Positions 1-64,000 are shown, counted from the first letter of the stretch. The stretch is 64,000 bases of DNA from an uncultured delta proteobacterium (GCA_963771465.1 CAVYTU010000019.1:64001-128000), one strand, 5' to 3'. Made by a program: numbers and translations. The notes: a model not told the origin generated them from the letters alone.

Positions 1-636
1 GTCGTCGCCGAAATCAAAAAAGGCAGAGAAGAGTGGATGGCGGAATGGATGCCGAAATTGAATTCCAACGAGAAGCCGATGACACCCTACCGCGTCATGT
101 GGGAGTTCATGAATTTGTTCGACCGTAAAGATGTCATCGTCACCCACGACGCCGGCAGCCCGCGCAACCAGCTCGTTCCCTTCTACCAAGCGCCGACGCC
201 GCGCAGTTATCTCGGCTGGGGCAAGTCCCACGCACTCGGCACCGGGCTCGGCTTGATCATCGGCGCCAAGCTCGCCGCACCGGAAAAGTTCTGTGTGAAT
301 TTCATGGGCGACGCCGCCTTCGGTATGACCGGCTTGGACTTCGAAACCGCCGTACGCAACAACATACCGACGCTGACGATTGTGCTGAATAATAATTTCA
401 TGGCGGCCGAAACCCACAGCATGCAAGCCTCCCACGAACGTTTTGGCACGATGAATATCCTCGGCAACTACGCCGACCTGGCAAAATCGCTGGGAGGTTG
501 GTCCGAGCGCGTGGAAGAAGCAGGACAAATCGTTCCTGCGCTTCAGCGCGCTCACAAAACAACTCAAGACGGCAAAGCCGCGCTGCTGGAATTTATCACC
601 AGCCGGGAAATCAATTATTCGCGCATGCGCGATTGA
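1..636 (+). CDS. Thiamine pyrophosphate-dependent enzyme (acetolactate synthase-like), 5' partial
   Basis: Frame is open from position 1; TPP-binding motif GDAAFGM...VLNN; HDAGSPR and LGWGKSHALG segments. Confidence 0.9.
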   Translation, partial: VVAEIKKGREEWMAEWMPKLNSNEKPMTPYRVMWEFMNLFDRKDVIVTHDAGSPRNQLVPFYQAPTPRSYLGWGKSHALGTGLGLIIGAKLAAPEKFCVNFMGDAAFGMTGLDFETAVRNNIPTLTIVLNNNFMAAETHSMQASHERFGTMNILGNYADLAKSLGGWSERVEEAGQIVPALQRAHKTTQDGKAALLEFITSREINYSRMRD

Positions 637-654
637 ACGTATTGACTTGGTGCG

Positions 655-1002
655 TTGAAATGTTTACGGATAGTGACCGTGGCACGGATTCTAATCAACT
701 TTCTTCTGGCTTTCAGTCTCATTCTCGGAGTTTCACCGATTAGTGCAGTGGCTTTGCACGAACAAAGCGAGCGATCGGCCGAATCCGAGCCCCCTCTCGA
801 ACGAGAGGAAGCAACGGCGCGGTCCGGCGCTTCCCGTGCGGCCTCGAAACGGGGTGGCAAACCCACCTTGGCCGATTTACCTCGCATATTTATTCTTATA
901 GCAGCGGCACCAAAATCCGTTCGTTCGCGATCGATGACGTTTACCATCGCTCCACGTTCCCAGCAAAATCTTCATCAGCTCCTCGGCGTGTTCCGTATCT
1001 AG
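655..1002 (+). CDS. Small signal-peptide-bearing protein, candidate leader peptide upstream of terC
   Basis: Hydrophobic N-terminus ILINFLLAFSLILGVSPISAVA, low-complexity middle, C-terminus LHQLLGVFRI; start codon uncertain. Confidence 0.55.
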   Translation: MKCLRIVTVARILINFLLAFSLILGVSPISAVALHEQSERSAESEPPLEREEATARSGASRAASKRGGKPTLADLPRIFILIAAAPKSVRSRSMTFTIAPRSQQNLHQLLGVFRI

Positions 1003-1006
1003 ACTC

Positions 1007-1084
1007 GTCTCCGGTAGTTTTAATTTCCGTTTTTCTCCGGCGCACTCGTGTGCCTAACTCAATCTTTTTTTTTGAAACGGAGAC
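1007..1084 (+). promoter_or_regulatory. Putative anti-Shine-Dalgarno structure over the terC RBS
   Basis: GTCTCCG (1007-1013) is the reverse complement of CGGAGAC (1078-1084, contains GGAG); TCCGTTT (1026-1032) pairs with AAACGGA (1075-1081). Confidence 0.4.
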
Positions 1085-1087
1085 CGT

Positions 1088-2383
1088 ATGGATTCGGACC
1101 GTCTAGTCCTGTGGATTGTTTTCAATATTTTCGTCCTTGGCATGCTCGCCCTCGATCTGGGAGTTTTTCACCGTAAGGCTCATGCGGTTTCAATGAAAGA
1201 AGCCGGCATCTGGAGCTGTGTTTGGATCAGCCTCGCGCTCGTCTTTAACTTGGGCGTTTATTACGTCTGGGGACAGGATAAGGCGATGGAGTTTTTGACC
1301 GGTTACGTCATCGAGAAGTCGCTGAGCGTCGACAATCTCTTCGTTTTTCTGATGATCTTTCAGTACTTCCACACCCCGGCCGAGTATCAGCACCGTATTC
1401 TGTTCTGGGGCATCGTCGGCGCACTGATTCTGCGCGCGATCTTCATCGCCACCGGCGCCGCGTTGCTGTCGAATTTTCATTGGATGATTTATGTCTTCGG
1501 CGGCTTTCTCGTCGTAACCGGGATCAAAATGCTGCTGCAGAGCGAAGAAAAGCTCGATCCGGAGAAAAACCCGGTGGTTCGGCTGTTTCAGCGCATGATA
1601 CCCGTGACCCATCGTTATCATGGTCAGAATTTTTTCATCTTTGAGGACGGTAAGAGACGGGCGACGCTGATGATGGTCGTCTTGATCGTCGTCGAGACTA
1701 CCGACGTCATCTTCGCGGTCGATTCGATACCAGCGATCTTCGCCATTACCCAGGACCCATTTATCGTCTACACCTCCAATGTCTTCGCCATTCTCGGCCT
1801 GCGCGCGCTTTATTTCATGCTCGCGGGAATCATGCAGATGTTTGTCTACTTGAAAGTCGGCCTGTCCTTCGTTCTATGCTTCGTCGGCACCAAGATGTTG
1901 CTGGTGGATGTTTACAAAATCCCCATCGGCGCATCGCTCGCTGTCATTGGCGGAGTTCTTCTGCTCTCGGTGCTCGCATCACTGATCGTGGCGCGTAAAG
2001 AGGTCGCGGCAGTGGCGCCGCCCACCAACCGGATAAAGCCAGACCGAGCGGTTCCACAGCGACCGGCGCGCCCATTCGCGCCGACCTATACAACCATTGG
2101 GCTCTCAGTTTTTTTTCTCGCCACGGTACTAACGCTGGTGAAGTGGGACGCCATCTCGCGCGGCCCCACCGGCCACGAAGCAATCACCGTGTTGCGGGTA
2201 GTCGAACGTGAAGTCGCGCAAGCCAAGTGGCAACACGCTAAAACCCACGGGGCGATACTACGCCGCGCCGACTCCACTCTTGAGCATGCCTGGATGAGGC
2301 TGGAGGAAAAGCGTTATCAAGACGCCATAACAACCGCGCAAAGCGCGGAAAAGCTAATCGAGAAACTAATCAGGAGGAATTAG
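1088..2383 (+). CDS. terC: TerC/Alx family membrane protein with a C-terminal extension
   Basis: IEKSLSVDNLFVF, ETTDVIFAVDSIPA and SNVFAILGLRALYF motifs; about 125 extra C-terminal residues. Confidence 0.9.
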   Translation: MDSDRLVLWIVFNIFVLGMLALDLGVFHRKAHAVSMKEAGIWSCVWISLALVFNLGVYYVWGQDKAMEFLTGYVIEKSLSVDNLFVFLMIFQYFHTPAEYQHRILFWGIVGALILRAIFIATGAALLSNFHWMIYVFGGFLVVTGIKMLLQSEEKLDPEKNPVVRLFQRMIPVTHRYHGQNFFIFEDGKRRATLMMVVLIVVETTDVIFAVDSIPAIFAITQDPFIVYTSNVFAILGLRALYFMLAGIMQMFVYLKVGLSFVLCFVGTKMLLVDVYKIPIGASLAVIGGVLLLSVLASLIVARKEVAAVAPPTNRIKPDRAVPQRPARPFAPTYTTIGLSVFFLATVLTLVKWDAISRGPTGHEAITVLRVVEREVAQAKWQHAKTHGAILRRADSTLEHAWMRLEEKRYQDAITTAQSAEKLIEKLIRRN

Positions 2384-2528
2384 CGAAGACGAGCGGGCAT
2401 TGGCAGAGCGCTCAATCACAACAATCGCGCTTACTACAAATTGAAAGTTCTGGGATTATCCCCTACCAAAGAATGGTGGATGCATTTTTTCGCCTGGCTT
2501 TCGCCGGTCTCGAAATGTTTTCCTGCGG

Positions 2529-3620
2529 CTAGACAACGACTCCATTGGCTTTTAGCGCGGCGTTGTACCGTTTCGGAATCTCCGAATCTTCCTGCTCATA
2601 GGGGATCAACCAGCCGCCTTCATCGACGCTACGGAAAACATCGTCGTCGGTTTTCTGATGCGAAACTTTGAATCCCAATGGATGGATGCGGCTGCCGTAG
2701 CGCACGGCGAGATGGCGCGCCGGTTCATTGCCGGTGTTGAAATGTTGATGAAACCAATCACCGGGCGGGCAATAGATGCTCGCTTCGCCCCATTGGATAT
2801 CGATCACTTCGTCTTCGTACCCGTCGGTGTACGGATGCATGCCCCACTGTTTGTGCCACAAGAGCACGTAACCCACCGATTGCGTGCCGACGATGATCGC
2901 CCCGGGCCCGTGATGATGCGCTTTGTGATATTTGCCCACAGGCCATTCGCCCAAGTGACCGACCAGCGCGTTGCCGGCCATTTCGAACTGCGCCAAGCGC
3001 AAACCGGCGCCTTTGACTTCGAGGCTCTCCAACATCGCCGACTTGATGTCGGGAATGAAATTGGTCTCCCAAATGTTGATCAGACCGCTGACGTAGCGCT
3101 TCTTGCCGACTTCGAAATAATCTTCTTCGCCATAGTAACGGTCCTTGAAACTGTACGGGCAATTGAAAACGAAATTCTCGTCGCGATAAATATCGAAAGC
3201 CAGCGGCGCATTGGTGACCGCGAGAAAGCGCACCGGCTCGCGGGAACCGTTGACCAAGCGATGCGTGGTGTTGAGCGGCGGCGCGAACAGACTCCATTTG
3301 TTCCACTCGAACATCTTCTTGTTGCCGTGGTCGTCCCACAGCTCGGTGGCGCCTTGACCGTTGAGAATGCAGATTACTTCCTCGTACAGATGACGCTCCG
3401 GATTGAGCGCGCCGCCGGGCGCAATCTCACCGATATAGCCGCCGGTGATTCCCTGCATGCCGTGCAGTTGAATGAACGCCGCCTTGCCGCCCATGCGCGC
3501 GTAGGGCGCGACATCCAGCGCGCGTAGATCCGCCATGCCATGGCCGGTATGAATCGGTAAGCCTTGATTTTTCATCCAGCGGACGTAACCGGTTTTTTGA
3601 TTGAGCGGCGCGATATCCAT
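2529..3620 (-). CDS. Bicupin protein
   Basis: PERHLYEEVI..L.GQG and KAHHHGPG...FHQHFN cupin motifs. Confidence 0.85.
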   Translation of the reverse strand: MDIAPLNQKTGYVRWMKNQGLPIHTGHGMADLRALDVAPYARMGGKAAFIQLHGMQGITGGYIGEIAPGGALNPERHLYEEVICILNGQGATELWDDHGNKKMFEWNKWSLFAPPLNTTHRLVNGSREPVRFLAVTNAPLAFDIYRDENFVFNCPYSFKDRYYGEEDYFEVGKKRYVSGLINIWETNFIPDIKSAMLESLEVKGAGLRLAQFEMAGNALVGHLGEWPVGKYHKAHHHGPGAIIVGTQSVGYVLLWHKQWGMHPYTDGYEDEVIDIQWGEASIYCPPGDWFHQHFNTGNEPARHLAVRYGSRIHPLGFKVSHQKTDDDVFRSVDEGGWLIPYEQEDSEIPKRYNAALKANGVVV

Positions 3621-3643
3621 CGTGATCTCCGATGTCCAACTTT

Positions 3644-4681
3644 CTATCCTTCGCCCTTATACCAAAACTCAGGATTGCTTTTGAAAATCTGTTTGGGAAT
3701 CTTGGCGTAGACGAGATTGACGATATCGACCGCTTCACCGATTCCCAAATCCACCGCCAGGCTCGACAGCGCGTAAGCGTCCGCCGCGCTCATGCCTTTT
3801 TCTTGTTGGAGAAAATCGACCGCTTCTTGAAGCGCGATGCGCGTCGCGACGTTGAGATCGACATCGAGGCCGGTGGTGAGATAATCGGTCGCCGTTTCTA
3901 CCCGCGGCTGCTTGATCGTCTTGCCCTTGTGGACGATGAATTGCAAAGTCGGTTTGAGCGAAATCTCGATGGCGCCGCCGTCGACTTCGCCGTCGCCCTG
4001 CACGGCGTGGCCGTCGCCGGTGAAAAATTGACCGCCCTTGTTGAACACCGGCAGAAACAACGACGCGCCGATGCCGGTGAATTTGAGATCGATATTACCA
4101 CCCCACGCGCCCGGCGGCGTCGAGGAAACCATGCCCAGACTGGTCGGCGGCGACACCGCCATGATGCCCATAAAAGGATTGAGCGGAATCTCGATCTCAT
4201 TTGAAAACAGCGCCACGCGCCGCTCGAGATCGATGCGAATCAACTTCGCCGCCGGCGCTTTGAGCAGCTTCGGCAATACGCCTTTGCCCGGCCCGGTGTT
4301 ATTTACGCCGTAAGGCACGCGAAACTTGATATCGTGCACACGCACTTCAAGCGTATCGCCCGGCTCCGCGCCGTCGATGTAAATCGGCCCGGTGAGAATA
4401 TGTACGCTCGCCCCCTTGGGCCGCTTTACTTCCGCATAAACGACCTTAGCGTCGGGCAAGACTTCGTGGTTGGCAATGCCGTAGGCGCTGAAAAACTTCT
4501 CCGGGTTGTTGTTAGTCGTCAACCCTTGATGCGACAGCGCCTCGATCTCGACGATCTGCCCGGGCATTATCGTTAGAGCCGGCGGCAAATTCGCCGCGAT
4601 GTAGCCCCACAAAACAGTATCCGGAGTCGACTTCAAAGTTGCATCGGACGTGATGGGTTTGCTCATGGCGGATTCGCTCAT
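3644..4681 (-). CDS. Acetamidase/formamidase family protein
   Basis: HILTGPIYIDGAEPGD, GGNID and GDGHAVQGDGEV motifs; start moved to ATG 4681 with AGAGG upstream. Confidence 0.9.
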   Translation of the reverse strand: MSESAMSKPITSDATLKSTPDTVLWGYIAANLPPALTIMPGQIVEIEALSHQGLTTNNNPEKFFSAYGIANHEVLPDAKVVYAEVKRPKGASVHILTGPIYIDGAEPGDTLEVRVHDIKFRVPYGVNNTGPGKGVLPKLLKAPAAKLIRIDLERRVALFSNEIEIPLNPFMGIMAVSPPTSLGMVSSTPPGAWGGNIDLKFTGIGASLFLPVFNKGGQFFTGDGHAVQGDGEVDGGAIEISLKPTLQFIVHKGKTIKQPRVETATDYLTTGLDVDLNVATRIALQEAVDFLQQEKGMSAADAYALSSLAVDLGIGEAVDIVNLVYAKIPKQIFKSNPEFWYKGEG

Positions 4682-4810
4682 GGGTTGCCTCTTCTGCGCA
4701 TGACCGTATCCGATCAAATCGAAGACTGTCAATGCGGCACTAATCGGATTAAATGAAAAAGGCGGCGAAGCATGAATGCTCCACCGCCCTTTTACGTATT
4801 GAAATGCCAA

Positions 4811-5557
4811 TCAATCGCGGATCGCCAGCGCGCCGCCATCCACCGGCAGATCGATCGCGTAGATAAACTCCGACTCATCGGAGACCAGAAACACCACGGC
4901 CTTGGCGATATCCATCGGCAGGCCGCGCCGTCCAGCGAGATTTTTGACGAAACGGTTTTCCGGAATATCCTGCTGACCGACGGGAGAGCCGATGCGATTG
5001 GGCGAAACCGAATTGACGCGAATGCCTTCGGGCGCCAGCTGCACCGCGATGGAGCGCGTCAGATTCAACACGCCGGCTTTCGCGGTCGTATACGCCGTCG
5101 CCTCTTTCCTGCCCCAGTGGCCCGACGTCGACGCCACGTTGACGATCCGGCCTTTGCGCTTTTGATCGATCATCACTTTGGCCGCCGCGCGAGTGCAATA
5201 CCACACGCTGCGCATACACACGTTCATCGTCCGGTCCCACTCCTCTTCAGTGATATCGAAGAGCGTTTTGTGATCGGTCCATGCCGCGTTGTTGACCAAA
5301 ATATCGACACCGCCGAATTGTTTCACTACGGTTTGCACCATGGCGTCGACCGACGCCGCGTTGGCCACATCACACACCACCGAGATCGCTTTGCCGGGAT
5401 TGTTCGCGTTTATTTCGCCCGCCACTTTGCTCCCTCGCCCTGGATCTAAATCGACCACAGCGACCTTTGCGCCTTCATCGACAAATAGTTTGCTCACATC
5501 TTCGCCAATATTGCGGCCCGCGCCGGTGACGATGGCGACTTGATCTTTGAGTCTCAT
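4811..5557 (-). CDS. Classical short-chain dehydrogenase/reductase
   Basis: TGAGRNIG, NNAA and YTTAK motifs; GGAGG before ATG 5557. Confidence 0.92.
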   Translation of the reverse strand: MRLKDQVAIVTGAGRNIGEDVSKLFVDEGAKVAVVDLDPGRGSKVAGEINANNPGKAISVVCDVANAASVDAMVQTVVKQFGGVDILVNNAAWTDHKTLFDITEEEWDRTMNVCMRSVWYCTRAAAKVMIDQKRKGRIVNVASTSGHWGRKEATAYTTAKAGVLNLTRSIAVQLAPEGIRVNSVSPNRIGSPVGQQDIPENRFVKNLAGRRGLPMDIAKAVVFLVSDESEFIYAIDLPVDGGALAIRD

Positions 5558-5936
5558 GGGTTCCTCCAAAACAAATTCTTGCTTGCTGCATAGCAGAAGC
5601 CTGACCAAAGTTCCACCCAGCGAAACTCGTCGTTGCGAGCAACTAAAACCCAGGAGGGTGAACGCAGATAATGGAAGACCGCGCGATGGCGAAGCGAATT
5701 CGTCGGCTAAGGATGATTTACTCTACGAGGAAAACTCATGACGCTGTGTTGATCGAGGGGCGACAATGGAGGAACGAAGGCACTGGCGCGAATGTTTCAT
5801 TTTGTGTTCGGCACTCGGCACGATGTTTGAACCTTTTGACTGCTGATCTCACAAGCAACTTACCCGCTTGCAGCATCAAGGCAGAACAGCTTTGCCTTCG
5901 TTCCAGAAGGGTTGCACCTCGATCGCAGTTTTACCG

Positions 5937-6962
5937 CTAGAGGCTAACTTTCTCGATGTAGAGGTCTTTGAGAAATTTGCTGTTCTTAAGCTCTTCGAAG
6001 AAACGCGGCTCGATGATATCGGCCGGTTTGAGCTTGTTGGCGCGCTGATCGGCGGTCGCGCTCACGTCGATCAGAGCTTGGAGCGCTTCACTATTCAACT
6101 CGGGCAAAGGCCTTAGCTGCGCCGAAAAGGCGTCATACATTGAGTCCACGCTCACGCCTTGGTTGCCTGGAAAATATTTTTTCAAGATCGCCAGACTTTC
6201 ACTCCGCTTGGAAACGAAATATTGAATCGCCGCGGCGTAGCCTTTCATGAAGCGGCGCACAGTTTCCTCGTCGCGCTTGATCAAAGAACGAGTCGTGAGT
6301 AAAAGGTCGGTCGCCATGGGCACCGATTTCACATCGAGCACTTTGATACCGATCTTCTGCGCTTCGGAAATCAGCCCCTCGCCGAAGGGCGCGCCTTGCA
6401 CCAAGTTCTTCGTCAAGGCAGCCGCCCGAGCCGGCGCCAGGCCCGCCGCAACCATTTCGACATCCTTCGATGGGTCCAAACCCGCGCGCCGCAAAATCAC
6501 CCGCGCGATGAGATCGGAACGCGCACCCAGCGCTGACACGCCGATCTTTTTGCCTTTCAAATCTTTCACGGCGTCGATGGCCGAGCCGACACCCATGCCG
6601 TACTGATCGAAGCTCACATGGGAGCCGATCAGAATCAGGTCTGCGCCTGTGATAATGGGTTGGAGAACCGCCAAAGGGCTGCCGAATCCGATGAGCACAT
6701 CGACCCCCATCAATGACTGCACCCCGGCGGAAAAAGTATCGCGAATCGGCAGTTCTTCCACCTCGACACCGTGTTGCTTGAACAGACCGCCATCGACGCC
6801 GATGTAAGCGACCGCCGTACCGATCTCCCAGCCGGCATATGCCAAACGTAATTTCTTCGGGCCTTCCGCACCCTCAACCAAAGCCGCGCCGATAAAATGC
6901 GCAGCAATCACCAAACCCAAGCTGAACAGTAATCGGCGACGCCGGAGTCGTGAATAAAGCAT
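5937..6962 (-). CDS. ABC substrate-binding protein, SsuA/NMT1-THI5-like
   Basis: Signal-like N-terminus, GLFKQHGVEVE and DLKGKKIGVS; start uncertain. Confidence 0.85.
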   Translation of the reverse strand: MLYSRLRRRRLLFSLGLVIAAHFIGAALVEGAEGPKKLRLAYAGWEIGTAVAYIGVDGGLFKQHGVEVEELPIRDTFSAGVQSLMGVDVLIGFGSPLAVLQPIITGADLILIGSHVSFDQYGMGVGSAIDAVKDLKGKKIGVSALGARSDLIARVILRRAGLDPSKDVEMVAAGLAPARAAALTKNLVQGAPFGEGLISEAQKIGIKVLDVKSVPMATDLLLTTRSLIKRDEETVRRFMKGYAAAIQYFVSKRSESLAILKKYFPGNQGVSVDSMYDAFSAQLRPLPELNSEALQALIDVSATADQRANKLKPADIIEPRFFEELKNSKFLKDLYIEKVSL

Positions 6963-7238
6963 GCGTAAGCATAACCCACATTTATCGTGGTCCGCAAACA
7001 CCCGCCGCGCAAAAATCCAATGCCGCGAATTTTTCATTGACATGCTCGCGACCTATAGCCTACATTGCCGCTAGATAAATGGCCTTAACCGCCCATTGGC
7101 GCTTTCAACATATCTCCTACGGCGGCACCAAACGAAACATCGGCATCAACTCTGGCATCGCGCTCTTCGTTCTTTCCTACTTTCTCAATTGATTTCCCGC
7201 GGCGCTCGTCCGCCGGTCTCAACGCGGAGTGATGGCGG

Positions 7239-8195
7239 TTATTTAAAATCCCGGTCATCCACCCGATCGCTAGCTAAGCAACGAGGTAGTTCTGGAAATG
7301 CTTCGAGCAGCGAATGCGGCGCACGGATTTGATCACTCGAAAGCAGTGCCCCTTGCAGCATCAATGCGTTGGCGACCGCTTGGCCACGCGCATGGTTGTT
7401 GAAAAATGCGTAGAATCTCGACTGCGGCGACTTGCCGGCGAGTTGTCGCAGCTTGGCCGTAAGCCGGTGGATATTTTCTTCTGGGTATAAGTAATCGTAT
7501 CTTTCCCACGCATTCTGATGGTGCCACCATTTTTCAGAATTGCGGCCATGCAGGCGCAGATACGTCAACTCGCCCGTCGCCGCGAGTTCTTGCTTGACTG
7601 AAGTTGGAAACTTTGGCTCATCGATGAAAACCCAGGTCGTGCGCAAACGCGCGAGCAATGCTTCCGTCGCATCATGATGATCGCTCCAACTGCGGTGACG
7701 CAGCTCGACGACCTTGGGACAAATCTCGAAAGACGACAGCAGCGTTTCCGGCCGGTCAATGTTCTCCGCCGTGTAGACGAATCCCGCCGGAAATTGAAAC
7801 AACAACGCGCCAAGCCGGCCGCCTTCAACCAGCGGCGCGACGCCGTCGTGAAATCGATCGACGTCGGCGCGCTCGACGGGCGCCCAACGCTCGCCGTCCC
7901 TCGTGCCGCTACCGAGTTTCGCGGCGTGAGTAAATTTCTGCCAAGCTTTGACGGTGAAGACGAAATCGGCCGGCGTCCGGCTCACCCAACCGCGCGCCAT
8001 CGCCGCGCTGACCGGGTGGTAAAAGGTCGAATTGATTTCGACGGCATTGAAATAGGTCGCATAAAATTCCAATGCATCGACGCGCTTGGCGCCGCCTTTA
8101 GGGTAGAACACGCCGTTCCAACCGTTCGGCGGCGCGCCGGGGTAAGCATAGCCGCAAGTGCCGATGTGAAATCGATTGTGGGTTTCGCTAGCCAT
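7239..8195 (-). CDS. DUF72 family protein
   Basis: IGTCGYAY, VEINSTFY, LLFQFP, VELRH, YLRLHGR, YDYLY and FFNNH motifs. Confidence 0.92.
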   Translation of the reverse strand: MASETHNRFHIGTCGYAYPGAPPNGWNGVFYPKGGAKRVDALEFYATYFNAVEINSTFYHPVSAAMARGWVSRTPADFVFTVKAWQKFTHAAKLGSGTRDGERWAPVERADVDRFHDGVAPLVEGGRLGALLFQFPAGFVYTAENIDRPETLLSSFEICPKVVELRHRSWSDHHDATEALLARLRTTWVFIDEPKFPTSVKQELAATGELTYLRLHGRNSEKWWHHQNAWERYDYLYPEENIHRLTAKLRQLAGKSPQSRFYAFFNNHARGQAVANALMLQGALLSSDQIRAPHSLLEAFPELPRCLASDRVDDRDFK

Positions 8196-8354
8196 GATAG
8201 CGCTGAGATCAGCGCTAGTTTAACCCAGATTTTGACGGATTCTAACCGCCCAACCTCGGCTCCAGAATTTGCAACCCTCTAAGAATTCATCTAGGATAAT
8301 TAGGTCTTCACACCCGTTATAATTCCGTTCGAGACCTTTAGGAGGATTGGTTTC

Positions 8355-9167
8355 ATGGCAACGATGATCGCCAATGATTGTATCAACTGCGGCGCGTGCG
8401 AGCCCGAGTGTCCCAACAATGCGATCTCGCAAGGCGACCCGATTTTTGTCATCGACCCCGTGCTATGCACCGAATGCGTCGGCTTTCACGACTACGAAGC
8501 CTGCGCCGCGGTTTGTCCCGTGGACGTTTGCATCACCGACCCCAACAATATCGAATCCGAAGAGGTGCTGATAGCCCGCGCGCGTTCGCTTCATCCGGAA
8601 ACCAATTTCGGCGACAGCTTTGAATCCCGCTTTCGCAAAGGCGAAGGCAAAGCCGCGCCGGCGAGCGCGGCAGCGCAAACACCGGGATCACCGGCACCCG
8701 GCAGCGCCGCGGCTGCGCCAGTGTCTACCGGCGCGGTTTCCGAATTCGTCGAAGCCGATGTCAATTACGTCGAGCTGCCGCCGATCGATTCATGGAACAT
8801 CCCCATGCGCTGCTACAAGTGCAACCAGGTGCATGAGGAAAACGTCAAGAATTTCATGATCGGCAACGTCATCTTCTGCCCGCACTGCCACAAGTCGACG
8901 TTCATTCGCGACAATTTGAATTATCACATTCGTACCTTGCTCAAGGACGCATACGAGAGGTGGGATAAACAACAGTCCGAATTCGCCCAACGGCGTGAGC
9001 GCGAGCGAATAGAATTCATGGAGAGGCGCGCCAAGGACGCCGAGGCGTTCGAAAATCGACAAAAACGCGATCTGCAGACCATTCGCCAAGAGCTCGACAC
9101 CATCGGCGACCAATACGACGCCGCCGGCAAGCCCTATAAGAAGGGTTCAAGTTTCAGCTGGGGTTGA
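8355..9167 (+). CDS. YfhL-type 2[4Fe-4S] ferredoxin fused to a zinc ribbon and coiled coil
   Basis: CINCGACEPECP and CTECVG..CAAVCP; later CYKC...CPHC and a charged helical tail; AGGAGG RBS. Confidence 0.88.
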   Translation: MATMIANDCINCGACEPECPNNAISQGDPIFVIDPVLCTECVGFHDYEACAAVCPVDVCITDPNNIESEEVLIARARSLHPETNFGDSFESRFRKGEGKAAPASAAAQTPGSPAPGSAAAAPVSTGAVSEFVEADVNYVELPPIDSWNIPMRCYKCNQVHEENVKNFMIGNVIFCPHCHKSTFIRDNLNYHIRTLLKDAYERWDKQQSEFAQRRERERIEFMERRAKDAEAFENRQKRDLQTIRQELDTIGDQYDAAGKPYKKGSSFSWG

Positions 9168-9178
9168 TCCGTCACCCC

Positions 9179-9652
9179 ATGCTCTACTCATGGCTTCACC
9201 TCATCGCCCTAATCGTTTATCTCGGCGCAGTCATCGGTTTTTGGCTGATGCTGTTACCCTCCGTCACTGTTCTCGAAACCCACGACGAGAAACTGCGCTT
9301 TCTTGCCCGCGGGCTAAAATTTTATAATCCGCTGCAAGTCGGTGCCCTCGGCATCATTCTTTTCACCGGCGCGTTTCAGTTGACCGAACTCAAAGCCGCT
9401 TATCGTGAGACTTTTGTTCAACATCTGGCCTTCAAGCTCAGCATCAAGCTGCTGTTCGCGTTTCTCCTGGTCATTTTTAGCGTTTATCAAGCTCTCGGCG
9501 TCGGCCACCGCTTCGTCAAGCGAGTCGAAGGCGGCGATGAGGTGAAGCCAGAAGAGCTCGCGTCGATTATCCGCCGCTTGACCAGCGCTAACTGGCTGAT
9601 TCTAATTTTCGCGGCGATTACTTTGTGGCTCGGCTTACGGCTGCGCTCATAG
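9179..9652 (+). CDS. Four-TM membrane protein, CopD/DUF2269-like
   Basis: WLHLIALIVYLG, ILFTG and IKLLF pattern across four hydrophobic segments. Confidence 0.65.
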   Translation: MLYSWLHLIALIVYLGAVIGFWLMLLPSVTVLETHDEKLRFLARGLKFYNPLQVGALGIILFTGAFQLTELKAAYRETFVQHLAFKLSIKLLFAFLLVIFSVYQALGVGHRFVKRVEGGDEVKPEELASIIRRLTSANWLILIFAAITLWLGLRLRS

Positions 9653-9728
9653 TCTAATCACTGGAAAGTCGATTTGTTTTGGTGCTATGAAGCCTTAGCG
9701 CCGCATTAACTCACGAGAGGAATATTCA

Positions 9729-10664
9729 ATGGCAAACCGCAAACTGAGGGTCATCTATCGCTCCAATTCCCACGCACCGCTCTGGCTGGTGGCCGACAAA
9801 TCCGGCTGTTGGAATAAGAACGGACTTGACGTCGACACCTCGCCGCAGCTGGTTCGCGAGAGAGCCGTTGAGTCGCTCAAGAACGGCAACGTCGATCTGA
9901 TCTCCGGCAATCATCATAATCTCTATGTCCGTAACGCCAGGAATGGCGAAGACTTCGTCCACCTGGCCCAGCCGACCAACAACTGGACGGAAAACAAATT
10001 GGTGGTCAAACCGGGTATTCGTTCGGTCCAAGACCTGAAAGGAAAAAAGATCGCGGCCGACAAGCTGACCTCCCATGCCGGCCTAAATATCTGGCTCTTC
10101 CTCAAGCAAGCCGGCCTCGACGCAGATCGCGGCGATGTCGAGCTGGTGGAGTTTCCCGGCTCATCCGAAGAGCGTTGGAAACGGGTCATGAGCGGCGAGT
10201 TTGACGGCACCTTTGTCACTATCCCGCATGACGCCCGTGCCGCCAAAGCCGGCGCTCACGTCATCGAAGTGGCGGCAATACCGATGATCCGCGGCGTCAC
10301 GCTGACAACTACGACGAGTTTCGTAAAAAGCCATACGGACGAAATGCGCCAAATGACCAAGGGGCTGATCGACGCCATTCATTATTTTCTAACCCGCAAG
10401 CAGGAGACCTTGGAGATTCTCAAAGAGCACGCCACACCGATTCTGAAGCTTCAGTCGGATCAAGAAGTGGAAAGACTTTACGATGAGTGGGCGCAGTCGT
10501 TGGAGCGCAAACCCTATCCTAATCTGGCGGCGATATCGAATGTTTTTCAGTTAGCGGTTCGGCGCGATCCCGACATCGCCGGTTTCAATCCGCTGGCGCT
10601 TTGGAACACGCATTTCGTCCGGGAACTCGACGACAGCGGTTATATCGACCAACTCTACAGGTAG
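9729..10664 (+). CDS. SsuA/THI5-fold protein without a signal peptide
   Basis: IRSVQDLKGKKIA and LKQAGLD motifs; N-terminus begins directly at the first beta strand. Confidence 0.8.
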   Translation: MANRKLRVIYRSNSHAPLWLVADKSGCWNKNGLDVDTSPQLVRERAVESLKNGNVDLISGNHHNLYVRNARNGEDFVHLAQPTNNWTENKLVVKPGIRSVQDLKGKKIAADKLTSHAGLNIWLFLKQAGLDADRGDVELVEFPGSSEERWKRVMSGEFDGTFVTIPHDARAAKAGAHVIEVAAIPMIRGVTLTTTTSFVKSHTDEMRQMTKGLIDAIHYFLTRKQETLEILKEHATPILKLQSDQEVERLYDEWAQSLERKPYPNLAAISNVFQLAVRRDPDIAGFNPLALWNTHFVRELDDSGYIDQLYR

Positions 10665-10845
10665 AAAATTACCGCAGATTCCGCGATCAAAGTTCGGCGT
10701 GGGCCGCGTCAGGCTCGACCAGGAGTGAAGAAGACCCGCAACGCCGCGGTTGCCTGCTTAGCGCCAGCGGTTCATTGTCCTACCTACGCAAGGATCGCGT
10801 CTCACGCGCTGAGTCAATTTCAACTGCGCAATCCGGGATAAACAT

Positions 10846-10879
10846 AAAAAAAGGCGGAGCCCCCACGCTCCGCCTTTTT
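10846..10879. terminator. Bidirectional intrinsic terminator
   Basis: A7-GGCGGAGC-loop-GCTCCGCC-T5 between convergent genes. Confidence 0.85.
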
Positions 10880-10912
10880 GCCGATATCCCTTCGGCGCTT
10901 GGAAAAATTATC

Positions 10913-11677
10913 CTAACGCTGAGAGATTCTGCTATCGCTGGTCCCGTTCTGCTGCGATGCACTCGGCGCAGGCGGCTGGGCTGCCGGCGTCGCGGCGGTC
11001 GAGGTCACGCCATCGCGGTAGACCAGGATTTCCACCCGGCGATTCTTCGCTCGTCCCTGAGGGGTCTTGTTTTCTTCCATCGGCGCGCTCTGGCCGTAGG
11101 ATACCGGGACGACGCGGATCGGGTCCAAATTTTTCTTGGTGATCAGGTAACGGCTCACCGCATCGGCGCGCCGCTTGCCGAGATCGTAATTATAATTTTC
11201 GTTGCCGACGTTATCGGTGTGGCCGGCTACCATGAAGAGTACGCCATCAGCGCCCAGCGTGTCTCCTTTCATGTCGCTCAAGAAGCTATCGATCTCGCGC
11301 TGCGCTTGGGGTGGCAATGCGGTCGAATTAAACGCGAAGTTGGCACCGTCCTTCATATCGATTACGAGCTTGCGCTCCAAACGCAGATTGCCAATCGCAG
11401 TAAGCGCGCGATCGGCCTTGGCATCGACCTCGCCCAGGCGGCCTTCGAACTGGCCGAGCTTCCCTTCAACACCGCTGACGCGGTTACCGAGGCTGCCAAT
11501 CTGTCCCTCAGCCTTTTCCATACGCCCTTCGCCTTGTGTGATTCGCCCGGTGAGCGGGTCTTGGACATTTTCCCGCACCCAATCGCGCGTCGCGATGCAG
11601 CCTTGGGCCAACAGCAAAGTACCGGTTAAACCGGCGCCGATTAAATATTTCGCCCCACCGACAGTAAAACTTTTCAT
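10913..11677 (-). CDS. OmpA-family peptidoglycan-binding lipoprotein with a coiled coil
   Basis: Lipobox-like LAQGC, heptad repeats, GHTD, LGKRRADAV and NRRVEI; AGGAGG RBS. Confidence 0.92.
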   Translation of the reverse strand: MKSFTVGGAKYLIGAGLTGTLLLAQGCIATRDWVRENVQDPLTGRITQGEGRMEKAEGQIGSLGNRVSGVEGKLGQFEGRLGEVDAKADRALTAIGNLRLERKLVIDMKDGANFAFNSTALPPQAQREIDSFLSDMKGDTLGADGVLFMVAGHTDNVGNENYNYDLGKRRADAVSRYLITKKNLDPIRVVPVSYGQSAPMEENKTPQGRAKNRRVEILVYRDGVTSTAATPAAQPPAPSASQQNGTSDSRISQR

Positions 11678-11758
11678 ACGATATCCTCCTGTTAAATTTA
11701 AACCACTCTAATTATTTTATTCATTGACGCTTGTCTTAATCTGCCAACTGGAATCACT

Positions 11759-13003
11759 TCACGAACCTCGCTCAAGGGGTACGCAGACGATAAATTCCGA
11801 AGCTCGCCCGGGGCGGCCTCTCATGCAGACATCACCTCCGATTTGATCTAAGTACCGGCGCACTGAAACCAACGCTTGAAGACTTTCATCGTTCGCGCCG
11901 CCGACCCCAATGGCGTTATCGAACATGGCGGTCAATCTCTGCGCCACTTCGTTATTCTGGTTTCCTTTAATCTCGAATCTTAAATGAGTCTGGTCGCTGC
12001 GAAATGAGAACTCAACGGTTTCATTGCGCGTCGCCGCCACGGCACTATGGATTAGAACCTTGAGAGCGAGTTTGAACAACACCGGATCGGTCCGCACCTG
12101 CGACGGCCTCATCGCCGTGCCGTCTACCGTCACCTCGACGCTTCGCTCCTGGCTCAACTGGCGGCAAGCCGTCACGGCTTCCTCAACAGCGGACGCGATG
12201 TTGACCACGGACGTATCCGACTCGTCAACTTCCGTTACAGCACAGGGTAGCGGCTTTGGCAGCGAACTCACGCATTTCAGAATGTCCTCGACACTCGATT
12301 CGATATTGCCGACGAATTTTTCTTGATCGACCGCCCGCGCACCGCTCTTATTCTGCCGGAGCATCTCAGTATTGCCGACAATTACCTGGAGCGAGTTCTT
12401 GATATCATGGGACATCATTGCCAGCCGCTCGCGCAGGCGATTATCATCGTTGAGCGCCCGCACCGCCCAGCTAAGTTCACCCGCTAACGTCTGGAGCAGA
12501 AACAACTCGGACACCGTATAGCCTCGACGAATCGAGTGGCCTAGTAACAAGAACCCGAGCGCCGGCCCTGCCGGCGGTGTGACGGGAACCACTACGGCGC
12601 TACGAAAGCCAAACTCACCGCTCACGTCATTCCACGCGATCGGCGCACGGGAGTTGACCACGATATCAAGACAACGCTGAGAAAGATTGGCCGGCACATT
12701 GGCCATGCCAGCTTCCGGCACGCCAAACTCGACTAACTTCGAATCTTTGCTACCCAGCGCGGCGAAACAGAAATCGACGCTAAAAAGGCGCCGCAACCTA
12801 ACCAGGAATTGATTTAACAGCGCCTTCTCATCGCCACATTGCTGCGTCCAACAGTAAGCGCGAAGCAAATTGGCGTGCTCCCAAAGGCTGACAAATACCT
12901 CCCAACTGCCAGTGGGCTCACGGCCGTTGACGAGGGGAAGTCGCTTGGCAATAGTATCATCGCTTGGCGCGCGACTTGCGGAAGGGTACTGCTGGGCGAA
13001 CAT
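11759..13003 (-). CDS. GAF domain plus degenerate histidine kinase
   Basis: GAF-like segment VVVPV...LGFLLLG; H-box SHDIKNSL; N and G boxes not recognisable; start uncertain. Confidence 0.75.
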   Translation of the reverse strand: MFAQQYPSASRAPSDDTIAKRLPLVNGREPTGSWEVFVSLWEHANLLRAYCWTQQCGDEKALLNQFLVRLRRLFSVDFCFAALGSKDSKLVEFGVPEAGMANVPANLSQRCLDIVVNSRAPIAWNDVSGEFGFRSAVVVPVTPPAGPALGFLLLGHSIRRGYTVSELFLLQTLAGELSWAVRALNDDNRLRERLAMMSHDIKNSLQVIVGNTEMLRQNKSGARAVDQEKFVGNIESSVEDILKCVSSLPKPLPCAVTEVDESDTSVVNIASAVEEAVTACRQLSQERSVEVTVDGTAMRPSQVRTDPVLFKLALKVLIHSAVAATRNETVEFSFRSDQTHLRFEIKGNQNNEVAQRLTAMFDNAIGVGGANDESLQALVSVRRYLDQIGGDVCMRGRPGRASEFIVCVPLERGS

Positions 13004-13017
13004 AAGCTCACGTTGAT

Positions 13018-13033
13018 AGCGAATTTCGTTCCA
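13018..13033 (-). promoter_or_regulatory. Putative sigma54 promoter
   Basis: Minus strand TGGAACGAAATTCGCT: GG-N10-GC. Confidence 0.55.
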
Positions 13034-13140
13034 TGTCTAAAAACCGTCAATTTCACCTACTTCTGCTGCTTTTATCCAGTTTGGCCGCAGAGTTTGTGTG
13101 GGTAACCGCAGGGATTATCCTACAGCTCTGAAGGAATGAA

Positions 13141-13650
13141 CTAATATACAATCGGCTTTGAACCACGAGGGAAGCTGCGTCGACTAGAGACCTCACCCTT
13201 GCCCCCGGCGACGTTACCGCCAGCAACCGAAACACACACCGATAGCGGAAGATCGGCGACGGTTGCTGCCAATGCAGTATCGCAGTCGGTCCGCGTCAAG
13301 TCTTCAACCAAATTGTCAAAAGAGAATGGTTTGCCCATGACGATGACACCGAACTCACGAATTTCGTGCTCCAGAACCGCTCGATATTCATCGGTCGCAC
13401 CGCTCATATAAATGGTCTTGACCTGGGGGTTGAACGCTCGGATGCGACGTATCATTTCAATACCGTCGAGCTCGGGCATTTGAATGTCGGTCACGACCCA
13501 GTCGCTCGGACTACGAAAGTAATTCGCGCAACCATGAAAGCCGTTACGCGCTGTGTGCACCTCAAATCCGCGGCTCCGCAGCTTGATGGCGATCAACTCA
13601 GCAAAGCTCTCGTCATCATCAACGACCAAAACAGTTCCAGATGGCATCAT
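13141..13650 (-). CDS. Stand-alone response regulator receiver protein
   Basis: VLVVDDD, TDIQMPELDG, YMSG and KPF motifs; start moved downstream of the sigma54 site. Confidence 0.85.
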   Translation of the reverse strand: MMPSGTVLVVDDDESFAELIAIKLRSRGFEVHTARNGFHGCANYFRSPSDWVVTDIQMPELDGIEMIRRIRAFNPQVKTIYMSGATDEYRAVLEHEIREFGVIVMGKPFSFDNLVEDLTRTDCDTALAATVADLPLSVCVSVAGGNVAGGKGEVSSRRSFPRGSKPIVY

Positions 13651-13680
13651 GCTGGCCCCCATAGTCGCAGCTGAGTAAAA

Positions 13681-13696
13681 CGCAATCCCCGTTCCA
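13681..13696 (-). promoter_or_regulatory. Putative sigma54 promoter
   Basis: Minus strand TGGAACGGGGATTGCG matches TGGCACG-N4-TTGC. Confidence 0.65.
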
Positions 13697-13988
13697 GGTC
13701 GTTCGCAGACGGTGGAAAGTAATATCACCGCTATTTCGGCGTGATTAAGACGTAAATTAAGTTTTCGTGAAGGGATATCCCTGCAACCCAAAACCAGACT
13801 GTAGCTTGGATCAGATTACGTAGCTTCGCTAACGGCACGAACTTGGAATCGTGAGGGCAGCCAACCCTGCGGTCGCAAAGTCAGTCGGCAATCCGGCTTG
13901 AAGCCGGCAGCCGAGGGCGGCGGATTTGCAAAATTCTGCGGTGAGTGGAGAAGAAATGAATGACCGCTTCGATAACGGCGGCCATCGG

Positions 13989-15413
13989 TTAGCTAGACAT
14001 ACCTGGTTTGGGCTTTTTGAACTCGTCGGCTTTAAGGTCATGCTTCTTCAGTAGGTCGTAGAAATCAGCGCGATACTTACCGGCTAGTTTAGCCGCATGA
14101 CTGACGTTGCCTTCGGTCAGCGCTAATACTTGAACTAGATAATCGCGCTCGAAGGCATCGCGCGCGTCTTTGAGCGATCTCAAGTTGTCGCCAAGCGATT
14201 CGCGTTTCTCATAGCCGCCGTTCTTGCCCGGCTCGGACGCCGCGACTTTTCCTTGCAGGATGTAGTCCGCGGTCACCGTATCACTGCGCGTCATCGCCAC
14301 CGCGTACTCGATGGTATTTTCCAACTCGCGCACGTTGCCGGGCCAGTCGTGCAGCATGAGTTTTCGCAGCGACTCCGGCGTCAAGCCCTTGACCATCTTT
14401 TTCATCTGCTGGGTACATTTCTTAAGAAAATGATCGACCAGCGGCACGATGTCCTCCTTGCGTTCGCGCAACGGCGGCAAGAGAATCGGGATTACATGAA
14501 TGCGATAGTATAAATCGTCGCGAAACATTCCTTTGCGCACCAGTTCGGCCAAATCCTTGTTGGTGGCAACGATGACGCGCACATCCACCGCAACCGGCGC
14601 GTCGCCGCCGACGGGATAGAACTGCCGCTCCTGCAATACACGCAAAAGTTTGGACTGCGTCGCCAATGGCATATCGCCGATCTCATCTAAGAATAATGTT
14701 CCGCCGTGGGCCTGGGTGAATAATCCGCGGGTGCTCTTAACCGCGCCGGTAAACGCGCCTTTTTCATGGCCGAAAAGTTCGCTTTCGAGCAACGTTTCCG
14801 GCAACGCGGCGCAATTGAGCGCGACGAACGGCTTGTCCTTGCGATCGCTCGCCAGGTGGATCGCTTTAGCGATCAGTTCTTTACCCGTGCCGCTTTCGCC
14901 GTGGATATAAACCGTCGAGTCGAGGATCGCGATGCGGCTCACCACGTCCAGCACCGCGCGCATCTTGGCGCTGTGGGCGATGATGTTGGCGAAATCAAAG
15001 CGTTCATTGAGCAGCTCTTTCAACCGTTTGATTTCTGAGCTGAGCTTACGGTTTTCCAGGGCGCGCTCGATCTGGAGCAGGAGGTCGCCGGCTTCAAACG
15101 GTTTGGTCAGATAACTGTAGGCGCCGCGGCGCATCGCCTCCACCGCGCTCTCGATGCTGCCATGAGCGGTGAGGATAATCGTCGGTAGGTCGGGACGGAT
15201 GGTGCGGATGTTTTCCATCAAACTGAGGCCGTCGCCATTGGCGAGCATCAAATCGATGATGCATAGATCGAAAACTTGCTCGGTCTGGGATTTCAGCGCG
15301 TGTTCTTCGTCGGCTGTGGCGCTAACTTTATAGTCCGCCGACTCAAGCCGCATCTTGATCAGCTCGAGCAGGTTGGGATTGTCGTCGACGACGAGTATGT
15401 GGCCTTTAGACAT
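13989..15413 (-). CDS. glrR: Sigma54-dependent response regulator, GlrR/QseF-like
   Basis: Receiver domain, GESGTGKE, GAFTGA, WPGNVREL and Fis HTH; FERDYLVQVL..GNVSHAA tail; gene order kinase-lipoprotein-regulator. Confidence 0.85.
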   Translation of the reverse strand: MSKGHILVVDDNPNLLELIKMRLESADYKVSATADEEHALKSQTEQVFDLCIIDLMLANGDGLSLMENIRTIRPDLPTIILTAHGSIESAVEAMRRGAYSYLTKPFEAGDLLLQIERALENRKLSSEIKRLKELLNERFDFANIIAHSAKMRAVLDVVSRIAILDSTVYIHGESGTGKELIAKAIHLASDRKDKPFVALNCAALPETLLESELFGHEKGAFTGAVKSTRGLFTQAHGGTLFLDEIGDMPLATQSKLLRVLQERQFYPVGGDAPVAVDVRVIVATNKDLAELVRKGMFRDDLYYRIHVIPILLPPLRERKEDIVPLVDHFLKKCTQQMKKMVKGLTPESLRKLMLHDWPGNVRELENTIEYAVAMTRSDTVTADYILQGKVAASEPGKNGGYEKRESLGDNLRSLKDARDAFERDYLVQVLALTEGNVSHAAKLAGKYRADFYDLLKKHDLKADEFKKPKPGMSS

Positions 15414-15418
15414 GTCGG

Positions 15419-16027
15419 CTATCTGGCGCGATCGCGCCGTTTCTTTTCGATGTCGATGTCGATCTGTTTGGACTTTTCGATCATCTGTTTCATCTTGTCA
15501 ATCTCCTGGCGTGACTTATCGAGTTCCAAGCGCGACTTGTCGACTTCCAGCTTGGACTTTTCCGCCGCTTGGCGGCTTCGTTCACTTTCCTCCTGGGACT
15601 TCGCCGCCAACTGTTTGGTTGTGGCGAGTTCCCGTTTGGCCTCCTCGGCTTCGTTGAGCACGCCGATCCAAACCCGCGCTTGTTCGGCCCAAACGCTATT
15701 CGGATAGGTCGCGATCACTCGATTAAAAGCGTTGATCGCTTTAGGCCGGTCATTTTTCGGATTCAGCGGATGGGCAAGGATTAATCCCATAGTGTACGTC
15801 GCCATATCCGCCGGCGGTTGATTCTGGGCGATTGCAACCGCTCTTTCAAACGATTTCAACGAATCTTCATAATCGCCGCGCAGCAACTGCTGTTGGCCGC
15901 TGGCAAGCGTTTCACGCAGCTGTTGGCGCTGACTCGATTCGTCGAAGAGCGCGCAGCCGCCAATAAACACTAACAGGGCAAGACAAAAATGAAAGCGCTG
16001 CCCTGACCTAACTGGCTTTCGGCCCAT
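15419..16027 (-). CDS. TPR/coiled-coil lipoprotein, QseG(YfhG)-like
   Basis: Lipobox-like FIGGC, helical repeats, C-terminal KQIDIDIEKKR; lies between kinase and regulator. Confidence 0.7.
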   Translation of the reverse strand: MGRKPVRSGQRFHFCLALLVFIGGCALFDESSQRQQLRETLASGQQQLLRGDYEDSLKSFERAVAIAQNQPPADMATYTMGLILAHPLNPKNDRPKAINAFNRVIATYPNSVWAEQARVWIGVLNEAEEAKRELATTKQLAAKSQEESERSRQAAEKSKLEVDKSRLELDKSRQEIDKMKQMIEKSKQIDIDIEKKRRDRAR

Positions 16028-17412
16028 ATATGTCCACCATGAGATGACACAATACTCTTCACGATCGCTAAACCCAGTCCGGTACCGGACCGGGCGTTGG
16101 AGTTCGACCGACCTACCTGGTTAAACTTTTCAAATATCGATATCAAGCTCTCCGCCGGGATTCCTGGTCCGGAATCCCTCACGGCGATCTCAAGTTTACC
16201 TTCCAAGGGTTTCGCCGTCACCGTCACGTGTCCGCCTGCGGGCGTAAACTTGACGGCGTTGCCGAGTAAATTGCGCAACACTTGGAGGATGCGTTCGGGA
16301 TCGATGCGCGTCGCCGGCAGCGGCAGTACCAAGGTACTTTCAAGCTTGATCTGTTTCGCTTCGACCAACGGCGCGATCTCGGCGACCGCCCGTTTGATCA
16401 ACGGATCGAGGTTGCTGACCTCGAACTCGTAGGTCATCATGCCGGCCTCCATCTTGGACAGGTCGAGCAGCGAGTTGACCAAGCTGATCAGCCGGTTGCT
16501 CTCCTCGGCCAGAATGGCCAACAACTTGCGTTGTTTCTCCGTGGTCGCGCCGCCGACCCCTTCAAGCAACAGCCCCGTGCCTTCCTTGATCGAGGTCAGC
16601 GGCGTGCGCAATTCGTGCGACATCGACGCGAAGAAATCCGCCTTCATGCGGTCGAGCTCGCGCAATTTTTCCGACATCGTGCTCAGAGCCTCCGCCAGCG
16701 CGCCGATCTCCGGTGGCGACTTGACCACTACGCCGCTGTCGAAATTGCCCTTGGCGATCTCCTCGGTCTTGCGCTTCAAGAGCGCAATGGGGGCGGTAAT
16801 ACTGCGGGTCACTAAGAGCGACATGAGCACAATCGCGAGCAGGCAGCTGACCGCGATTACGATCGACATCTCCCGCGCTTGATCGGCCATCGCGGCAAGC
16901 TCGGCGAGCTTAGCGCTGGTGGTGTGCTGCTGATTCACGCGCAGCCGTTCGAATCCGCTCAACATCGCGTCGATGAGTTTCTCTTTGCCCTCTTTGTACT
17001 TAGCCTGCGGGTACGTCTTGTTGGTGCGCACATAGCGCGACTCGTCTTCGACCAGAGAGGTGTAGCTCAAATAGTCTTGGTGAATTCTTTTCAAGATCGG
17101 CGCCGCCGCGCCGTCGCTCAACGCCGACGCACTTTCCAGGCGCCCCTCGAAGTCGATCTTGAGTCGAATGAACTGCAAATACCAGGCTTCGTCCCGCGTC
17201 ACGACGAATTGCTGTTCGGCCCGGCTTTGGCCGAGCAGGAAATCGGCGAGCGCCTTTTCATGATCGAGAACCCGGTTATCGACCTTAAAGATCGCCGCCG
17301 TGCGCTCGCCGAATTGGCGTAACACGACAATGGCGTACAGGCTCGCCGCCGCCACGATCACGAAGATCGCTAGATAGCCAAGAATTAGGCGCGCAAACAA
17401 ACTCAAACGCAC
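15970..17412 (-). CDS. glrK: HAMP sensor histidine kinase, GlrK/QseE-like
   Basis: Two TMs, HAMP, SHELRTPL, NLLGNAVKF, DSGPGI and GTGLGL. Confidence 0.85.
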   Translation of the reverse strand: MRLSLFARLILGYLAIFVIVAAASLYAIVVLRQFGERTAAIFKVDNRVLDHEKALADFLLGQSRAEQQFVVTRDEAWYLQFIRLKIDFEGRLESASALSDGAAAPILKRIHQDYLSYTSLVEDESRYVRTNKTYPQAKYKEGKEKLIDAMLSGFERLRVNQQHTTSAKLAELAAMADQAREMSIVIAVSCLLAIVLMSLLVTRSITAPIALLKRKTEEIAKGNFDSGVVVKSPPEIGALAEALSTMSEKLRELDRMKADFFASMSHELRTPLTSIKEGTGLLLEGVGGATTEKQRKLLAILAEESNRLISLVNSLLDLSKMEAGMMTYEFEVSNLDPLIKRAVAEIAPLVEAKQIKLESTLVLPLPATRIDPERILQVLRNLLGNAVKFTPAGGHVTVTAKPLEGKLEIAVRDSGPGIPAESLISIFEKFNQVGRSNSNARSGTGLGLAIVKSIVSSHGGHIWAESQLGQGSAFIFVLPC

Positions 17413-17438
17413 GGATACGGTTCCTCGATAAAGGGTAA

Positions 17439-18563
17439 CTATTCCGGCTTTCCGTCGGCAACGCTCGATACGGCGTCATCTGGATCGGCAGCCGCCGCCA
17501 CGAGCCGTTGGCCAAATGGATCGAGCCGCCGTTCCGCACTCTGATAACTTGCTTGGGCATGGCCCAGATGTTTGCCCAACAGCGTATATTCATCGCGGAA
17601 TTTTGTGAAGTCGCTCTGGAGACGGCTTAAGTATTCAACGATCTCCTTGGCGCGCTCTTCGACTTTCATGCCCCTTAAACCGAGCACGATGGTCTGCAAA
17701 TAAGCGTACAAACTATTGGGCGACACCGGTATGACGTGTTTGCCGAGCGCGTAGTGGGACAGACTCTTATCGTCCGCAGCATCCTCCTTGATGATGGTTT
17801 CATAGTAGACATTTTCCGCCGGGATATACATCAGCGCGAAATCATAGGTGCCCTCGTCGGGCAAAATATATTTTCCCGCGATCGCGTCGATATGTTTTTT
17901 CACGTCGCCGGCGAATTGGCGCTTGGCGCGAGCGCTTTCCTCCTCGCTGGTCGCGGCGAGAATCCGTTTGAAATTTTCCAGAGGAAACTTTGCATCCACC
18001 GGCACGAGTGAGCGGCCAAGCCTGACGACGGCGTCGACCTTCTCGCCGCTGCGAAAGCTATATTGCGTCGCAAAGTGTTCCGCCGGCAAAATCTGGCCGA
18101 GCAAGTCTTCGAGAAAAAACTCGCCCAATCCGCCTCTCAACTTGGGCGCGCGCAGAATCTCTTGCAGCGAAGCGATGTCCTTGCCGACTTCGTAAATCTT
18201 GCGGTTGGCCTCTTCGAGACCGCCGAGGCTGCGCTGTACATTGCCGACGACACGCGCCGCGTTGTCGAGCCGCTCGCCTAAATTTTGCTGCGTTTGGCTG
18301 AGCACGTCGGCGTTCTCTTTCAAGCGCTGATTGACGTGGCCGAGCAGTTGCCCGAGCTGCTGCTGGATGGATTGGCTGTTGGTTTCCAAACTCTGGCTCA
18401 GCTGTGCGCGCAACTGCGCGATCTGCTGCTGCATCATCAGCAGCGACTGATCTTGCGGTTTTTCCGCTAACAATGATTTAAGCCGGCCAATGAAAAACCA
18501 GCCGAGCAAAACCAAACCGAGAAAGGAAAGAAAAATCAGCAGGAGCGGTTGTGGCAGTTCCAC
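17439..18563 (-). CDS. rmuC: DNA recombination protein RmuC
   Basis: N-terminal TM, coiled coil, PKLRGGLGE, PVDAKFPLE and DFALMYIPAE. Confidence 0.92.
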   Translation of the reverse strand: MELPQPLLLIFLSFLGLVLLGWFFIGRLKSLLAEKPQDQSLLMMQQQIAQLRAQLSQSLETNSQSIQQQLGQLLGHVNQRLKENADVLSQTQQNLGERLDNAARVVGNVQRSLGGLEEANRKIYEVGKDIASLQEILRAPKLRGGLGEFFLEDLLGQILPAEHFATQYSFRSGEKVDAVVRLGRSLVPVDAKFPLENFKRILAATSEEESARAKRQFAGDVKKHIDAIAGKYILPDEGTYDFALMYIPAENVYYETIIKEDAADDKSLSHYALGKHVIPVSPNSLYAYLQTIVLGLRGMKVEERAKEIVEYLSRLQSDFTKFRDEYTLLGKHLGHAQASYQSAERRLDPFGQRLVAAAADPDDAVSSVADGKPE

Positions 18564-18580
18564 GTTAAACCGTGGCGCAC

Positions 18581-18793
18581 TCAGAGCAGTCTTAGGGCGT
18601 ATTCGAGGATCTCGCTGAGCTTACGGATCTGCGTGGCGCGCATGGAGCGCTCTTCCCGCGGCGCGGCGAAATAGTCATCGATGCTTTTTTTGAGATTCCA
18701 TTCGAGCAGTTCGACACATTGATCCATGCTGACTTTTTCCGACCGGCGGCGGCGCGCTTGGTGCAGTTCCTGGAGTTGAATGAGCTGACCCAT
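18581..18793 (-). CDS. Hypothetical 70-aa helical protein
   Basis: Fills the gap between co-oriented genes; plausible composition. Confidence 0.6.
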   Translation of the reverse strand: MGQLIQLQELHQARRRRSEKVSMDQCVELLEWNLKKSIDDYFAAPREERSMRATQIRKLSEILEYALRLL

Positions 18794-18827
18794 ACAGTGC
18801 GCTAGTGTAGGTTACGCCGGAGAATTG

Positions 18828-19934
18828 TCAAGGCCTCGAACTATCCACCGCCGGTTCTTGTTGCGTCACACAATGGATCGCGCCCAAACCCGCGACCACC
18901 TCGTTACAGCGCAGGCCGATGACTTTGCGCTCGGGAAATAACTCTTGGAGAATGCCGATCGCTTCCTTGTCGTTGACATCGTCGAACACCGGCGCGAGAA
19001 CGACTTCGTTGGCGATGTAAAAGTTAGCGTAGCTTGCCGGCAGGCGGGTATTTTCAAAGTAGATTGAACCCGGACATGGCAACCTAACGAGTTCCAATCT
19101 GCGGCCGAATGGATCTTTGGTGCGTTGCAAACGCTCGTAGTTTTCTTGCAATAAGCGATAATTATCGTCCTTTGAATTTGCCTCGACAATACAAACGACG
19201 GTGGTTGGATTGACGAAGCGCGCAATGTCGTCGATATGGCCGTCGGTGTCGTCACCGACGATGCCTTCGCCCAGCCAGATCACCTGGCTCACGCCGAGAG
19301 ACATTTTGAGGTACTGCTCGATCTCGTGCCGACTCAGATGCGGGTTGCGATTGCGGTTGAGCAAGCATTGCTCGGTGGTGAGACAAACGCCCGCGCCGTT
19401 GACTTCAATCGACCCGCCTTCGAGAATGATCTCGTGATCGAACACCGGGACATTCAGCAGCGCGGCGATGGCGCGCGCCACGCCATCGTCCTCTTGATAG
19501 GTTGGATATTTGCCGCCCCAGCCGTTGAAGATCCAATCGTTGAACGCCAGCGGCGCGTCGTGAGCATTCCTCGTCACAAACGTCGGGCCGTAATCGCGCA
19601 TCCAGACATCGATGGTGGGAATGCGTAACAATGTGACGTTAGCCAGCGGCGCGCCGGCTTTCGTCAAACGCGCAGTTACTTCTTGTTCGGTCCGCCCGTC
19701 ATTAACCAGCAAACAAACTTCTTCGTAGGGCGCCAGGACGCGGACCATTTGAATCCATAGCTCGCGAACTTTTTCCAAATCGGTCGGCCAGGTTTCAAGA
19801 TTATGCGGCCAAGAGAGCCAGGTTGCACGATGACGCGCCCATTCCGCCGGCATGGCGTAGCCGAGAGATGCGGCTGTCGGAGAATTTGAATTGGCATGGC
19901 TCATGGGAGCGCTCTCTGAAGGATTCTGCGTCAT
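18828..19934 (-). CDS. aguA: Agmatine deiminase
   Basis: MPAEW, WMRDYGP, EGGSI, DTDGHID and GAIHCVTQQ; ATGA overlap with the aguB stop. Confidence 0.93.
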   Translation of the reverse strand: MTQNPSESAPMSHANSNSPTAASLGYAMPAEWARHRATWLSWPHNLETWPTDLEKVRELWIQMVRVLAPYEEVCLLVNDGRTEQEVTARLTKAGAPLANVTLLRIPTIDVWMRDYGPTFVTRNAHDAPLAFNDWIFNGWGGKYPTYQEDDGVARAIAALLNVPVFDHEIILEGGSIEVNGAGVCLTTEQCLLNRNRNPHLSRHEIEQYLKMSLGVSQVIWLGEGIVGDDTDGHIDDIARFVNPTTVVCIVEANSKDDNYRLLQENYERLQRTKDPFGRRLELVRLPCPGSIYFENTRLPASYANFYIANEVVLAPVFDDVNDKEAIGILQELFPERKVIGLRCNEVVAGLGAIHCVTQQEPAVDSSRP

Positions 19935-20815
19935 CGATCCGACATGCGATGGAGCAGCGATCCGTAGGAATCGACGCGTCGATCGCGCAGAAACGGCCAG
20001 CTTTGGCGCGTTTCTTCGATCTTGGCCAAATCGCATTTGGCGATGAGAATCTCCTCGCGCTGGTCGTTGGCCTGAGCGACGATCTCGCCCAACGGTCCGG
20101 CGACGAACGAATGGCCCCAGAAATTTATCTTGCCCTCGCGACCGACGCGATTGGCGGCGGCGACGTAAACGCCGTTTGCTACGGCATGCGAGCGCTGAAT
20201 CAATTGCCAAGCCTCGCGTTGATTTTGCGCCACGGCGCGGGGCTCGTTGGGAATCCAGCCGATGGCGGTTGGATAAAAAATAATCTGTGCGCCGGACAGC
20301 GCCGCCAAACGCGCGCCTTCGGGAAACCACTGGTCCCAACAGACGAGAGCGGCAATCTTCGCATAACGCGTTTGAAAACTGGGGAAGCCGAGATCGCCCG
20401 GGGTAAAATAAAACTTTTCGTAATAAAGCGGATCGTCGGGGATATGCATCTTGCGATACTTGCCGGCGATCGATCCATCGGCGTCCAGCACCACCGCCGT
20501 ATTGTGATAAATCCCGGCGGCGCGACGCTCGAACAAAGAGGCAACGATGACGATTTTTTTCCGCCGCGCCAACTCTCCCAAAGTCGCCGTGCTCGGTCCG
20601 GGAATCGCTTCGGCCAGCTTGAAGTTGCGCTGGTCTTCGCTCTGACAAAAATAACGGGAGCGAAACAGCTCTTGCAGGCAAATCACCTGCGCGCCTTTTT
20701 TGGCGGCGACTTCGATCCGTTCAATCGCGTGGGCAAGATTGGCGCCGGGATCGGTGCTACAGCTCATCTGCACGAGGCCGACTTTGATTTCTCCCGGCTT
20801 GGTTTTACGCGGCAT
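19931..20815 (-). CDS. aguB: N-carbamoylputrescine amidase (carbon-nitrogen hydrolase)
   Basis: QELF, YRKMHIPDDP.YYEKFYF and CWDQWFPE triad motifs; adjacent to aguA. Confidence 0.92.
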   Translation of the reverse strand: MPRKTKPGEIKVGLVQMSCSTDPGANLAHAIERIEVAAKKGAQVICLQELFRSRYFCQSEDQRNFKLAEAIPGPSTATLGELARRKKIVIVASLFERRAAGIYHNTAVVLDADGSIAGKYRKMHIPDDPLYYEKFYFTPGDLGFPSFQTRYAKIAALVCWDQWFPEGARLAALSGAQIIFYPTAIGWIPNEPRAVAQNQREAWQLIQRSHAVANGVYVAAANRVGREGKINFWGHSFVAGPLGEIVAQANDQREEILIAKCDLAKIEETRQSWPFLRDRRVDSYGSLLHRMSDR

Positions 20816-20852
20816 GATGAAAGCTAATGTAGCGGATTTCTTTTACAGAAAC

Positions 20853-20891
20853 AAAAAAGGGAGAGGAAAAGTTGCGACCTTTCCTCTCCCC
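20853..20891 (-). terminator. Intrinsic terminator
   Basis: GGGAGAGGAAA...TTTCCTCTCCC stem preceded by an A-run. Confidence 0.75.
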
Positions 20892-20912
20892 CAAACGAAC
20901 CGCCCAATCAGC

Positions 20913-21632
20913 CTATTTCAGATGCTGTGCGAAGAACGACTTGGTTTTTTCCCAAGCATCCTGCGCCGATTTCTCATGATAACTGCCGCGCTCGTCGCAG
21001 AAAAAGCCGTGACCCGCGTCCGGATAGATTTTCATCTGAAAGGGCACCTGCTTGGTCGTGAGTTCGGTGTTGATCTGGCCAACCTGATCCATCGGAATCA
21101 ATTGATCTTTGGCGCCGAAGAAAAGATACATCGGGCACTTGATCTCGCCCGTACGCGACAGCGGGCTCGGATTGCCCATCGGAATACCGCCGCCGTAATA
21201 GGGCACGGCGCATTTGACGTCGTTGGCGTGATGCGCCGCCGCGAGATAGGTAAGCCGGCCGCCCATGCAAAAGCCGATCACACCGAGCGAACCGGCCTTC
21301 ACGTTGCTCTGCGCTTTCAAGTGCGCGATCGCCGCGCCAACATCTTCCATCGCCTTGGGATCCTGCACGCGCTGCAAAGTCGCGATCGCTTTAGCCATAT
21401 CGGAAAATGGAATAATGCGCTCCGCCTCGCGATGGAAAATATCCGGCGCGATCGCCACATAGCCTTCCGCCGCGATCCGGTCGGTCACCTTCTTGATGTG
21501 ATCGTTGACGCCGAACGCTTCCTGAATGACGACCACACTGGGATAGCTGCCGCCGTCTTTGGGCTGCGACAAATAAGCATCCATCTTGCCGTCTGAGGTA
21601 TTGAGCTGAACCGTCGAACTGGAAACGTCCAT
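20913..21632 (-). CDS. Dienelactone hydrolase family protein
   Basis: QEAFGV, GFCMGG nucleophile motif and AGHGF. Confidence 0.92.
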   Translation of the reverse strand: MDVSSSTVQLNTSDGKMDAYLSQPKDGGSYPSVVVIQEAFGVNDHIKKVTDRIAAEGYVAIAPDIFHREAERIIPFSDMAKAIATLQRVQDPKAMEDVGAAIAHLKAQSNVKAGSLGVIGFCMGGRLTYLAAAHHANDVKCAVPYYGGGIPMGNPSPLSRTGEIKCPMYLFFGAKDQLIPMDQVGQINTELTTKQVPFQMKIYPDAGHGFFCDERGSYHEKSAQDAWEKTKSFFAQHLK

Positions 21633-21726
21633 CACAGGCCTCCTTGAATGAATTCAGTCAAGTCGAATTGATTTTGCTGTATCAGATTTCAATCCCTCGT
21701 TCCACCCTTCTTGATTCCAAATCTCG

Positions 21727-21755
21727 AAAAAAAGGGCGGGCTAATCGCCCGCCCT
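21727..21755 (-). terminator. Intrinsic terminator
   Basis: A7-GGGCGGGC-TAATC-GCCCGCCC. Confidence 0.85.
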
Positions 21756-21807
21756 CACGCGTCATAAATCAAGTGACGACGCAAGTTCGCGCCGCGCTCG
21801 GAAATCG

Positions 21808-22950
21808 CTATTTCTTCGGATGCCAGTCGTAGCTGGCGACTTTGTAAGCTTCGTCAGGAATCAAACTGGTAATCCCGCGCTGACTGAGCTCGCCTTCAAA
21901 TTTCTCGCGAATCCACGGATCTTCGTCGATGTATTCGATCATGTCCTTGGCGCGGTCCTCGATCTTTTCCGCGTGGCCGCGGAACTGCCGCGGCGGATGG
22001 AGCGCGAGATAGCGCGCCGGGATGGCGCCGACGTTGAAATGTTGATGGAACCAGTTGGCGGGCGGCACGAACATGCTTCCCTCATGCCAGGGTGCAACGA
22101 TTTTATCTTTGCCCTGTTCCCAAAGAATCGAATAGCCCTCGCCGGCGGGAATCACGATCACGCGCCCGGGACCGTGGCGATGCGCTTTCTTGTAAGTACG
22201 GTCCGGGAAAACCGACATGTGACAAGACATTTCTGAGTTGGGAAACATGATCGTCACGCTCATGCCGCCGCGCCGATTGGTGCTCAGGTTGTCCCACGCC
22301 GCCATGTCGGGGAAAAAGTTGCCGAACCAGTACACCCGCTTGCCGCCCCAGGCGAGCGCGGGATCGCCGTTCTCGACCAGTTTCGCCTCGGAATAGGTTT
22401 CGCCCTCGTTGGCGGCGTCAACCTTTTGATAAGGATTGTTGAAATAAAAACGCGGATCAGTATTCAGCGAGGTCGCCAACGGCAGATAGCTGTAACGCAG
22501 CACCCGCGCCGGCCGGTCACCGCGCATATTGCCCAGCTGCTGATATTGATTGGCGCCGATCTCAAAAAGGCTGCGGTCTTGCCACTCAAAAGTTTTCTTC
22601 GGCCCGCGATCATCCGTCCAAACCGTGGTAACACCTCGGCCCTGAAGAACGTAAATCACTTCGTCCAGGGCGAATTTCACCGGCGGTAAAGTTTTTCCCG
22701 GCGGAATCTCCATGACCGTCGCGGAGGTGATGCCTTCCTGGCCCATGAGTTGTATGAATGCCGCATTGCACTGGCGGTCATCCCACCAGCCCAATTCGAC
22801 CGTGCGCAGGTCTTCGATGAAATAGCCGCGATGGATCGGAATACCGACCGAGTCCATCCAGCGATCGTAAGTATAATTTTTGGTTTCCAACACCACCGGC
22901 CCCGGTTCGAAATATTGGTTCTTAGTTATTTGCTCAGCAATTGTGGTCAT
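21808..22950 (-). CDS. Bicupin protein, paralog of 2529-3620
   Basis: KAHRHGPG...WFHQHFN; the N-terminal domain lacks the His motif. Confidence 0.85.
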   Translation of the reverse strand: MTTIAEQITKNQYFEPGPVVLETKNYTYDRWMDSVGIPIHRGYFIEDLRTVELGWWDDRQCNAAFIQLMGQEGITSATVMEIPPGKTLPPVKFALDEVIYVLQGRGVTTVWTDDRGPKKTFEWQDRSLFEIGANQYQQLGNMRGDRPARVLRYSYLPLATSLNTDPRFYFNNPYQKVDAANEGETYSEAKLVENGDPALAWGGKRVYWFGNFFPDMAAWDNLSTNRRGGMSVTIMFPNSEMSCHMSVFPDRTYKKAHRHGPGRVIVIPAGEGYSILWEQGKDKIVAPWHEGSMFVPPANWFHQHFNVGAIPARYLALHPPRQFRGHAEKIEDRAKDMIEYIDEDPWIREKFEGELSQRGITSLIPDEAYKVASYDWHPKK

Positions 22951-23052
22951 GATTAATCTCCTTGCTCATGGTTCTACTCTATTCGTATTCGAATTTTCAA
23001 CCGATAGCGAATGGCAATGTGCCGCACGAGTGAATCCGAAATTCGAAATTGA

Positions 23053-24147
23053 TTACACTTCGGGCCGAATGCTGACGTGAATCACACCGGGTCCTGCTTC
23101 GCCGGCAAACGCCCGGATCGCCTCGTTGACGTGATTCAAATCGAACTGATGCGTGCTGATCTCGCCGAGGGGATATCTGCCCGAAGCCATCACTTGCAGG
23201 CCCAACTCAAAAGCCGTGAAAGAGGAACCCTGGACCCATTTCATGGTGATCAGCTTGCGGCCGAAGCCGCGCGTCGGAACTTCTTGATCGCCCGGCCCGG
23301 CGAGCACGATGGTGCTTATCTTGGATGCGCATTCGAGCGCGTCGCGCACAGTCGATTTGCCGCCGCGCGATACGTTGACCACCACGTCGGCCCCTTGGCC
23401 GTTGGTGATTTCTTTCACCCGCTCGCGCAAGTTTTCTTTTTCGACATCGATCATATGATGGGCGCCGAGCTTGCGCGCGAGCTCGAAGCGCGCCGCATCG
23501 CGTGTTAGACCGCTGATAATAATGCACTGAGCACCGGCCTCGCGCGCCGCGACGACACTCGACAAGCCCATCTGTCCGGGGCCCTGAATGACGACGGTCT
23601 TACCCGGCGCCGCACCACCCTGAAGATAAGCCCATTGCATGCCGTTGGCTAACGGAACGAATAACGCGGCCTGGGTGGCCGGCACATGGGCGGGAATCTT
23701 GTGCACGATCGCGTTGGGCGGCAGATATAAATACTGACTGAAGCCGCCCCACAGTGATGGCGCGACATTGACCGGCGTATTGCCGTAGCGCAGAATTGTC
23801 CGGCCGGGCAGCTTGTCGGTCTGATCGCAAAAGCGATACTCGCCGATCCGGCACCAGCGGCAGGTGCCGCAGGGCAGATACTGCTCGATCACCACGCGGT
23901 CGCCTTCTTTAACGCCCCAGCGCTCGGCCGCGTTGGCGCCGATCTTGGCGAGAAAGCCGACATTCTCATGGCCGCGAATGCGCGGCGCGCCGGCAAACTC
24001 CTCATAGCCGCCGATGTCGCTGCCACAAATCCCGGCGACCTCGACTTTGAGCAATGCATCATCAGCGGAAATCTCCGGCATCGGATAATCCCGCAGCTCA
24101 ATGTTCCGCGCGCCAACCTGGGTCGCCGCCAAAACTCTTTCACTCAT
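23053..24147 (-). CDS. Zn-dependent medium-chain dehydrogenase
   Basis: GICGSD, GHE, CGTCRWC...C and GPGQMG. Confidence 0.92.
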   Translation of the reverse strand: MSERVLAATQVGARNIELRDYPMPEISADDALLKVEVAGICGSDIGGYEEFAGAPRIRGHENVGFLAKIGANAAERWGVKEGDRVVIEQYLPCGTCRWCRIGEYRFCDQTDKLPGRTILRYGNTPVNVAPSLWGGFSQYLYLPPNAIVHKIPAHVPATQAALFVPLANGMQWAYLQGGAAPGKTVVIQGPGQMGLSSVVAAREAGAQCIIISGLTRDAARFELARKLGAHHMIDVEKENLRERVKEITNGQGADVVVNVSRGGKSTVRDALECASKISTIVLAGPGDQEVPTRGFGRKLITMKWVQGSSFTAFELGLQVMASGRYPLGEISTHQFDLNHVNEAIRAFAGEAGPGVIHVSIRPEV

Positions 24148-24235
24148 GAAATACTTCCTTCCTAGCGCCATGCCATTGAGGCCGTGCTCGTTGTTCGAAG
24201 CCGCACGGAGAAAAACCCGCACGAGTCAAACACGA

Positions 24236-25594
24236 TCACGTTCCGGTCAATTCGCGAAAGCGATGCTTGGTCCGGTCGATCTCAGTGAGCGCGTCTTTGA
24301 CGCAATCTTCGAACGGCACCTTCTTTTCGCGGATCAGCGACACGCCGCGCACGCCGTCGTAGCAATCTGGATTGAGCGCTTCCGCCGGCTCCTTGCCTTC
24401 GCACAGATCGTTCGCCGCGTTGAGCAAGAGCTTGCGCATTTCAATAATGCCCACGTCGGTAACGCCGAGCATCTCTTCGGTCCGATCGGTAATCGGCCCC
24501 ATGCTCACCTGCGCCGCCATGTCTTGGTTGCCGGTGCCGTAGATGCCGGTGAAGTTGTAGGTGCGCTGGAGCTCGCGGTCGAGTTGAAAGTCATTGGCCT
24601 TGTTGGCCAGCGGCTTATACTCTTTGTCCACCGGCGCGCCAAAACGACCGTCGGTCTGGCCGGTGCGCATGGCGTAGATCTCATCGTTGGTCAGCGGCCG
24701 ATTCATGGTCACGCGGAACGTCCACACCCAGCAATTTTCATCGTCGATGGGCACGAACGCATGACCGCCTGGGTCGCGCGGCGGCATGGTGTAGAACGGC
24801 ATGAGAAACTGATTGATGCGCCAGTAATAATTTTGTTCGCTGATCGTGCCGCGCGCGCCGATGGCAAGACCGTAGTCAGTCCGCTGCGCCATCACCCGCG
24901 GCATCTTGTCCGCCATGCGAAAGAGAATATCCAACTCGCGCGGCGAGAGACTGTCGGGGTTTTCGTTGTAGCGCTTGCGCAAGGACTCCGTGGCTTTCTG
25001 AAAATTGGCCGTATTGTGGTAGGCATCGAGGCGGCCGTGGAGAAAGCGCGTGTGCGCCGAGTCGATGCCGCCTTCGAGGGCTTGAAAATAGTTGGATTCC
25101 TGCAAGCGCTTGATGACGAACTTATGATCCGCCGGGACCTGCGTGATCGGTAAGCGCGGCAGCTCCGGCATCCCGTCCTTCGGCCCCATATACGCCCAGA
25201 TGACGCCGCCCGCTTCGCGCAGGGAATAAGCAGTCAGCTTTACTTTCTCTTTGAAGTTGGACTCTGGAGGTTCCGTCGGCAAATCAACGCAGTTGCCATC
25301 GACATCATATTTCCAGCCGTGATAAATACAGCGCAGTCCGCATTCCTCATTGCGGCCGAAAAACAGATGAGCACGGCGGTGGGCACAATAAGCGCTGACC
25401 AGACCGAGCTTGCCGTTGGTATCGCGGAACGCAACTAAATCTTCCGAGAGCAACCGCACGCGCACCGGCGCGCAGTCCGGCGCGGGCAACTCGTCCGACA
25501 GCAACGCCGGCAACCAAAACCGGCGCAAGAGTTGGCCCATCGGCGTCCCTGGACCCGTCTTCGTTAGTAATTCGTTTTCTTCTCTACTGAGCAT
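24236..25594 (-). CDS. Rieske non-heme iron oxygenase alpha subunit (phthalate 4,5-dioxygenase/LigX-like)
   Basis: CAHR...CIYHGW; EGGIDSAH..FLH; QD. Confidence 0.92.
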   Translation of the reverse strand: MLSREENELLTKTGPGTPMGQLLRRFWLPALLSDELPAPDCAPVRVRLLSEDLVAFRDTNGKLGLVSAYCAHRRAHLFFGRNEECGLRCIYHGWKYDVDGNCVDLPTEPPESNFKEKVKLTAYSLREAGGVIWAYMGPKDGMPELPRLPITQVPADHKFVIKRLQESNYFQALEGGIDSAHTRFLHGRLDAYHNTANFQKATESLRKRYNENPDSLSPRELDILFRMADKMPRVMAQRTDYGLAIGARGTISEQNYYWRINQFLMPFYTMPPRDPGGHAFVPIDDENCWVWTFRVTMNRPLTNDEIYAMRTGQTDGRFGAPVDKEYKPLANKANDFQLDRELQRTYNFTGIYGTGNQDMAAQVSMGPITDRTEEMLGVTDVGIIEMRKLLLNAANDLCEGKEPAEALNPDCYDGVRGVSLIREKKVPFEDCVKDALTEIDRTKHRFRELTGT

Positions 25595-25938
25595 CCCTCA
25601 CTCCTTGTGAAACGTAAATCAGAACTGATGTTGTGTTGAGCAACGGAGCATCGCAACTTTTCTTTGCCGCGATTTCTTACACCCCTGCGCCACTGGTTGG
25701 ATTGGCGATCGCGCTGATGATCGTTCTCTGCTCACCGACTGGGTAATAACAATCGTATTGCCGCCGTTGAGCTTTGATCGTCTCGCTTCCAACGGTCATA
25801 GAACAAGGCCGAAAAGAGATCAAGCCGCGGTATAAAACCAACAGCAATGTGGTCAGAACAATCGCGGAGAAAATTTAATAACGCCGCCAAACGTACAAGC
25901 AGAAATACTTCCTGCGCGAGTGGAAAAACTGGCAGATC

Positions 25939-25993
25939 AAAAAATTTTGACGCCGGACATGGTAATCAATGATCACCCTGCCCGGCGTCAAAA
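25939..25993 (-). terminator. Hairpin, probable terminator
   Basis: TTTTGACGCCGG...CCGGCGTCAAAA preceded by an A-run, just downstream of 26012. Confidence 0.6.
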
Positions 25994-26011
25994 GGGTAGG
26001 ACCTACGGAGA

Positions 26012-26290
26012 TTAACGTGTTTCGATCGATTTAACTCGCACGTCTCCTCCACCGCGGTCGTCAAACATGACTTTCACTTTCGTGTCAGCTTTTAGGAGAT
26101 CGGCTTTATCCTTGGCATCGCCGCTGCTCACTTTGGCCTTCTGTTCCCAATCCTTGCCTTTCACAGTGACCATGCGCGATTCCTTGTCGTAAGCCGAGAC
26201 CGTCCCATTCTTCGCTTCCTGCGCGAAACTGACGGCAGGAACTAACATCAGAGCTAGAGAAAGCCCGATCAGTTGTTTTTTCAACGTCAT
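26012..26290 (-). CDS. Small secreted beta-rich (OB-fold-like) protein
   Basis: Sec signal ending SFA-Q; strong GGAGGTG RBS; GTVSAYD..SRMVTVK pattern. Confidence 0.8.
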   Translation of the reverse strand: MTLKKQLIGLSLALMLVPAVSFAQEAKNGTVSAYDKESRMVTVKGKDWEQKAKVSSGDAKDKADLLKADTKVKVMFDDRGGGDVRVKSIETR

Positions 26291-26596
26291 ATAGTTTTTT
26301 CACCTCCTTTCATTGCTGAGCTATAATCATAGACGATTCCTGCGCCGAATTATTCAAATTGCCAACGCATTGCCGAGTCTCCTACCACACAATTACTCGC
26401 GCGGCAAATCCGCAAAAGGGGCAAAGGATTTATCCTTGCCTACAGAAATTTTTCATAGGAATTCCCCACTGTCAAGGCTTTGGTACAACTTTGCCATTAA
26501 CCGGCTACTAAACTCTGGACTTTCTTGGCGAAATTGACTTGACTTGCTTGTCGCTACTTCGATATGGAGAACCCTGCCGTTAAACAGTGACTGACA

Positions 26597-27982
26597 ATGG
26601 GTGTAACCGCAGATATCGTCCGCTTCGTCGATGAAGCCAGCTTCGACGCGTTACCGGACCAAGTTGTCTTTAGAACCAAGACGCTGATCGCGGATGCCAT
26701 CGGCACCATGCTCGCCGGCTCGGTTGAGGATGGCAGCCGTATTTTGCAAAGTTATTTGCGGCGCACCGAAAGCCGTAAGGACGCAACCGTGGTTGGCGCG
26801 GGTTTTAAAGGCTGCGGCACTGCCGCGGCGCTGGCAAACGCAGCGGCGGGACATGCTCTCGACTTCGATAGCATTCAACTTTCCGTCTGGCCGGGAACCG
26901 CCCACGGCATTCGCATCCATCCAACCACTCCCGCGCTCGCTGCCGCGTTGGCGGTGGGAGAGCCGCGCAACATCACCGGCAGGGAGTTAATACTGGCTTG
27001 CGCCGTCGGCATCGAAGTGGGTTGCCGCGTCACCGAAGCGATCCCGCCGGACGCCTACCATGTCGCTTATCAATCGACGGCCACCATGGGCGGGCTGGAC
27101 GCTGCGGCAGCGGCGGGAAAAATTTTCGCTTTAAATCGTGATCAGCTCATGCGCGCCATGGGTTTAGCCGCGACCATGGCCGGCGGGTTACGAGAAAACT
27201 TCGGCACCATGACCAAACCGTTTCACTCCGGCCGCGCCGCCGAAGCGGGAGTTCTCGCGGCCGAATTGGCGCAAGACGGTTTCACATCGGCGCCCCACAT
27301 ACTCGAAGCGCATCGCGGCTTTTTCCTCGCCATGGGCGGCAAACATGACCCGGCGCAAATTTCGGGAAAATTGGGCACGCCCTATTTCATCATGGATCCG
27401 GGACTGCATATCAAACGATATCCCTGCGCGATTCTCGTCCATCCGGCCATCGCCGCCATGATTGAAATCGCCAATGCGCATGGCCTCACAGCGGAAAACG
27501 TCGCGCGCATCGAAGTCGGCGTCAGCGACGTTGTCACCTCCACGCTCAATCACCCCGAGCCAAAAACCGGCTTAGAGGGGAAATTCAGCGTCGCCTTTCC
27601 GCTCGCTCATGCGCTGATCGAGCGCCGATTGGGCTTGAACGATTTTACCGATGAAAAAGTTAATGATCCAAAAGTTCAGGGTTTGATGAAAAAGTTCGCG
27701 GTGCGCACCGATCCGAAGCTGCTGCAAGGCGACGGCAACGAAGTCACGGCCAAGCTGATGATCGAATTGACTGACGGCCAACGCATCGAGCGCTTGGCTA
27801 GCCTGGAACGAGGCAAGGCGCAGAAATGGATCAGCACCGGCGAACTGGAAGAGAAATTTCGCCAATGCGCCGCCCGCGTATTGCCCGACGAACAAGCCAA
27901 GCGCGCGTTCGATTTCGCCCTCGATCTCGATAGCGCGAAAAGTATTCACGCCCTGATGGAGCTGGTCGGCGCCAGAGCATAG
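26597..27982 (+). CDS. MmgE/PrpD family protein
   Basis: HALDFD...HP, TKPFHSGRAA, KRYPC and GKFS motifs. Confidence 0.92.
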   Translation: MGVTADIVRFVDEASFDALPDQVVFRTKTLIADAIGTMLAGSVEDGSRILQSYLRRTESRKDATVVGAGFKGCGTAAALANAAAGHALDFDSIQLSVWPGTAHGIRIHPTTPALAAALAVGEPRNITGRELILACAVGIEVGCRVTEAIPPDAYHVAYQSTATMGGLDAAAAAGKIFALNRDQLMRAMGLAATMAGGLRENFGTMTKPFHSGRAAEAGVLAAELAQDGFTSAPHILEAHRGFFLAMGGKHDPAQISGKLGTPYFIMDPGLHIKRYPCAILVHPAIAAMIEIANAHGLTAENVARIEVGVSDVVTSTLNHPEPKTGLEGKFSVAFPLAHALIERRLGLNDFTDEKVNDPKVQGLMKKFAVRTDPKLLQGDGNEVTAKLMIELTDGQRIERLASLERGKAQKWISTGELEEKFRQCAARVLPDEQAKRAFDFALDLDSAKSIHALMELVGARA

Positions 27983-27989
27983 GAAAATC

Positions 27990-28751
27990 ATGGACAGCAA
28001 TATCCAACGGCTGCTGCCGCGCTTTCGCTACGGTTTGATCAACCCGCGCGCGCCGGGAAAAGTCCAGCGCGGCCTGAGCTACCAGTTTTATCGCATCGTG
28101 CCGCCGGACGTGATGGAAGTCGTCACCGGACTGGGACTTGACGACTACGCGCCGGAGGCCGTGGAAAAAGCCATCGGCAACTACTGGGACTGTGTTCACG
28201 CCCTGGTGCAAGAAAAAGTTGACGTCATCGTGCTCGGCGGCGTGCCGATTTCCGTGCGCTTGGGCCGTGCTCGACTGCGTGAGCTGCTCGCTGAGACCAC
28301 AGAAAAAACCGGCATCCGCGCCGACGCACCTCTCGAAGCGCTGATCGCCGCCATGAAACACCTCGGCTTGGAAAAAGTCGTCATCGGCAGCCGCTGGGGC
28401 GACAACGTCAACCAAGCGATCATCCGTTACCTGCACGACGGTGAAGTCGAGGTTGTCGGCATCACCAAACGAAATCAGAACGCCGTGGACGCCGCGGCGA
28501 TGTCTTTTGAAGAGGGTTTACAGACCGCCCTCGACGTGGGCCGAGAAGCGGCAAGCTTGGCGCCTGAAGCAGAAGCGGTTTTCATCCCCGGCGCCGCGGC
28601 TATGAGCCTGCATGCCATCCCCGCCGTCGAAGTGGAGTTTGCCAAGCCGGCGTTTAGCAATCTGAGTCTCGAAGTGTGGAACAATTTGATTCGGCCGGGC
28701 GTAATCGCTCCAGTTCATGGCTGGGGCGAGCTGCTGGCGCAAGAAACTTAA
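27990..28751 (+). CDS. Asp/Glu racemase / maleate isomerase / arylmalonate decarboxylase-fold protein lacking catalytic Cys
   Basis: YGLINP, VDVIVLGGVPIS, AAMKHLGLEKV, AEAVFIPG and FAKPAFSN. Confidence 0.75.
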   Translation: MDSNIQRLLPRFRYGLINPRAPGKVQRGLSYQFYRIVPPDVMEVVTGLGLDDYAPEAVEKAIGNYWDCVHALVQEKVDVIVLGGVPISVRLGRARLRELLAETTEKTGIRADAPLEALIAAMKHLGLEKVVIGSRWGDNVNQAIIRYLHDGEVEVVGITKRNQNAVDAAAMSFEEGLQTALDVGREAASLAPEAEAVFIPGAAAMSLHAIPAVEVEFAKPAFSNLSLEVWNNLIRPGVIAPVHGWGELLAQET

Positions 28752-28774
28752 TGAAACGTAATGGGGGAAATTCG

Positions 28775-29758
28775 ATGAACTCAAAATCCTTGGGAATGAT
28801 CGCTCGGATGGCGCTCACTGTGTTGCTCGCGGCGCCTTCGCTCTACGCCGCCGAAAGCTATCCGAGCAAGCCACTGCTGTTCGTAACTCACAGTGGGCCG
28901 GGCGGCGGCATGGATACCATGCTCAGGCGTATCACCGACGTCATGGCCAAGGAAAAATTAGTCTCTCAACAAATGCGCGTGGAAAATATTCAAGGCGGCG
29001 GCAGCGCCAAAGCGATGACCTCGATCGTCAAGCGCAAAGGCGACGATCATGTTTTGGCCGGGCTCACTAGCGTTTGGGTGGCGGCGCCGCTGATCTCAAC
29101 GGACATCAAGGTGAGCTACAAAGACATGACAACAATTGCCATGCTCGGGCTCGACCCCAACTTGGTCGTGGTGCGCGCAGATTCGCCGTTCAAGACCATC
29201 AAGGATCTAATCGACTTTGCTAAGGCGAATCCGAATAAGGTCAAGCAAGCCGGCGCTTCCGTAACCAGCAATCCCAACTTCGACCGCATGATCATCGGCG
29301 AAGCCACCGGCGCCCACTGGGACTATGTCGCGTTTCCCAGCGGCGGCGAGGCGATCACAGCGCTATTGGGCGGACACGTCAACTTGGTGATCGGCCAGCC
29401 CGCCGACATGGGTGGCCATCTTAAAGCCGGCGCACTGCGCGCGCTCGCCAGTTTTTCGGAAGCGCGCCTTGCCGGTTATCCGACCGTGCCGACATTACGC
29501 GAGGCCGGCGTCACGGCGCGCGTCTCGCGCGGCACGGTGCGCGGCATCGTCGCGCCGCCCGACATTCCCGCATCCTCAGTGCAGTACTGGGAAGACGTCT
29601 TACGTAAACTTACCAAGACCCAAGGCTACCAACAGTTTGCTGCCGAGATCGAGTTGTTTCCGAAATTTCTCAACAGCAAAGAGTTCAAACAATTTTTGGA
29701 TGAGGAAACCGAACTTATGACCAAGTCCCTGGCGCGTTTGGGCGATGTCAAGAAATAA
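28775..29758 (+). CDS. tctC: Tripartite tricarboxylate transporter substrate-binding protein
   Basis: YPSKP, GPGGGMD, VENIQGGGS and VPTLREAG; signal peptide. Confidence 0.9.
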   Translation: MNSKSLGMIARMALTVLLAAPSLYAAESYPSKPLLFVTHSGPGGGMDTMLRRITDVMAKEKLVSQQMRVENIQGGGSAKAMTSIVKRKGDDHVLAGLTSVWVAAPLISTDIKVSYKDMTTIAMLGLDPNLVVVRADSPFKTIKDLIDFAKANPNKVKQAGASVTSNPNFDRMIIGEATGAHWDYVAFPSGGEAITALLGGHVNLVIGQPADMGGHLKAGALRALASFSEARLAGYPTVPTLREAGVTARVSRGTVRGIVAPPDIPASSVQYWEDVLRKLTKTQGYQQFAAEIELFPKFLNSKEFKQFLDEETELMTKSLARLGDVKK

Positions 29759-29826
29759 GGAATCGCCAAGTGATCTGTGCCCCTCTGTGGTGAGAATCTC
29801 GCAGAACCATTGCTGAAGGAGTTACT

Positions 29827-31131
29827 TTGGAACAAGCACCACTGCTCGCGCAGTTTTTGGCTGACACCGCATTCGCCGCTCTGCCGCAATCAGCGCTCCA
29901 AGCCGGTAAGCGCGGCATATTGGACTGTTTGGGAACCGCCATCGGCGGCGCCCGTAGCCAAGCAGCGGTCATCGCCATGGATCTGATCGGTGAGGCCGGC
30001 GGCCAATCCAATGTCACGCTTTTGGCCCGTGGTAAAAAAGCTGCGTTATTAGATGCCGCTTTGTATAACGCCACAGCCGCCCACGCGCTCGATTTCGACG
30101 ATACCTTGAGTCCGCCCTGCGCCATCGCCGGTTTGGCTCTCGCCGAGCAAAGAAGTCTTTCGGGCCGCGAACTCTTACGAAGCTATGTTCTCGGTTTTGA
30201 AGTGGCGAGCAGAATAACCCATGCCATCGGCGGCTGGGAAAACGCCCGCGGCTGGCACATGATGGGCGTCGCCGGGGTTTTTGGCGCCGCCACAGCCGCT
30301 GCACTGTTGCTTAAGTTAAACCCGCCACAAATCGTCAACGCGCTCGGTCTCGCCGCCACTCAAGCGTCCGGTTTGGTCGCCATGCATGGCTTTCTCGCCA
30401 AGCCGTTTCACTCCGGCAAAGCCGCGGTGAACGGCATTTTCGCGGCGCAACTCGCCTGGCGCGGCTGCACGACTGGCCCAGCGCTAGAAGGAGCGCTGAG
30501 CGTATCGCAGGCGATGGGCGGTACGCCGACACCCGATTTGGCAAAAAATCTTGGTAATCCCTATGGCATTCTCACCAATCGCCTCAAACCATTTCCCTGC
30601 GGCCGCTTGGGACACGCGGCGATCGAAGCTGCCGTCCAAGCGCGCGCGTCGCACAACCTCAAAGATGAAGAAATCGTCGCTGTGGAAGTGCGAGTCGAGC
30701 CTCATGCTCAATACTTGATGGGCAAGAACGATCCACAAAACGGCACGCAGTCTATGTTTAGCATCGCCCACGGTGTGACTGCCGGCCTGCTTTACGGCAA
30801 AGCCGGACCGGACCAATTCAGCGATGACACAACCAATGATCCGACGGTCAAAGATTTGCGCCGCCGTGTTCAAGTGGTGCCAGATCCACAGTGCATTTCA
30901 GGCCAGGCAAAGCTCACCGTCCAAACCAAAAACCGCGGCGCGCTCACCACAGAGGTGCCGATCCAAAAGGGCTTCGCCGCCAATCCACTGACCGACGACG
31001 ACGTAAAAGAAAAATTTCTCAACCTAGCCGAACCGGTTCTCGGAGTGGAAAACGCACGACGAGTCGTCGAGCTCGTCTACAGCCTAGAGACCATCGATGA
31101 CGCCGGCGCCATTGCGCGGCAATGCGCCTAA
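29827..31131 (+). CDS. MmgE/PrpD family protein lacking the HP motif
   Basis: HALDFDD, GWH, AKPFHSGKAA and KPFPC; TTG start with AAGGAG. Confidence 0.9.
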   Translation: MEQAPLLAQFLADTAFAALPQSALQAGKRGILDCLGTAIGGARSQAAVIAMDLIGEAGGQSNVTLLARGKKAALLDAALYNATAAHALDFDDTLSPPCAIAGLALAEQRSLSGRELLRSYVLGFEVASRITHAIGGWENARGWHMMGVAGVFGAATAAALLLKLNPPQIVNALGLAATQASGLVAMHGFLAKPFHSGKAAVNGIFAAQLAWRGCTTGPALEGALSVSQAMGGTPTPDLAKNLGNPYGILTNRLKPFPCGRLGHAAIEAAVQARASHNLKDEEIVAVEVRVEPHAQYLMGKNDPQNGTQSMFSIAHGVTAGLLYGKAGPDQFSDDTTNDPTVKDLRRRVQVVPDPQCISGQAKLTVQTKNRGALTTEVPIQKGFAANPLTDDDVKEKFLNLAEPVLGVENARRVVELVYSLETIDDAGAIARQCA

Positions 31132-31193
31132 GCTGCAAAATCGGCGACAGACATAACGCCGGTTGCCGTTAAATTTTTCTTCACGAGCATGCC

Positions 31194-31640
31194 ATGACCC
31201 GCGCCGACCGTTGGATTGGCCCGCTGTTTTTTCTCTTTGGACTCTTCGTCGTGTGGCAAGCATCCAAGCTGGAGTTTGCCAGCAGCTACGGCGCGGGCAG
31301 CGGTTTTTTTCCTTACTGGCTCGGTATCGCGATGGTTTTGCTTGCCGTGCTGGTAATCGTCGCCGCTTGGCGCATTCCGTCCGGCGCCGACGATACGGTG
31401 GCACCGCATTTGTCGAAGCAAAAAGTCGCGGCGTATGTCGCGCTACTGGCGTTCGTGTTTACCGTCGAGACCATCGGTTTCATCATCGCGATCACTTGTC
31501 TTTCCGCGTTTCTCCTTAAGCTCGAGGGCGAGAGTTGGCGGCGCGCGCTCGCGGTGGCGGGTGCGACAGGCGTCGGATTTTATCTTTTCTTTGTTCGTCT
31601 GCTTTCGGTGACGCTGCCCCGCGGGCCTCTCGGTTTTTGA
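31194..31640 (+). CDS. tctB: Tripartite tricarboxylate transporter TctB
   Basis: GAGSGFFP, about five TMs, C-terminal LSVTLPRG. Confidence 0.88.
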   Translation: MTRADRWIGPLFFLFGLFVVWQASKLEFASSYGAGSGFFPYWLGIAMVLLAVLVIVAAWRIPSGADDTVAPHLSKQKVAAYVALLAFVFTVETIGFIIAITCLSAFLLKLEGESWRRALAVAGATGVGFYLFFVRLLSVTLPRGPLGF

Positions 31641-31645
31641 ACGCC

Positions 31646-33145
31646 ATGGACGTCCTGACCAATCTTTTGCACGGCTTCCAAGTGGCCTTGCTGCCGATGA
31701 ACCTGCTGTTCTGTTTGATCGGCGTGACCGTCGGCACCGTGGTCGGCATCCTGCCGGGCATCGGCACCACCGCCGCGGTGTCGATACTCCTGCCGCTCAC
31801 CTTTCGCATGGACCCGACGTCGGCGATGATCATGCTCGCCGGCATTTACTACGGCACCAAATATGGCGGCTCGACGACTTCTATTTTAGTCAACACGCCG
31901 GGCGAGTCTTCGTCCGTCGTCACCTGTATCGACGGTTATCAAATGGCGCTGCAGGGACGCGCCGGACCGGCGCTGGGAATCGCGGCCATCGCTTCGTTCA
32001 TCGCCGGGACGCTAGGTTTGTTTGGCTTGATCTTACTCGGTCCGATGCTGACCCAGGTAGCTTTGAGCTTCGGGCCACCGGAATATTTCGCCTTGATGAC
32101 GATGGGCCTTACGACCGTCGCCTATCTGGCCGGTCGGTCGATCAGCAAAGCGCTTTTGACGACGGCTGTCGGCCTGCTGCTCTCGACTGTAGGTTTCGAT
32201 ATCTTCACCGGCAAACTGCGCTTCACTTTCAATCACAGTGATCTCTCCGACGGCATCAGCTTCATTACCGTTGCCACCGGATTATTCGCCATCGGCGAAG
32301 TGCTGTTCAATGTTGGCAGATCATCCGCCCAAGTGGAGATGTTCAAAGTGTCATCGCGGGTGCGCGATCTTCTGCCCAGTTGGCAAGATTTGCGCGATTG
32401 CCGCTGGTCGTTCATTCGCGGCACGGTAATCGGTTTCGTCGTCGGCGTGCTTCCCGGGGCGGGTTCGTCGATATCGTCGTTTCTCTCTTACGCGTTGGAG
32501 AAGCGCTACTCGGATCATCCCGAACGCTTCGGCAAAGGCGCCATCGAAGGCGTCGCTGGGCCGGAGGGAGCCAACAATGCCGACACCGCCGGCGCCATGG
32601 TGCCGATGCTCAGTTTAGGGCTGCCCGGCTCTGGCGGCACAGCCGTTTTGCTCGGCGCGCTGATACTTTACGGCGTCCAGCCAGGCCCGCTGCTTTTTCA
32701 ACAACAGCCTAAACTCGTGTGGGGACTGATCGCCAGCATGTACGTCGGCAACGTCATGCTGCTTATTTTAAACCTGCCGCTGGTGCCGCTCTTCGCCAGC
32801 ATGTTGCGGCTACCTTATCGTTTTCTCTATCCTTTGATTCTCGGCTTCTGTTTCGTTGGGGTTTACAGCGTCCGCCAAAGCGCGACCGACCTGTGGTTGC
32901 TGTCATTTTTTGGCTTGCTCGGCTACTTGTTTCGGATTTACGATTATCCCGCCGCGCCGCTGGTGTTAGGACTTGTCCTCGGGCCGCTGATCGAGCGCGC
33001 GCTGCGCCAGTCGATGGTTCTATCTCAGGGCGACCCGATGATTTTTCTGACCCGGCCGATTTCGGCCAGCCTCATTGGCGTCGCCATCGTCTTGCTCGTC
33101 GGGCCGACGCTGCTCGCGTCGTTCAAAGGAAAGTCTAGCGGGTGA
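31646..33145 (+). CDS. tctA: Tripartite tricarboxylate transporter TctA
   Basis: [21 protein letters not shown] and GPEGANNA. Confidence 0.95.
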
Positions 33146-33224
33146 ATTCGCGGTGGGATGACAATAACTAGCGCCACCCGACCGTGAATTTGTAAGTTAC
33201 TGCTCTCGACGAGAAAAACTGAAC

Positions 33225-33296
33225 TCACCACGAAGATCGCGAAGGTTCAGATGTATATGATTCCGACCTTCGTGCTCTTCGTGTCCTTCGTGGTGA
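33225..33296. repeat. REP/MITE-like inverted repeat element
   Basis: Perfect 11-bp terminal inverted repeat TCACCACGAAG/CTTCGTGGTGA with internal CTTCGTG iterations. Confidence 0.75.
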
Positions 33297-33338
33297 ATAA
33301 TCTCCCTCACTCCAAGCAAAAATCAATGACAATTCAAT

Positions 33339-34451
33339 TCAATGCTGCGGCACGACGCTGACGTGGACCGGGTCCGGCAAGCCTTCGCCGCTCGCGGTCC
33401 GGAGCGCCTCGTCCACATGGTTCAAATCGAATTGATGGCTGCACATCGCGCCGAGGGGAAATTTACCGGACGCAATCGTGTTTAGCGCCATTTCCACCGA
33501 GTTGTAACTATGGCCGCGCGCGGCTTTAACCGCCATGTATTTTAGTTTGATGATACCCAATGGGAAGTTGTTGATCGTTTGATTCATGTTGCCGGCAGCG
33601 ATCACCAAGGTGCTGCGCTTCATATTCAATAAATCCATCGCCGGCAGGATCGTTTGCTCGCTTGCCGCGGCGACATCGATCGCCACGTCGACACCGCGCC
33701 CGCCGGTGATCTCGCGCACCCGTTCGCGCAAATCTTCCTTCTCGACGTTAATGGTAAAATCGGCGCCCAAACGCTTCGCCAGCTCGAGCCGGCTGGTGTC
33801 ACGGGACAAACCTGAGACGATGATGCAGGATGCACCGGCTTCCTTGGCCGCAATCACGCAGCCCAGTCCCTGCTGACCCGGCCCTTCCACCAGCACGCTC
33901 TTGCCCGGACTCACACCGCCCTCGACATAAGCCCACTGCCAGCCGTTGCCGAGGGGCAGCGCCATCGCGGCCTGCTCGGCGGGCACATGGCTCGGCACTT
34001 TGTGAAAAACCGAATTGGTATGCAGATAAAGATACTGGCTAAAACCGCCCCACAATGCCGGCGCCACCGTCACCGCCGTCGAGCCGTAGCGCGCCGCGTT
34101 GGGCGTGTTGTGAATATCGGTTTCATAGCACATGCGAAAATCGCCCGCTCGGCAATACTCGCAGTAGCCGCACGGCAGATATTCTTCCAGGGCAACTCGA
34201 TCGCCTTCCTTGACGCCCCAACGCTGCGCCGCGATTTTGCCGACCTTGGCGATGAAACCGATATTCTCATGCCCCATGATATGCGCCCCATTGCGCGAGG
34301 CGCGCGGATAGGAACGCACGTCGCTGCCGCAAATCCCCGCAGCCTCGACTTTCAATAGTCCGCCGTCAATCGGCACCTCCGGCAAATCGAACTCCCGCAC
34401 CTCAGTCTGCTTGGGCCCAATCTTGACTGCCGCCGTTACTTTCCCTGCCAT
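33339..34451 (-). CDS. Zn-dependent medium-chain dehydrogenase, paralog of 23053
   Basis: GICGSD, GHE, CGYCEYC and GPGQQG. Confidence 0.92.
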   Translation of the reverse strand: MAGKVTAAVKIGPKQTEVREFDLPEVPIDGGLLKVEAAGICGSDVRSYPRASRNGAHIMGHENIGFIAKVGKIAAQRWGVKEGDRVALEEYLPCGYCEYCRAGDFRMCYETDIHNTPNAARYGSTAVTVAPALWGGFSQYLYLHTNSVFHKVPSHVPAEQAAMALPLGNGWQWAYVEGGVSPGKSVLVEGPGQQGLGCVIAAKEAGASCIIVSGLSRDTSRLELAKRLGADFTINVEKEDLRERVREITGGRGVDVAIDVAAASEQTILPAMDLLNMKRSTLVIAAGNMNQTINNFPLGIIKLKYMAVKAARGHSYNSVEMALNTIASGKFPLGAMCSHQFDLNHVDEALRTASGEGLPDPVHVSVVPQH

Positions 34452-34591
34452 GTGACTAACTCTCTTTCCCGCATGCAGCGTCGCATGCGACTTTCGGTAT
34501 TGGATTGAAAAATCTTTTACTCACCTCATGGGCCACGAAAGGTTGATTCGTTCTTGTGACCTTTGTGCTCCACGGGGTCGTTCTTTTATCT

Positions 34592-35860
34592 CTACCAGCG
34601 CGCCACCAATTTGTCCTTTGCCGCTTCTTGCCAGCGCACATCTTTTGGAATAGTCACATCGGTCGCGCGCAGATTGCGATAGCCGTTGGAATCCGCTCCC
34701 GGCGGATCGATGCCGTTGCGCAGATCGTTAGCGGCATCGAGCATGCAGCGGCGAAATTGGATGATCGCTTTATCCGTCGTGCCCAGATGTTCCCGCGAGC
34801 GGTCGATGATCGGTCCCATACTTTCTTGTACCGCCAAATCTTGAGTATTGAGACCGCGAATACCGGTAAACGTTTTCTTGCGCTGCAACTCGCGATCGAT
34901 GAGCCAATCATTGGCGCGGGTTTGATGACGAATGACACCTTCGCCGTTGGGACCGCGGCCCGCCGAAGTTTCGCGTTTCAGGATAAGTTCCGGCGATAGC
35001 GTTTTGTCTTCGTCCACTGAAAGCATCCAGTTAAACACCATGGTATTTTCATCGTCCATGGGTACCCACATATGGCCTTGGATCATCGGTAATGCTTCCC
35101 GATTGCCGCTGCCACCGAAATCCACTTGATGGGAACGGAACTGGTGAAACGGCAGCACGAACTGATAAATGCGCACGTAGTTGCCGATCTCGCCCAGATT
35201 GCGGATGCCGGCGTAGCGAAATCCATAGGCGGTCCGTTCGACCTCCAGTTTTGGCGCCGTGTCGATGCGCTTGAAGTGGCGCTCGTTGGATAAATCGTTG
35301 TTGTGCAAGAACGAAGAGTGAACCGTATCGATGCCGCCCTCGACCGCTTGGGCATAGTTGGCGAACTCGTGAGTCTTGGAAACGGCGCGGTATTGCTCCG
35401 GCGCCCGGCTCCACTCCATACCCGGCGACTCAGGCTGCTTATCCGACGGACCCATATAAGCCCAAATCACTCCGCCCTGATCGAGGGTTGGATAAGATGT
35501 GATATGAATCTTGTCTTTGAAGTTACTCTCCGCGGGTTCATTGGGCATGTCGACGCAAGCGCCCGCCACGTCGAATTTCCAACCGTGATAAACACAGCGC
35601 AGGCCGCACTCTTCGTTTCGCCCCAAGAATAGCGACGCTCGGCGATGCGGGCAGAACTCGTCGAGCAAGCCGACCCGTCCCTCTGTATCGCGAAATGCGA
35701 CCAACTCTTCGCCCAGAAGCTTGACCCGCACCGGAGGACAATCAGGCGCGGGAATGTCAGATGAAAGCAGCGCCGGCATCCAATAGCGCCGCATCAGGTC
35801 GCCCATCGGCGTGCCCGGTCCGACTTGCGTGAGGATTTTGTTCTCTTCGCGCGATAACAT
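34592..35860 (-). CDS. Rieske oxygenase alpha subunit (phthalate 4,5-dioxygenase/LigX-like)
   Basis: CPHR...CVYHGW; EGGIDTVHSSFLH; QD. Confidence 0.92.
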   Translation of the reverse strand: MLSREENKILTQVGPGTPMGDLMRRYWMPALLSSDIPAPDCPPVRVKLLGEELVAFRDTEGRVGLLDEFCPHRRASLFLGRNEECGLRCVYHGWKFDVAGACVDMPNEPAESNFKDKIHITSYPTLDQGGVIWAYMGPSDKQPESPGMEWSRAPEQYRAVSKTHEFANYAQAVEGGIDTVHSSFLHNNDLSNERHFKRIDTAPKLEVERTAYGFRYAGIRNLGEIGNYVRIYQFVLPFHQFRSHQVDFGGSGNREALPMIQGHMWVPMDDENTMVFNWMLSVDEDKTLSPELILKRETSAGRGPNGEGVIRHQTRANDWLIDRELQRKKTFTGIRGLNTQDLAVQESMGPIIDRSREHLGTTDKAIIQFRRCMLDAANDLRNGIDPPGADSNGYRNLRATDVTIPKDVRWQEAAKDKLVARW

Positions 35861-36049
35861 TTACTTTCCTCCCAGGTTGCTAAACTAACTCACTCACTAC
35901 CTGTCCTATCGAAAGAACGGTCGTTGCTCAAGAGCGGAATGGCATTGCTAGATTGACACAGATTACGATTCTATTATAGGTGTCAGGATGTACAGTTCAA
36001 AATCTTGGCAATCATGCACAAGCATCGTCGATCTATCTAGGAGTCATTC

Positions 36050-37105
36050 ATGGCCAATCCCCCAGCGCGATATTCCAAGCCGCGAGTTTTTGTTCGGGCA
36101 GTCGAAAGCATCACCTATTCACTCAACGATATGCGGCGCCAGCGGCTCGCGAACACGCCACGGGTGATTCGCCGTGACTATCAGGAATTACTGCACGCCA
36201 CCGGCGATAAGGTCGAAGAAAAATCCATCATCAGCCCCGGCAAAGAACCCTTCGTCACGCAAAGCCTCCATTGCCACTTCGTCCTGCTCCCGCCCGGCGC
36301 GCGCGACAAGGGTCACGGCCACCAGAACGAGGCGTTCATTTACTTTCTCCAGGGGCGCGGTTTCGACATGCACGACGGCGTCCGCTACAACTGGGAAGCC
36401 GGCGATTGTTTGGCCGTGCACAACGATTCGGTGCACTGGCACAACAATCTCGATCCCGACCGGCCGGCGGTGGGACTGATCATGAAGGCGAAACCGACAT
36501 GGCTATTCTTAGGCCTGCACCAGCAAGGACCGCTCGGCACCACACCGGCGGCGGACGACGACCGCTGGGGCCCGCCGACCGAACTTTCCATCGTTCGCGC
36601 GCCGGCCGATGAAAAGCTACAAAAAGTTCTCAAGGCCAATGACACACCGTGGCAAATGACGCCGCACGGCAAATTGCGTTTGCTCGCCGACGCCACCGTG
36701 CCCCTGCGGGTCAAGGCCATCGATGTGCATCTGCAGGATATTCCCGGCGGCAGCCGGTCGGGAAAACAGTGGCAGATGGCCGATGAAGTCTTCTACGTAC
36801 TTGAAGGCAAAGGCTACGATCACCACTGGGACGTCGACGTCGATATAACCGACAAGTACTACGCGCGTATCGCCAAGCAGCCGAGCCGCTGGGATTGGCA
36901 AGCCGGCGATCTGGTCTACATTCCGCATAACAGCGTCCATCAGCACTTCAATGCCGATCCAGCAAAACCGGCACGTCTAATCTCCGCCACCAATCGGCTT
37001 TACAAAATGCTCGGCTACTCCAGAATCGAGCAGCTTGAGAATGCGCCGGAGTATGGCGCGTCGACCCAACCTCGCGCGGCGGTCATGGAGCATCGGGTGT
37101 CGTAG
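36050..37105 (+). CDS. Bicupin protein
   Basis: HGHQNEA...HWH in domain 1; QWQMADE...HQHFN in domain 2. Confidence 0.85.
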   Translation: MANPPARYSKPRVFVRAVESITYSLNDMRRQRLANTPRVIRRDYQELLHATGDKVEEKSIISPGKEPFVTQSLHCHFVLLPPGARDKGHGHQNEAFIYFLQGRGFDMHDGVRYNWEAGDCLAVHNDSVHWHNNLDPDRPAVGLIMKAKPTWLFLGLHQQGPLGTTPAADDDRWGPPTELSIVRAPADEKLQKVLKANDTPWQMTPHGKLRLLADATVPLRVKAIDVHLQDIPGGSRSGKQWQMADEVFYVLEGKGYDHHWDVDVDITDKYYARIAKQPSRWDWQAGDLVYIPHNSVHQHFNADPAKPARLISATNRLYKMLGYSRIEQLENAPEYGASTQPRAAVMEHRVS

Positions 37106-37133
37106 GTCAAGGATAAACGATGGAGCAGGAAAG

Positions 37134-38258
37134 ATGGCGTTTCTCCTAATAAAATTATTGGTGATTTTTTTGGCAGCGGCGTGGTTTTCCGGGTCGAGCG
37201 CCCTCGCGGCTGCCGCGAGCCCGGCTTTGTTGAAAGCAAAAAAAGACGCCGACGCCCGAGGCTACACGTTCGTCACCAGCCGCGACGAGATCGTCAACAA
37301 AGCCAAGCAAGAAGGCAGACTGCGCGTGCTTGCCGAGATGGAGCCGCCGACGATCAAAGCCGCGGTCAAGGCGTTTACCAGCAAATATCCATTCATCAAC
37401 CTGCACATTGAAGAGATCAGCGGCGCCGACGCCGCGCGGCGCAATATTCTGGAAATCAAGAGCGGCATGGCCAAAGACTGGGACGTGCTCCATCTCTCCA
37501 CCGATTTCTACAACGAATATCTACCCTATTTGTGGAAGATGGATATCGTCGGCATGGCCCAGCAGGGAATTTTGCAGATTCCGGTGGCGATGATCGATCC
37601 CAAACATCGTAACGTGGCCGGCTTTTACAGCCGCTTTCAAGTGACCCCCTACAACAAGACTCTGGTCCCTACGGACAAACTGCCAAGACTCTGGGAAGAT
37701 TTGCTCAAGCCAGAATTCAAAGGCAAAAAATTCGCCGCCGATATACGCCCGACGGAAATAGCCGCACTGGTGCCGGCGTTCGGTTTGGAGAAAACCCTCG
37801 ACTTTGCTCGAAAGATAGCGGCGCAAGACCCCATTTGGGTGCGCGGCGGCAGTCGGACCGTAACTCGATCGCCGCCGGCGAGGTGCCGATGATGATCGGC
37901 CCCAATTTTCACACCACCAAACGGGCGATCAGGCAAAGACCGTTTGGGCAATTTGCAATTCGTAGCGCTCGAACCAGTGCCGGTGCGTTTGTCGCTGGAA
38001 GAAGCGATTCAGGCCGGCAGCAAGAATCCCCATGCCGGGCTGTTGTTTCTCGAATGGATGGCCAGTCCCGAGTCGCAAAAAATTGCCGATGAAAACGAGC
38101 CGGCGAGCTCGTCGTTGCATGTGCGCGGCGGCATTGTCGAACAGGAACTGCGTGGCAAGAAACTTTCCACCGTGAGCTGGGAGCATCACCAACAGATGGA
38201 CCAATGGCAGGCGAAAGTTTTCGAGGCCTACGGTTTTCCGAAGGCCGAGGGCAAATAA
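37134..38258 (+). CDS. ABC substrate-binding protein (Fe3+/thiamine-like cluster), two apparent frameshifts
   Basis: Aligns by eye with the 40617 paralog across three ORF segments; shifts near 37862 and 37930. Confidence 0.85.
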
Positions 38259-38297
38259 CCGCTACAACGTCGAGCACGAATCATAGGAGGAAACCCA

Positions 38298-38864
38298 ATG
38301 CCAATGGAAGAGTCCAGAAAATGGCGCAAAGGTAGCAAGACGGCGACCTACTACGCCGACGACCTGAAGCGCACCAAGGAAGAGAAACTTGAGCTCGATA
38401 AATATCCCAAAGCGGTCAAGCCGGAAGAAATGCCCTGGGAAGACAGTCCTCATGGCCGCCTTAAGCACATGGCGCGCGAGGACATCAACGCGCGAATCAA
38501 AGATATCGACATGTACCAGCAGGAATTGGCGCCCGGCGGGCGTTCGGGCAAACATCGCCACACCGCCGAAGAGCTGATGTTTATATTGGAAGGACGCGGC
38601 TACTCGCTTCATTGGGACGTCGACTTCGATCTCGACGACGAAGGCTACAAATGGCATACCCCTACCGAACCTAAGCGCTTCGATTGGGAAGAAGGCGATC
38701 TGGTTTTCATCCCGATCAACACCGTACATCAGCATTTCAACAGCGATCCAGATAAACCGGCGCGCTTTGTTTCGGCTAGTAACCGCATCTACAAGACGCT
38801 CGGCTTGGGCGACGTGGAAGAGCTCGAAGAAGCTCCGCCGTTCGATAAAAAAATCGGTCTCTAA
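38298..38864 (+). CDS. Monocupin homologous to the C-half of 36050
   Basis: HRHTAEE...HQHFN; AGGAGG RBS. Confidence 0.85.
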   Translation: MPMEESRKWRKGSKTATYYADDLKRTKEEKLELDKYPKAVKPEEMPWEDSPHGRLKHMAREDINARIKDIDMYQQELAPGGRSGKHRHTAEELMFILEGRGYSLHWDVDFDLDDEGYKWHTPTEPKRFDWEEGDLVFIPINTVHQHFNSDPDKPARFVSASNRIYKTLGLGDVEELEEAPPFDKKIGL

Positions 38865-38885
38865 AAAATTGAGGAGGATCATCCA

Positions 38886-39439
38886 GTGGAACAACAAATG
38901 TATGACGAAGAACGTTGTTACGTGCGCGGCATCGGCGCCAAGAGCTACAGTCTCAAGCAGGAATTGGAACGATTGCGCAGCATGCCGCGGGTCATCAAAG
39001 GCGCGAATTTACCTTGGCGCAGCGGCCCGCAAGTATTTCACAAAAATATGTTGAACCCGGGTCACAAACTTACCAAAGCTTGCACTGTTCCCAGGAGGAA
39101 TTGGCGCCCGGCGGCAAGTCGCAGAAGCACGGCCACCAGAACTCGGCGCTGCTCTACGTGCTGGAGGGCGAAGGGTACGATATCCACGACGGCAAACGCT
39201 ACGACTGGAACGCCGGCGACCTCGTGCTGGTCACGCCCGGCTGCGTGCATCAACATTTCAACGCGCTTAAAGATCGCCCGGCTCGCGTTCTAATTATCAA
39301 GGCGAAACCCATGTTTCTATTCATGGGGCTAATTCAGCAGGGTTTCGTCGAAAAAGCGCCAAAACAGGCTCAGCCAGGCTGGGAAGATTTCAAGCCGTTG
39401 CACGGCTCGTTTCTCGAACAGATCGAAAAAAATAAATAA
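38886..39439 (+). CDS. Monocupin homologous to the N-half of 36050, frameshift near 39074
   Basis: Adding one C to ACCAAAGC restores LTQSLHC...HGHQN...HQHFN. Confidence 0.82.
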
Positions 39440-39458
39440 ATGGTTTAGGAGGCAGGCT

Positions 39459-40586
39459 GTGAAAGTGCGTCTCTTCATAGGAATGGTTGCGTTGGTCGTG
39501 CTCGGCTGTTGGATTCATTCATCAGAAGCGTTTGGCGCTGCCGCTCCAAGCCCGGCGTTGATCAAAGCCAAACAGGAGGCCGAGGCGAGGGGTTTAACGT
39601 TCGAAACCAGCCGCGATGAGATTCTCGCCAAAGCCAAGAAGGAGGGCCGGTTGCGGGTTTTGAGCTCTCTCGATCCCATCAGTTTCAAGCCGATGGCCGA
39701 CTCGTTCAAGAAAAAATACCCGTTCATCGACATTCAGATCTCGGAGCTCACCGGCACGGAGGCGCTGCAGCGCCACTTGTTGGAATTGAAAGCCGGCACG
39801 CTCAAGGATTGGGACATCCTGCACGCCTCCGAAGATTCCTACACCGATTTTACTAACCACACGATGAAGCTCGACGTCTTGGGCATGGCTGAGCAGGGAG
39901 TATTGCGGATCAATCCCAAGATGGTCGATCCGGAAAATCGCGCCATCGTCGCCGTCGCCAGCGGCATGTGCGGCATCGCCTACAACAAGACGCTCGTGCC
40001 GGGCGACCGGGTGCCGAACCAGTTGGAAGATGTGCTCAAGCCTGAATTCAAAGGCAAGAAGTTGGTGGTCGACATCCGACCGCACTGCATGTCGGCGCTG
40101 ATGGTCGCCCAGGGTGAAGAATGGGTGGTGAACTATGCGCGCAAAATCAAGGAGCAAGACCCCGTCTGGGTGCGCGGCAACACGCGCTCGCTGACATCGA
40201 TCTCCGTCGGCGAGTACACCATGCACCAACTCAGCAACTACCATTCCTGCGTGCGTGCCGCGCAAAAGGATAAGAGCAAGAATCTCGTTTGTAAAATCGT
40301 CGAGCCGGTGTCGATCCGGATTCAAGAACCCGATTTTGTCGTCAAGAGCGCGGCCAATGTTTCCTCGGCGCTGCTGTTTTTAGAACATCAAGCGAGCCCG
40401 GAAGGCCAAAAGGTTCTCGATGAAATTGAACCGATGAAATCCAGCATCTTCGGCCCCGGTCAAGTCAGCAAAACAGTTCAGGGGAAGAAAATTTCGCTCA
40501 ATGATTTTCGCACCTATCACAAAACTCAAGGCTGGATGAAAATGATTGTCGAGGCATACGGCTTTCCCAAAGCCGAGATTCGTTAG
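39459..40586 (+). CDS. ABC substrate-binding protein
   Basis: Signal peptide, AKKEGRL, AYNK, KPEFKGK and AYGFPKAE. Confidence 0.88.
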   Translation: MKVRLFIGMVALVVLGCWIHSSEAFGAAAPSPALIKAKQEAEARGLTFETSRDEILAKAKKEGRLRVLSSLDPISFKPMADSFKKKYPFIDIQISELTGTEALQRHLLELKAGTLKDWDILHASEDSYTDFTNHTMKLDVLGMAEQGVLRINPKMVDPENRAIVAVASGMCGIAYNKTLVPGDRVPNQLEDVLKPEFKGKKLVVDIRPHCMSALMVAQGEEWVVNYARKIKEQDPVWVRGNTRSLTSISVGEYTMHQLSNYHSCVRAAQKDKSKNLVCKIVEPVSIRIQEPDFVVKSAANVSSALLFLEHQASPEGQKVLDEIEPMKSSIFGPGQVSKTVQGKKISLNDFRTYHKTQGWMKMIVEAYGFPKAEIR

Positions 40587-40616
40587 CAAACGTTGTTAAT
40601 CAATGAATCAAGCGCC

Positions 40617-41759
40617 ATGAACAACGCCAAAACGTATTCATTGCCTGGGATTATTTTCCTAATCTGCGCGCTCCAATGGTTGGCAACTGTGGTCGGCGCT
40701 TATGGCGCCGCTGCGCCCGCTGCGGCGTTGCTCAAAGCCAAGCAGGAGGCCGAAACCAGAGGTTATGTCTTCGAAACCAGCCGCGACGAGATATTGGCTA
40801 GAGCCAAAAAAGAGGGACGCCTACGTGCGCTTAGCTCCCTCGAAGGCCCGACGATCAAGGCGATGGCCGATGGGTTTCGCGCCGAGTATCCCTTCCTCAA
40901 TGTATATATCGAGGAAGTCACCGGCACTGACGCCAATCAGCGCTTCGTTTTGGAAATGAAAGCGGGCCGGACCGCCAATTGGGACGTTACCCATTTGGCC
41001 ACCGACCTTTACAACGATTACCATCCTTATCTTAGAAAATTGGATATTCTAGGAATGTCGCAACAAAGCGTGTTGACTATCCCGCCACAACTGATCGATC
41101 CTGTGAACCGCAACATCATCGCTTCAACCAGCGCGCTCCAAGTGGTCGCCTATAACAAGAAGCTAATACCGACGGAAAAAGTCCCGGAGGCCTGGGAGGA
41201 TTTTCTCAAGCCGGAATTCAAAGGACAAAAATTCGTTGCCGATATTCGGCCCACGGAAATCGCCGCGTTGGTTCCGGCCTGGGGTTTAGAAAAGACGATC
41301 GACTTCGCGCGGCGGCTCGGCGCGCAACAGCCGGTGTGGGTGCGCGGCGGCTCGCGCATGATCACCGCGATCATGCTCGGAGAGTATGCGCTGTTTATCG
41401 GCCCCAATTACCACACCGTGAAACGGGCGCAGACCAAAGACCCGGCTGGCGTACTCGACTACAAGATCGTCGAACCGGTTCCTACTCGGCTGAGCGATGC
41501 CGCAGCCGTCTTGACCGCGGCACCGAATCCCTACGCTGGGCTTTTGTGGTTGGAATTTCTCGGCTCGCCGCGAGGACAAAAGATCGCTGAAGACTCAGAG
41601 CCCTTCGGCGCGTCGATCTTCATACCCGGATTCGCTCAGGAGCAAATCACCCGCGGCAAAAAACGTTCGATCGTCGATTGGAACCATTTCGCCAAAATGC
41701 CAGAGTATCAATCCAAAATCGTTGAAGCCTACGGCTTCCCCAAAGCAGAAAGAAAGTAG
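40617..41759 (+). CDS. ABC substrate-binding protein
   Basis: Same family motifs as 39459. Confidence 0.88.
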   Translation: MNNAKTYSLPGIIFLICALQWLATVVGAYGAAAPAAALLKAKQEAETRGYVFETSRDEILARAKKEGRLRALSSLEGPTIKAMADGFRAEYPFLNVYIEEVTGTDANQRFVLEMKAGRTANWDVTHLATDLYNDYHPYLRKLDILGMSQQSVLTIPPQLIDPVNRNIIASTSALQVVAYNKKLIPTEKVPEAWEDFLKPEFKGQKFVADIRPTEIAALVPAWGLEKTIDFARRLGAQQPVWVRGGSRMITAIMLGEYALFIGPNYHTVKRAQTKDPAGVLDYKIVEPVPTRLSDAAAVLTAAPNPYAGLLWLEFLGSPRGQKIAEDSEPFGASIFIPGFAQEQITRGKKRSIVDWNHFAKMPEYQSKIVEAYGFPKAERK

Positions 41760-41770
41760 CGATTAGCTCT

Positions 41771-43546
41771 ATGGCCAAAACTGAAACAAGATTGCCCCCC
41801 GGCGCGATGGCGTTGCCCAAATGGCGCATCGGACGTGCGCTGAAAAATAATGCGCTTTCGCTCGGCATCACCTTCCTACTTTTATGGGTCGTCGCGGCGC
41901 CGATCATCATGCTGCTGCTTTCCAGCCTGCGCGAAGGCAACTTTATTACTCCCGGCGCCTTTACCCTGGGCAACTATCGAACCGTATACTTGAGCGCGCT
42001 CACTTATCCCGCGCTGGTGAATACGCTCATCTACGCGGTCGCTGTCAGCGCCATCAGTCTCACCATGGCGACGATCTTCGCTTGGTTGGTGGAGCGCACC
42101 GACATGCCGGGCGCCAACTGGGCCTGGACGATGATGCTGCTGCCGCTCGCCATGCCCGGCATTCTGCGCAGCATGTCGTGGATTCTTCTGCTCAGTCCAA
42201 GAAGCGGTATCGTCAATGTCTACACCCGCGAGCTATTGGGATTTTTCGGGACGAAATTAGATACCGGGCCTTTCAATATATTTACTATGCCCGGAATGGT
42301 TTTTATCGAGGGCATGAGCGGCAGCACGACGTTGTTTCTGTTGATGGTCGGCGCCTTTCGCTTGATGGATCCGTCGATGGAAGAGGCCGCGCGAATCTCC
42401 GGCGCCGGCACCATGACGACACTGCGCCGGGTCACTCTCGGTCTGATGTTGCCGGCGGTGCTGGCGGCAGCGATGTACGCTTTTCTCGGCAACCTCGACG
42501 ACTTTGAAACGCCTCTGCTGATTGGACTTCAAGCCGGCATCTATCTGCTGCCGACCTTGATCTATTTCACCGCCTACGTCAGCCCGAGCTACGGATTAGC
42601 CACCGCCTATTCTTCGATCTTCATTCTCTTCACCATCGTCATGGTGTGGGTTTATTACCGGGTCATCATCCGCCGCTCGGATCGCTACGCCTCGATCACC
42701 GGCAAGGGCTTTCGGCCGCGCCGGCTTACCTTGGGCAAATGGCGCTGGCCGGCTCTGGGTCTGTTCATCGTTTTTTTCACGCTCAATATCATTCTGCCGT
42801 TCTTTACCTTACTCTGGGCCGCGTTATTGCCGAGTTACATGGTGCCATCGAAGGCCGCCTTGCAATATTTGACCCTCGACAATTTTGTCACGCTGATCAA
42901 TGAACCATCGATCGTCAACAGCACGCTCAACACGATTTTTCTCGGCGTCGTGACAGCTACGGGCACCATGGGCCTGTCCTATCTCGTCTCGTGGCTCATT
43001 GTCCGATTGAAAGTTAAAGGCGGCATGATCCTGGACGGCCTGGCATTTATCCCGCATGCGATCCCGACGGTTTCGATCACCTTGGCGCTCATCGTTTTGT
43101 ATCTCCATCCCGCGCTGCGCTGGATTCCGATCTACGGCACCATGTGGATCATGACGCTGGCGCTAATGACGCGCTACATCGCGTTTGGCACGCGAACGTC
43201 CAACTCGGCGATGACTCAAATTCACAAAGAGTTGGAAGAAGCCGCGCGCACCAGCGGCGCCAGCAAATTTACAACGCTGTTTAGAATCACCTTCCCGCTG
43301 CTTTTGCCGCCGTTCATTGGCGGCTGGGTTTGGGTATTTTCGCACACGATCCGAAGTTTCAGCATCCCGCTGATGCTCGCGACTCCCGGCAACGAAACCA
43401 TTGCCGTGGTGATGTATCATTACTGGGAACGCAAAGCCGATTTCTCGCTGGCGTCGACTTTAGGCGTGGTGATGCTGGTGGCGGTCGGTTTGCTCACCTT
43501 CGCCTCGCGCCGGTATATCTCCCAGGGATTTACCCGTAGCCAGTAG
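41771..43546 (+). CDS. ABC permease, FbpB-type double domain
   Basis: Two EAA motifs (MEEAARISGA, LEEAARTSGA); VERTDMPG; about 12 TMs. Confidence 0.92.
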   Translation: MAKTETRLPPGAMALPKWRIGRALKNNALSLGITFLLLWVVAAPIIMLLLSSLREGNFITPGAFTLGNYRTVYLSALTYPALVNTLIYAVAVSAISLTMATIFAWLVERTDMPGANWAWTMMLLPLAMPGILRSMSWILLLSPRSGIVNVYTRELLGFFGTKLDTGPFNIFTMPGMVFIEGMSGSTTLFLLMVGAFRLMDPSMEEAARISGAGTMTTLRRVTLGLMLPAVLAAAMYAFLGNLDDFETPLLIGLQAGIYLLPTLIYFTAYVSPSYGLATAYSSIFILFTIVMVWVYYRVIIRRSDRYASITGKGFRPRRLTLGKWRWPALGLFIVFFTLNIILPFFTLLWAALLPSYMVPSKAALQYLTLDNFVTLINEPSIVNSTLNTIFLGVVTATGTMGLSYLVSWLIVRLKVKGGMILDGLAFIPHAIPTVSITLALIVLYLHPALRWIPIYGTMWIMTLALMTRYIAFGTRTSNSAMTQIHKELEEAARTSGASKFTTLFRITFPLLLPPFIGGWVWVFSHTIRSFSIPLMLATPGNETIAVVMYHYWERKADFSLASTLGVVMLVAVGLLTFASRRYISQGFTRSQ

Positions 43547-43850
43547 AGGGCAATCGAAGCGGCCAGGCGTTTGCTGCGCGATAGGTTGAATGGTGCGCTA
43601 TTTCCCGAGCTGGCGATTACAGTCGAGAGTTTGTTTGGATGGCTGCGCCCATCCAAAATAGCGCATGAATGAAATCGCTCTCAGTGGCGATAATACTCGC
43701 CATCCTGAGAAGAATTCCGTCGCGCCAGCGCTGAGAGCGGCCAGACATATCCATACAGTTCTGCTTATCTGAGGTTGCCCGACGCGACAAACAATATTCT
43801 TTATATCTTCCCGTGAGGGCCATAAAAAACAGCTGCGTGAGGGAAAACCA

Positions 43851-44843
43851 ATGAATATTCAGTTGAGCGTCGGCATGGCTCCCAATCCCCGCACCTGGCC
43901 GCTTTTCGACGGTCGGGTGAAACCCGACGGCATCGACCTGATCATGTCGCCGGTTCACGCTTCTGAATTATTTTGGCGCCAGCTTCGCTTCGCCGACTTC
44001 GACTTATCCGACATGTCGTTCTCGTCGTTGCTGATCGCCATTGCTCACGGCGATCAGCGTTGGGTTGGTTTGCCGATCTTCACCACCCGTCGTTTGTTTC
44101 ATACAGGGATTCTCGTGAGGCGCGATGCCGGGATTGACACTCCGGCCGATCTCAAGGGCAAACGCGTCGGCGTCCCAGAATACCAACAAACCGCTGCATT
44201 ATGGACGCGTGGCGCGCTGCAGCACGAGTTCGGCATCGAACCGAAGGATATGGAGTTTTGGATGGAGCGCGTTCCCGAGCAGAGCCACGGCGGCGCCACG
44301 GAATTCAAAGCGCCGCCGGGAGTCACGATTCATCAGATCCCGCTCGGCAAAGATATCGGCTCGATGATGCTTTCAGGCGAACTCCAAGCCGCGCTGCATT
44401 ACCTCGTCAACCAAAATCTCGTCGACCGCGCCAGCGCCGACCTTTGGAACCACCCAGCGATAAAATACTTATTCCCGGATCCGAAAGCGGAAGGCATCAG
44501 GTATTTCAACAAGACGGGAATTTATCCGATCAACCACTGCGTCGCGCTCAAACGGGATGTCGCCGAGAAGCATCCCTGGACGATTCTCAATATCTATAAG
44601 GCCTTCGAGCGCGCCAATGCCATCGCCAACGAACAACGGATGGAACACGTCAACTACTACCTCGAGACCGGCCGGCTGCCGCCGGATGCGAAAGCGGCGC
44701 TGGCGACTCCGTTGGTCCAATACGGCATAAAAGCCAACCGTAAAGTGTTGGAAACCGCCGCGCAATATTCAGTCGAGCAAGGCTTGACGCCGCGGCTCTA
44801 CAAGCTCGACGACGTGTTTGCGCCAAGTACTCTGCAGCAATAA
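43851..44843 (+). CDS. 4,5-dihydroxyphthalate decarboxylase-like protein (SBP fold)
   Basis: DGRVKPDGIDL, ELFWRQ, DLKGKRVGVPEYQQTA.LW.RG and TGIYPINH. Confidence 0.82.
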   Translation: MNIQLSVGMAPNPRTWPLFDGRVKPDGIDLIMSPVHASELFWRQLRFADFDLSDMSFSSLLIAIAHGDQRWVGLPIFTTRRLFHTGILVRRDAGIDTPADLKGKRVGVPEYQQTAALWTRGALQHEFGIEPKDMEFWMERVPEQSHGGATEFKAPPGVTIHQIPLGKDIGSMMLSGELQAALHYLVNQNLVDRASADLWNHPAIKYLFPDPKAEGIRYFNKTGIYPINHCVALKRDVAEKHPWTILNIYKAFERANAIANEQRMEHVNYYLETGRLPPDAKAALATPLVQYGIKANRKVLETAAQYSVEQGLTPRLYKLDDVFAPSTLQQ

Positions 44844-44868
44844 AAATCGTAAATGGACGAGTGACACG

Positions 44869-45816
44869 ATGATTCTAATCACCGGCGGTCTTGGCTTTAT
44901 CGGCCTCCACACCGCGAAACGTTTCTTAGACGTTGGCGAGCAGGTCGTGCTTACGCAATTTCGCGTCCGGCGCGAACCCGATTTCATCAAAGCTGAGATC
45001 GGCAAACGCGCGTTCATCGAGAGGCTCGATGTCACGGCGAGCCACGATGTGATCGACATCGTGCGCAAGCACAAGGTCACCGGCGTCGTCCACCTCGCCG
45101 TTCCCGGCCTTGGAGCTTTATCCGCGGCGGAAGATTACCGCATGAACGTGATGGGATTCTTAAATATCCTCGAGGCCGCAAGGTTGTTTGACGTAAAGCG
45201 GGTAAGCTTGGCGAGCTCCGTAGCCGTCTACGCCGGCCTTGCCGAGGGTCCTTTCCGTGAAGACGCGCTCGTGCCGATACCATCCGGCAATCCCACCGAG
45301 ACATTCAAAAAAGCGCTGGAGATCCTCGGCATGCACTACGCCTCTCGGACAAATCTCGAGGTCGTCGCATTGCGCATCGGGACTCCGTTCGGGCCGCTCT
45401 ATCACAGCCTAGCGGCGCCGACGAGTCGGATCATTCATGCCGCGGCGAAAGGCGTGGCCGCGGATTTTACCGGTGCGCGCGGCGGCCCACCGCATCAAGA
45501 GGACGACACTGGCGCGTTTTACGTCAAGGACTGCGCCGCGGCAATCCAGCTGCTGCAGATGGCCGACAAACTGACGCACAGAATTTTCAATATCAGCAGT
45601 GAAGGACCGATGAAGTACCACCAGTTTGTCGAGGTGGTGAAAAAAGTCGCTCCGAGCGCGCGCGTCGACTTGCCGCCGGGCCGTGGCCCGCGCCACCGAC
45701 CGGACGCTTACATGGATGTCTCCCGGCTGAAGCAAGAAGTGGGTTACCGGCCGGAGTACACGATCGAGCGCGCGGTGGAGGAATACATCGACTGGCTAAA
45801 GAAATATCCCGAATGA
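44869..45816 (+). CDS. Extended SDR (NAD-dependent epimerase/dehydratase)
   Basis: ITGGLGFIG, VHLA and ASSVAVY; the catalytic Tyr position is Thr. Confidence 0.88.
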   Translation: MILITGGLGFIGLHTAKRFLDVGEQVVLTQFRVRREPDFIKAEIGKRAFIERLDVTASHDVIDIVRKHKVTGVVHLAVPGLGALSAAEDYRMNVMGFLNILEAARLFDVKRVSLASSVAVYAGLAEGPFREDALVPIPSGNPTETFKKALEILGMHYASRTNLEVVALRIGTPFGPLYHSLAAPTSRIIHAAAKGVAADFTGARGGPPHQEDDTGAFYVKDCAAAIQLLQMADKLTHRIFNISSEGPMKYHQFVEVVKKVAPSARVDLPPGRGPRHRPDAYMDVSRLKQEVGYRPEYTIERAVEEYIDWLKKYPE

Positions 45817-45875
45817 TATGCGCGAGTGAACGGTGTAGATAATTATTGGCAAATTCTTCGTAGGAGGAGCGAGCG

Positions 45876-47174
45876 ATGCTTACTCGTGAAGAGAATGAAC
45901 GATTGACACGCGTGGGCCGCGGCACGCCGACGGGCGAACTGCTGCGGCGGTTTTGGCTGCCGTTCCTACTCACCGCCGATTTGTCCGAGCCTGACGGAGC
46001 GCCCGTGCGGGTAGGCTTGCTCGGCGAAAGGCTCTTGGCGTTTCGCGACACCAGCGGCCGCATCGGGCTGATCGACCGCGCCTGCGCGCACCGCTGCGCC
46101 GATCTGTTTTTCGGCCGCAATGAAGAGAACGGTCTGCGCTGTACTTACCATGGCTGGAAATACGACGTGGAAGGTAAATGCTTGGACATGCCGACCGAAG
46201 ATTCGGAAAGTTCTTTCAAAGATAATATCAAGCTCACCGCATACCCGGTGCGCGAGCGGGCGGGAATTTTGTGGACCTACATGGGTCCCAAAGAGCAAAT
46301 TCCCGAGCTGCCGGAATTTGAATGGGCACGAGTTCCCGATGGGCACCGATTTATTTCGTGGAACTTCCAGAAAAACAACTTCGTTCAGGCGATCGACGGC
46401 GGCATCGACACCGTCCATTCGGTATTTCTCCACAGCTCACTGGACTCCCATCACCGGCTTGATCAATGGCAGAAACAGGCGAAGCGTGACGGAGACGCGC
46501 GCCTGATGCATCGAGTGCGCACCAATCCGCCCAAGTTGGTCGCCAAGGATACCGACTATGGCGTCCTGATCGGCGGCAAGTATCGTGGCCGCGACGGCAC
46601 CGACTACTGGCGTTACAATAATTTTCTCATGCCGTTTTACACCATGCCTCCAGGCGGCGGCAGCGGTCTTAGCAAGAAAATTGCCCACGCCTTTGTGCCC
46701 ATCGACGACGAAAGTTGCATACGCTGGGTGTTCACCTGGAATTTTGCCGAGCCTTTGAGCGCAAAAGAAATCGCGGAGATGCGCGCCGGTTCGAGCGTCC
46801 ACGTGGAATTTATTCCGGGCACGCACTACCCGGCGCGAAACATGTCCAATGATTATCTGATCGACCGTGAGTCGCAAAAAACTCTGACGTTCACCGGCAT
46901 CAAAGGAATTGGCGAGCAAGATTTTTCGGTGCAAGAGGGCATGGGTGCAGTCGTCGACCGCACTCGGGAACATCTCGGCAGTAGCGATATCGGCATCGTC
47001 GCCATGCGCCGGCGGCTACTCAAGGCAGCGGCTGATCTTCAGGAAGGCGTCGCGCCGTACGCGGCGCTGCATGGCGACGTCTATCGAATACGGTCGGCTG
47101 AATTGGTCCTGCCTGCGGATGCGCCATGGGACGAAAATGAGAATTTGAAAGCAGCGATGACGGCAACCTGGTAG
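45876..47174 (+). CDS. Rieske oxygenase alpha subunit, third paralog
   Basis: CAHR...CTYHGW; DGGIDTVHSVFLH; EQD. Confidence 0.92.
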   Translation: MLTREENERLTRVGRGTPTGELLRRFWLPFLLTADLSEPDGAPVRVGLLGERLLAFRDTSGRIGLIDRACAHRCADLFFGRNEENGLRCTYHGWKYDVEGKCLDMPTEDSESSFKDNIKLTAYPVRERAGILWTYMGPKEQIPELPEFEWARVPDGHRFISWNFQKNNFVQAIDGGIDTVHSVFLHSSLDSHHRLDQWQKQAKRDGDARLMHRVRTNPPKLVAKDTDYGVLIGGKYRGRDGTDYWRYNNFLMPFYTMPPGGGSGLSKKIAHAFVPIDDESCIRWVFTWNFAEPLSAKEIAEMRAGSSVHVEFIPGTHYPARNMSNDYLIDRESQKTLTFTGIKGIGEQDFSVQEGMGAVVDRTREHLGSSDIGIVAMRRRLLKAAADLQEGVAPYAALHGDVYRIRSAELVLPADAPWDENENLKAAMTATW

Positions 47175-47346
47175 TTGCCGAGGATGCGAACCGGATGGAG
47201 ACGCGCGGGCGAAGATATCGGCCGGGAAAATCGCGTCGTCCAGATCGGCGAGCATTACTGTATCACGGACAAAAGTGCGCTCAGACTCGGCAAACGGGAA
47301 CTAAAAATTCTACCGACCGAAGCGTGAAGGCATTATAATAGCCTTC

Positions 47347-48339
47347 ATGAGAAGCTTCTCGCGTGGCTTGCTGATTGCGACGTTAGTTGTAGCGCCTTTA
47401 GCTTCGGCTGTTGGCGAGGCGATAAAATCGCAACGGCCAATGCCGATACTGCGCGCCGGAAATTCCGGGCCGAAGCAGCCCGTCCGCTTTGCCGCAGCGA
47501 ACTCCCGAAGCGATCCGATCACCTTGGGTATTGCCTCGATCAATACGCAAAAAAAGATCGCTGAGTATCAGGACTTTGTTAATTACCTCACCCGCAAGCT
47601 CACGTCGCGAAACAATCGCCGGGGCACGCTGCATGTTGTCCCGACGCCGTTCGAGCTCGCCCAGCTGCTGATCGACCATAAAATCGATTTTTTCATGGAC
47701 AGCCCCTATCCCACGCATAGAGTCAACGCGCACGCAGGCTCGCGGTTGCTAGCGCGCCGCTGGAAAAACGGAGTCAGCGAATACCGCAGCGTAATCATTA
47801 CCCGCAGAGATAGCGGCCTCGCACGGTTGGAGGATTTGCGCGGAACGATCATCGCATTTGAAGATCGTGACTCCACGTCGGGTTACTTTTTGCCCAGAAC
47901 GCTGCTGGCGCGCAAAGGGCTCGATCTTCGGCAATTGTCGTCGTTCAATGAAACCGCGGCACCAAAGGAAATCGGTTACCTCTTCGCCGGTAGCTCGGAA
48001 ATCACTGTCATCGAATGGGTGCTTGGCAAAAACGTGGCGGCTGGCGCGGTGAGCGACAACGACCTAGAGCGACTCGATAGTAAAAAGCGAGCTGAACTCA
48101 TGGTCCTCACGGCATCGGATCCGTTGCCCCGTTATTTGGTATCCGTACGCAAAGAATTAGCGCCTCGATTTGGCAATCAGCTCAAGAGTGTCTTGCTCGC
48201 CATGCATCTTGATCCTGAAGGGAAGAATATTCTTCGCAAAATGGAAAATACCACCAAATTCGATGCATTGCCCCTCGCCCACGAAGACTTACAGCGCCGG
48301 CTGTTCGGCATGCCGCCGAACGGAAGCCCGGCCAATTAA
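47347..48339 (+). CDS. PhnD-like phosphate/phosphite/phosphonate-binding protein (orphan)
   Basis: YRSVIITRRDS, DLRG..IAF.DRDSTSGYFLP. Confidence 0.82.
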   Translation: MRSFSRGLLIATLVVAPLASAVGEAIKSQRPMPILRAGNSGPKQPVRFAAANSRSDPITLGIASINTQKKIAEYQDFVNYLTRKLTSRNNRRGTLHVVPTPFELAQLLIDHKIDFFMDSPYPTHRVNAHAGSRLLARRWKNGVSEYRSVIITRRDSGLARLEDLRGTIIAFEDRDSTSGYFLPRTLLARKGLDLRQLSSFNETAAPKEIGYLFAGSSEITVIEWVLGKNVAAGAVSDNDLERLDSKKRAELMVLTASDPLPRYLVSVRKELAPRFGNQLKSVLLAMHLDPEGKNILRKMENTTKFDALPLAHEDLQRRLFGMPPNGSPAN

Positions 48340-48340
48340 T

Positions 48341-49327
48341 CTAGGAAATCTCGGTAAAGTACGGTATCGCTCTGAGCGCCATGCTGGCGGCGAGAATTCC
48401 CAGCGACGTCAAGGCGAATGGATAAAACCACGGCACTTGCCGGTCCAAGGTTTTCACTAGGAACGCGCCCCTTTCGGTGTTGTTGATATCGGCGTAAGCG
48501 CTTTGGAGCTGCTGCGCGTCGCGCACGTCATAATATTTACCGCCGGTGCTTTCCACCGCGGCGATGAGCCGCGGCGCGTCGCGCACCCGATCGACCTCGA
48601 CGCCGATGAAGTGGATCTTAAAATTTTCCGCCTTAGCTTTCGTGATCGCCTCGTAGAGATCCCGGCCGGTATTGTTCTCGCCGTCCGTGAGCACCACCAT
48701 GACTTTGCCTTTGGTCGCTCCTCTGCCCTCGCGCGCCTGCTTCAACGCCAGGTCGACCGAAGTAAAAATTCCTTCGCCGATGGCCGTTTGACCTTCGCCG
48801 GCGAGAGTCTTGTTATCGACCATTTGGAGGTAACGCCGAACATAGGCCTCATCGAAGGTCATCGGCGCCACGACATAACCGTTCTCGGAAAAAACGACAA
48901 TCGCCAATCGGTCATCCTGGCGCCGCTGCACGAATGCCGACATCGCCTCCTTGACAGCTTCAAGACGGCTCTTTTCTCTGGTCTTGATCCCCTGCCTGAG
49001 TCGCTCCAAAGAGCCCTTAAGATCGATCGGCTCCTGCATGCTCGACGACAGGTCGAGTACCATGACGATGTCCAACCCCTGCTTCGCCACCAAACGTTCC
49101 GCGTAGGGCAGCACCGGATCTAACAAGGCGACGACCAAAAAACCAAGCGCGACGTATTCGAGAAACTTAGGCAAGAAGACCAGGGGAGAGGCCGGGCGCA
49201 GATGCGGCTTGAGATAGAACAAGAGCGGGTGAACAAAATAATTCTTCCGGCGCCGCCAGCGAATCAGCAAGACCACGCCGATAATCGCGAGTAGAATCCA
49301 GAGCAGATCGAGCCGGGCAAATTGCAT
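48341..49327 (-). CDS. Membrane-anchored VWA protein (BatA/MxaC-like)
   Basis: MIDAS DLSSS, TAIGEG and LTDGENN; N- and C-terminal TMs. Confidence 0.88.
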   Translation of the reverse strand: MQFARLDLLWILLAIIGVVLLIRWRRRKNYFVHPLLFYLKPHLRPASPLVFLPKFLEYVALGFLVVALLDPVLPYAERLVAKQGLDIVMVLDLSSSMQEPIDLKGSLERLRQGIKTREKSRLEAVKEAMSAFVQRRQDDRLAIVVFSENGYVVAPMTFDEAYVRRYLQMVDNKTLAGEGQTAIGEGIFTSVDLALKQAREGRGATKGKVMVVLTDGENNTGRDLYEAITKAKAENFKIHFIGVEVDRVRDAPRLIAAVESTGGKYYDVRDAQQLQSAYADINNTERGAFLVKTLDRQVPWFYPFALTSLGILAASMALRAIPYFTEIS

Positions 49328-49503
49328 TATTCGTTCCCGTGCATTAGTTCAATGCCGCGAGCAGTACCGACATCAGACCGAGCGTCTTTTCATCACAAAG
49401 CCGGCAGGGGCAACCACCAGTGTAGTCGCTAAAACTCGGTATTCCATTATTGCGTTCTTTGCGGTTAATACTCCGAAGCTTGAACCTCGTGTACGATTCG
49501 GCG

Positions 49504-50475
49504 TTAGTGGCGCGCCAGGTCGGCGAATTTGCCGAGATCACCCTGCACTTGATCGCGCCAGTCTTTCCCCAGTTGAATACCTTGCGGGCTATAGAGCACC
49601 TGCTCGCAGCGCTCTAAAATACTTTTTACCGGCGCGCTCAGACCGTTCTGTCCGTGCTCTCGCAACATGGTTTCAATTTCCTGGGCGGTGAGACTTGCCG
49701 CTTCGATTTCCAACGACTCGCTCAAATAGCTGCGTAGGAACTGGCTCACTTGGGAATAATAACGCTGCTGATCCCCGGGAGATTCTCTGCCGATCGCTTG
49801 CGTTTGCTGCATGAAATCGCGCACCCTGCGCCGCCGCGCGCGCCGGCTGAGACGCTTTTTCACGGGTTTTTCTCGATGCGATTTCGCCCACAGACGGCGA
49901 ACCAACTGGATCATCAGCAATAGGAGTCCTGCCAATCCGAGAGCGATTGGAATAATCCATCTCTGTCTCGTCACTTGCCATAGATCACGGTTATCGCGAA
50001 GTCGCAGAGTGTCGGCGGTCAAAGTGGAACGCAGTCCCACTTTGGTAACCGGCACCGGCACGGACTCGGCCGCGCTTTCGCCGGCCGCGCGGGCTGCGCC
50101 CGTGCGGGTGAAATAATAGAGCGGAAACGACGGAATCCTGAGCTCCACGTGGCCGCTCTCGTAGGTGGTAAGAAGGATTTTGACTTCAGTGACCTGTTTG
50201 TTCGCTCCCAACGAGCCCTGACGCACGGCGATCTCGCGCACCACGAACGGCGCTAAATTCAGGTTTTCCTTTTTTAGATTGTCGACGACGATTTCGATAG
50301 TGGGATCATGCACCGCTTTGACAGTGTAATAAAAAGTATCGCCGACCCATATCGCGGTCCGGTCGAGCTGCGTCGACAGCACGATCTTAGCTTCTTTGGG
50401 TTTTTGAACCGGCGCGGCGGCGCTGAGTGTTAGGAAAGCGAGTAGCAATAACCCCATTGATTGAAGCGACTTCAT
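49504..50475 (-). CDS. BatD/MxaA-like accessory protein
   Basis: Signal peptide, beta-rich domain (WVGDTFYY), TM, then helical domain (LRSYL...LTAQE). Confidence 0.7.
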   Translation of the reverse strand: MKSLQSMGLLLLAFLTLSAAAPVQKPKEAKIVLSTQLDRTAIWVGDTFYYTVKAVHDPTIEIVVDNLKKENLNLAPFVVREIAVRQGSLGANKQVTEVKILLTTYESGHVELRIPSFPLYYFTRTGAARAAGESAAESVPVPVTKVGLRSTLTADTLRLRDNRDLWQVTRQRWIIPIALGLAGLLLLMIQLVRRLWAKSHREKPVKKRLSRRARRRRVRDFMQQTQAIGRESPGDQQRYYSQVSQFLRSYLSESLEIEAASLTAQEIETMLREHGQNGLSAPVKSILERCEQVLYSPQGIQLGKDWRDQVQGDLGKFADLARH

Positions 50476-51356
50476 TTACGCCTCTTACGCGCCAGGAAGA
50501 AACCCAAGAGCGAATCCAAGTAGGGCGAACCGACGGGGAGAAACAGATGATCCAGATTGAGATGATAAAATGATCGCTGCAGGCCAACCCTGCGCTCGTG
50601 CATGAGCGTGCGATATATATTTTTGTTGTGCCGGTTAAGATTGACCACCAACGCGCCGCCCGACTCGGCGTCGTGGAAACGCACGAACCCTTTGCCGCCG
50701 GGCAGCGCGGTGTCCCACTCGTCTTCAATAACAATGGGCATGAGATCATGCTTGCGCGCCAGATGGCTCAGCGCATGGGAGTGAAAACGATCTTCCACCT
50801 GAACGAAGTCCGAGATCAAAAACAATAGCGTCGACGTCGTCAGCCGCGTCAGCAGATGTTCGAACGGGAGACTGAAGTCGGTGCGCGTCGATCGCGGTTT
50901 TGCGTTCCACAGCGTTTCGACGACGCGCCAACTGTGCGCCTGTCCTTGCTTTAATGGCATATCCAATTCTATGCGATCGGTGAAGCCGAGCAGACCGACT
51001 TTCATATTGTCGCTGGCGGCGGAGAAAGCCAAAGTCGCGGCGATCCGCACCAGCAACTCGCGCTTCGAGCCATCGACGCTGGCGAAGTCCATGGAACGTG
51101 ACAAGTCGGCGATGATCACCGCGCTTAATTCCTTTTCTTCAAAGTCTTTCTTCACGAACGGATAACCCATGCGCGCCGTGGCGTTCCAGTCGATCTGCCG
51201 GTAGTCATCGCCATGCTGATAGCGCTTGTGCTGATCGAACTCGAAGCCACGCCCGCGCAAGGGGCTGCGATAATCGCCCACATGATGATCCCGCACCGCC
51301 TTGCGCGTATAGATCTCCAGATAGCGAAGTTCTTCCATTAGTTCTTGGGGAATCAT
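50472..51356 (-). CDS. DUF58 family protein (MxaS-like)
   Basis: G.GFEFDQHKRYQHGDDYRQIDWNATAR, DLSRSM and ISDF. Confidence 0.92.
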   Translation of the reverse strand: MIPQELMEELRYLEIYTRKAVRDHHVGDYRSPLRGRGFEFDQHKRYQHGDDYRQIDWNATARMGYPFVKKDFEEKELSAVIIADLSRSMDFASVDGSKRELLVRIAATLAFSAASDNMKVGLLGFTDRIELDMPLKQGQAHSWRVVETLWNAKPRSTRTDFSLPFEHLLTRLTTSTLLFLISDFVQVEDRFHSHALSHLARKHDLMPIVIEDEWDTALPGGKGFVRFHDAESGGALVVNLNRHNKNIYRTLMHERRVGLQRSFYHLNLDHLFLPVGSPYLDSLLGFFLARKRRK

Positions 51357-51466
51357 TTAGTCACACCTCGCCCCCACTCCACACGAAAGGGTGAAGGGTA
51401 AGCGGTTTTAGCGCGAGAATTGTTTTCATTTACAATTTGGAATTTTTAATTTTAAATTGAATCGTC

Positions 51467-52468
51467 CTATGGTATCGGCACCTTGCCTAACATCTCATCG
51501 ATAATTTCATCCGGCGAAATATTCTCGGCCTCCGCGCGCACGGTGCGGATCAAACGATGGCGCAGCGCGTCCGGCGCGATCCGCTTGACGTCGGCCGGCA
51601 GCACGTAGTCCCGGCCGGCAAAGAAGGCAGTCGTCCGCGCTAGAGCCAGCAGATGCTGCGCCGCGCGCGGCGAGGCGCCGTGCAGCACCATTTCGCTGAC
51701 CAAGGTCAAGCTCGTCGGCAATCCATTACGGGTCGCCCGCACGATGCGGATGACGTACTCGCGAATCGCGTCGCTGACGTAGGTTTGGCCGATCTCTCGA
51801 CGAATGCGGATCACATCCGCCGGCGTCATGATCGAGTGCACCGTCACCGCGCTCAAGTTACGCGCCAACATCGCCGCTTCGTCGGCGTGGGACGGATAGT
51901 CCACTTTTACTTTTAGAGAAAATCGATCCACCTGCGCTTCCGGGAGGGCGTACACGCCTTCCTGCTCCACCGGGTTTTGCGTCGCCAGAACCCAAAAGGG
52001 TTCTTCCAACGGATAGGTTGTTTCGCCGATCGTCACTTGGCGCTCCTGCATCGCCTCCAAAAGCGCGCTCTGAGTTTTTTGCGTCGCGCGATTGATCTCG
52101 TCGGCGAGTATCAAATTGGCGAAGATCGGCCCCTTCTCGGTGCGAAAAGAGCTCAGCGCCGTATCGAAGATGCGCGTGCCGATGATGTCGGCGGGAAGCA
52201 GATCGGGGGTGAACTGAATGCGCTGAAACTTGGCGCTGATGGTGTTGGCCAGCGTCATCACCGTCAGTGTCTTGGCCAAGCCGGGAACGCCTTCGAGCAA
52301 CACGTGGCCATAACCCGACTTCTCGTCGCCGTCGCGCCGAAACGAATAAGGAATCTCGGAAAATAGACCGATGAGTAAGCGCTGAATCAGCCACTCCTGG
52401 CCGACGATCACCTTGTTGATCTCCTGCGCCACCGCCTGCACGGCATCCGCAGCGCGTTTCTCACTCAT
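51467..52468 (-). CDS. moxR: MoxR-family AAA+ ATPase
   Basis: HVLLEGVPGLAKT, RIQFTPDLLPAD, DEINRA, ATQNPVEQEG and GASPRA. Confidence 0.95.
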   Translation of the reverse strand: MSEKRAADAVQAVAQEINKVIVGQEWLIQRLLIGLFSEIPYSFRRDGDEKSGYGHVLLEGVPGLAKTLTVMTLANTISAKFQRIQFTPDLLPADIIGTRIFDTALSSFRTEKGPIFANLILADEINRATQKTQSALLEAMQERQVTIGETTYPLEEPFWVLATQNPVEQEGVYALPEAQVDRFSLKVKVDYPSHADEAAMLARNLSAVTVHSIMTPADVIRIRREIGQTYVSDAIREYVIRIVRATRNGLPTSLTLVSEMVLHGASPRAAQHLLALARTTAFFAGRDYVLPADVKRIAPDALRHRLIRTVRAEAENISPDEIIDEMLGKVPIP

Positions 52469-52543
52469 TGCTTCGCCAGCATGCACAGACTACTTGACCT
52501 CGCAGAATGATCTGGAGTTCGAATTGAGAGTACTCGTCGCATC

Positions 52544-53545
52544 TCACAATAACAGCGCGACCAGAAACATCCCTACCGCGGCCATCAATACCGCGTGATG
52601 AAAATCCTGATATTCGACGGACTTTCTAAATCCGACAATTTCGCGCTCGCTCAAGACAATTTCGGCGAAGGACTTTTCCAACTCTAGACCGCTGAAAGAG
52701 CGGTAAAATTTGCCGCCGGTGCTCTCGGCGATCCAATGCAAATTGCTCTCATCGAAGCGGCTGATGATCCGGTTGCCCTTGTCGTCTTCGAGATAGATCG
52801 GCCGGTCCTTCTCATAGCCGACCGGTATCGGCGCGCCGTCGCGCGAACCGACGCCGATGGTATGAACTTTTATGCCCTGCTCTTTGACCTCGGCGACCGC
52901 CGCATTGAGCTCATTGCCGTTGTCCTCGCCGTCCGAAAGCAAAATGAAAACCTTTTTGTGGCGCGCCGTTTCCGGCAGGATTTCAGTTTCTTTCTTGACC
53001 ACGGTTAGACCGTTTCTCAGCCCGCGGCCGATATTGGTGCCGTGATTGATCGTTGCGTCGTCTTTTAAATAGTCGATGTAGTAGTGAATATTATTGGCGT
53101 CCTCGGTTAGGTACGAAACGACTATGCTGTTGCCGGCAAAAGAGACCAGACCGATGCGGTCTTGTGCCAACTTGGTGCGCACGAACGAACCCATCACGTC
53201 TAACGCGCGCGCCAAGCGCGACGGCTGAATATCGCCGGCGCGCATCGACGGCGAGGTATCGAGCAAAAAAACCAAATCCATGATGCCGGGCTGGGGAATC
53301 TTTCGCTCTTGAATCCACTGCGGATGAGCCAGCGCGACAATGATCGCGGTCATCACCAAGTTCAATAATAAGCAGCGTAAGAAATCCTTGCGCACGGACG
53401 CGACGTGGGAGATGCGCGTGAGCGCGCGGCCGACGCCCAAGATTTTCCGCGTGCGCCGTTTGGTATAGATAAAGTAGAGCCAACACGGCAACAGCGCGAG
53501 CAGCAGAAAAAACCACTTGAAATAGTCAGGGTAGAGAAATTTCAT
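52544..53545 (-). CDS. Membrane-anchored VWA protein (BatB/MxaL-like)
   Basis: DTSPSM.A.DIQPSRL, GTNIG and LSDGED. Confidence 0.88.
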   Translation of the reverse strand: MKFLYPDYFKWFFLLLALLPCWLYFIYTKRRTRKILGVGRALTRISHVASVRKDFLRCLLLNLVMTAIIVALAHPQWIQERKIPQPGIMDLVFLLDTSPSMRAGDIQPSRLARALDVMGSFVRTKLAQDRIGLVSFAGNSIVVSYLTEDANNIHYYIDYLKDDATINHGTNIGRGLRNGLTVVKKETEILPETARHKKVFILLSDGEDNGNELNAAVAEVKEQGIKVHTIGVGSRDGAPIPVGYEKDRPIYLEDDKGNRIISRFDESNLHWIAESTGGKFYRSFSGLELEKSFAEIVLSEREIVGFRKSVEYQDFHHAVLMAAVGMFLVALLL

Positions 53546-53559
53546 CGCCAACAAGCCAT

Positions 53560-54177
53560 CTAGCCGCGCTTCTCAGGTGCCATCTGCTGTTGCGATGGGT
53601 CTTGGGGACGCATTTTTTCGATCAGGGTTTTGACTTTTTGCTGCTGCTTTTCCTGACTGCGATCTTGCTTCGCAAAAATCGCGCGAACCAACTCGTAGTC
53701 GAACTTTAGATCCCAATCGTCGGGCTTCGCCGCCAGTCCTTTCTGATATTCGGACAATGCCCCTTTGAGCGCAGCCAACGACGCCTCCGGGTTTTTGCTC
53801 TCGGTGGCTTGACGGAACAACAGATTGCCCATCCAGAACGCGTAATCGCTGCTTTCGGCCAACTCCGGTAGATTAGCCGGCGATTGTTCAAGTTTTTCCA
53901 CGGCCGCTTGATTTTGTTTCTGGTGATAGAGAATCGCTACCTGGTTGAGATTGACCTGGGTGTATTCTTCCTTGAACAGCCTTGCCAACCAAGGCAGTTT
54001 TTGAAATGGCATCTCGGCGCGGCGATAGGACTCCAGCGCTGCCGTGCTATCGCCCTGCTGAAACGCATTTTGAGCGGCCTCGAACTGCCGTGTCATCCAG
54101 CCGTAACCCAACAGTCCCAGAGAGAGCAGCAGCAACAACAGATAACCGGCGGTAATAAGATATTTTCGAATCGGCAT
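53560..54177 (-). CDS. TPR-like protein (BatC/MxaK-like)
   Basis: N-terminal TM, helical repeats, PDDWDLKFDYEL. Confidence 0.75.
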   Translation of the reverse strand: MPIRKYLITAGYLLLLLLSLGLLGYGWMTRQFEAAQNAFQQGDSTAALESYRRAEMPFQKLPWLARLFKEEYTQVNLNQVAILYHQKQNQAAVEKLEQSPANLPELAESSDYAFWMGNLLFRQATESKNPEASLAALKGALSEYQKGLAAKPDDWDLKFDYELVRAIFAKQDRSQEKQQQKVKTLIEKMRPQDPSQQQMAPEKRG

Positions 54178-54181
54178 TGTT

Positions 54182-54580
54182 TCACTTGCTCTCAGTGGGA
54201 AACTTGCGCTGTGCCCAGGCAGAGAAGCCATTTTCCAGCACCGCGACGTTGCGATAGCCTTTGCCGCGCAGCATCAAGTAGGAATACGACTCATCGACGC
54301 CGCCGGGCGGACAAGCGCAATAAAGCACCACGCGGCCCGCTTTCGGGATCTCTCCGAGCCGTTTCGCCAACTCGGCGATGGGAATCGACAGCGCGCCCGG
54401 TAAATGCGCCTTTTGGAAATCGCCAGCCGGACGCAGATCGACAAAGATAAACTTCTCGCCGCCCTCGAGCAGCTTCTTAACCCGTTCGGCGGAAATCGGT
54501 TCAATATATTCGTCATCGTGGCCCGCATGCGCTACCATCGGCGCGACCGTCGCGCAGGCCAAAGATCGCCAAGGTGACAA
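54182..54580 (-). CDS. Rhodanese-like protein with YCxCP loop, probably exported
   Basis: VDLRP, HLPGALSIP, LYCACP and LENGFSAW; AHA-GH cleavage-like site; start uncertain. Confidence 0.85.
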   Translation of the reverse strand: MSPWRSLACATVAPMVAHAGHDDEYIEPISAERVKKLLEGGEKFIFVDLRPAGDFQKAHLPGALSIPIAELAKRLGEIPKAGRVVLYCACPPGGVDESYSYLMLRGKGYRNVAVLENGFSAWAQRKFPTESK

Positions 54581-54652
54581 TCGCAGGTAAGCGTCTGAAT
54601 CGACGTATGCCCGCGATGCGAGCGCCGAGTCTGATTTGCCGGCCGTACATGA

Positions 54653-56370
54653 TTACTTGAGATTGTCGTAGATAACCTTGCCGCCGACGATCGTCATGAC
54701 GCTGGTGATCTTGCCAATCTCTTCGTCACTGACGGTCAGGTAATCCTTGTCTAGCACCACCATGTCACCCCATTTGCCGATTTCCAAGGTGCCGAGAAGT
54801 TTGTCACGGAGCACGTACTCCGATGCCCAACGGGTCGCCATCAGCAGCGCGGTTTTGCGGTCGATGGCGTTGCGCGCGCCCCAGACTCGGCCATCGGCGT
54901 CTTTGCGGGTAATTAGAGTGCCCAGCCCGGAAAACGGCTTGATCCCAAGATCAGCGTCGTCTTGCTGCCAGGCCACCCGGCCACCGGCATCGAGAATCGA
55001 TTTCACCGGCAACACCCAACGGTGCGCCGCCTCCTCGCCGTAATCGCGCATCACTTGATTGGTGCGCAGGAGATATTTCGGCGCGCAGCTCCAGGTAATG
55101 TTGAGTTTCTTGGCGCGCTCGATCTGATCCGGCCGCGGGTTCATGGTGCAATGATCGATGGCGTGGTTCTTGGAGCGGATTTGATCCAACGTCAGCCCGC
55201 TTCCGCGCTGGCTTTCTCGATAATGTCCATCAGCACGTCGGTGGCTTTATCGCCGGCACTATGAGTTCCAGCGATCCGAACGCCCGCCTTGACGGCCGCC
55301 CAAGCGGCACGCCCACGCACGTTATCGGTAGTCAGCCGGCAATCCTCGCGCGCTTTAATTTTGGGATCCGGCGACAGCGTCGTGCACACGCCTGGATAGG
55401 AAGAATCCGTCGAGCCGGACGAAATGCCGATCAGCCAGAACCGCTCGGTGCCGTGGCCGATCAGATTGCCAAAGCGATTGACGAAACTCTCGCCATAAAT
55501 GTTATCGCGATAACCGGCCTCATTGGTGTAAGCGAGCCGGATCGGCATCATGCCTTTTTGATCCATGTAATGAAACGCCGAGATCGCTTCCGAACCCAAA
55601 GACGAAGACCAGGTCGTGACTCCGGCGGCGCCCCACATCTCCAATTCCTTCAAATAGATCGGCGCGAGATCTTCCGGCTTGGGCTTGGGAATAATCTCTT
55701 CGTAGAATATGAGACTGACGCCGGCGCCGATGCGGCCGGTAAATTCTCCCTGTTGGTTTTTCGGAATCTCGAGCTGCGCTGGATCGTAGCGCTTGAGCAG
55801 CTGCTCCAACGCTTTGCTGTTGGCCATCGCTTTGGTGTCGGTGACATGAACCATGGTCGGATTGTTCGGCGTAAACTTGTCCAAGTCGAAGCGTGTCTTG
55901 TTGTTGACGAAACCATCGGCGACGCTGCGCGGGCGGATGCGCGTGATCAGCCACTCGCCGGGTTTCTTTTTCTTGGCTGCTTCGGCCAAACGCTCAAGCA
56001 TTTCCTCTTCGGTGCGCCCTTCGATCTTCACTTCTAACAAATCTGGGTTCATCGTCGGCGCATGGCGGTCGAGGCCGTACTCATGCAAGTGGGAATGAGT
56101 ATCGATAAGGCCGGGAATCACCGCGCGACCGCGCAAATCGATGCGCCGGGTCGCTGGGCCGGCGAGCGCCAGCACTTCCGCATTGCGCCCGACTTTGAGA
56201 ATCTTGCCGTCGCGCACGGCGATCGCCTGCGCCAGACTGAAATTCGCATCCACCGTGATGATCTTACCGTTGTGCAGCACCAAGTCGGCATAACGAATCA
56301 CTTCGGCGGGCAGAGCCTGCGCCCAAGCGTGTCCGCCGCCCAGCGCGAAATATAGGGCGATCACGCGCAT
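54653..56370 (-). CDS. Secreted YtcJ-like amidohydrolase (Amidohydro_3), frameshift near 55195
   Basis: AWA-Q signal, PGLIDTHSH, HSAGD, IDH and GTLEIGKWGD; one added base restores AGLTLDQ; true start may be 56407. Confidence 0.88.
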
Positions 56371-56428
56371 GAAAATCTTTCTTTCGCGTTGTCAGAGTGA
56401 ATCGCATCGCTATCTCTCCCTCTTAGCT

Positions 56429-57505
56429 TTATTCACCAACCCGCGGCAGCCCCCAAGCATCCACCGCGATCCGTTTCATTAAATCGTCTTCCCGGTCACG
56501 GCAACCGACGCCACAGATCGAAACGTTCGCGCCCGTCGCTAGTTTATGCGCCAACGTCTTTGGCACCAGAAACGACGCCCGGCCGGGATCCACCGCATCC
56601 AATACCTCCTGACCTTCCTGTGATGCGAGAAATTCAATCCACAACAGCGCCGCATGGCGATTTGGCGCGCGGGCGAAAACCGCGGTCGGCTCGTGGAAGG
56701 CCGCCGGCAAAGGATTGGCCACCAGCCGCTTGATCGGCGCGCTGGGATTGTCCCTGACAAAACGTTCCAACGCGTGCAAATAGACACCGCACATGAACGA
56801 GAATTCGCCGGCGGCGAGTCGGGTCAACCCTTGAGTGCTGCCGCGCACCACGATGGGATTATTTTGCTTGAGCTTGCGCGCGTAGTCCAAAAGTTTGTCC
56901 TGTCCCCAACGAGCGGCCAGCGACGCCAGCACATTGGGTTTGCTGTCGACGGTGAATTTGCCGTTCCATTTGGCATCGAGACAGCTCTCCCAGCCGGACG
57001 GCAGAGAATCGGCGCCAACTCGATTGGCATTGTAAGCCATGATGCCGATGATGCTGCCGCTCCACACCACTACGCCGGAATCATCGATCATTTCCTGGGG
57101 AATGTTTAGCTGCCCATTTTGGACAATTTTTTTGTAGTCGTACTGGCGAAACAAGTTATTCGAAAAGTATTGGCTCCAGACATTGGGTGCCGGCCGAAAC
57201 GCGTCCACCACCGTCTTGCCTTCGATCAATTCGCCCAACTGCTTTCGAAAGTCGGCCGGTTTGGACCAAACGACATCGTTAATGAACGGGTATTTCTTCT
57301 TGAACGCTTCGATCAGATGGGGCGTCGTGCTCTCCTCAAATCCCGGAGAAACGATCAGCTTGCCTTCTTTCCGCGCGCCTTCGAGAATATGCCCCCTGGT
57401 TTCGTAGATCAGTTCGGGCGCGCTTTGTGAGAATGCGCGCGAGCAAAATGGCCAAGCTGCCAGAGCAAAAATAATCAAGCCAAGCACGCTCTTATTTCTG
57501 TTCAT
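56429..57505 (-). CDS. ABC substrate-binding protein, divergent member of the same family
   Basis: Signal peptide, ARKEGKL, AYN and HAALLWIEFLASQEGQ. Confidence 0.85.
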   Translation of the reverse strand: MNRNKSVLGLIIFALAAWPFCSRAFSQSAPELIYETRGHILEGARKEGKLIVSPGFEESTTPHLIEAFKKKYPFINDVVWSKPADFRKQLGELIEGKTVVDAFRPAPNVWSQYFSNNLFRQYDYKKIVQNGQLNIPQEMIDDSGVVVWSGSIIGIMAYNANRVGADSLPSGWESCLDAKWNGKFTVDSKPNVLASLAARWGQDKLLDYARKLKQNNPIVVRGSTQGLTRLAAGEFSFMCGVYLHALERFVRDNPSAPIKRLVANPLPAAFHEPTAVFARAPNRHAALLWIEFLASQEGQEVLDAVDPGRASFLVPKTLAHKLATGANVSICGVGCRDREDDLMKRIAVDAWGLPRVGE

Positions 57506-57655
57506 GTCATGTTCTCCAGCAGAAAACAGCGGCCCAATCTCACTTGGATAACTATTTGCCTTATACTACCGCGCTTCGGCTAGCGTCAAACGACGTAACC
57601 CAACTTTAATCGACGACATGAATTTCTGTTTGCGTGCTTTGCGGCTAATTCATTT

Positions 57656-59711
57656 CTAGTGCACGTGGTCATCGGGCGCCGGCGCGGACGGCGTCTCCTG
57701 GTTCAGTCGATCGACGTCGCGAAAAAGATTATCCAGTTTGTCCCAACCCGGCGCCATCGCGCGGGATCCAGCGCGCGCGCACATAGCCTTGGCGATCGAT
57801 GAGAAACTCCATATGCGGCGGCACCGGCGGGTCGGGCTGGGTGCCCTGCTCGGAAAAACTACGGCGGTAAAGCGCGTAGGCGTCGAACGCTTCACGGCTG
57901 CCGTCGGTAACCAGCGATAGCGACTTGATCTTGGCGTCGAGGCCGCGCACTTCGCTCAACTCTCTCGGTACGAGGAGAACCTTTACGTTCTTGGACTGCA
58001 GTTCACTCGATAATTTTTCCAGCTCGGTGAGCCGCGCTAGCGAATCCGGCAAGGAAAAAAGCACGAGCATGACGACATTGTTGCCGCGATGATCCTTGAG
58101 CGAGTGGTTCTCGTCGTTGACAGTGCGATAAACAAAATCCGGCGCCACCAACCAAGGCTCAGGCTCCACCAGCGCGGACATCTGGCGCGCCCGCTCGGCC
58201 GCCGACAGCGTGCGCAGAAAATTGATCATGTCCCAGCGTTCTTCTTCGTCCAAGCTCGCGCGCGAAACCCGGCATCCGGCTGGCGTGCCGTCTCGTTTGA
58301 ATCCGTAAGTCAGCCACCAGAAGAGATCGCCGGCCGTGTGATCGGCGGAGTGCTTGGCCGTCAAATCCGCCGGTCTGGGTTTGAACCCTTTGCCATTGGG
58401 ACCGTCGCCGTAGCCGCCGACGCCGTGGCAGGTCGCGCACGCTTCTTGGTAAAAATGATCACCATTGGCGACGGAAATAACGTTGTAGGGAACCGAGGGA
58501 CGAAGATAGGTGGTCGGGTAAGCGTCGATGGAAATCGCCGTGTGATAAATCCAACCGCCGTAACCGAGTGTCGCCAAACTGACGCCGAGCAAACGATAAC
58601 GTGGCCGGCGCCGCAGCATAAACGCGCAGGCGAAACCGATAACGCCGGCGCCCACGAGCCACTTGGCGTCGCTCATTTGCGCGCGGAGCTTCGCGCTTAC
58701 GCCAGTGGTGTTCCAATTCCAGCGAAACGCAAACGGCCACTCCGGCTGGACATGGCGCGCCGGCGGCGTGACGCTCATCATGCCGACAACGACTAAAATA
58801 CCTGCGCCAAAAATCGCCTCCCGCGTGACGTTGCGCCGGAGCCGATGCAGCAGTTCGGCAATGTTCGCCGCGGCTTGTGCAACGCCCGACGCGAGAATGC
58901 GCGGTTTGAGTTTAAAAAGATTGACCGCTGCGAGCGCGATCAATGGCACAATCAACGCGAGCTTTGTCAGAAGTAATTGCCCATAACTCGTTCCGAGCAG
59001 GGGCGGCACCGCGCCGACCAGCGTCCAAGCGTTGTATGCGCCGGTTGCGATGAGAATCGTAACGCTGACAAATCCAAGCGCGGAGAAGCGCCGGGTAGCC
59101 GCCTTAAACACGGCTTCATTCCAAGCTGGCACCACGCGGCTCAACCAAAGCAGAAACCATGCGAAGAAGACCAATCCGCCCAGCCACGTGCTGGCTGCAA
59201 GCAAATGCGCCGCTGCGACCGCGAGCTGCACAGCGAGCCAAAGGCCTTCGCCAGCAGCAGCATGACCGGAGAAAACCGGCGCCATCACCAACAATGCCGC
59301 GAATATTAACCCAGCTGCCCGCCAATTAGTGGATTCGCTCCGATCCAAGCGATTGAAGATAACTTCCAAGAACAGCAGCAAGATCATTCGCATCGACCAC
59401 ACCAAGCCGTAGCGGGTGCCGATCAATACTCCGGCCATGACCGTCGGATTCAACGCCGCGGCGAAGGACAAACCGGAGACGGCGACGATTTGCAGCCAGA
59501 ACGCCAACAGGCCGGATAAGAAAACCGCCAGCAGCGCCCAGCGCGCGACGCGCCGCTGGCGGCCGTCGAATGCCGCGAACTCAGGCGATTCTAAACCGCC
59601 GGCGCTGGCCAATGCGGGGCGTGATACCAGGAAGTAAAATGCCAAAGAGCCAAACAGCAGCGCGGTGGAAGCGAGATGAAAAAATCGAATGAGGCCTGAA
59701 GCGGTAATCAC
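57656..59711 (-). CDS. copD: CopD + cytochrome c + thioredoxin/peroxiredoxin-fold fusion (frameshifts near 58275 and 57748)
   Basis: RFFH, SGHAAA, HLLAASTWLGGL, RRFS and YGQLLLTK; CATCH; APDF and FLIDRQGYVRARW; C-terminal DDHVH. Confidence 0.88.
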
Positions 59712-59826
59712 TGGACTAGATAATTTACATTCGCCCCCGTTTCGTTCTTGCAGCCGCGCCGAGGGCGCCGGAACGCTGGCGCGGCGACAAACTTCGACAC
59801 CAGCGAGAGCTGTTAGTGTGGATGGA

Positions 59827-60276
59827 TCAGTTGGTCTTGGCGCCGCTCGCCACGGGGAATTTGCGCTGCAGCCAGCCTTTGATGCCCTCGGGCATGATCG
59901 CGATATTGCGATAGCCGTGATCATCCTTGAGCACCTGAAAGGCATCCTGAATTAGCGTTGCCTGCGGACAGTCGCAGTAAAGAATCACCCGGCCTGAGCG
60001 TGGAATCGCTTTCAAGTTATTTTCCAGTTCCTTCATCGGAATCGAGCGCGCGCCGGGCAATCGACGCTCTTGAAACTCTTTAGTCGTGCGCAGGTCGATG
60101 ATGACCAAAGCTTCCTTGTTGTCCAAATAGAACTTCACCCGCTCCGGCGTCACCATGTCGACGACATCTTCGGCGTCGTGCGCCGCTTCAATAATCGGGG
60201 CGATGGACAATAGTGCCGCGCCAAGCGCGAGCAACAGAATCCCCAAGCAAACACGATTGCGAATTCGTCCAACCAT
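59827..60276 (-). CDS. Exported rhodanese-like protein with YCxCP loop
   Basis: Signal peptide, IDLR, LPGARSIP, LYCDCP and EGIKGW. Confidence 0.85.
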   Translation of the reverse strand: MVGRIRNRVCLGILLLALGAALLSIAPIIEAAHDAEDVVDMVTPERVKFYLDNKEALVIIDLRTTKEFQERRLPGARSIPMKELENNLKAIPRSGRVILYCDCPQATLIQDAFQVLKDDHGYRNIAIMPEGIKGWLQRKFPVASGAKTN

Positions 60277-60302
60277 AATCAGAAACTCCCTAAAGGTGCT
60301 GA

Positions 60303-60386
60303 TTCACCACAGGGTCACGAAGGTTTTGTGTAGTGGCGCAGCGCGCTGCGCCACTACTTCGTGCGCTTTGTGTCCTTCGTGGTGAA
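60303..60386. repeat. Composite repeat: CACCAC-type inverted element enclosing a GTAG palindrome
   Basis: TTCACCAC...GTGGTGAA ends; perfect 28-bp palindrome GTAGTGGCGCAGCGCGCTGCGCCACTAC at 60330-60357. Confidence 0.8.
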
Positions 60387-60413
60387 GCCCTACTCTCTCG
60401 CACCGCGCTGCCG

Positions 60414-62172
60414 TTAGAAATTTGGCGCCTGATGCAAGACCTTGCCGCCGACCATGGTGAGCAGCGACTTGATTTTCCTGATCTCTCTTTCCGGCACCGT
60501 GAAGTAATCATTGTCCAAGATCAGCAGATCGCCGAATTTGCCGCGCTCCAAGGAGCCGAGCAGGTTCTGGCGAAGCACGTACTCCGCCGCCCAGTTGGTC
60601 GACATCTTCATCGCTCGCACCCGGTCGATGCGCTCGCGGCCATTGTACACTTTGCCTTCGACTTCGCGATTGACCAGCACGTCAAGATAGTGAAACACCG
60701 TGCCGACTTTGAAAATCTCGTTGTCATCTACTTCCATCACGGTTTTTACATTGGCGTCAAGCAAACTCTTGATCGGCGCCACCCAGGACAAATATTTTTC
60801 ACCGTAATCGCGCAGCACCCGCGGGCTCTCCTCGATATATTTGGGCGCGCAACTCATCATGATATTGAGCTTTTGCAGCCGTGGAATTTGGTCCGGGCGG
60901 GGATTCATCGTGCAGTGGTCGATGGCATGCCCCTTGGCGCTAATTTGCTCCAGGGAATAGCCGGCCCGCGCGCTGCCTTTTTCAATGGCGTCTAACGTCA
61001 TGTCGAGAGCCTTGTCCCCGGCGGTGTGAGTGCCCGACCAGCGCAAGCCGGACGCAACGGCACTCTCGACGAAATCCTCGAAACCGGTGTTGTGTATCTC
61101 GCGATCCTTGATCTCTTTGGGAATGTCCGGTGGTTGGATGGTGGTAAGAATGCCGGGATAGGAAGCATCGATGCCGCGCATGCTAGCGCCGACAAACCAG
61201 AGATAATCGGTTCCGTAGCCGCTTATCCCGTGCATCTCTGGAACCACCTGCGCCGGCGTGCCGACGCCCGGCGTATAACCGTATCGAATACCGATCTCGC
61301 CGCGTTGATCCAAAAGCTGATAAGCGGCGAGGATCTTGAGCGAACGAATGTTACTCGACCAAGTCGTGACGCCGTAGCTTGCCCAGCGAAGATTTTCTGC
61401 TTTGTAGATTTCCGCGAGTTTCTCCACGGTCGGAATCAAGTGATCCGACAACACCATGCGATTGATGGTATTCGAGGAAAAACCATCCTCGCGCATCAGA
61501 TTCGGTTCCATCGGTCCATGCCAACCGGCGCGAATCAGCTCCTGCGCTTTGCCGTTGGTGATCGACGAAGTCCGCGTCCGCAAATAAACCGGATTATTGG
61601 GCGCGATCTGGTCCATCTCGCTGCGGGTGACCACTTGGCTGCGCATCGCGGCCTGCACGGCATCCATCGGCTTGCCGTCTTTACCGATCGCTTGTCTCGG
61701 CAAGTCCAATGCGATCCACTCGCCAGGCTTGCGCTTCTTCACTTCTTGGCGAATCACGTCAAGAGTTTTTTGTTTCACGTTTTCCCAAGTTTCGTTTTGC
61801 TCGGCGCGCACGCGCAAGCCTCGGCGAGCCTTCGCCGAGCGAATCCATCGCATAATCGAAGAGATGTGAATGGGTATCAATAATCCCCGGCACCACCGTA
61901 CGCCCTTTGGCGTCAATCACCCGGGTCTGCGGTCCGCGCAAGGCAAGAATCTGTTTATTCGTAGCCGCGAGTAAAATTTTGCCATCTCTGACCGCCACCG
62001 CTTCAACAACCGCGCCGGCATTGGCGGAATTACTCTTATCGTCCATCGTGTAGATTTTGCCGTTATGCACGATGACATCCGGATAGCTGACAACCTCCGG
62101 CGGCAAGCTTTGGGACCACGCGGCCGTCGTCACACTGAAGAGCACGAGCAAACTAAAAAACAATCGTTTCAT
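60414..62172 (-). CDS. Secreted YtcJ-like amidohydrolase, second paralog, frameshift near 61818
   Basis: Sec signal AWS-Q, PGIIDTHSH, HTAGD, IDH and GSLERGKFGD. Confidence 0.88.
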
Positions 62173-62328
62173 GAGATCCTCCCCAACCAATTTTAAGTCG
62201 ATGTTGTTGTTAACGCGCAGTTTCTTGCCGTGTAGCACACACCCAGTCGTTTGAAAAGCCATTGATCGCAAACGAATAGCTTCGCATCGGGCGCAACGAT
62301 GACCACACCCGCGTTAAGCGCAAAAAAA

Positions 62329-63444
62329 TCATTTCTCCGCGCGTGGAAAACCGTAAGCGTCGACCACCAGTTGCATCCACTTCGGCATGTTAAGAAAAGT
62401 GCGGTGATCGTTGACGGAAACTTTTTTGCCTTTGATCAAGCGTGACACCTCGCCGTCGGTGTACATGCTGGATTTGAGCGGCTCATTGTCATCGATGATT
62501 TTTTGTCCTTCACGGCTCGCCATATGTTCGATAAATAGAAGGGCGGCGTGCCGATGGGGAGCGGTCTTGAGAATAAACTGATTCTCACGCAGCCACACCG
62601 GCGCCGGCTCGATGATTTTACACATCAGCGATTTGGTCACATCCTTGCGTTGGGCGTCGACGCAGCTGTTGTAAAAAGTCATCTGATGGACCGCCTGCTC
62701 GCCGGTAGCGATGGCGCCCATGGCACGGGCGTTGCCGCGCAGCCAGACCGGCTGCTGGTCTTTGATCTGGCGGGCGTATTTCACCACCCACTCCTCGCCC
62801 ATAAGGACCACCAGCGTGGCCATGCACTGAGTGCGGATGTCGGAAATGAACTTTCGCCCTTTGAATTCCGGCTTGAGAAAATCTTCCCATTTGTCGGGCA
62901 CCGCCTCCGCGGCGATGCGGTTCTTATTATAGGCGATGCCGCAAATGCTGCTCGCCACAGACACCAAATTACGGTTCTCAGGATCAACCATTCTCGGATT
63001 GATGTTGAGCACGCCCTGCTGCGACATGCCTAAAATATCGATCTTCATACCGTTCGCGATGTTCTCGACATAGAACTCGGAGCTCGCCTCCGAGGTGTCG
63101 ATGTCTTTCACCGCCCCAGCCTTCAGTTCCAGCAGAAAACGCTGATACGCTTCCGGACCGCCGATCTCGTCAACGCGAACTTTGATAAACGGATACTTCT
63201 TACTAAACGATTCCGCCATCGGCTTGAAGGATTCGGGATCGAGCGACGATATAACCCGCACCGAGCCTTCTTGTTTTGCCTTGGCGAGAATCTCATCGCG
63301 CGAACCGATAAACATGAAACCTTTGCTCTCGGCAGCTTTCTTAGCTTCGAGAGCGGCCGAACTCGCCGTCGCAGCTTCGGCGGCGGGCCTAATGAACCAA
63401 AAACCAATCAACAAGGAAATGACTACAGACAAATATCTTCCCAT
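62329..63444 (-). CDS. ABC substrate-binding protein, close paralog of 39459
   Basis: SSLDPESFKPMA, CGIAYNK and AYGFPRAE; GAGGAGG RBS. Confidence 0.88.
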   Translation of the reverse strand: MGRYLSVVISLLIGFWFIRPAAEAATASSAALEAKKAAESKGFMFIGSRDEILAKAKQEGSVRVISSLDPESFKPMAESFSKKYPFIKVRVDEIGGPEAYQRFLLELKAGAVKDIDTSEASSEFYVENIANGMKIDILGMSQQGVLNINPRMVDPENRNLVSVASSICGIAYNKNRIAAEAVPDKWEDFLKPEFKGRKFISDIRTQCMATLVVLMGEEWVVKYARQIKDQQPVWLRGNARAMGAIATGEQAVHQMTFYNSCVDAQRKDVTKSLMCKIIEPAPVWLRENQFILKTAPHRHAALLFIEHMASREGQKIIDDNEPLKSSMYTDGEVSRLIKGKKVSVNDHRTFLNMPKWMQLVVDAYGFPRAEK

Positions 63445-63494
63445 ATCGATCCTCCTCGAATTTTTTAGCATCACGATAATAAGGTTGCTGCTGT

Positions 63495-63853
63495 CTATTT
63501 ACTTTCGCGCACGGTAAACGGAAAACTCTGCTCCACCACATGGCCATCGACGGACAATACCCGAAACTTGACAATATAACGACCCGATGGCATCTGCTTG
63601 AGTGCGACAGACAGTTGCTTGGGATCCTCAGCCGACACCTGAGCGTTGTCCGCATCGACGCGCTTGCCGCTCGGGGTCAAAGACCGACGCCGAAGAATAT
63701 TTCGGCTCCAGCCGCTCGTTGAACCACAACTGAATTTTCCCAGGCGAAGAAAACAGCGTAGCGCGTCCCGCCGGCACGGATTTCACCAGATACGCGTGGG
63801 CCGACGCGACGGCGGGAATTAAGCAAAATGGTAAAAAGTAATAGCCGATACAC
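63495..63853 (-). CDS. copC: Copper-binding protein CopC (frameshifts near 63674 and in the signal peptide)
   Basis: Manual translation gives ASA-HAYLVKSVP...LWFNERLEP...YIVKFRVLSVDGH; N-terminal His and DGH present, no Met-rich site. Confidence 0.85.
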
Positions 63854-63912
63854 CTAATGTGTCCTAAGCCGTCTGATGCGAGAAACGCGCGTCCGAGAAA
63901 TGCGAATCACTA

Positions 63913-63997
63913 TTCACCACGAAGCAGGGTAGGCAACCATAGGGGTTGCCCTACAAGTCCGATTCCCTTTTGTGCACTTGCTTTCTTTGCGGCCAAT
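63913..63997. repeat. Composite repeat: CACCACGAAG arm + GTAG REP-like hairpin + CTTTGCGG arm
   Basis: TTCACCACGAAG at 63913-63924, GTAGGCAACCATAGGGGTTGCCCTAC, then TTGCTTTCTTTGCGGCCAAT. Confidence 0.7.
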
Positions 63998-64000
63998 TCT

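Follow-up and report, generated by a model that had tools for sequence, protein, structure and literature searches.

What might bring copper-handling, rhodanese-fold, solute-binding, amidohydrolase and MoxR/VWA genes together in a single locus of a soil bacterium? We addressed this question in a stretch of 64,000 nucleotides from an uncultured delta proteobacterium (GCA_963771465.1 CAVYTU010000019.1:64001-128000; the window), in which a first-pass annotation had listed 14 co-oriented genes and read them as a possible assembly line for secreted amidohydrolase-fold enzymes. ORF calls and a Pfam search of the window confirmed the observation, as all 14 genes are present on the minus strand in the order claimed (Table 1), and the analyses described below partly support the interpretation. 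Gaps of 4-5 nt separate Rhd2 from TPR and TPR from VWA_A, with the Rhd2 stop lying about 4 nt from the TPR start if TPR begins at its second Met, and the DUF58 stop overlaps the start of the gene in the BatD position by 4 nt. Terminator-like sites were not in excess (22 found versus a shuffle mean of 20.1), and the whole set forms one operon-like block. The conjecture that this block may continue past the right edge was borne out on inspection: four further amidohydrolases and three further rhodanese-like genes lie there, together with a gene for a TPR lipoprotein and two genes of porin-like type.

Table 1. Genes of the cluster, with positions counted from the first nucleotide of the window and the basis of each assignment
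Gene and product	Position	Strand	Basis
copC	63495..63853	-	ORF pieces and DNA; predicted mature N-terminus His-Ala-Tyr
SBP1, periplasmic solute-binding protein (SBP_bac_6/8/1)	62329..63474	-	Pfam SBP_bac_6, 63.6 bits
AH1, amidohydrolase (Amidohydro_3, YtcJ-like), Sec-like signal	60414..62271	-	Pfam, 109 bits
Rhd1, exported rhodanese-fold protein, LYCDC loop	59827..60276	-	Pfam Rhodanese, 47 bits; alignments
CopD + c-type cytochrome (CATCH) + thioredoxin-like domain fusion	57729..59945	-	Pfam; maximal ORF
SBP2, periplasmic solute-binding protein	56429..57505	-	Pfam SBP_bac_6
AH2, amidohydrolase (Amidohydro_3)	54653..56370	-	Pfam
Rhd2, exported rhodanese-fold protein, LYCACP loop	54182..54580	-	Pfam Rhodanese, 58.2 bits
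'TPR', membrane-anchored helical-repeat protein, first gene of MoxR set	53560..54231	-	Position conserved in relatives
VWA_A, BatA/BatB-like membrane VWA protein, DxSxS MIDAS motif	52544..53554	-	Pfam VWA, 71 bits
MoxR-type AAA+ ATPase (AAA_3 + AAA_lid_2)	51467..52486	-	Pfam, 213 bits
DUF58 protein (VWA-like, DLSRS motif)	50472..51356	-	Pfam, 178.5 bits
'BatD-like' membrane protein, BatD/MxaA position	49504..50475	-	Sub-threshold DUF4381
VWA_B, second BatA-like membrane VWA protein, last gene of cluster	48341..49327	-	Pfam VWA, 68.3 bits

As assembled, copC falls into three frame pieces and AH1 and AH2 into two each, owing to 1-base breaks: a single one near 61816-61840 in AH1 and a single one at about 55190-55196 in AH2, within a G run of the coding strand. 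We compared these positions with contigs at least 92% alike that come from three soil metagenomes (DNA) and from a single RNA library. Four of four covering contigs carry one extra base behind 55195 (AH2), AH1 is 1 base shorter at 61816 or 61822, and copC is 1 base shorter at 63669. The AH1 orthologue of the relative G017 (87% identical) is an unbroken ORF of 615 aa, the AH2 orthologue of G009 (93% identical) is likewise unbroken since one tblastn segment spans AH3 residues 11-577, and an intact copC orthologue on metagenome contig L103 (11937-12320) encodes 127 aa. Because near-identical contigs lack them, the breaks look like assembly errors or strain-private changes, and probably they are errors of this assembly. 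AH1 likely starts at the Met at about 62172, and the true start of the CopD fusion is probably near 59720. A 178-aa ORF at 54653-55189 was rejected as a separate gene, being the C-terminal part of AH2.

Within the MoxR set, the moxR, DUF58 and both VWA labels of the earlier annotation stood, and 'TPR' and 'BatD-like' turned out to be weak. The window 'TPR' protein has no Pfam or NCBIfam match of its own; its counterpart in L005 (29% identical) reaches 27.5 bits with TPR_16, below the cut-off of 32.7, and the position of the gene is conserved in G009, G017, G024, G025, G027, G035 and L103. The 'BatD-like' protein scores 26.3 bits with DUF4381 (cut-off 27.2) and has no NCBIfam match. Operons of the Bat (Bacteroides aerotolerance) type comprise moxR, DUF58, batA, batB, batC and batD, and we know of no client for them. 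The window set resembles them in its MoxR AAA_3 protein, DUF58 protein, two BatA/BatB-like VWA membrane proteins and helical-repeat protein, but its gene order departs from the canonical one, it is welded to defined exported enzymes and copper genes, and all Bat-specific models fall far below their cut-offs on its proteins: the best NCBIfam matches of VWA_A and VWA_B are Leptospira BatA and BatB models with 95-100 bits versus cut-offs of 350-380 (VWA_B: 100 bits with BatA, cut-off 380), and the BatA N-terminal domain of VWA_A scores 22.3 bits in Pfam, below 25.9. The genome holds six MoxR loci, that of the window included, and about 1.8% of the genome lies within 10 kb of one of them.

The amidohydrolase N-termini, judged by eye from the translations, are Sec-like and devoid of a twin arginine (e.g. 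MKRLFFSLLVLFSVTTAAWSQ), in agreement with the signals ascribed to them previously. The boldest version of the earlier proposal held that these proteins may be redox-active enzymes containing copper and/or sulfur; cytochrome c or cupredoxin would then be their electron partners, and the rhodanese-fold proteins would donate or accept sulfur or reducing equivalents. We regard this as improbable. The ordinary amidohydrolase ligands H101, H103, H379, H416 and D479 (HxH/H/H/D) are retained, and Cys417 and Cys438, which are placed at the ends of neighbouring strands and are mostly kept or lost jointly across 50 alignment rows, look like a disulfide. Neither the ligand residues nor the Cys pair thus hint at a Cu/S redox centre in the sequence or mark a copper or sulfur site, which leaves that part of the proposal unsupported. 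The closest structures are 3igh and 3icj, uncharacterised YtcJ-like hydrolases from Pyrococcus (Foldseek E 8e-26 and 2e-25, TM-scores of 0.73 and 0.71 when normalised to the target; profile match, E 5e-19), which have the fold and metal ligands in common with the window enzymes but only 22-23% sequence identity; the window enzymes differ from them in being exported, in the conserved Cys pair and in occurring as tandem arrays with an accessory neighbourhood. Moreover, inspection of the alignment by eye shows none of the basic residues of sulfurtransferases in the Rhd loop, the partners of the enzyme in the gammaproteobacterial clusters are instead B3-type metallo-beta-lactamase-like hydrolases, and to our knowledge no amidohydrolase-fold oxidoreductase has been described. 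On the other hand, the small partners are of redox type (a blue-copper motif in L114 and L117, a cytochrome c domain on CopD), and the Rhd loop LYC[AD]C is the Cys form of the NCBIfam 'rhodanese-related (seleno)protein LYCAU', though sub-threshold (rhodanese_LYCAU, the top NCBIfam match of Rhd1, 50.1 bits, cut-off 115). A precedent also exists in Thioalkalivibrio, where copCD is encoded next to thiocyanate dehydrogenase, a periplasmic copper enzyme with a cytochrome acceptor, and is induced together with it (PMC5744179). Both loci encode CopC and CopD beside an exported enzyme with a c-type cytochrome partner, but thiocyanate dehydrogenase is a known copper protein unrelated to amidohydrolases, and the part of the gene table concerned holds no MoxR/VWA or rhodanese-fold genes (PMC5744179).

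We then asked how the modules are distributed among relatives. The AH3 protein occurs in 6 of 60 relatives (E<=1e-60) and the BatD-position protein in 7 of 60, and both are found in four genomes (G009, G017, G025 and G035); among genomes with a BatD-position protein at least 46% identical, only G024 has no AH3-type match at E<=1e-60, and this genome carries an AH6-type gene on a short contig. The same block, rearranged and 46-87% identical, is present in 4 of the 60 relatives and on L103, a 101-kb contig. Its order is CopD-cytochrome c, SBP remnant, AH, Rhd, TPR, VWA, MoxR, DUF58, X, VWA in G009; AH, Rhd, TPR and onwards in G017; AH, Rhd, CopC, CopD-cytochrome c, TPR, VWA in G035 (unpublished); and TPR lipoprotein, AH, AH, CopC, Rhd, CopD-cytochrome c, TPR, VWA, MoxR, DUF58, X, VWA in L103, where all genes are intact (53-87% identity). 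Hence, the amidohydrolase island and the MoxR/VWA set are inherited together and are still adjacent after rearrangement, which, along with the Rhd2/TPR junction of about 4 nt, supports the treatment of the amidohydrolase, copper/rhodanese and MoxR/VWA modules as one unit. What speaks against a joint function is that, across adjacent pairs, the identities of AH and Rhd paralogs are uncorrelated (Spearman 0.14, 10 pairs).

Alternatively, three separate functions may travel on one genomic island with none acting on another: a catabolic amidohydrolase battery with porin and SBPs, a copper-uptake/homeostasis module and a generic Bat-like envelope/stress operon. Although we consider this unlikely, a number of findings favor it. 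First, the distribution is patchy, since beyond the 6 of 60 relatives AH3 was found in each of two phylum samples (401 genomes each) only in the genome on which the sample was centred, and a phage-type integrase and a Uma2 nuclease lie just upstream of the block in L103. Second, the other modules also occur without the amidohydrolases. G027 carries an orthologous MoxR operon (MoxR 77-80% identical to that of the window), and this amidohydrolase subfamily is absent throughout its 96%-complete, well-assembled genome. In four of five inspected genus mates (L186, L188, L189 and L190), an Rhd-CopC-CopD-cytochrome c module occurs with no amidohydrolase or MoxR within about 9 kb, and therefore the rhodanese and copper genes need no amidohydrolase. 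Third, the SBPs are generic and not specific to the cluster because their family has more than 100 paralogs in this genome. The fifth genus mate has no Rhd, and an LVIVD-repeat protein is encoded upstream of the module in L186 and L188. The last two genes of an orthologous MoxR operon lie at a contig end in G031, a genome in which no close amidohydrolase was found.

What hitchhiking fails to explain is that the same enzyme clade also adjoins two MoxR-DUF58-VWA sets that are not orthologous to that of the window. A quick ML tree groups the AH3/AH1 type with the enzymes of L114, L117 and G465 in one clade (SH-aLRT 97), and 8 of its 14 rows lie within 10 kb of a MoxR; clustering of the MoxR label on the amidohydrolase tree was not significant (43 of 500 shuffles as low). 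Four AH genes and a cupredoxin gene are followed by MoxR, DUF58, X and VWA in L117 (same contig as G892:C17), to which L115 is a relative. In G465 and six further genomes of the same gammaproteobacterial order, the arrangement is B3-type MBL, AH, MoxR, DUF58, X, VWA, VWA, with identities down to 70-72% for AH and 44-49% for VWA. The MoxRs of the L117 and G465 types are 34% and 41% identical to that of the window, and the five remaining MoxR paralogs of the genome are at least as close to it. The enzyme clade thus pairs with three MoxR subtypes, two of them non-orthologous to the window's. Nor is another client such as a PQQ dehydrogenase the regular neighbor of MoxR in this order: it occurs in three of seven clusters and the amidohydrolase beside MoxR in all seven, an adjacency kept while PQQ dehydrogenase comes and goes that separate functions do not account for. 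They likewise leave unaccounted for the 4-nt Rhd2/TPR junction and the acidobacterial L005, in which a MoxR operon of the orthologous type (MoxR 59.5% identical) is split by an 8-kb insert with two Amidohydro_3 genes. Within the clade, no MoxR lies less than 10 kb from the L114 and G465:C3 members, and nine loci of more distant paralogs in G463 and G464, mostly on short contigs, have none. Since related enzymes adjoin MoxR/VWA machines in other bacteria too, we consider the amidohydrolases candidate clients of these machines, for which no clear task had emerged.

Every version of the island encloses CopC and the CopD-cytochrome c fusion. In 12 of 18 metagenome loci (at least 72% identity) the AH3-type gene has CopC downstream of it, and the remaining six contigs end before that point. 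The CopC sequence is that of the His1 Cu(II) type; CopC of relatives matches Pfam CopC, and the L103 orthologue scores 76.1 bits with NCBIfam copper_CopC, below the cut-off of 95. Of the fusion described previously, the CopD and cytochrome c domains were recovered (Pfam CopD, 74.3 bits; Cytochrom_C, 38.3 bits; NCBIfam copper_CopD, 158.8 bits, below 195), but the thioredoxin-like match is sub-threshold (AhpC-TSA, 23.7 bits, cut-off 26) and the domain has no cysteine in the translation. In an alignment of 27 Rhd sequences, a His is invariant at predicted mature position 2 and Cys102/Cys104 are nearly invariant. In L114 and L117 the enzyme is paired with a small exported protein bearing the type-1 copper motif H...C-x2-H-x6-M, whose gene overlaps the enzyme's stop by 4 nt in L114, with an NlpE gene nearby; these putative cupredoxin partners support an independent recurrence of the copper theme. 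The Thioalkalivibrio precedent of copCD next to a periplasmic copper enzyme likewise favors a link between exported enzymes and copper genes (PMC5744179).

A rather doubtful alternative is that the locus acquires copper: the amidohydrolases, as ordinary Zn/Fe hydrolases, would cleave amide-containing organic copper ligands that enter through the porin and bind to the SBPs, copper released in this way would move to the X-His/LYC-x-C rhodanese-fold proteins and CopC and on to CopD-cytochrome c for reduction and import, and the MoxR/VWA set would assemble or gate the envelope complex. The mid-array position of CopC and CopD-cytochrome c, the Cu(II) type of CopC, the ordinary enzyme ligands and the presence of SBPs and a porin-like gene are all in line with this, as is the activity of an Amidohydro_3 member on N-substituted formamides. 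However, a single ligand class would hardly call for six paralogous enzymes, CopC and CopD are absent from the gammaproteobacterial AH-MoxR clusters, and the stretches examined showed neither a TonB-dependent receptor nor genes for chalkophore synthesis.

We read the cluster as a candidate MoxR/VWA-assisted periplasmic enzyme system and tentatively, with slightly less than even confidence, as a horizontally mobile, periplasm-directed enzyme island whose exported amidohydrolases are helped by the MoxR/VWA and copper modules. A porin-like outer-membrane protein and the solute-binding proteins would serve an array of YtcJ-type (Amidohydro_3) enzymes that are exported by Sec and have a conventional His/His/His/His/Asp metal site. 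Because these enzymes fold outside the cytoplasm, two accessory modules of the same operon would load their metal centres there or keep them active. One would be a membrane machine made of MoxR (a cytoplasmic AAA+ protein), DUF58, a small membrane protein, two VWA/MIDAS proteins and the TPR-like protein, acting as MxaRSACKL does for methanol dehydrogenase; the other would handle copper or redox chemistry through Cu(II)-binding CopC, the CopD-cytochrome c fusion and the small exported rhodanese-fold proteins, which carry an X-His N-terminus and an LYC-x-C loop. From these arrangements we infer the role of the amidohydrolases as clients, the metal site as the target of the help, and copper as the metal or the redox partner.

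MxaR is a MoxR ATPase, MxaS is DUF58-like, MxaC and MxaL are VWA proteins, and MxaACKL is needed for Ca2+ insertion into PQQ methanol dehydrogenase. The same parts recur in the window, where a MoxR AAA+ protein, DUF58, two membrane proteins of the VWA/MIDAS type and a small membrane protein are encoded next to a periplasmic metalloenzyme exported by Sec, and the clusters of G465, G890 and G891 also hold a PQQ dehydrogenase and a cytochrome c. By contrast, there is no PQQ dehydrogenase in or near the window cluster in the stretches searched, TPR and one VWA lie upstream of moxR, and the enzyme alongside is an amidohydrolase with a TIM barrel. It counts against our reading that, as with methanol dehydrogenase, a cytoplasmic MoxR would have to act on periplasmic clients. 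NorQ-NorD, CbbQ-CbbO and CoxD-CoxE are MoxR/VWA activase pairs beside the metalloenzymes that they mature or reactivate; NorQD and CoxDE, like MxaRSACKL, act on metal centres, and that of the CoxDE client contains both copper and sulfur. The three pairs share with the window a MoxR AAA+ protein and a VWA/MIDAS partner encoded beside the (candidate) client, but their clients are cytoplasmic or membrane-bound, whereas the candidate clients of the window are Sec-exported and its VWA proteins membrane-anchored. A BatA-like VWA domain is reported to face the periplasm (PMC5700661).

Searches of the ORF lists against Pfam recovered all 14 genes of the first-pass annotation; they lie on the minus strand at 48341-63853, in its order copC, SBP (solute-binding protein), amidohydrolase AH1, rhodanese Rhd1, copD-cytochrome c fusion, SBP, amidohydrolase AH2, rhodanese Rhd2, TPR, VWA_A, moxR, DUF58, X (the BatD-position protein) and VWA_B. 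Most of its gene labels were upheld by Pfam, and three proved weaker: the "TPR" protein had no match of its own in Pfam or NCBIfam, the "BatD/MxaA-like" protein X gave only a sub-threshold DUF4381 match, and the thioredoxin-like tail of the CopD fusion matched AhpC-TSA below threshold and is free of cysteine in translation, so that it cannot be a thiol oxidoreductase. The two SBPs tell little because their family has more than 100 paralogs across the genome (G000); further members lie elsewhere in the window, three of them adjoining an ABC permease.

Features of the cluster, of its surroundings and of related loci (positions without a contig name are those of the window)
Feature	Location	Remarks
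SBP_bac_6	both binding proteins of the cluster	Pfam, firm
Amidohydro_3 (AH1, AH2)	60414-62271 and 54653-56370	Pfam, firm
Rhodanese (Rhd1, Rhd2)	59827-60276 and 54182-54580	Pfam, firm
CopD + Cytochrom_C	57729-59945	Pfam, firm
VWA (VWA_A, VWA_B)	52544-53554 and 48341-49327	Pfam, firm
AAA_3 (MoxR)	51467-52486	Pfam, firm
DUF58	50472-51356	Pfam, firm
First array pair, AH6 and its Rhd	L001:8241-10073 and 7729-8160	degenerate
Tandem 522-aa genes	L001:12341-13909 and 14276-15844	99.2% mutually identical; signal peptide; C-terminal RFRW
Stand-alone Rhd, CopC, CopD-cytochrome c module	L186:7201-11513, L188:7660-11461, L189, L190	genus mates G004, G019, G018, G028
B3-type MBL-like genes	L175:14219-16029; counterparts L192-L197	directly upstream of amidohydrolase-MoxR cluster; environmental Gammaproteobacteria MAGs
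Further SBP_bac_6-type paralogs	37035-37892, 39459-40586, 40593-41759
ABC permease	41771-43546	adjoined by three SBP paralogs
Overlapping adjacent ORFs	15419-17412, 27990-29758, 36050-37892	overlaps of 58-76 nt
Rieske/LigXa-like oxygenases	24236-25594, 34592-35860, 45876-47174
Rhodanese-like stretch	G000 C15:1030937-1032744	44% identical to Rhd1; ~750 nt from DUF58-like gene; far from MoxR matches

The suspicion that the operon runs past the right edge was borne out, as on contig C19, of which the window covers 64001-128000, the same strand continues over the next 11 kb (L001) with an intact amidohydrolase of 582 aa (AH3), a rhodanese-like gene, AH4, a second rhodanese-like gene, AH5, a cysteine-free rhodanese-like gene, AH6 and a TPR lipoprotein. 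The co-directional block thus totals ~24 genes, among them six amidohydrolases, five rhodanese-fold proteins, CopC, the CopD-cytochrome c fusion, two SBPs and the six-gene MoxR set (TPR to VWA_B). Spacing within it is tight: the TPR gene starts ~4 nt past the Rhd2 stop if its second Met is used, 5 nt separate TPR from VWA_A, and DUF58 overlaps the following gene by 4 nt, all of which supports a single operon; a scan for promoters and terminators gave the same result as shuffled sequences. AH6 reads DSDGD where the other enzymes have the DTHSH metal motif, lacking the HxH as well as the Cys pair described below, and its rhodanese-like partner, like other copies of this Rhd6 type, lacks both cysteines. 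This degenerate pair is kept in relatives (at 83% and 71% in locus L100), and the AH6 type also occurs in the relative G024 and on the metagenome contig L103; AH6 and its partner may be non-catalytic paralogs. The tandem 522-aa genes of L001 had no Pfam or NCBIfam match, and their nearest Atlas clusters hold hypothetical proteins (mostly from Candidatus Binatota) and Porin_O_P proteins.

As assembled, copC falls into three frame pieces and AH1 and AH2 into two each, and we compared 54000-63900 with soil contigs from three DNA metagenomes and from one RNA library, X20. The short contigs of X20, which cover parts of the stretch, do not demonstrate transcription. An extra base at 55195 was present in all four metagenome contigs that cover the AH2 break, metagenome contigs had one base fewer at 61816 or 61822 (AH1), and one had one base fewer at 63669 (second copC break), so that contigs from other soils restore the frame at three of the four breaks. 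The one left, the first in copC, falls in the signal-peptide region and does not figure among the differences shown in this comparison. An in-frame stop or selenocysteine codon in AH2 was rejected: the two ORFs lie in different frames, which indicates a 1-nt indel (a missing base in a G run). That these genes are real pseudogenes is unlikely, since the frame is restored in other soils and the orthologues in the relatives G009 and G017 and in L103 are unbroken; both facts argue that the breaks are assembly errors or strain-private changes, and on this comparison of sequences we read copC, AH1 and AH2 as probably functional genes. AH4 (two breaks) and AH5 (one break) are also frame-broken as assembled. 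At three other places in the window adjacent ORFs overlap, and a truncated SBP match occurs; these may be further 1-base assembly frame errors.

The amidohydrolases scored well above the PF07969 cut-off of 29.7 bits (AH1 C-terminal part, 109.3 bits; the two parts of AH2, 61.3 and 97.5 bits), and all 120 AH3 homologues among the matches listed, some of them from Candidatus Acidoferrales and Deltaproteobacteria MAGs, carry this domain. An AF2 model of AH3 (pLDDT 92.7) has its best matches, in sequence as in fold, in two uncharacterised Pyrococcus YtcJ-like hydrolases (3igh and 3icj), and with its PF07969 match and a modelled TIM barrel with HxH, His, His and Asp ligands AH3 belongs to the Amidohydro_3/YtcJ-like enzymes. 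The metal ligands H101, H103, H379, H416 and D479 are conserved, with AH6 the exception. Two subfamily-specific residues, Cys417 and Cys438, sit in the model where two adjacent strands end; both are Cys in 34 of the 50 rows tabulated and they are mostly kept or lost together, which is how a disulfide pair in an exported protein behaves. The proposal of a possibly copper- or sulfur-containing redox enzyme found no support at the level of motifs, as sequence comparison revealed none for a copper or sulfur centre in the amidohydrolases; what speaks for copper at their catalytic site is the gene neighbourhood. The divergence of adjacent amidohydrolase and Rhd paralog pairs was not correlated.

Among 60 relatives, AH3 (E<=1e-60) was found in six and the BatD-position protein (E<=1e-20) in seven, with both present in four genomes (G009, G017, G025 and G035). 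A further genome, G024, has the MoxR set and a CopC-SBP-CopD-SBP stretch, and of the island's amidohydrolases it gave just an AH6-type match, on a short contig. G009 has the order CopD-cytochrome c, SBP remnant, amidohydrolase, Rhd, TPR, VWA, MoxR, DUF58, X, VWA; G017 has one contig with amidohydrolase, Rhd, TPR and the genes that follow, and another with Rhd, CopC, SBP, amidohydrolase, Rhd, CopD; and G035, an unpublished genome that is the source of this rearranged order, of the L083 arrays and of one of the four co-occurrences, has amidohydrolase, Rhd, CopC, CopD-cytochrome c, TPR, VWA. Gene order thus varies among the relatives and the adjacency of the modules holds. One metagenome scan gave 79 loci, and CopC lies just downstream in 12 of the 18 that are at least 72% identical to AH3, the other six contigs ending first. 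The 101-kb contig L103 carries a compact, fully intact version of the cluster (TPR lipoprotein, two amidohydrolases, CopC, Rhd, CopD-cytochrome c, TPR, VWA, MoxR, DUF58, X, VWA), upstream of which lie a phage-type integrase, a homologue (72% identity) of the porin-like 522-aa genes of the window's genome and a Uma2 nuclease; no tRNA genes were found as island borders in L001 or L103. In each of two phylum samples AH3 (E<=1e-90 or 1e-95) was present in one of 401 genomes, the centre genome, a weak negative given that three candidates were scored per genome. This rarity among species representatives points to a mobile accessory island.

The occurrence of the amidohydrolase beside MoxR in other bacteria is the strongest result of the analysis. 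On a quick ML tree built from 54 Amidohydro_3 proteins, the AH3/AH1 type groups (SH-aLRT 97) with enzymes of two sister-lineage loci (L114 and L117) and of a Gammaproteobacteria MAG (G465), and eight of the 14 rows of this clade have MoxR within 10 kb; over the whole tree, rows with MoxR do not cluster significantly, 43 of 500 shuffles being as low. L117, of which L115 is a relative, has four amidohydrolases and a small cupredoxin followed by MoxR, DUF58, a 334-aa protein and VWA, and G465 has a PQQ dehydrogenase, cytochrome c, two MBL-fold proteins, the amidohydrolase, MoxR, DUF58, a 527-aa protein and two VWA proteins. The G465-type enzyme occurs in eight of 126 genomes of G465's order, and six further genomes (G886 and G888-G892) keep MBL, amidohydrolase, MoxR, DUF58, a protein without assignment, VWA and VWA, with amidohydrolase identities of 70-88% and VWA identities down to 44-49%. 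The first-pass annotation had held that another client just upstream, such as a PQQ dehydrogenase, would speak against its proposal, and G465's order answers this: the dehydrogenase and cytochrome c are present only in G465, G890 and G891, three of the seven gammaproteobacterial clusters, and the amidohydrolase in all seven, so that the amidohydrolase and the MBL protein are conserved neighbours and the dehydrogenase is not. The first MBL protein of G465 scored 273.6 bits against the NCBIfam subclass-B3 metallo-beta-lactamase model (cut-off 240) and so represents another two-metal amide hydrolase of the periplasm.

L117 is the same contig as C17 of G892, and this genome therefore has two amidohydrolase-MoxR loci with different MoxR subtypes. 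The MoxR proteins of L117 and G465 are 34% and 41% identical to that of the window, no closer than the five other MoxR paralogs of G000, whose six MoxR loci place ~1.8% of the genome within 10 kb of one. On a complete Acidobacteriota chromosome (L005) an operon of the orthologous type (MoxR 59.5% identical) has an 8-kb interruption between MoxR and DUF58 that contains two Amidohydro_3 genes and a GMC oxidoreductase. A profile scan with a generic pattern listed relatives 23-40% identical, and among the 80 loci listed two (L005 and L020) had MoxR. MoxR was absent within 10 kb of the clade members in L114 and on contig C3 of G465, a 36-39% paralog in G018 stands alone, and nine loci in two further MAGs (G463 and G464), on mostly short contigs, had no MoxR nearby. 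Conversely, G027 has an orthologous MoxR operon and no close amidohydrolase anywhere in its genome, and in G031, where a contig end leaves just the final two genes of an operon of this kind in view, no close amidohydrolase was found. G463 (titled Candidatus Sulfopaludibacter sp. SbA3 and containing locus L007) and G464, of ~2.8-2.9 Mb, have 19 and 10 AH3 matches (E<=1e-60), the exported family being strongly expanded and often in tandem.

By its Pfam families (AAA_3, DUF58 and, twice, VWA) the operon combines a MoxR ATPase with a DUF58 protein and a pair of VWA proteins. In this the cluster resembles MxaRSACKL, of which MxaACKL are needed for Ca2+ insertion into periplasmic methanol dehydrogenase, and these families correspond to Mxa gene products. 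Unlike MxaRSACKL, the cluster lacks PQQ methanol dehydrogenase genes (mxaF/I/G or xoxF), and no PQQ domain was found among 16 cluster proteins or 44 other proteins of the window. The best NCBIfam models for the VWA proteins were BatB (95.5 bits, cut-off 350) and BatA (100.4 bits, cut-off 380), and the Pfam BatA N-terminal domain reached 22.3 bits, below 25.9. Canonical Bat operons run moxR, DUF58, ..., batA, batB, batC, batD, whereas the order here is TPR, VWA, MoxR, DUF58, X, VWA, as it is in G009, G017, G025, G027, L103 and L005; the contig of G024 ends after X, leaving the last VWA outside it. To our knowledge, such MoxR-DUF58-VWA ("Bat-like") operons are widespread and their clients and mechanism beyond methanol dehydrogenase are still unclear.

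The copper genes were assigned at the domain level: CopD scored 74.3 bits (Pfam cut-off 32.1) and the CopC orthologues and paralogs 81-85 bits (cut-off 23.3), and both stayed below the NCBIfam equivalog cut-offs (CopC, 76.1 versus 95; CopD, 158.8 versus 195). CopC, with His as its first mature residue, and the CopD membrane domain encoded after it have the make-up of a putative CopC/CopD copper-trafficking pair. The predicted mature CopC starts HAYLV and has DGH near its C-terminus, which we take to be the common Cu(II)-only type, and the CopD fusion has a CATCH haem motif. In L114 and L117 the small neighbour of the enzyme is an exported protein with the type-1 copper motif H...C-x2-H-x6-M. 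In L114 its gene shares 4 nt with the end of the amidohydrolase gene, and NlpE is encoded two genes upstream.

Rhd1 and Rhd2 match PF00581 at 47 and 58 bits (cut-off 22.2), and their closest curated model, the NCBIfam "rhodanese-related (seleno)protein LYCAU", stayed below its cut-off. In an alignment of 27 rhodanese-fold proteins, with the signal cleavage site judged by eye, the His right after that predicted site is invariant (mature start G-H, A-H, S-H or T-H), and Cys102 and Cys104 (LYC-[DA]-C) are nearly so. The catalytic Cys of sulfurtransferase rhodaneses lies in a loop with many basic residues; by eye, the loop here, C-[DA]-C-P-x, has a Cys at its start and no Arg or Lys. We infer from these features a putative role in copper binding or redox chemistry, and not in moving sulfur. 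With their N-terminal X-His and LYC-x-C motif these exported proteins may form a previously undescribed class. CopD-cytochrome c fusions occur in 15 of the 60 relatives, and four of five inspected paralogs (43-47%) form a module with Rhd and CopC that has neither amidohydrolase nor MoxR within ~9 kb to either side: the rhodanese-fold proteins belong with the copper module. Directly upstream of this stand-alone module, in two loci (L186 and L188), is an LVIVD-repeat protein with a faint SBP56-like match, which may be an exported partner of it; a search for a relationship to thiocyanate dehydrogenase gave no such match, only weak ones to haloalkylphosphorus hydrolase. A further rhodanese-like stretch lies near a DUF58-like gene elsewhere in G000.

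We consider some functional tie between the AH3 clade and the MoxR-DUF58-VWA sets probable. Some MoxR/VWA systems act on metal centres. By analogy with these systems, and because a BatA-like VWA domain faces the periplasm according to PMC5700661, the most likely role of the MoxR set would be to load or re-activate the metal site of the exported amidohydrolases. Both the soil island and the cupredoxin-bearing sister lineage are likely to be connected with copper biology, where copper may serve as catalytic metal, as redox partner or as a separate cargo. In one tentative reading that joins these points, and that we think less likely than not as a whole, Bat/MRP-type MoxR-DUF58-VWA machines would have in the AH3 clade their first dedicated client family, whose metal centre they would load or re-activate in the periplasm. 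Copper, as metal or redox partner, would reach the enzymes of the soil island by way of CopC, the CopD-cytochrome c fusion and the putative new class of exported rhodanese-fold proteins, in place of which the sister lineage would use cupredoxins. No description of the amidohydrolase-MoxR-copper combination was found in the literature searched, which was thin on subscription journals. An enzyme family beside three different MoxR subtypes is a concrete client to test for MoxR-DUF58-VWA operons, and it bears on how Sec-exported metalloenzymes get the right metal outside the cytoplasm. Two uncharacterised families are flagged: the periplasmic amidohydrolase clade expanded in soil bacteria (up to 19 matches in one MAG) and the rhodanese-fold protein that accompanies CopC and CopD.

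Elsewhere in the window, three Rieske/LigXa-like oxygenases have cupins, MmgE/PrpD proteins, an arylmalonate-decarboxylase-like gene and a TctABC transporter as neighbours, which gives this stretch the look of a region for the breakdown of aromatic or carboxylic compounds.
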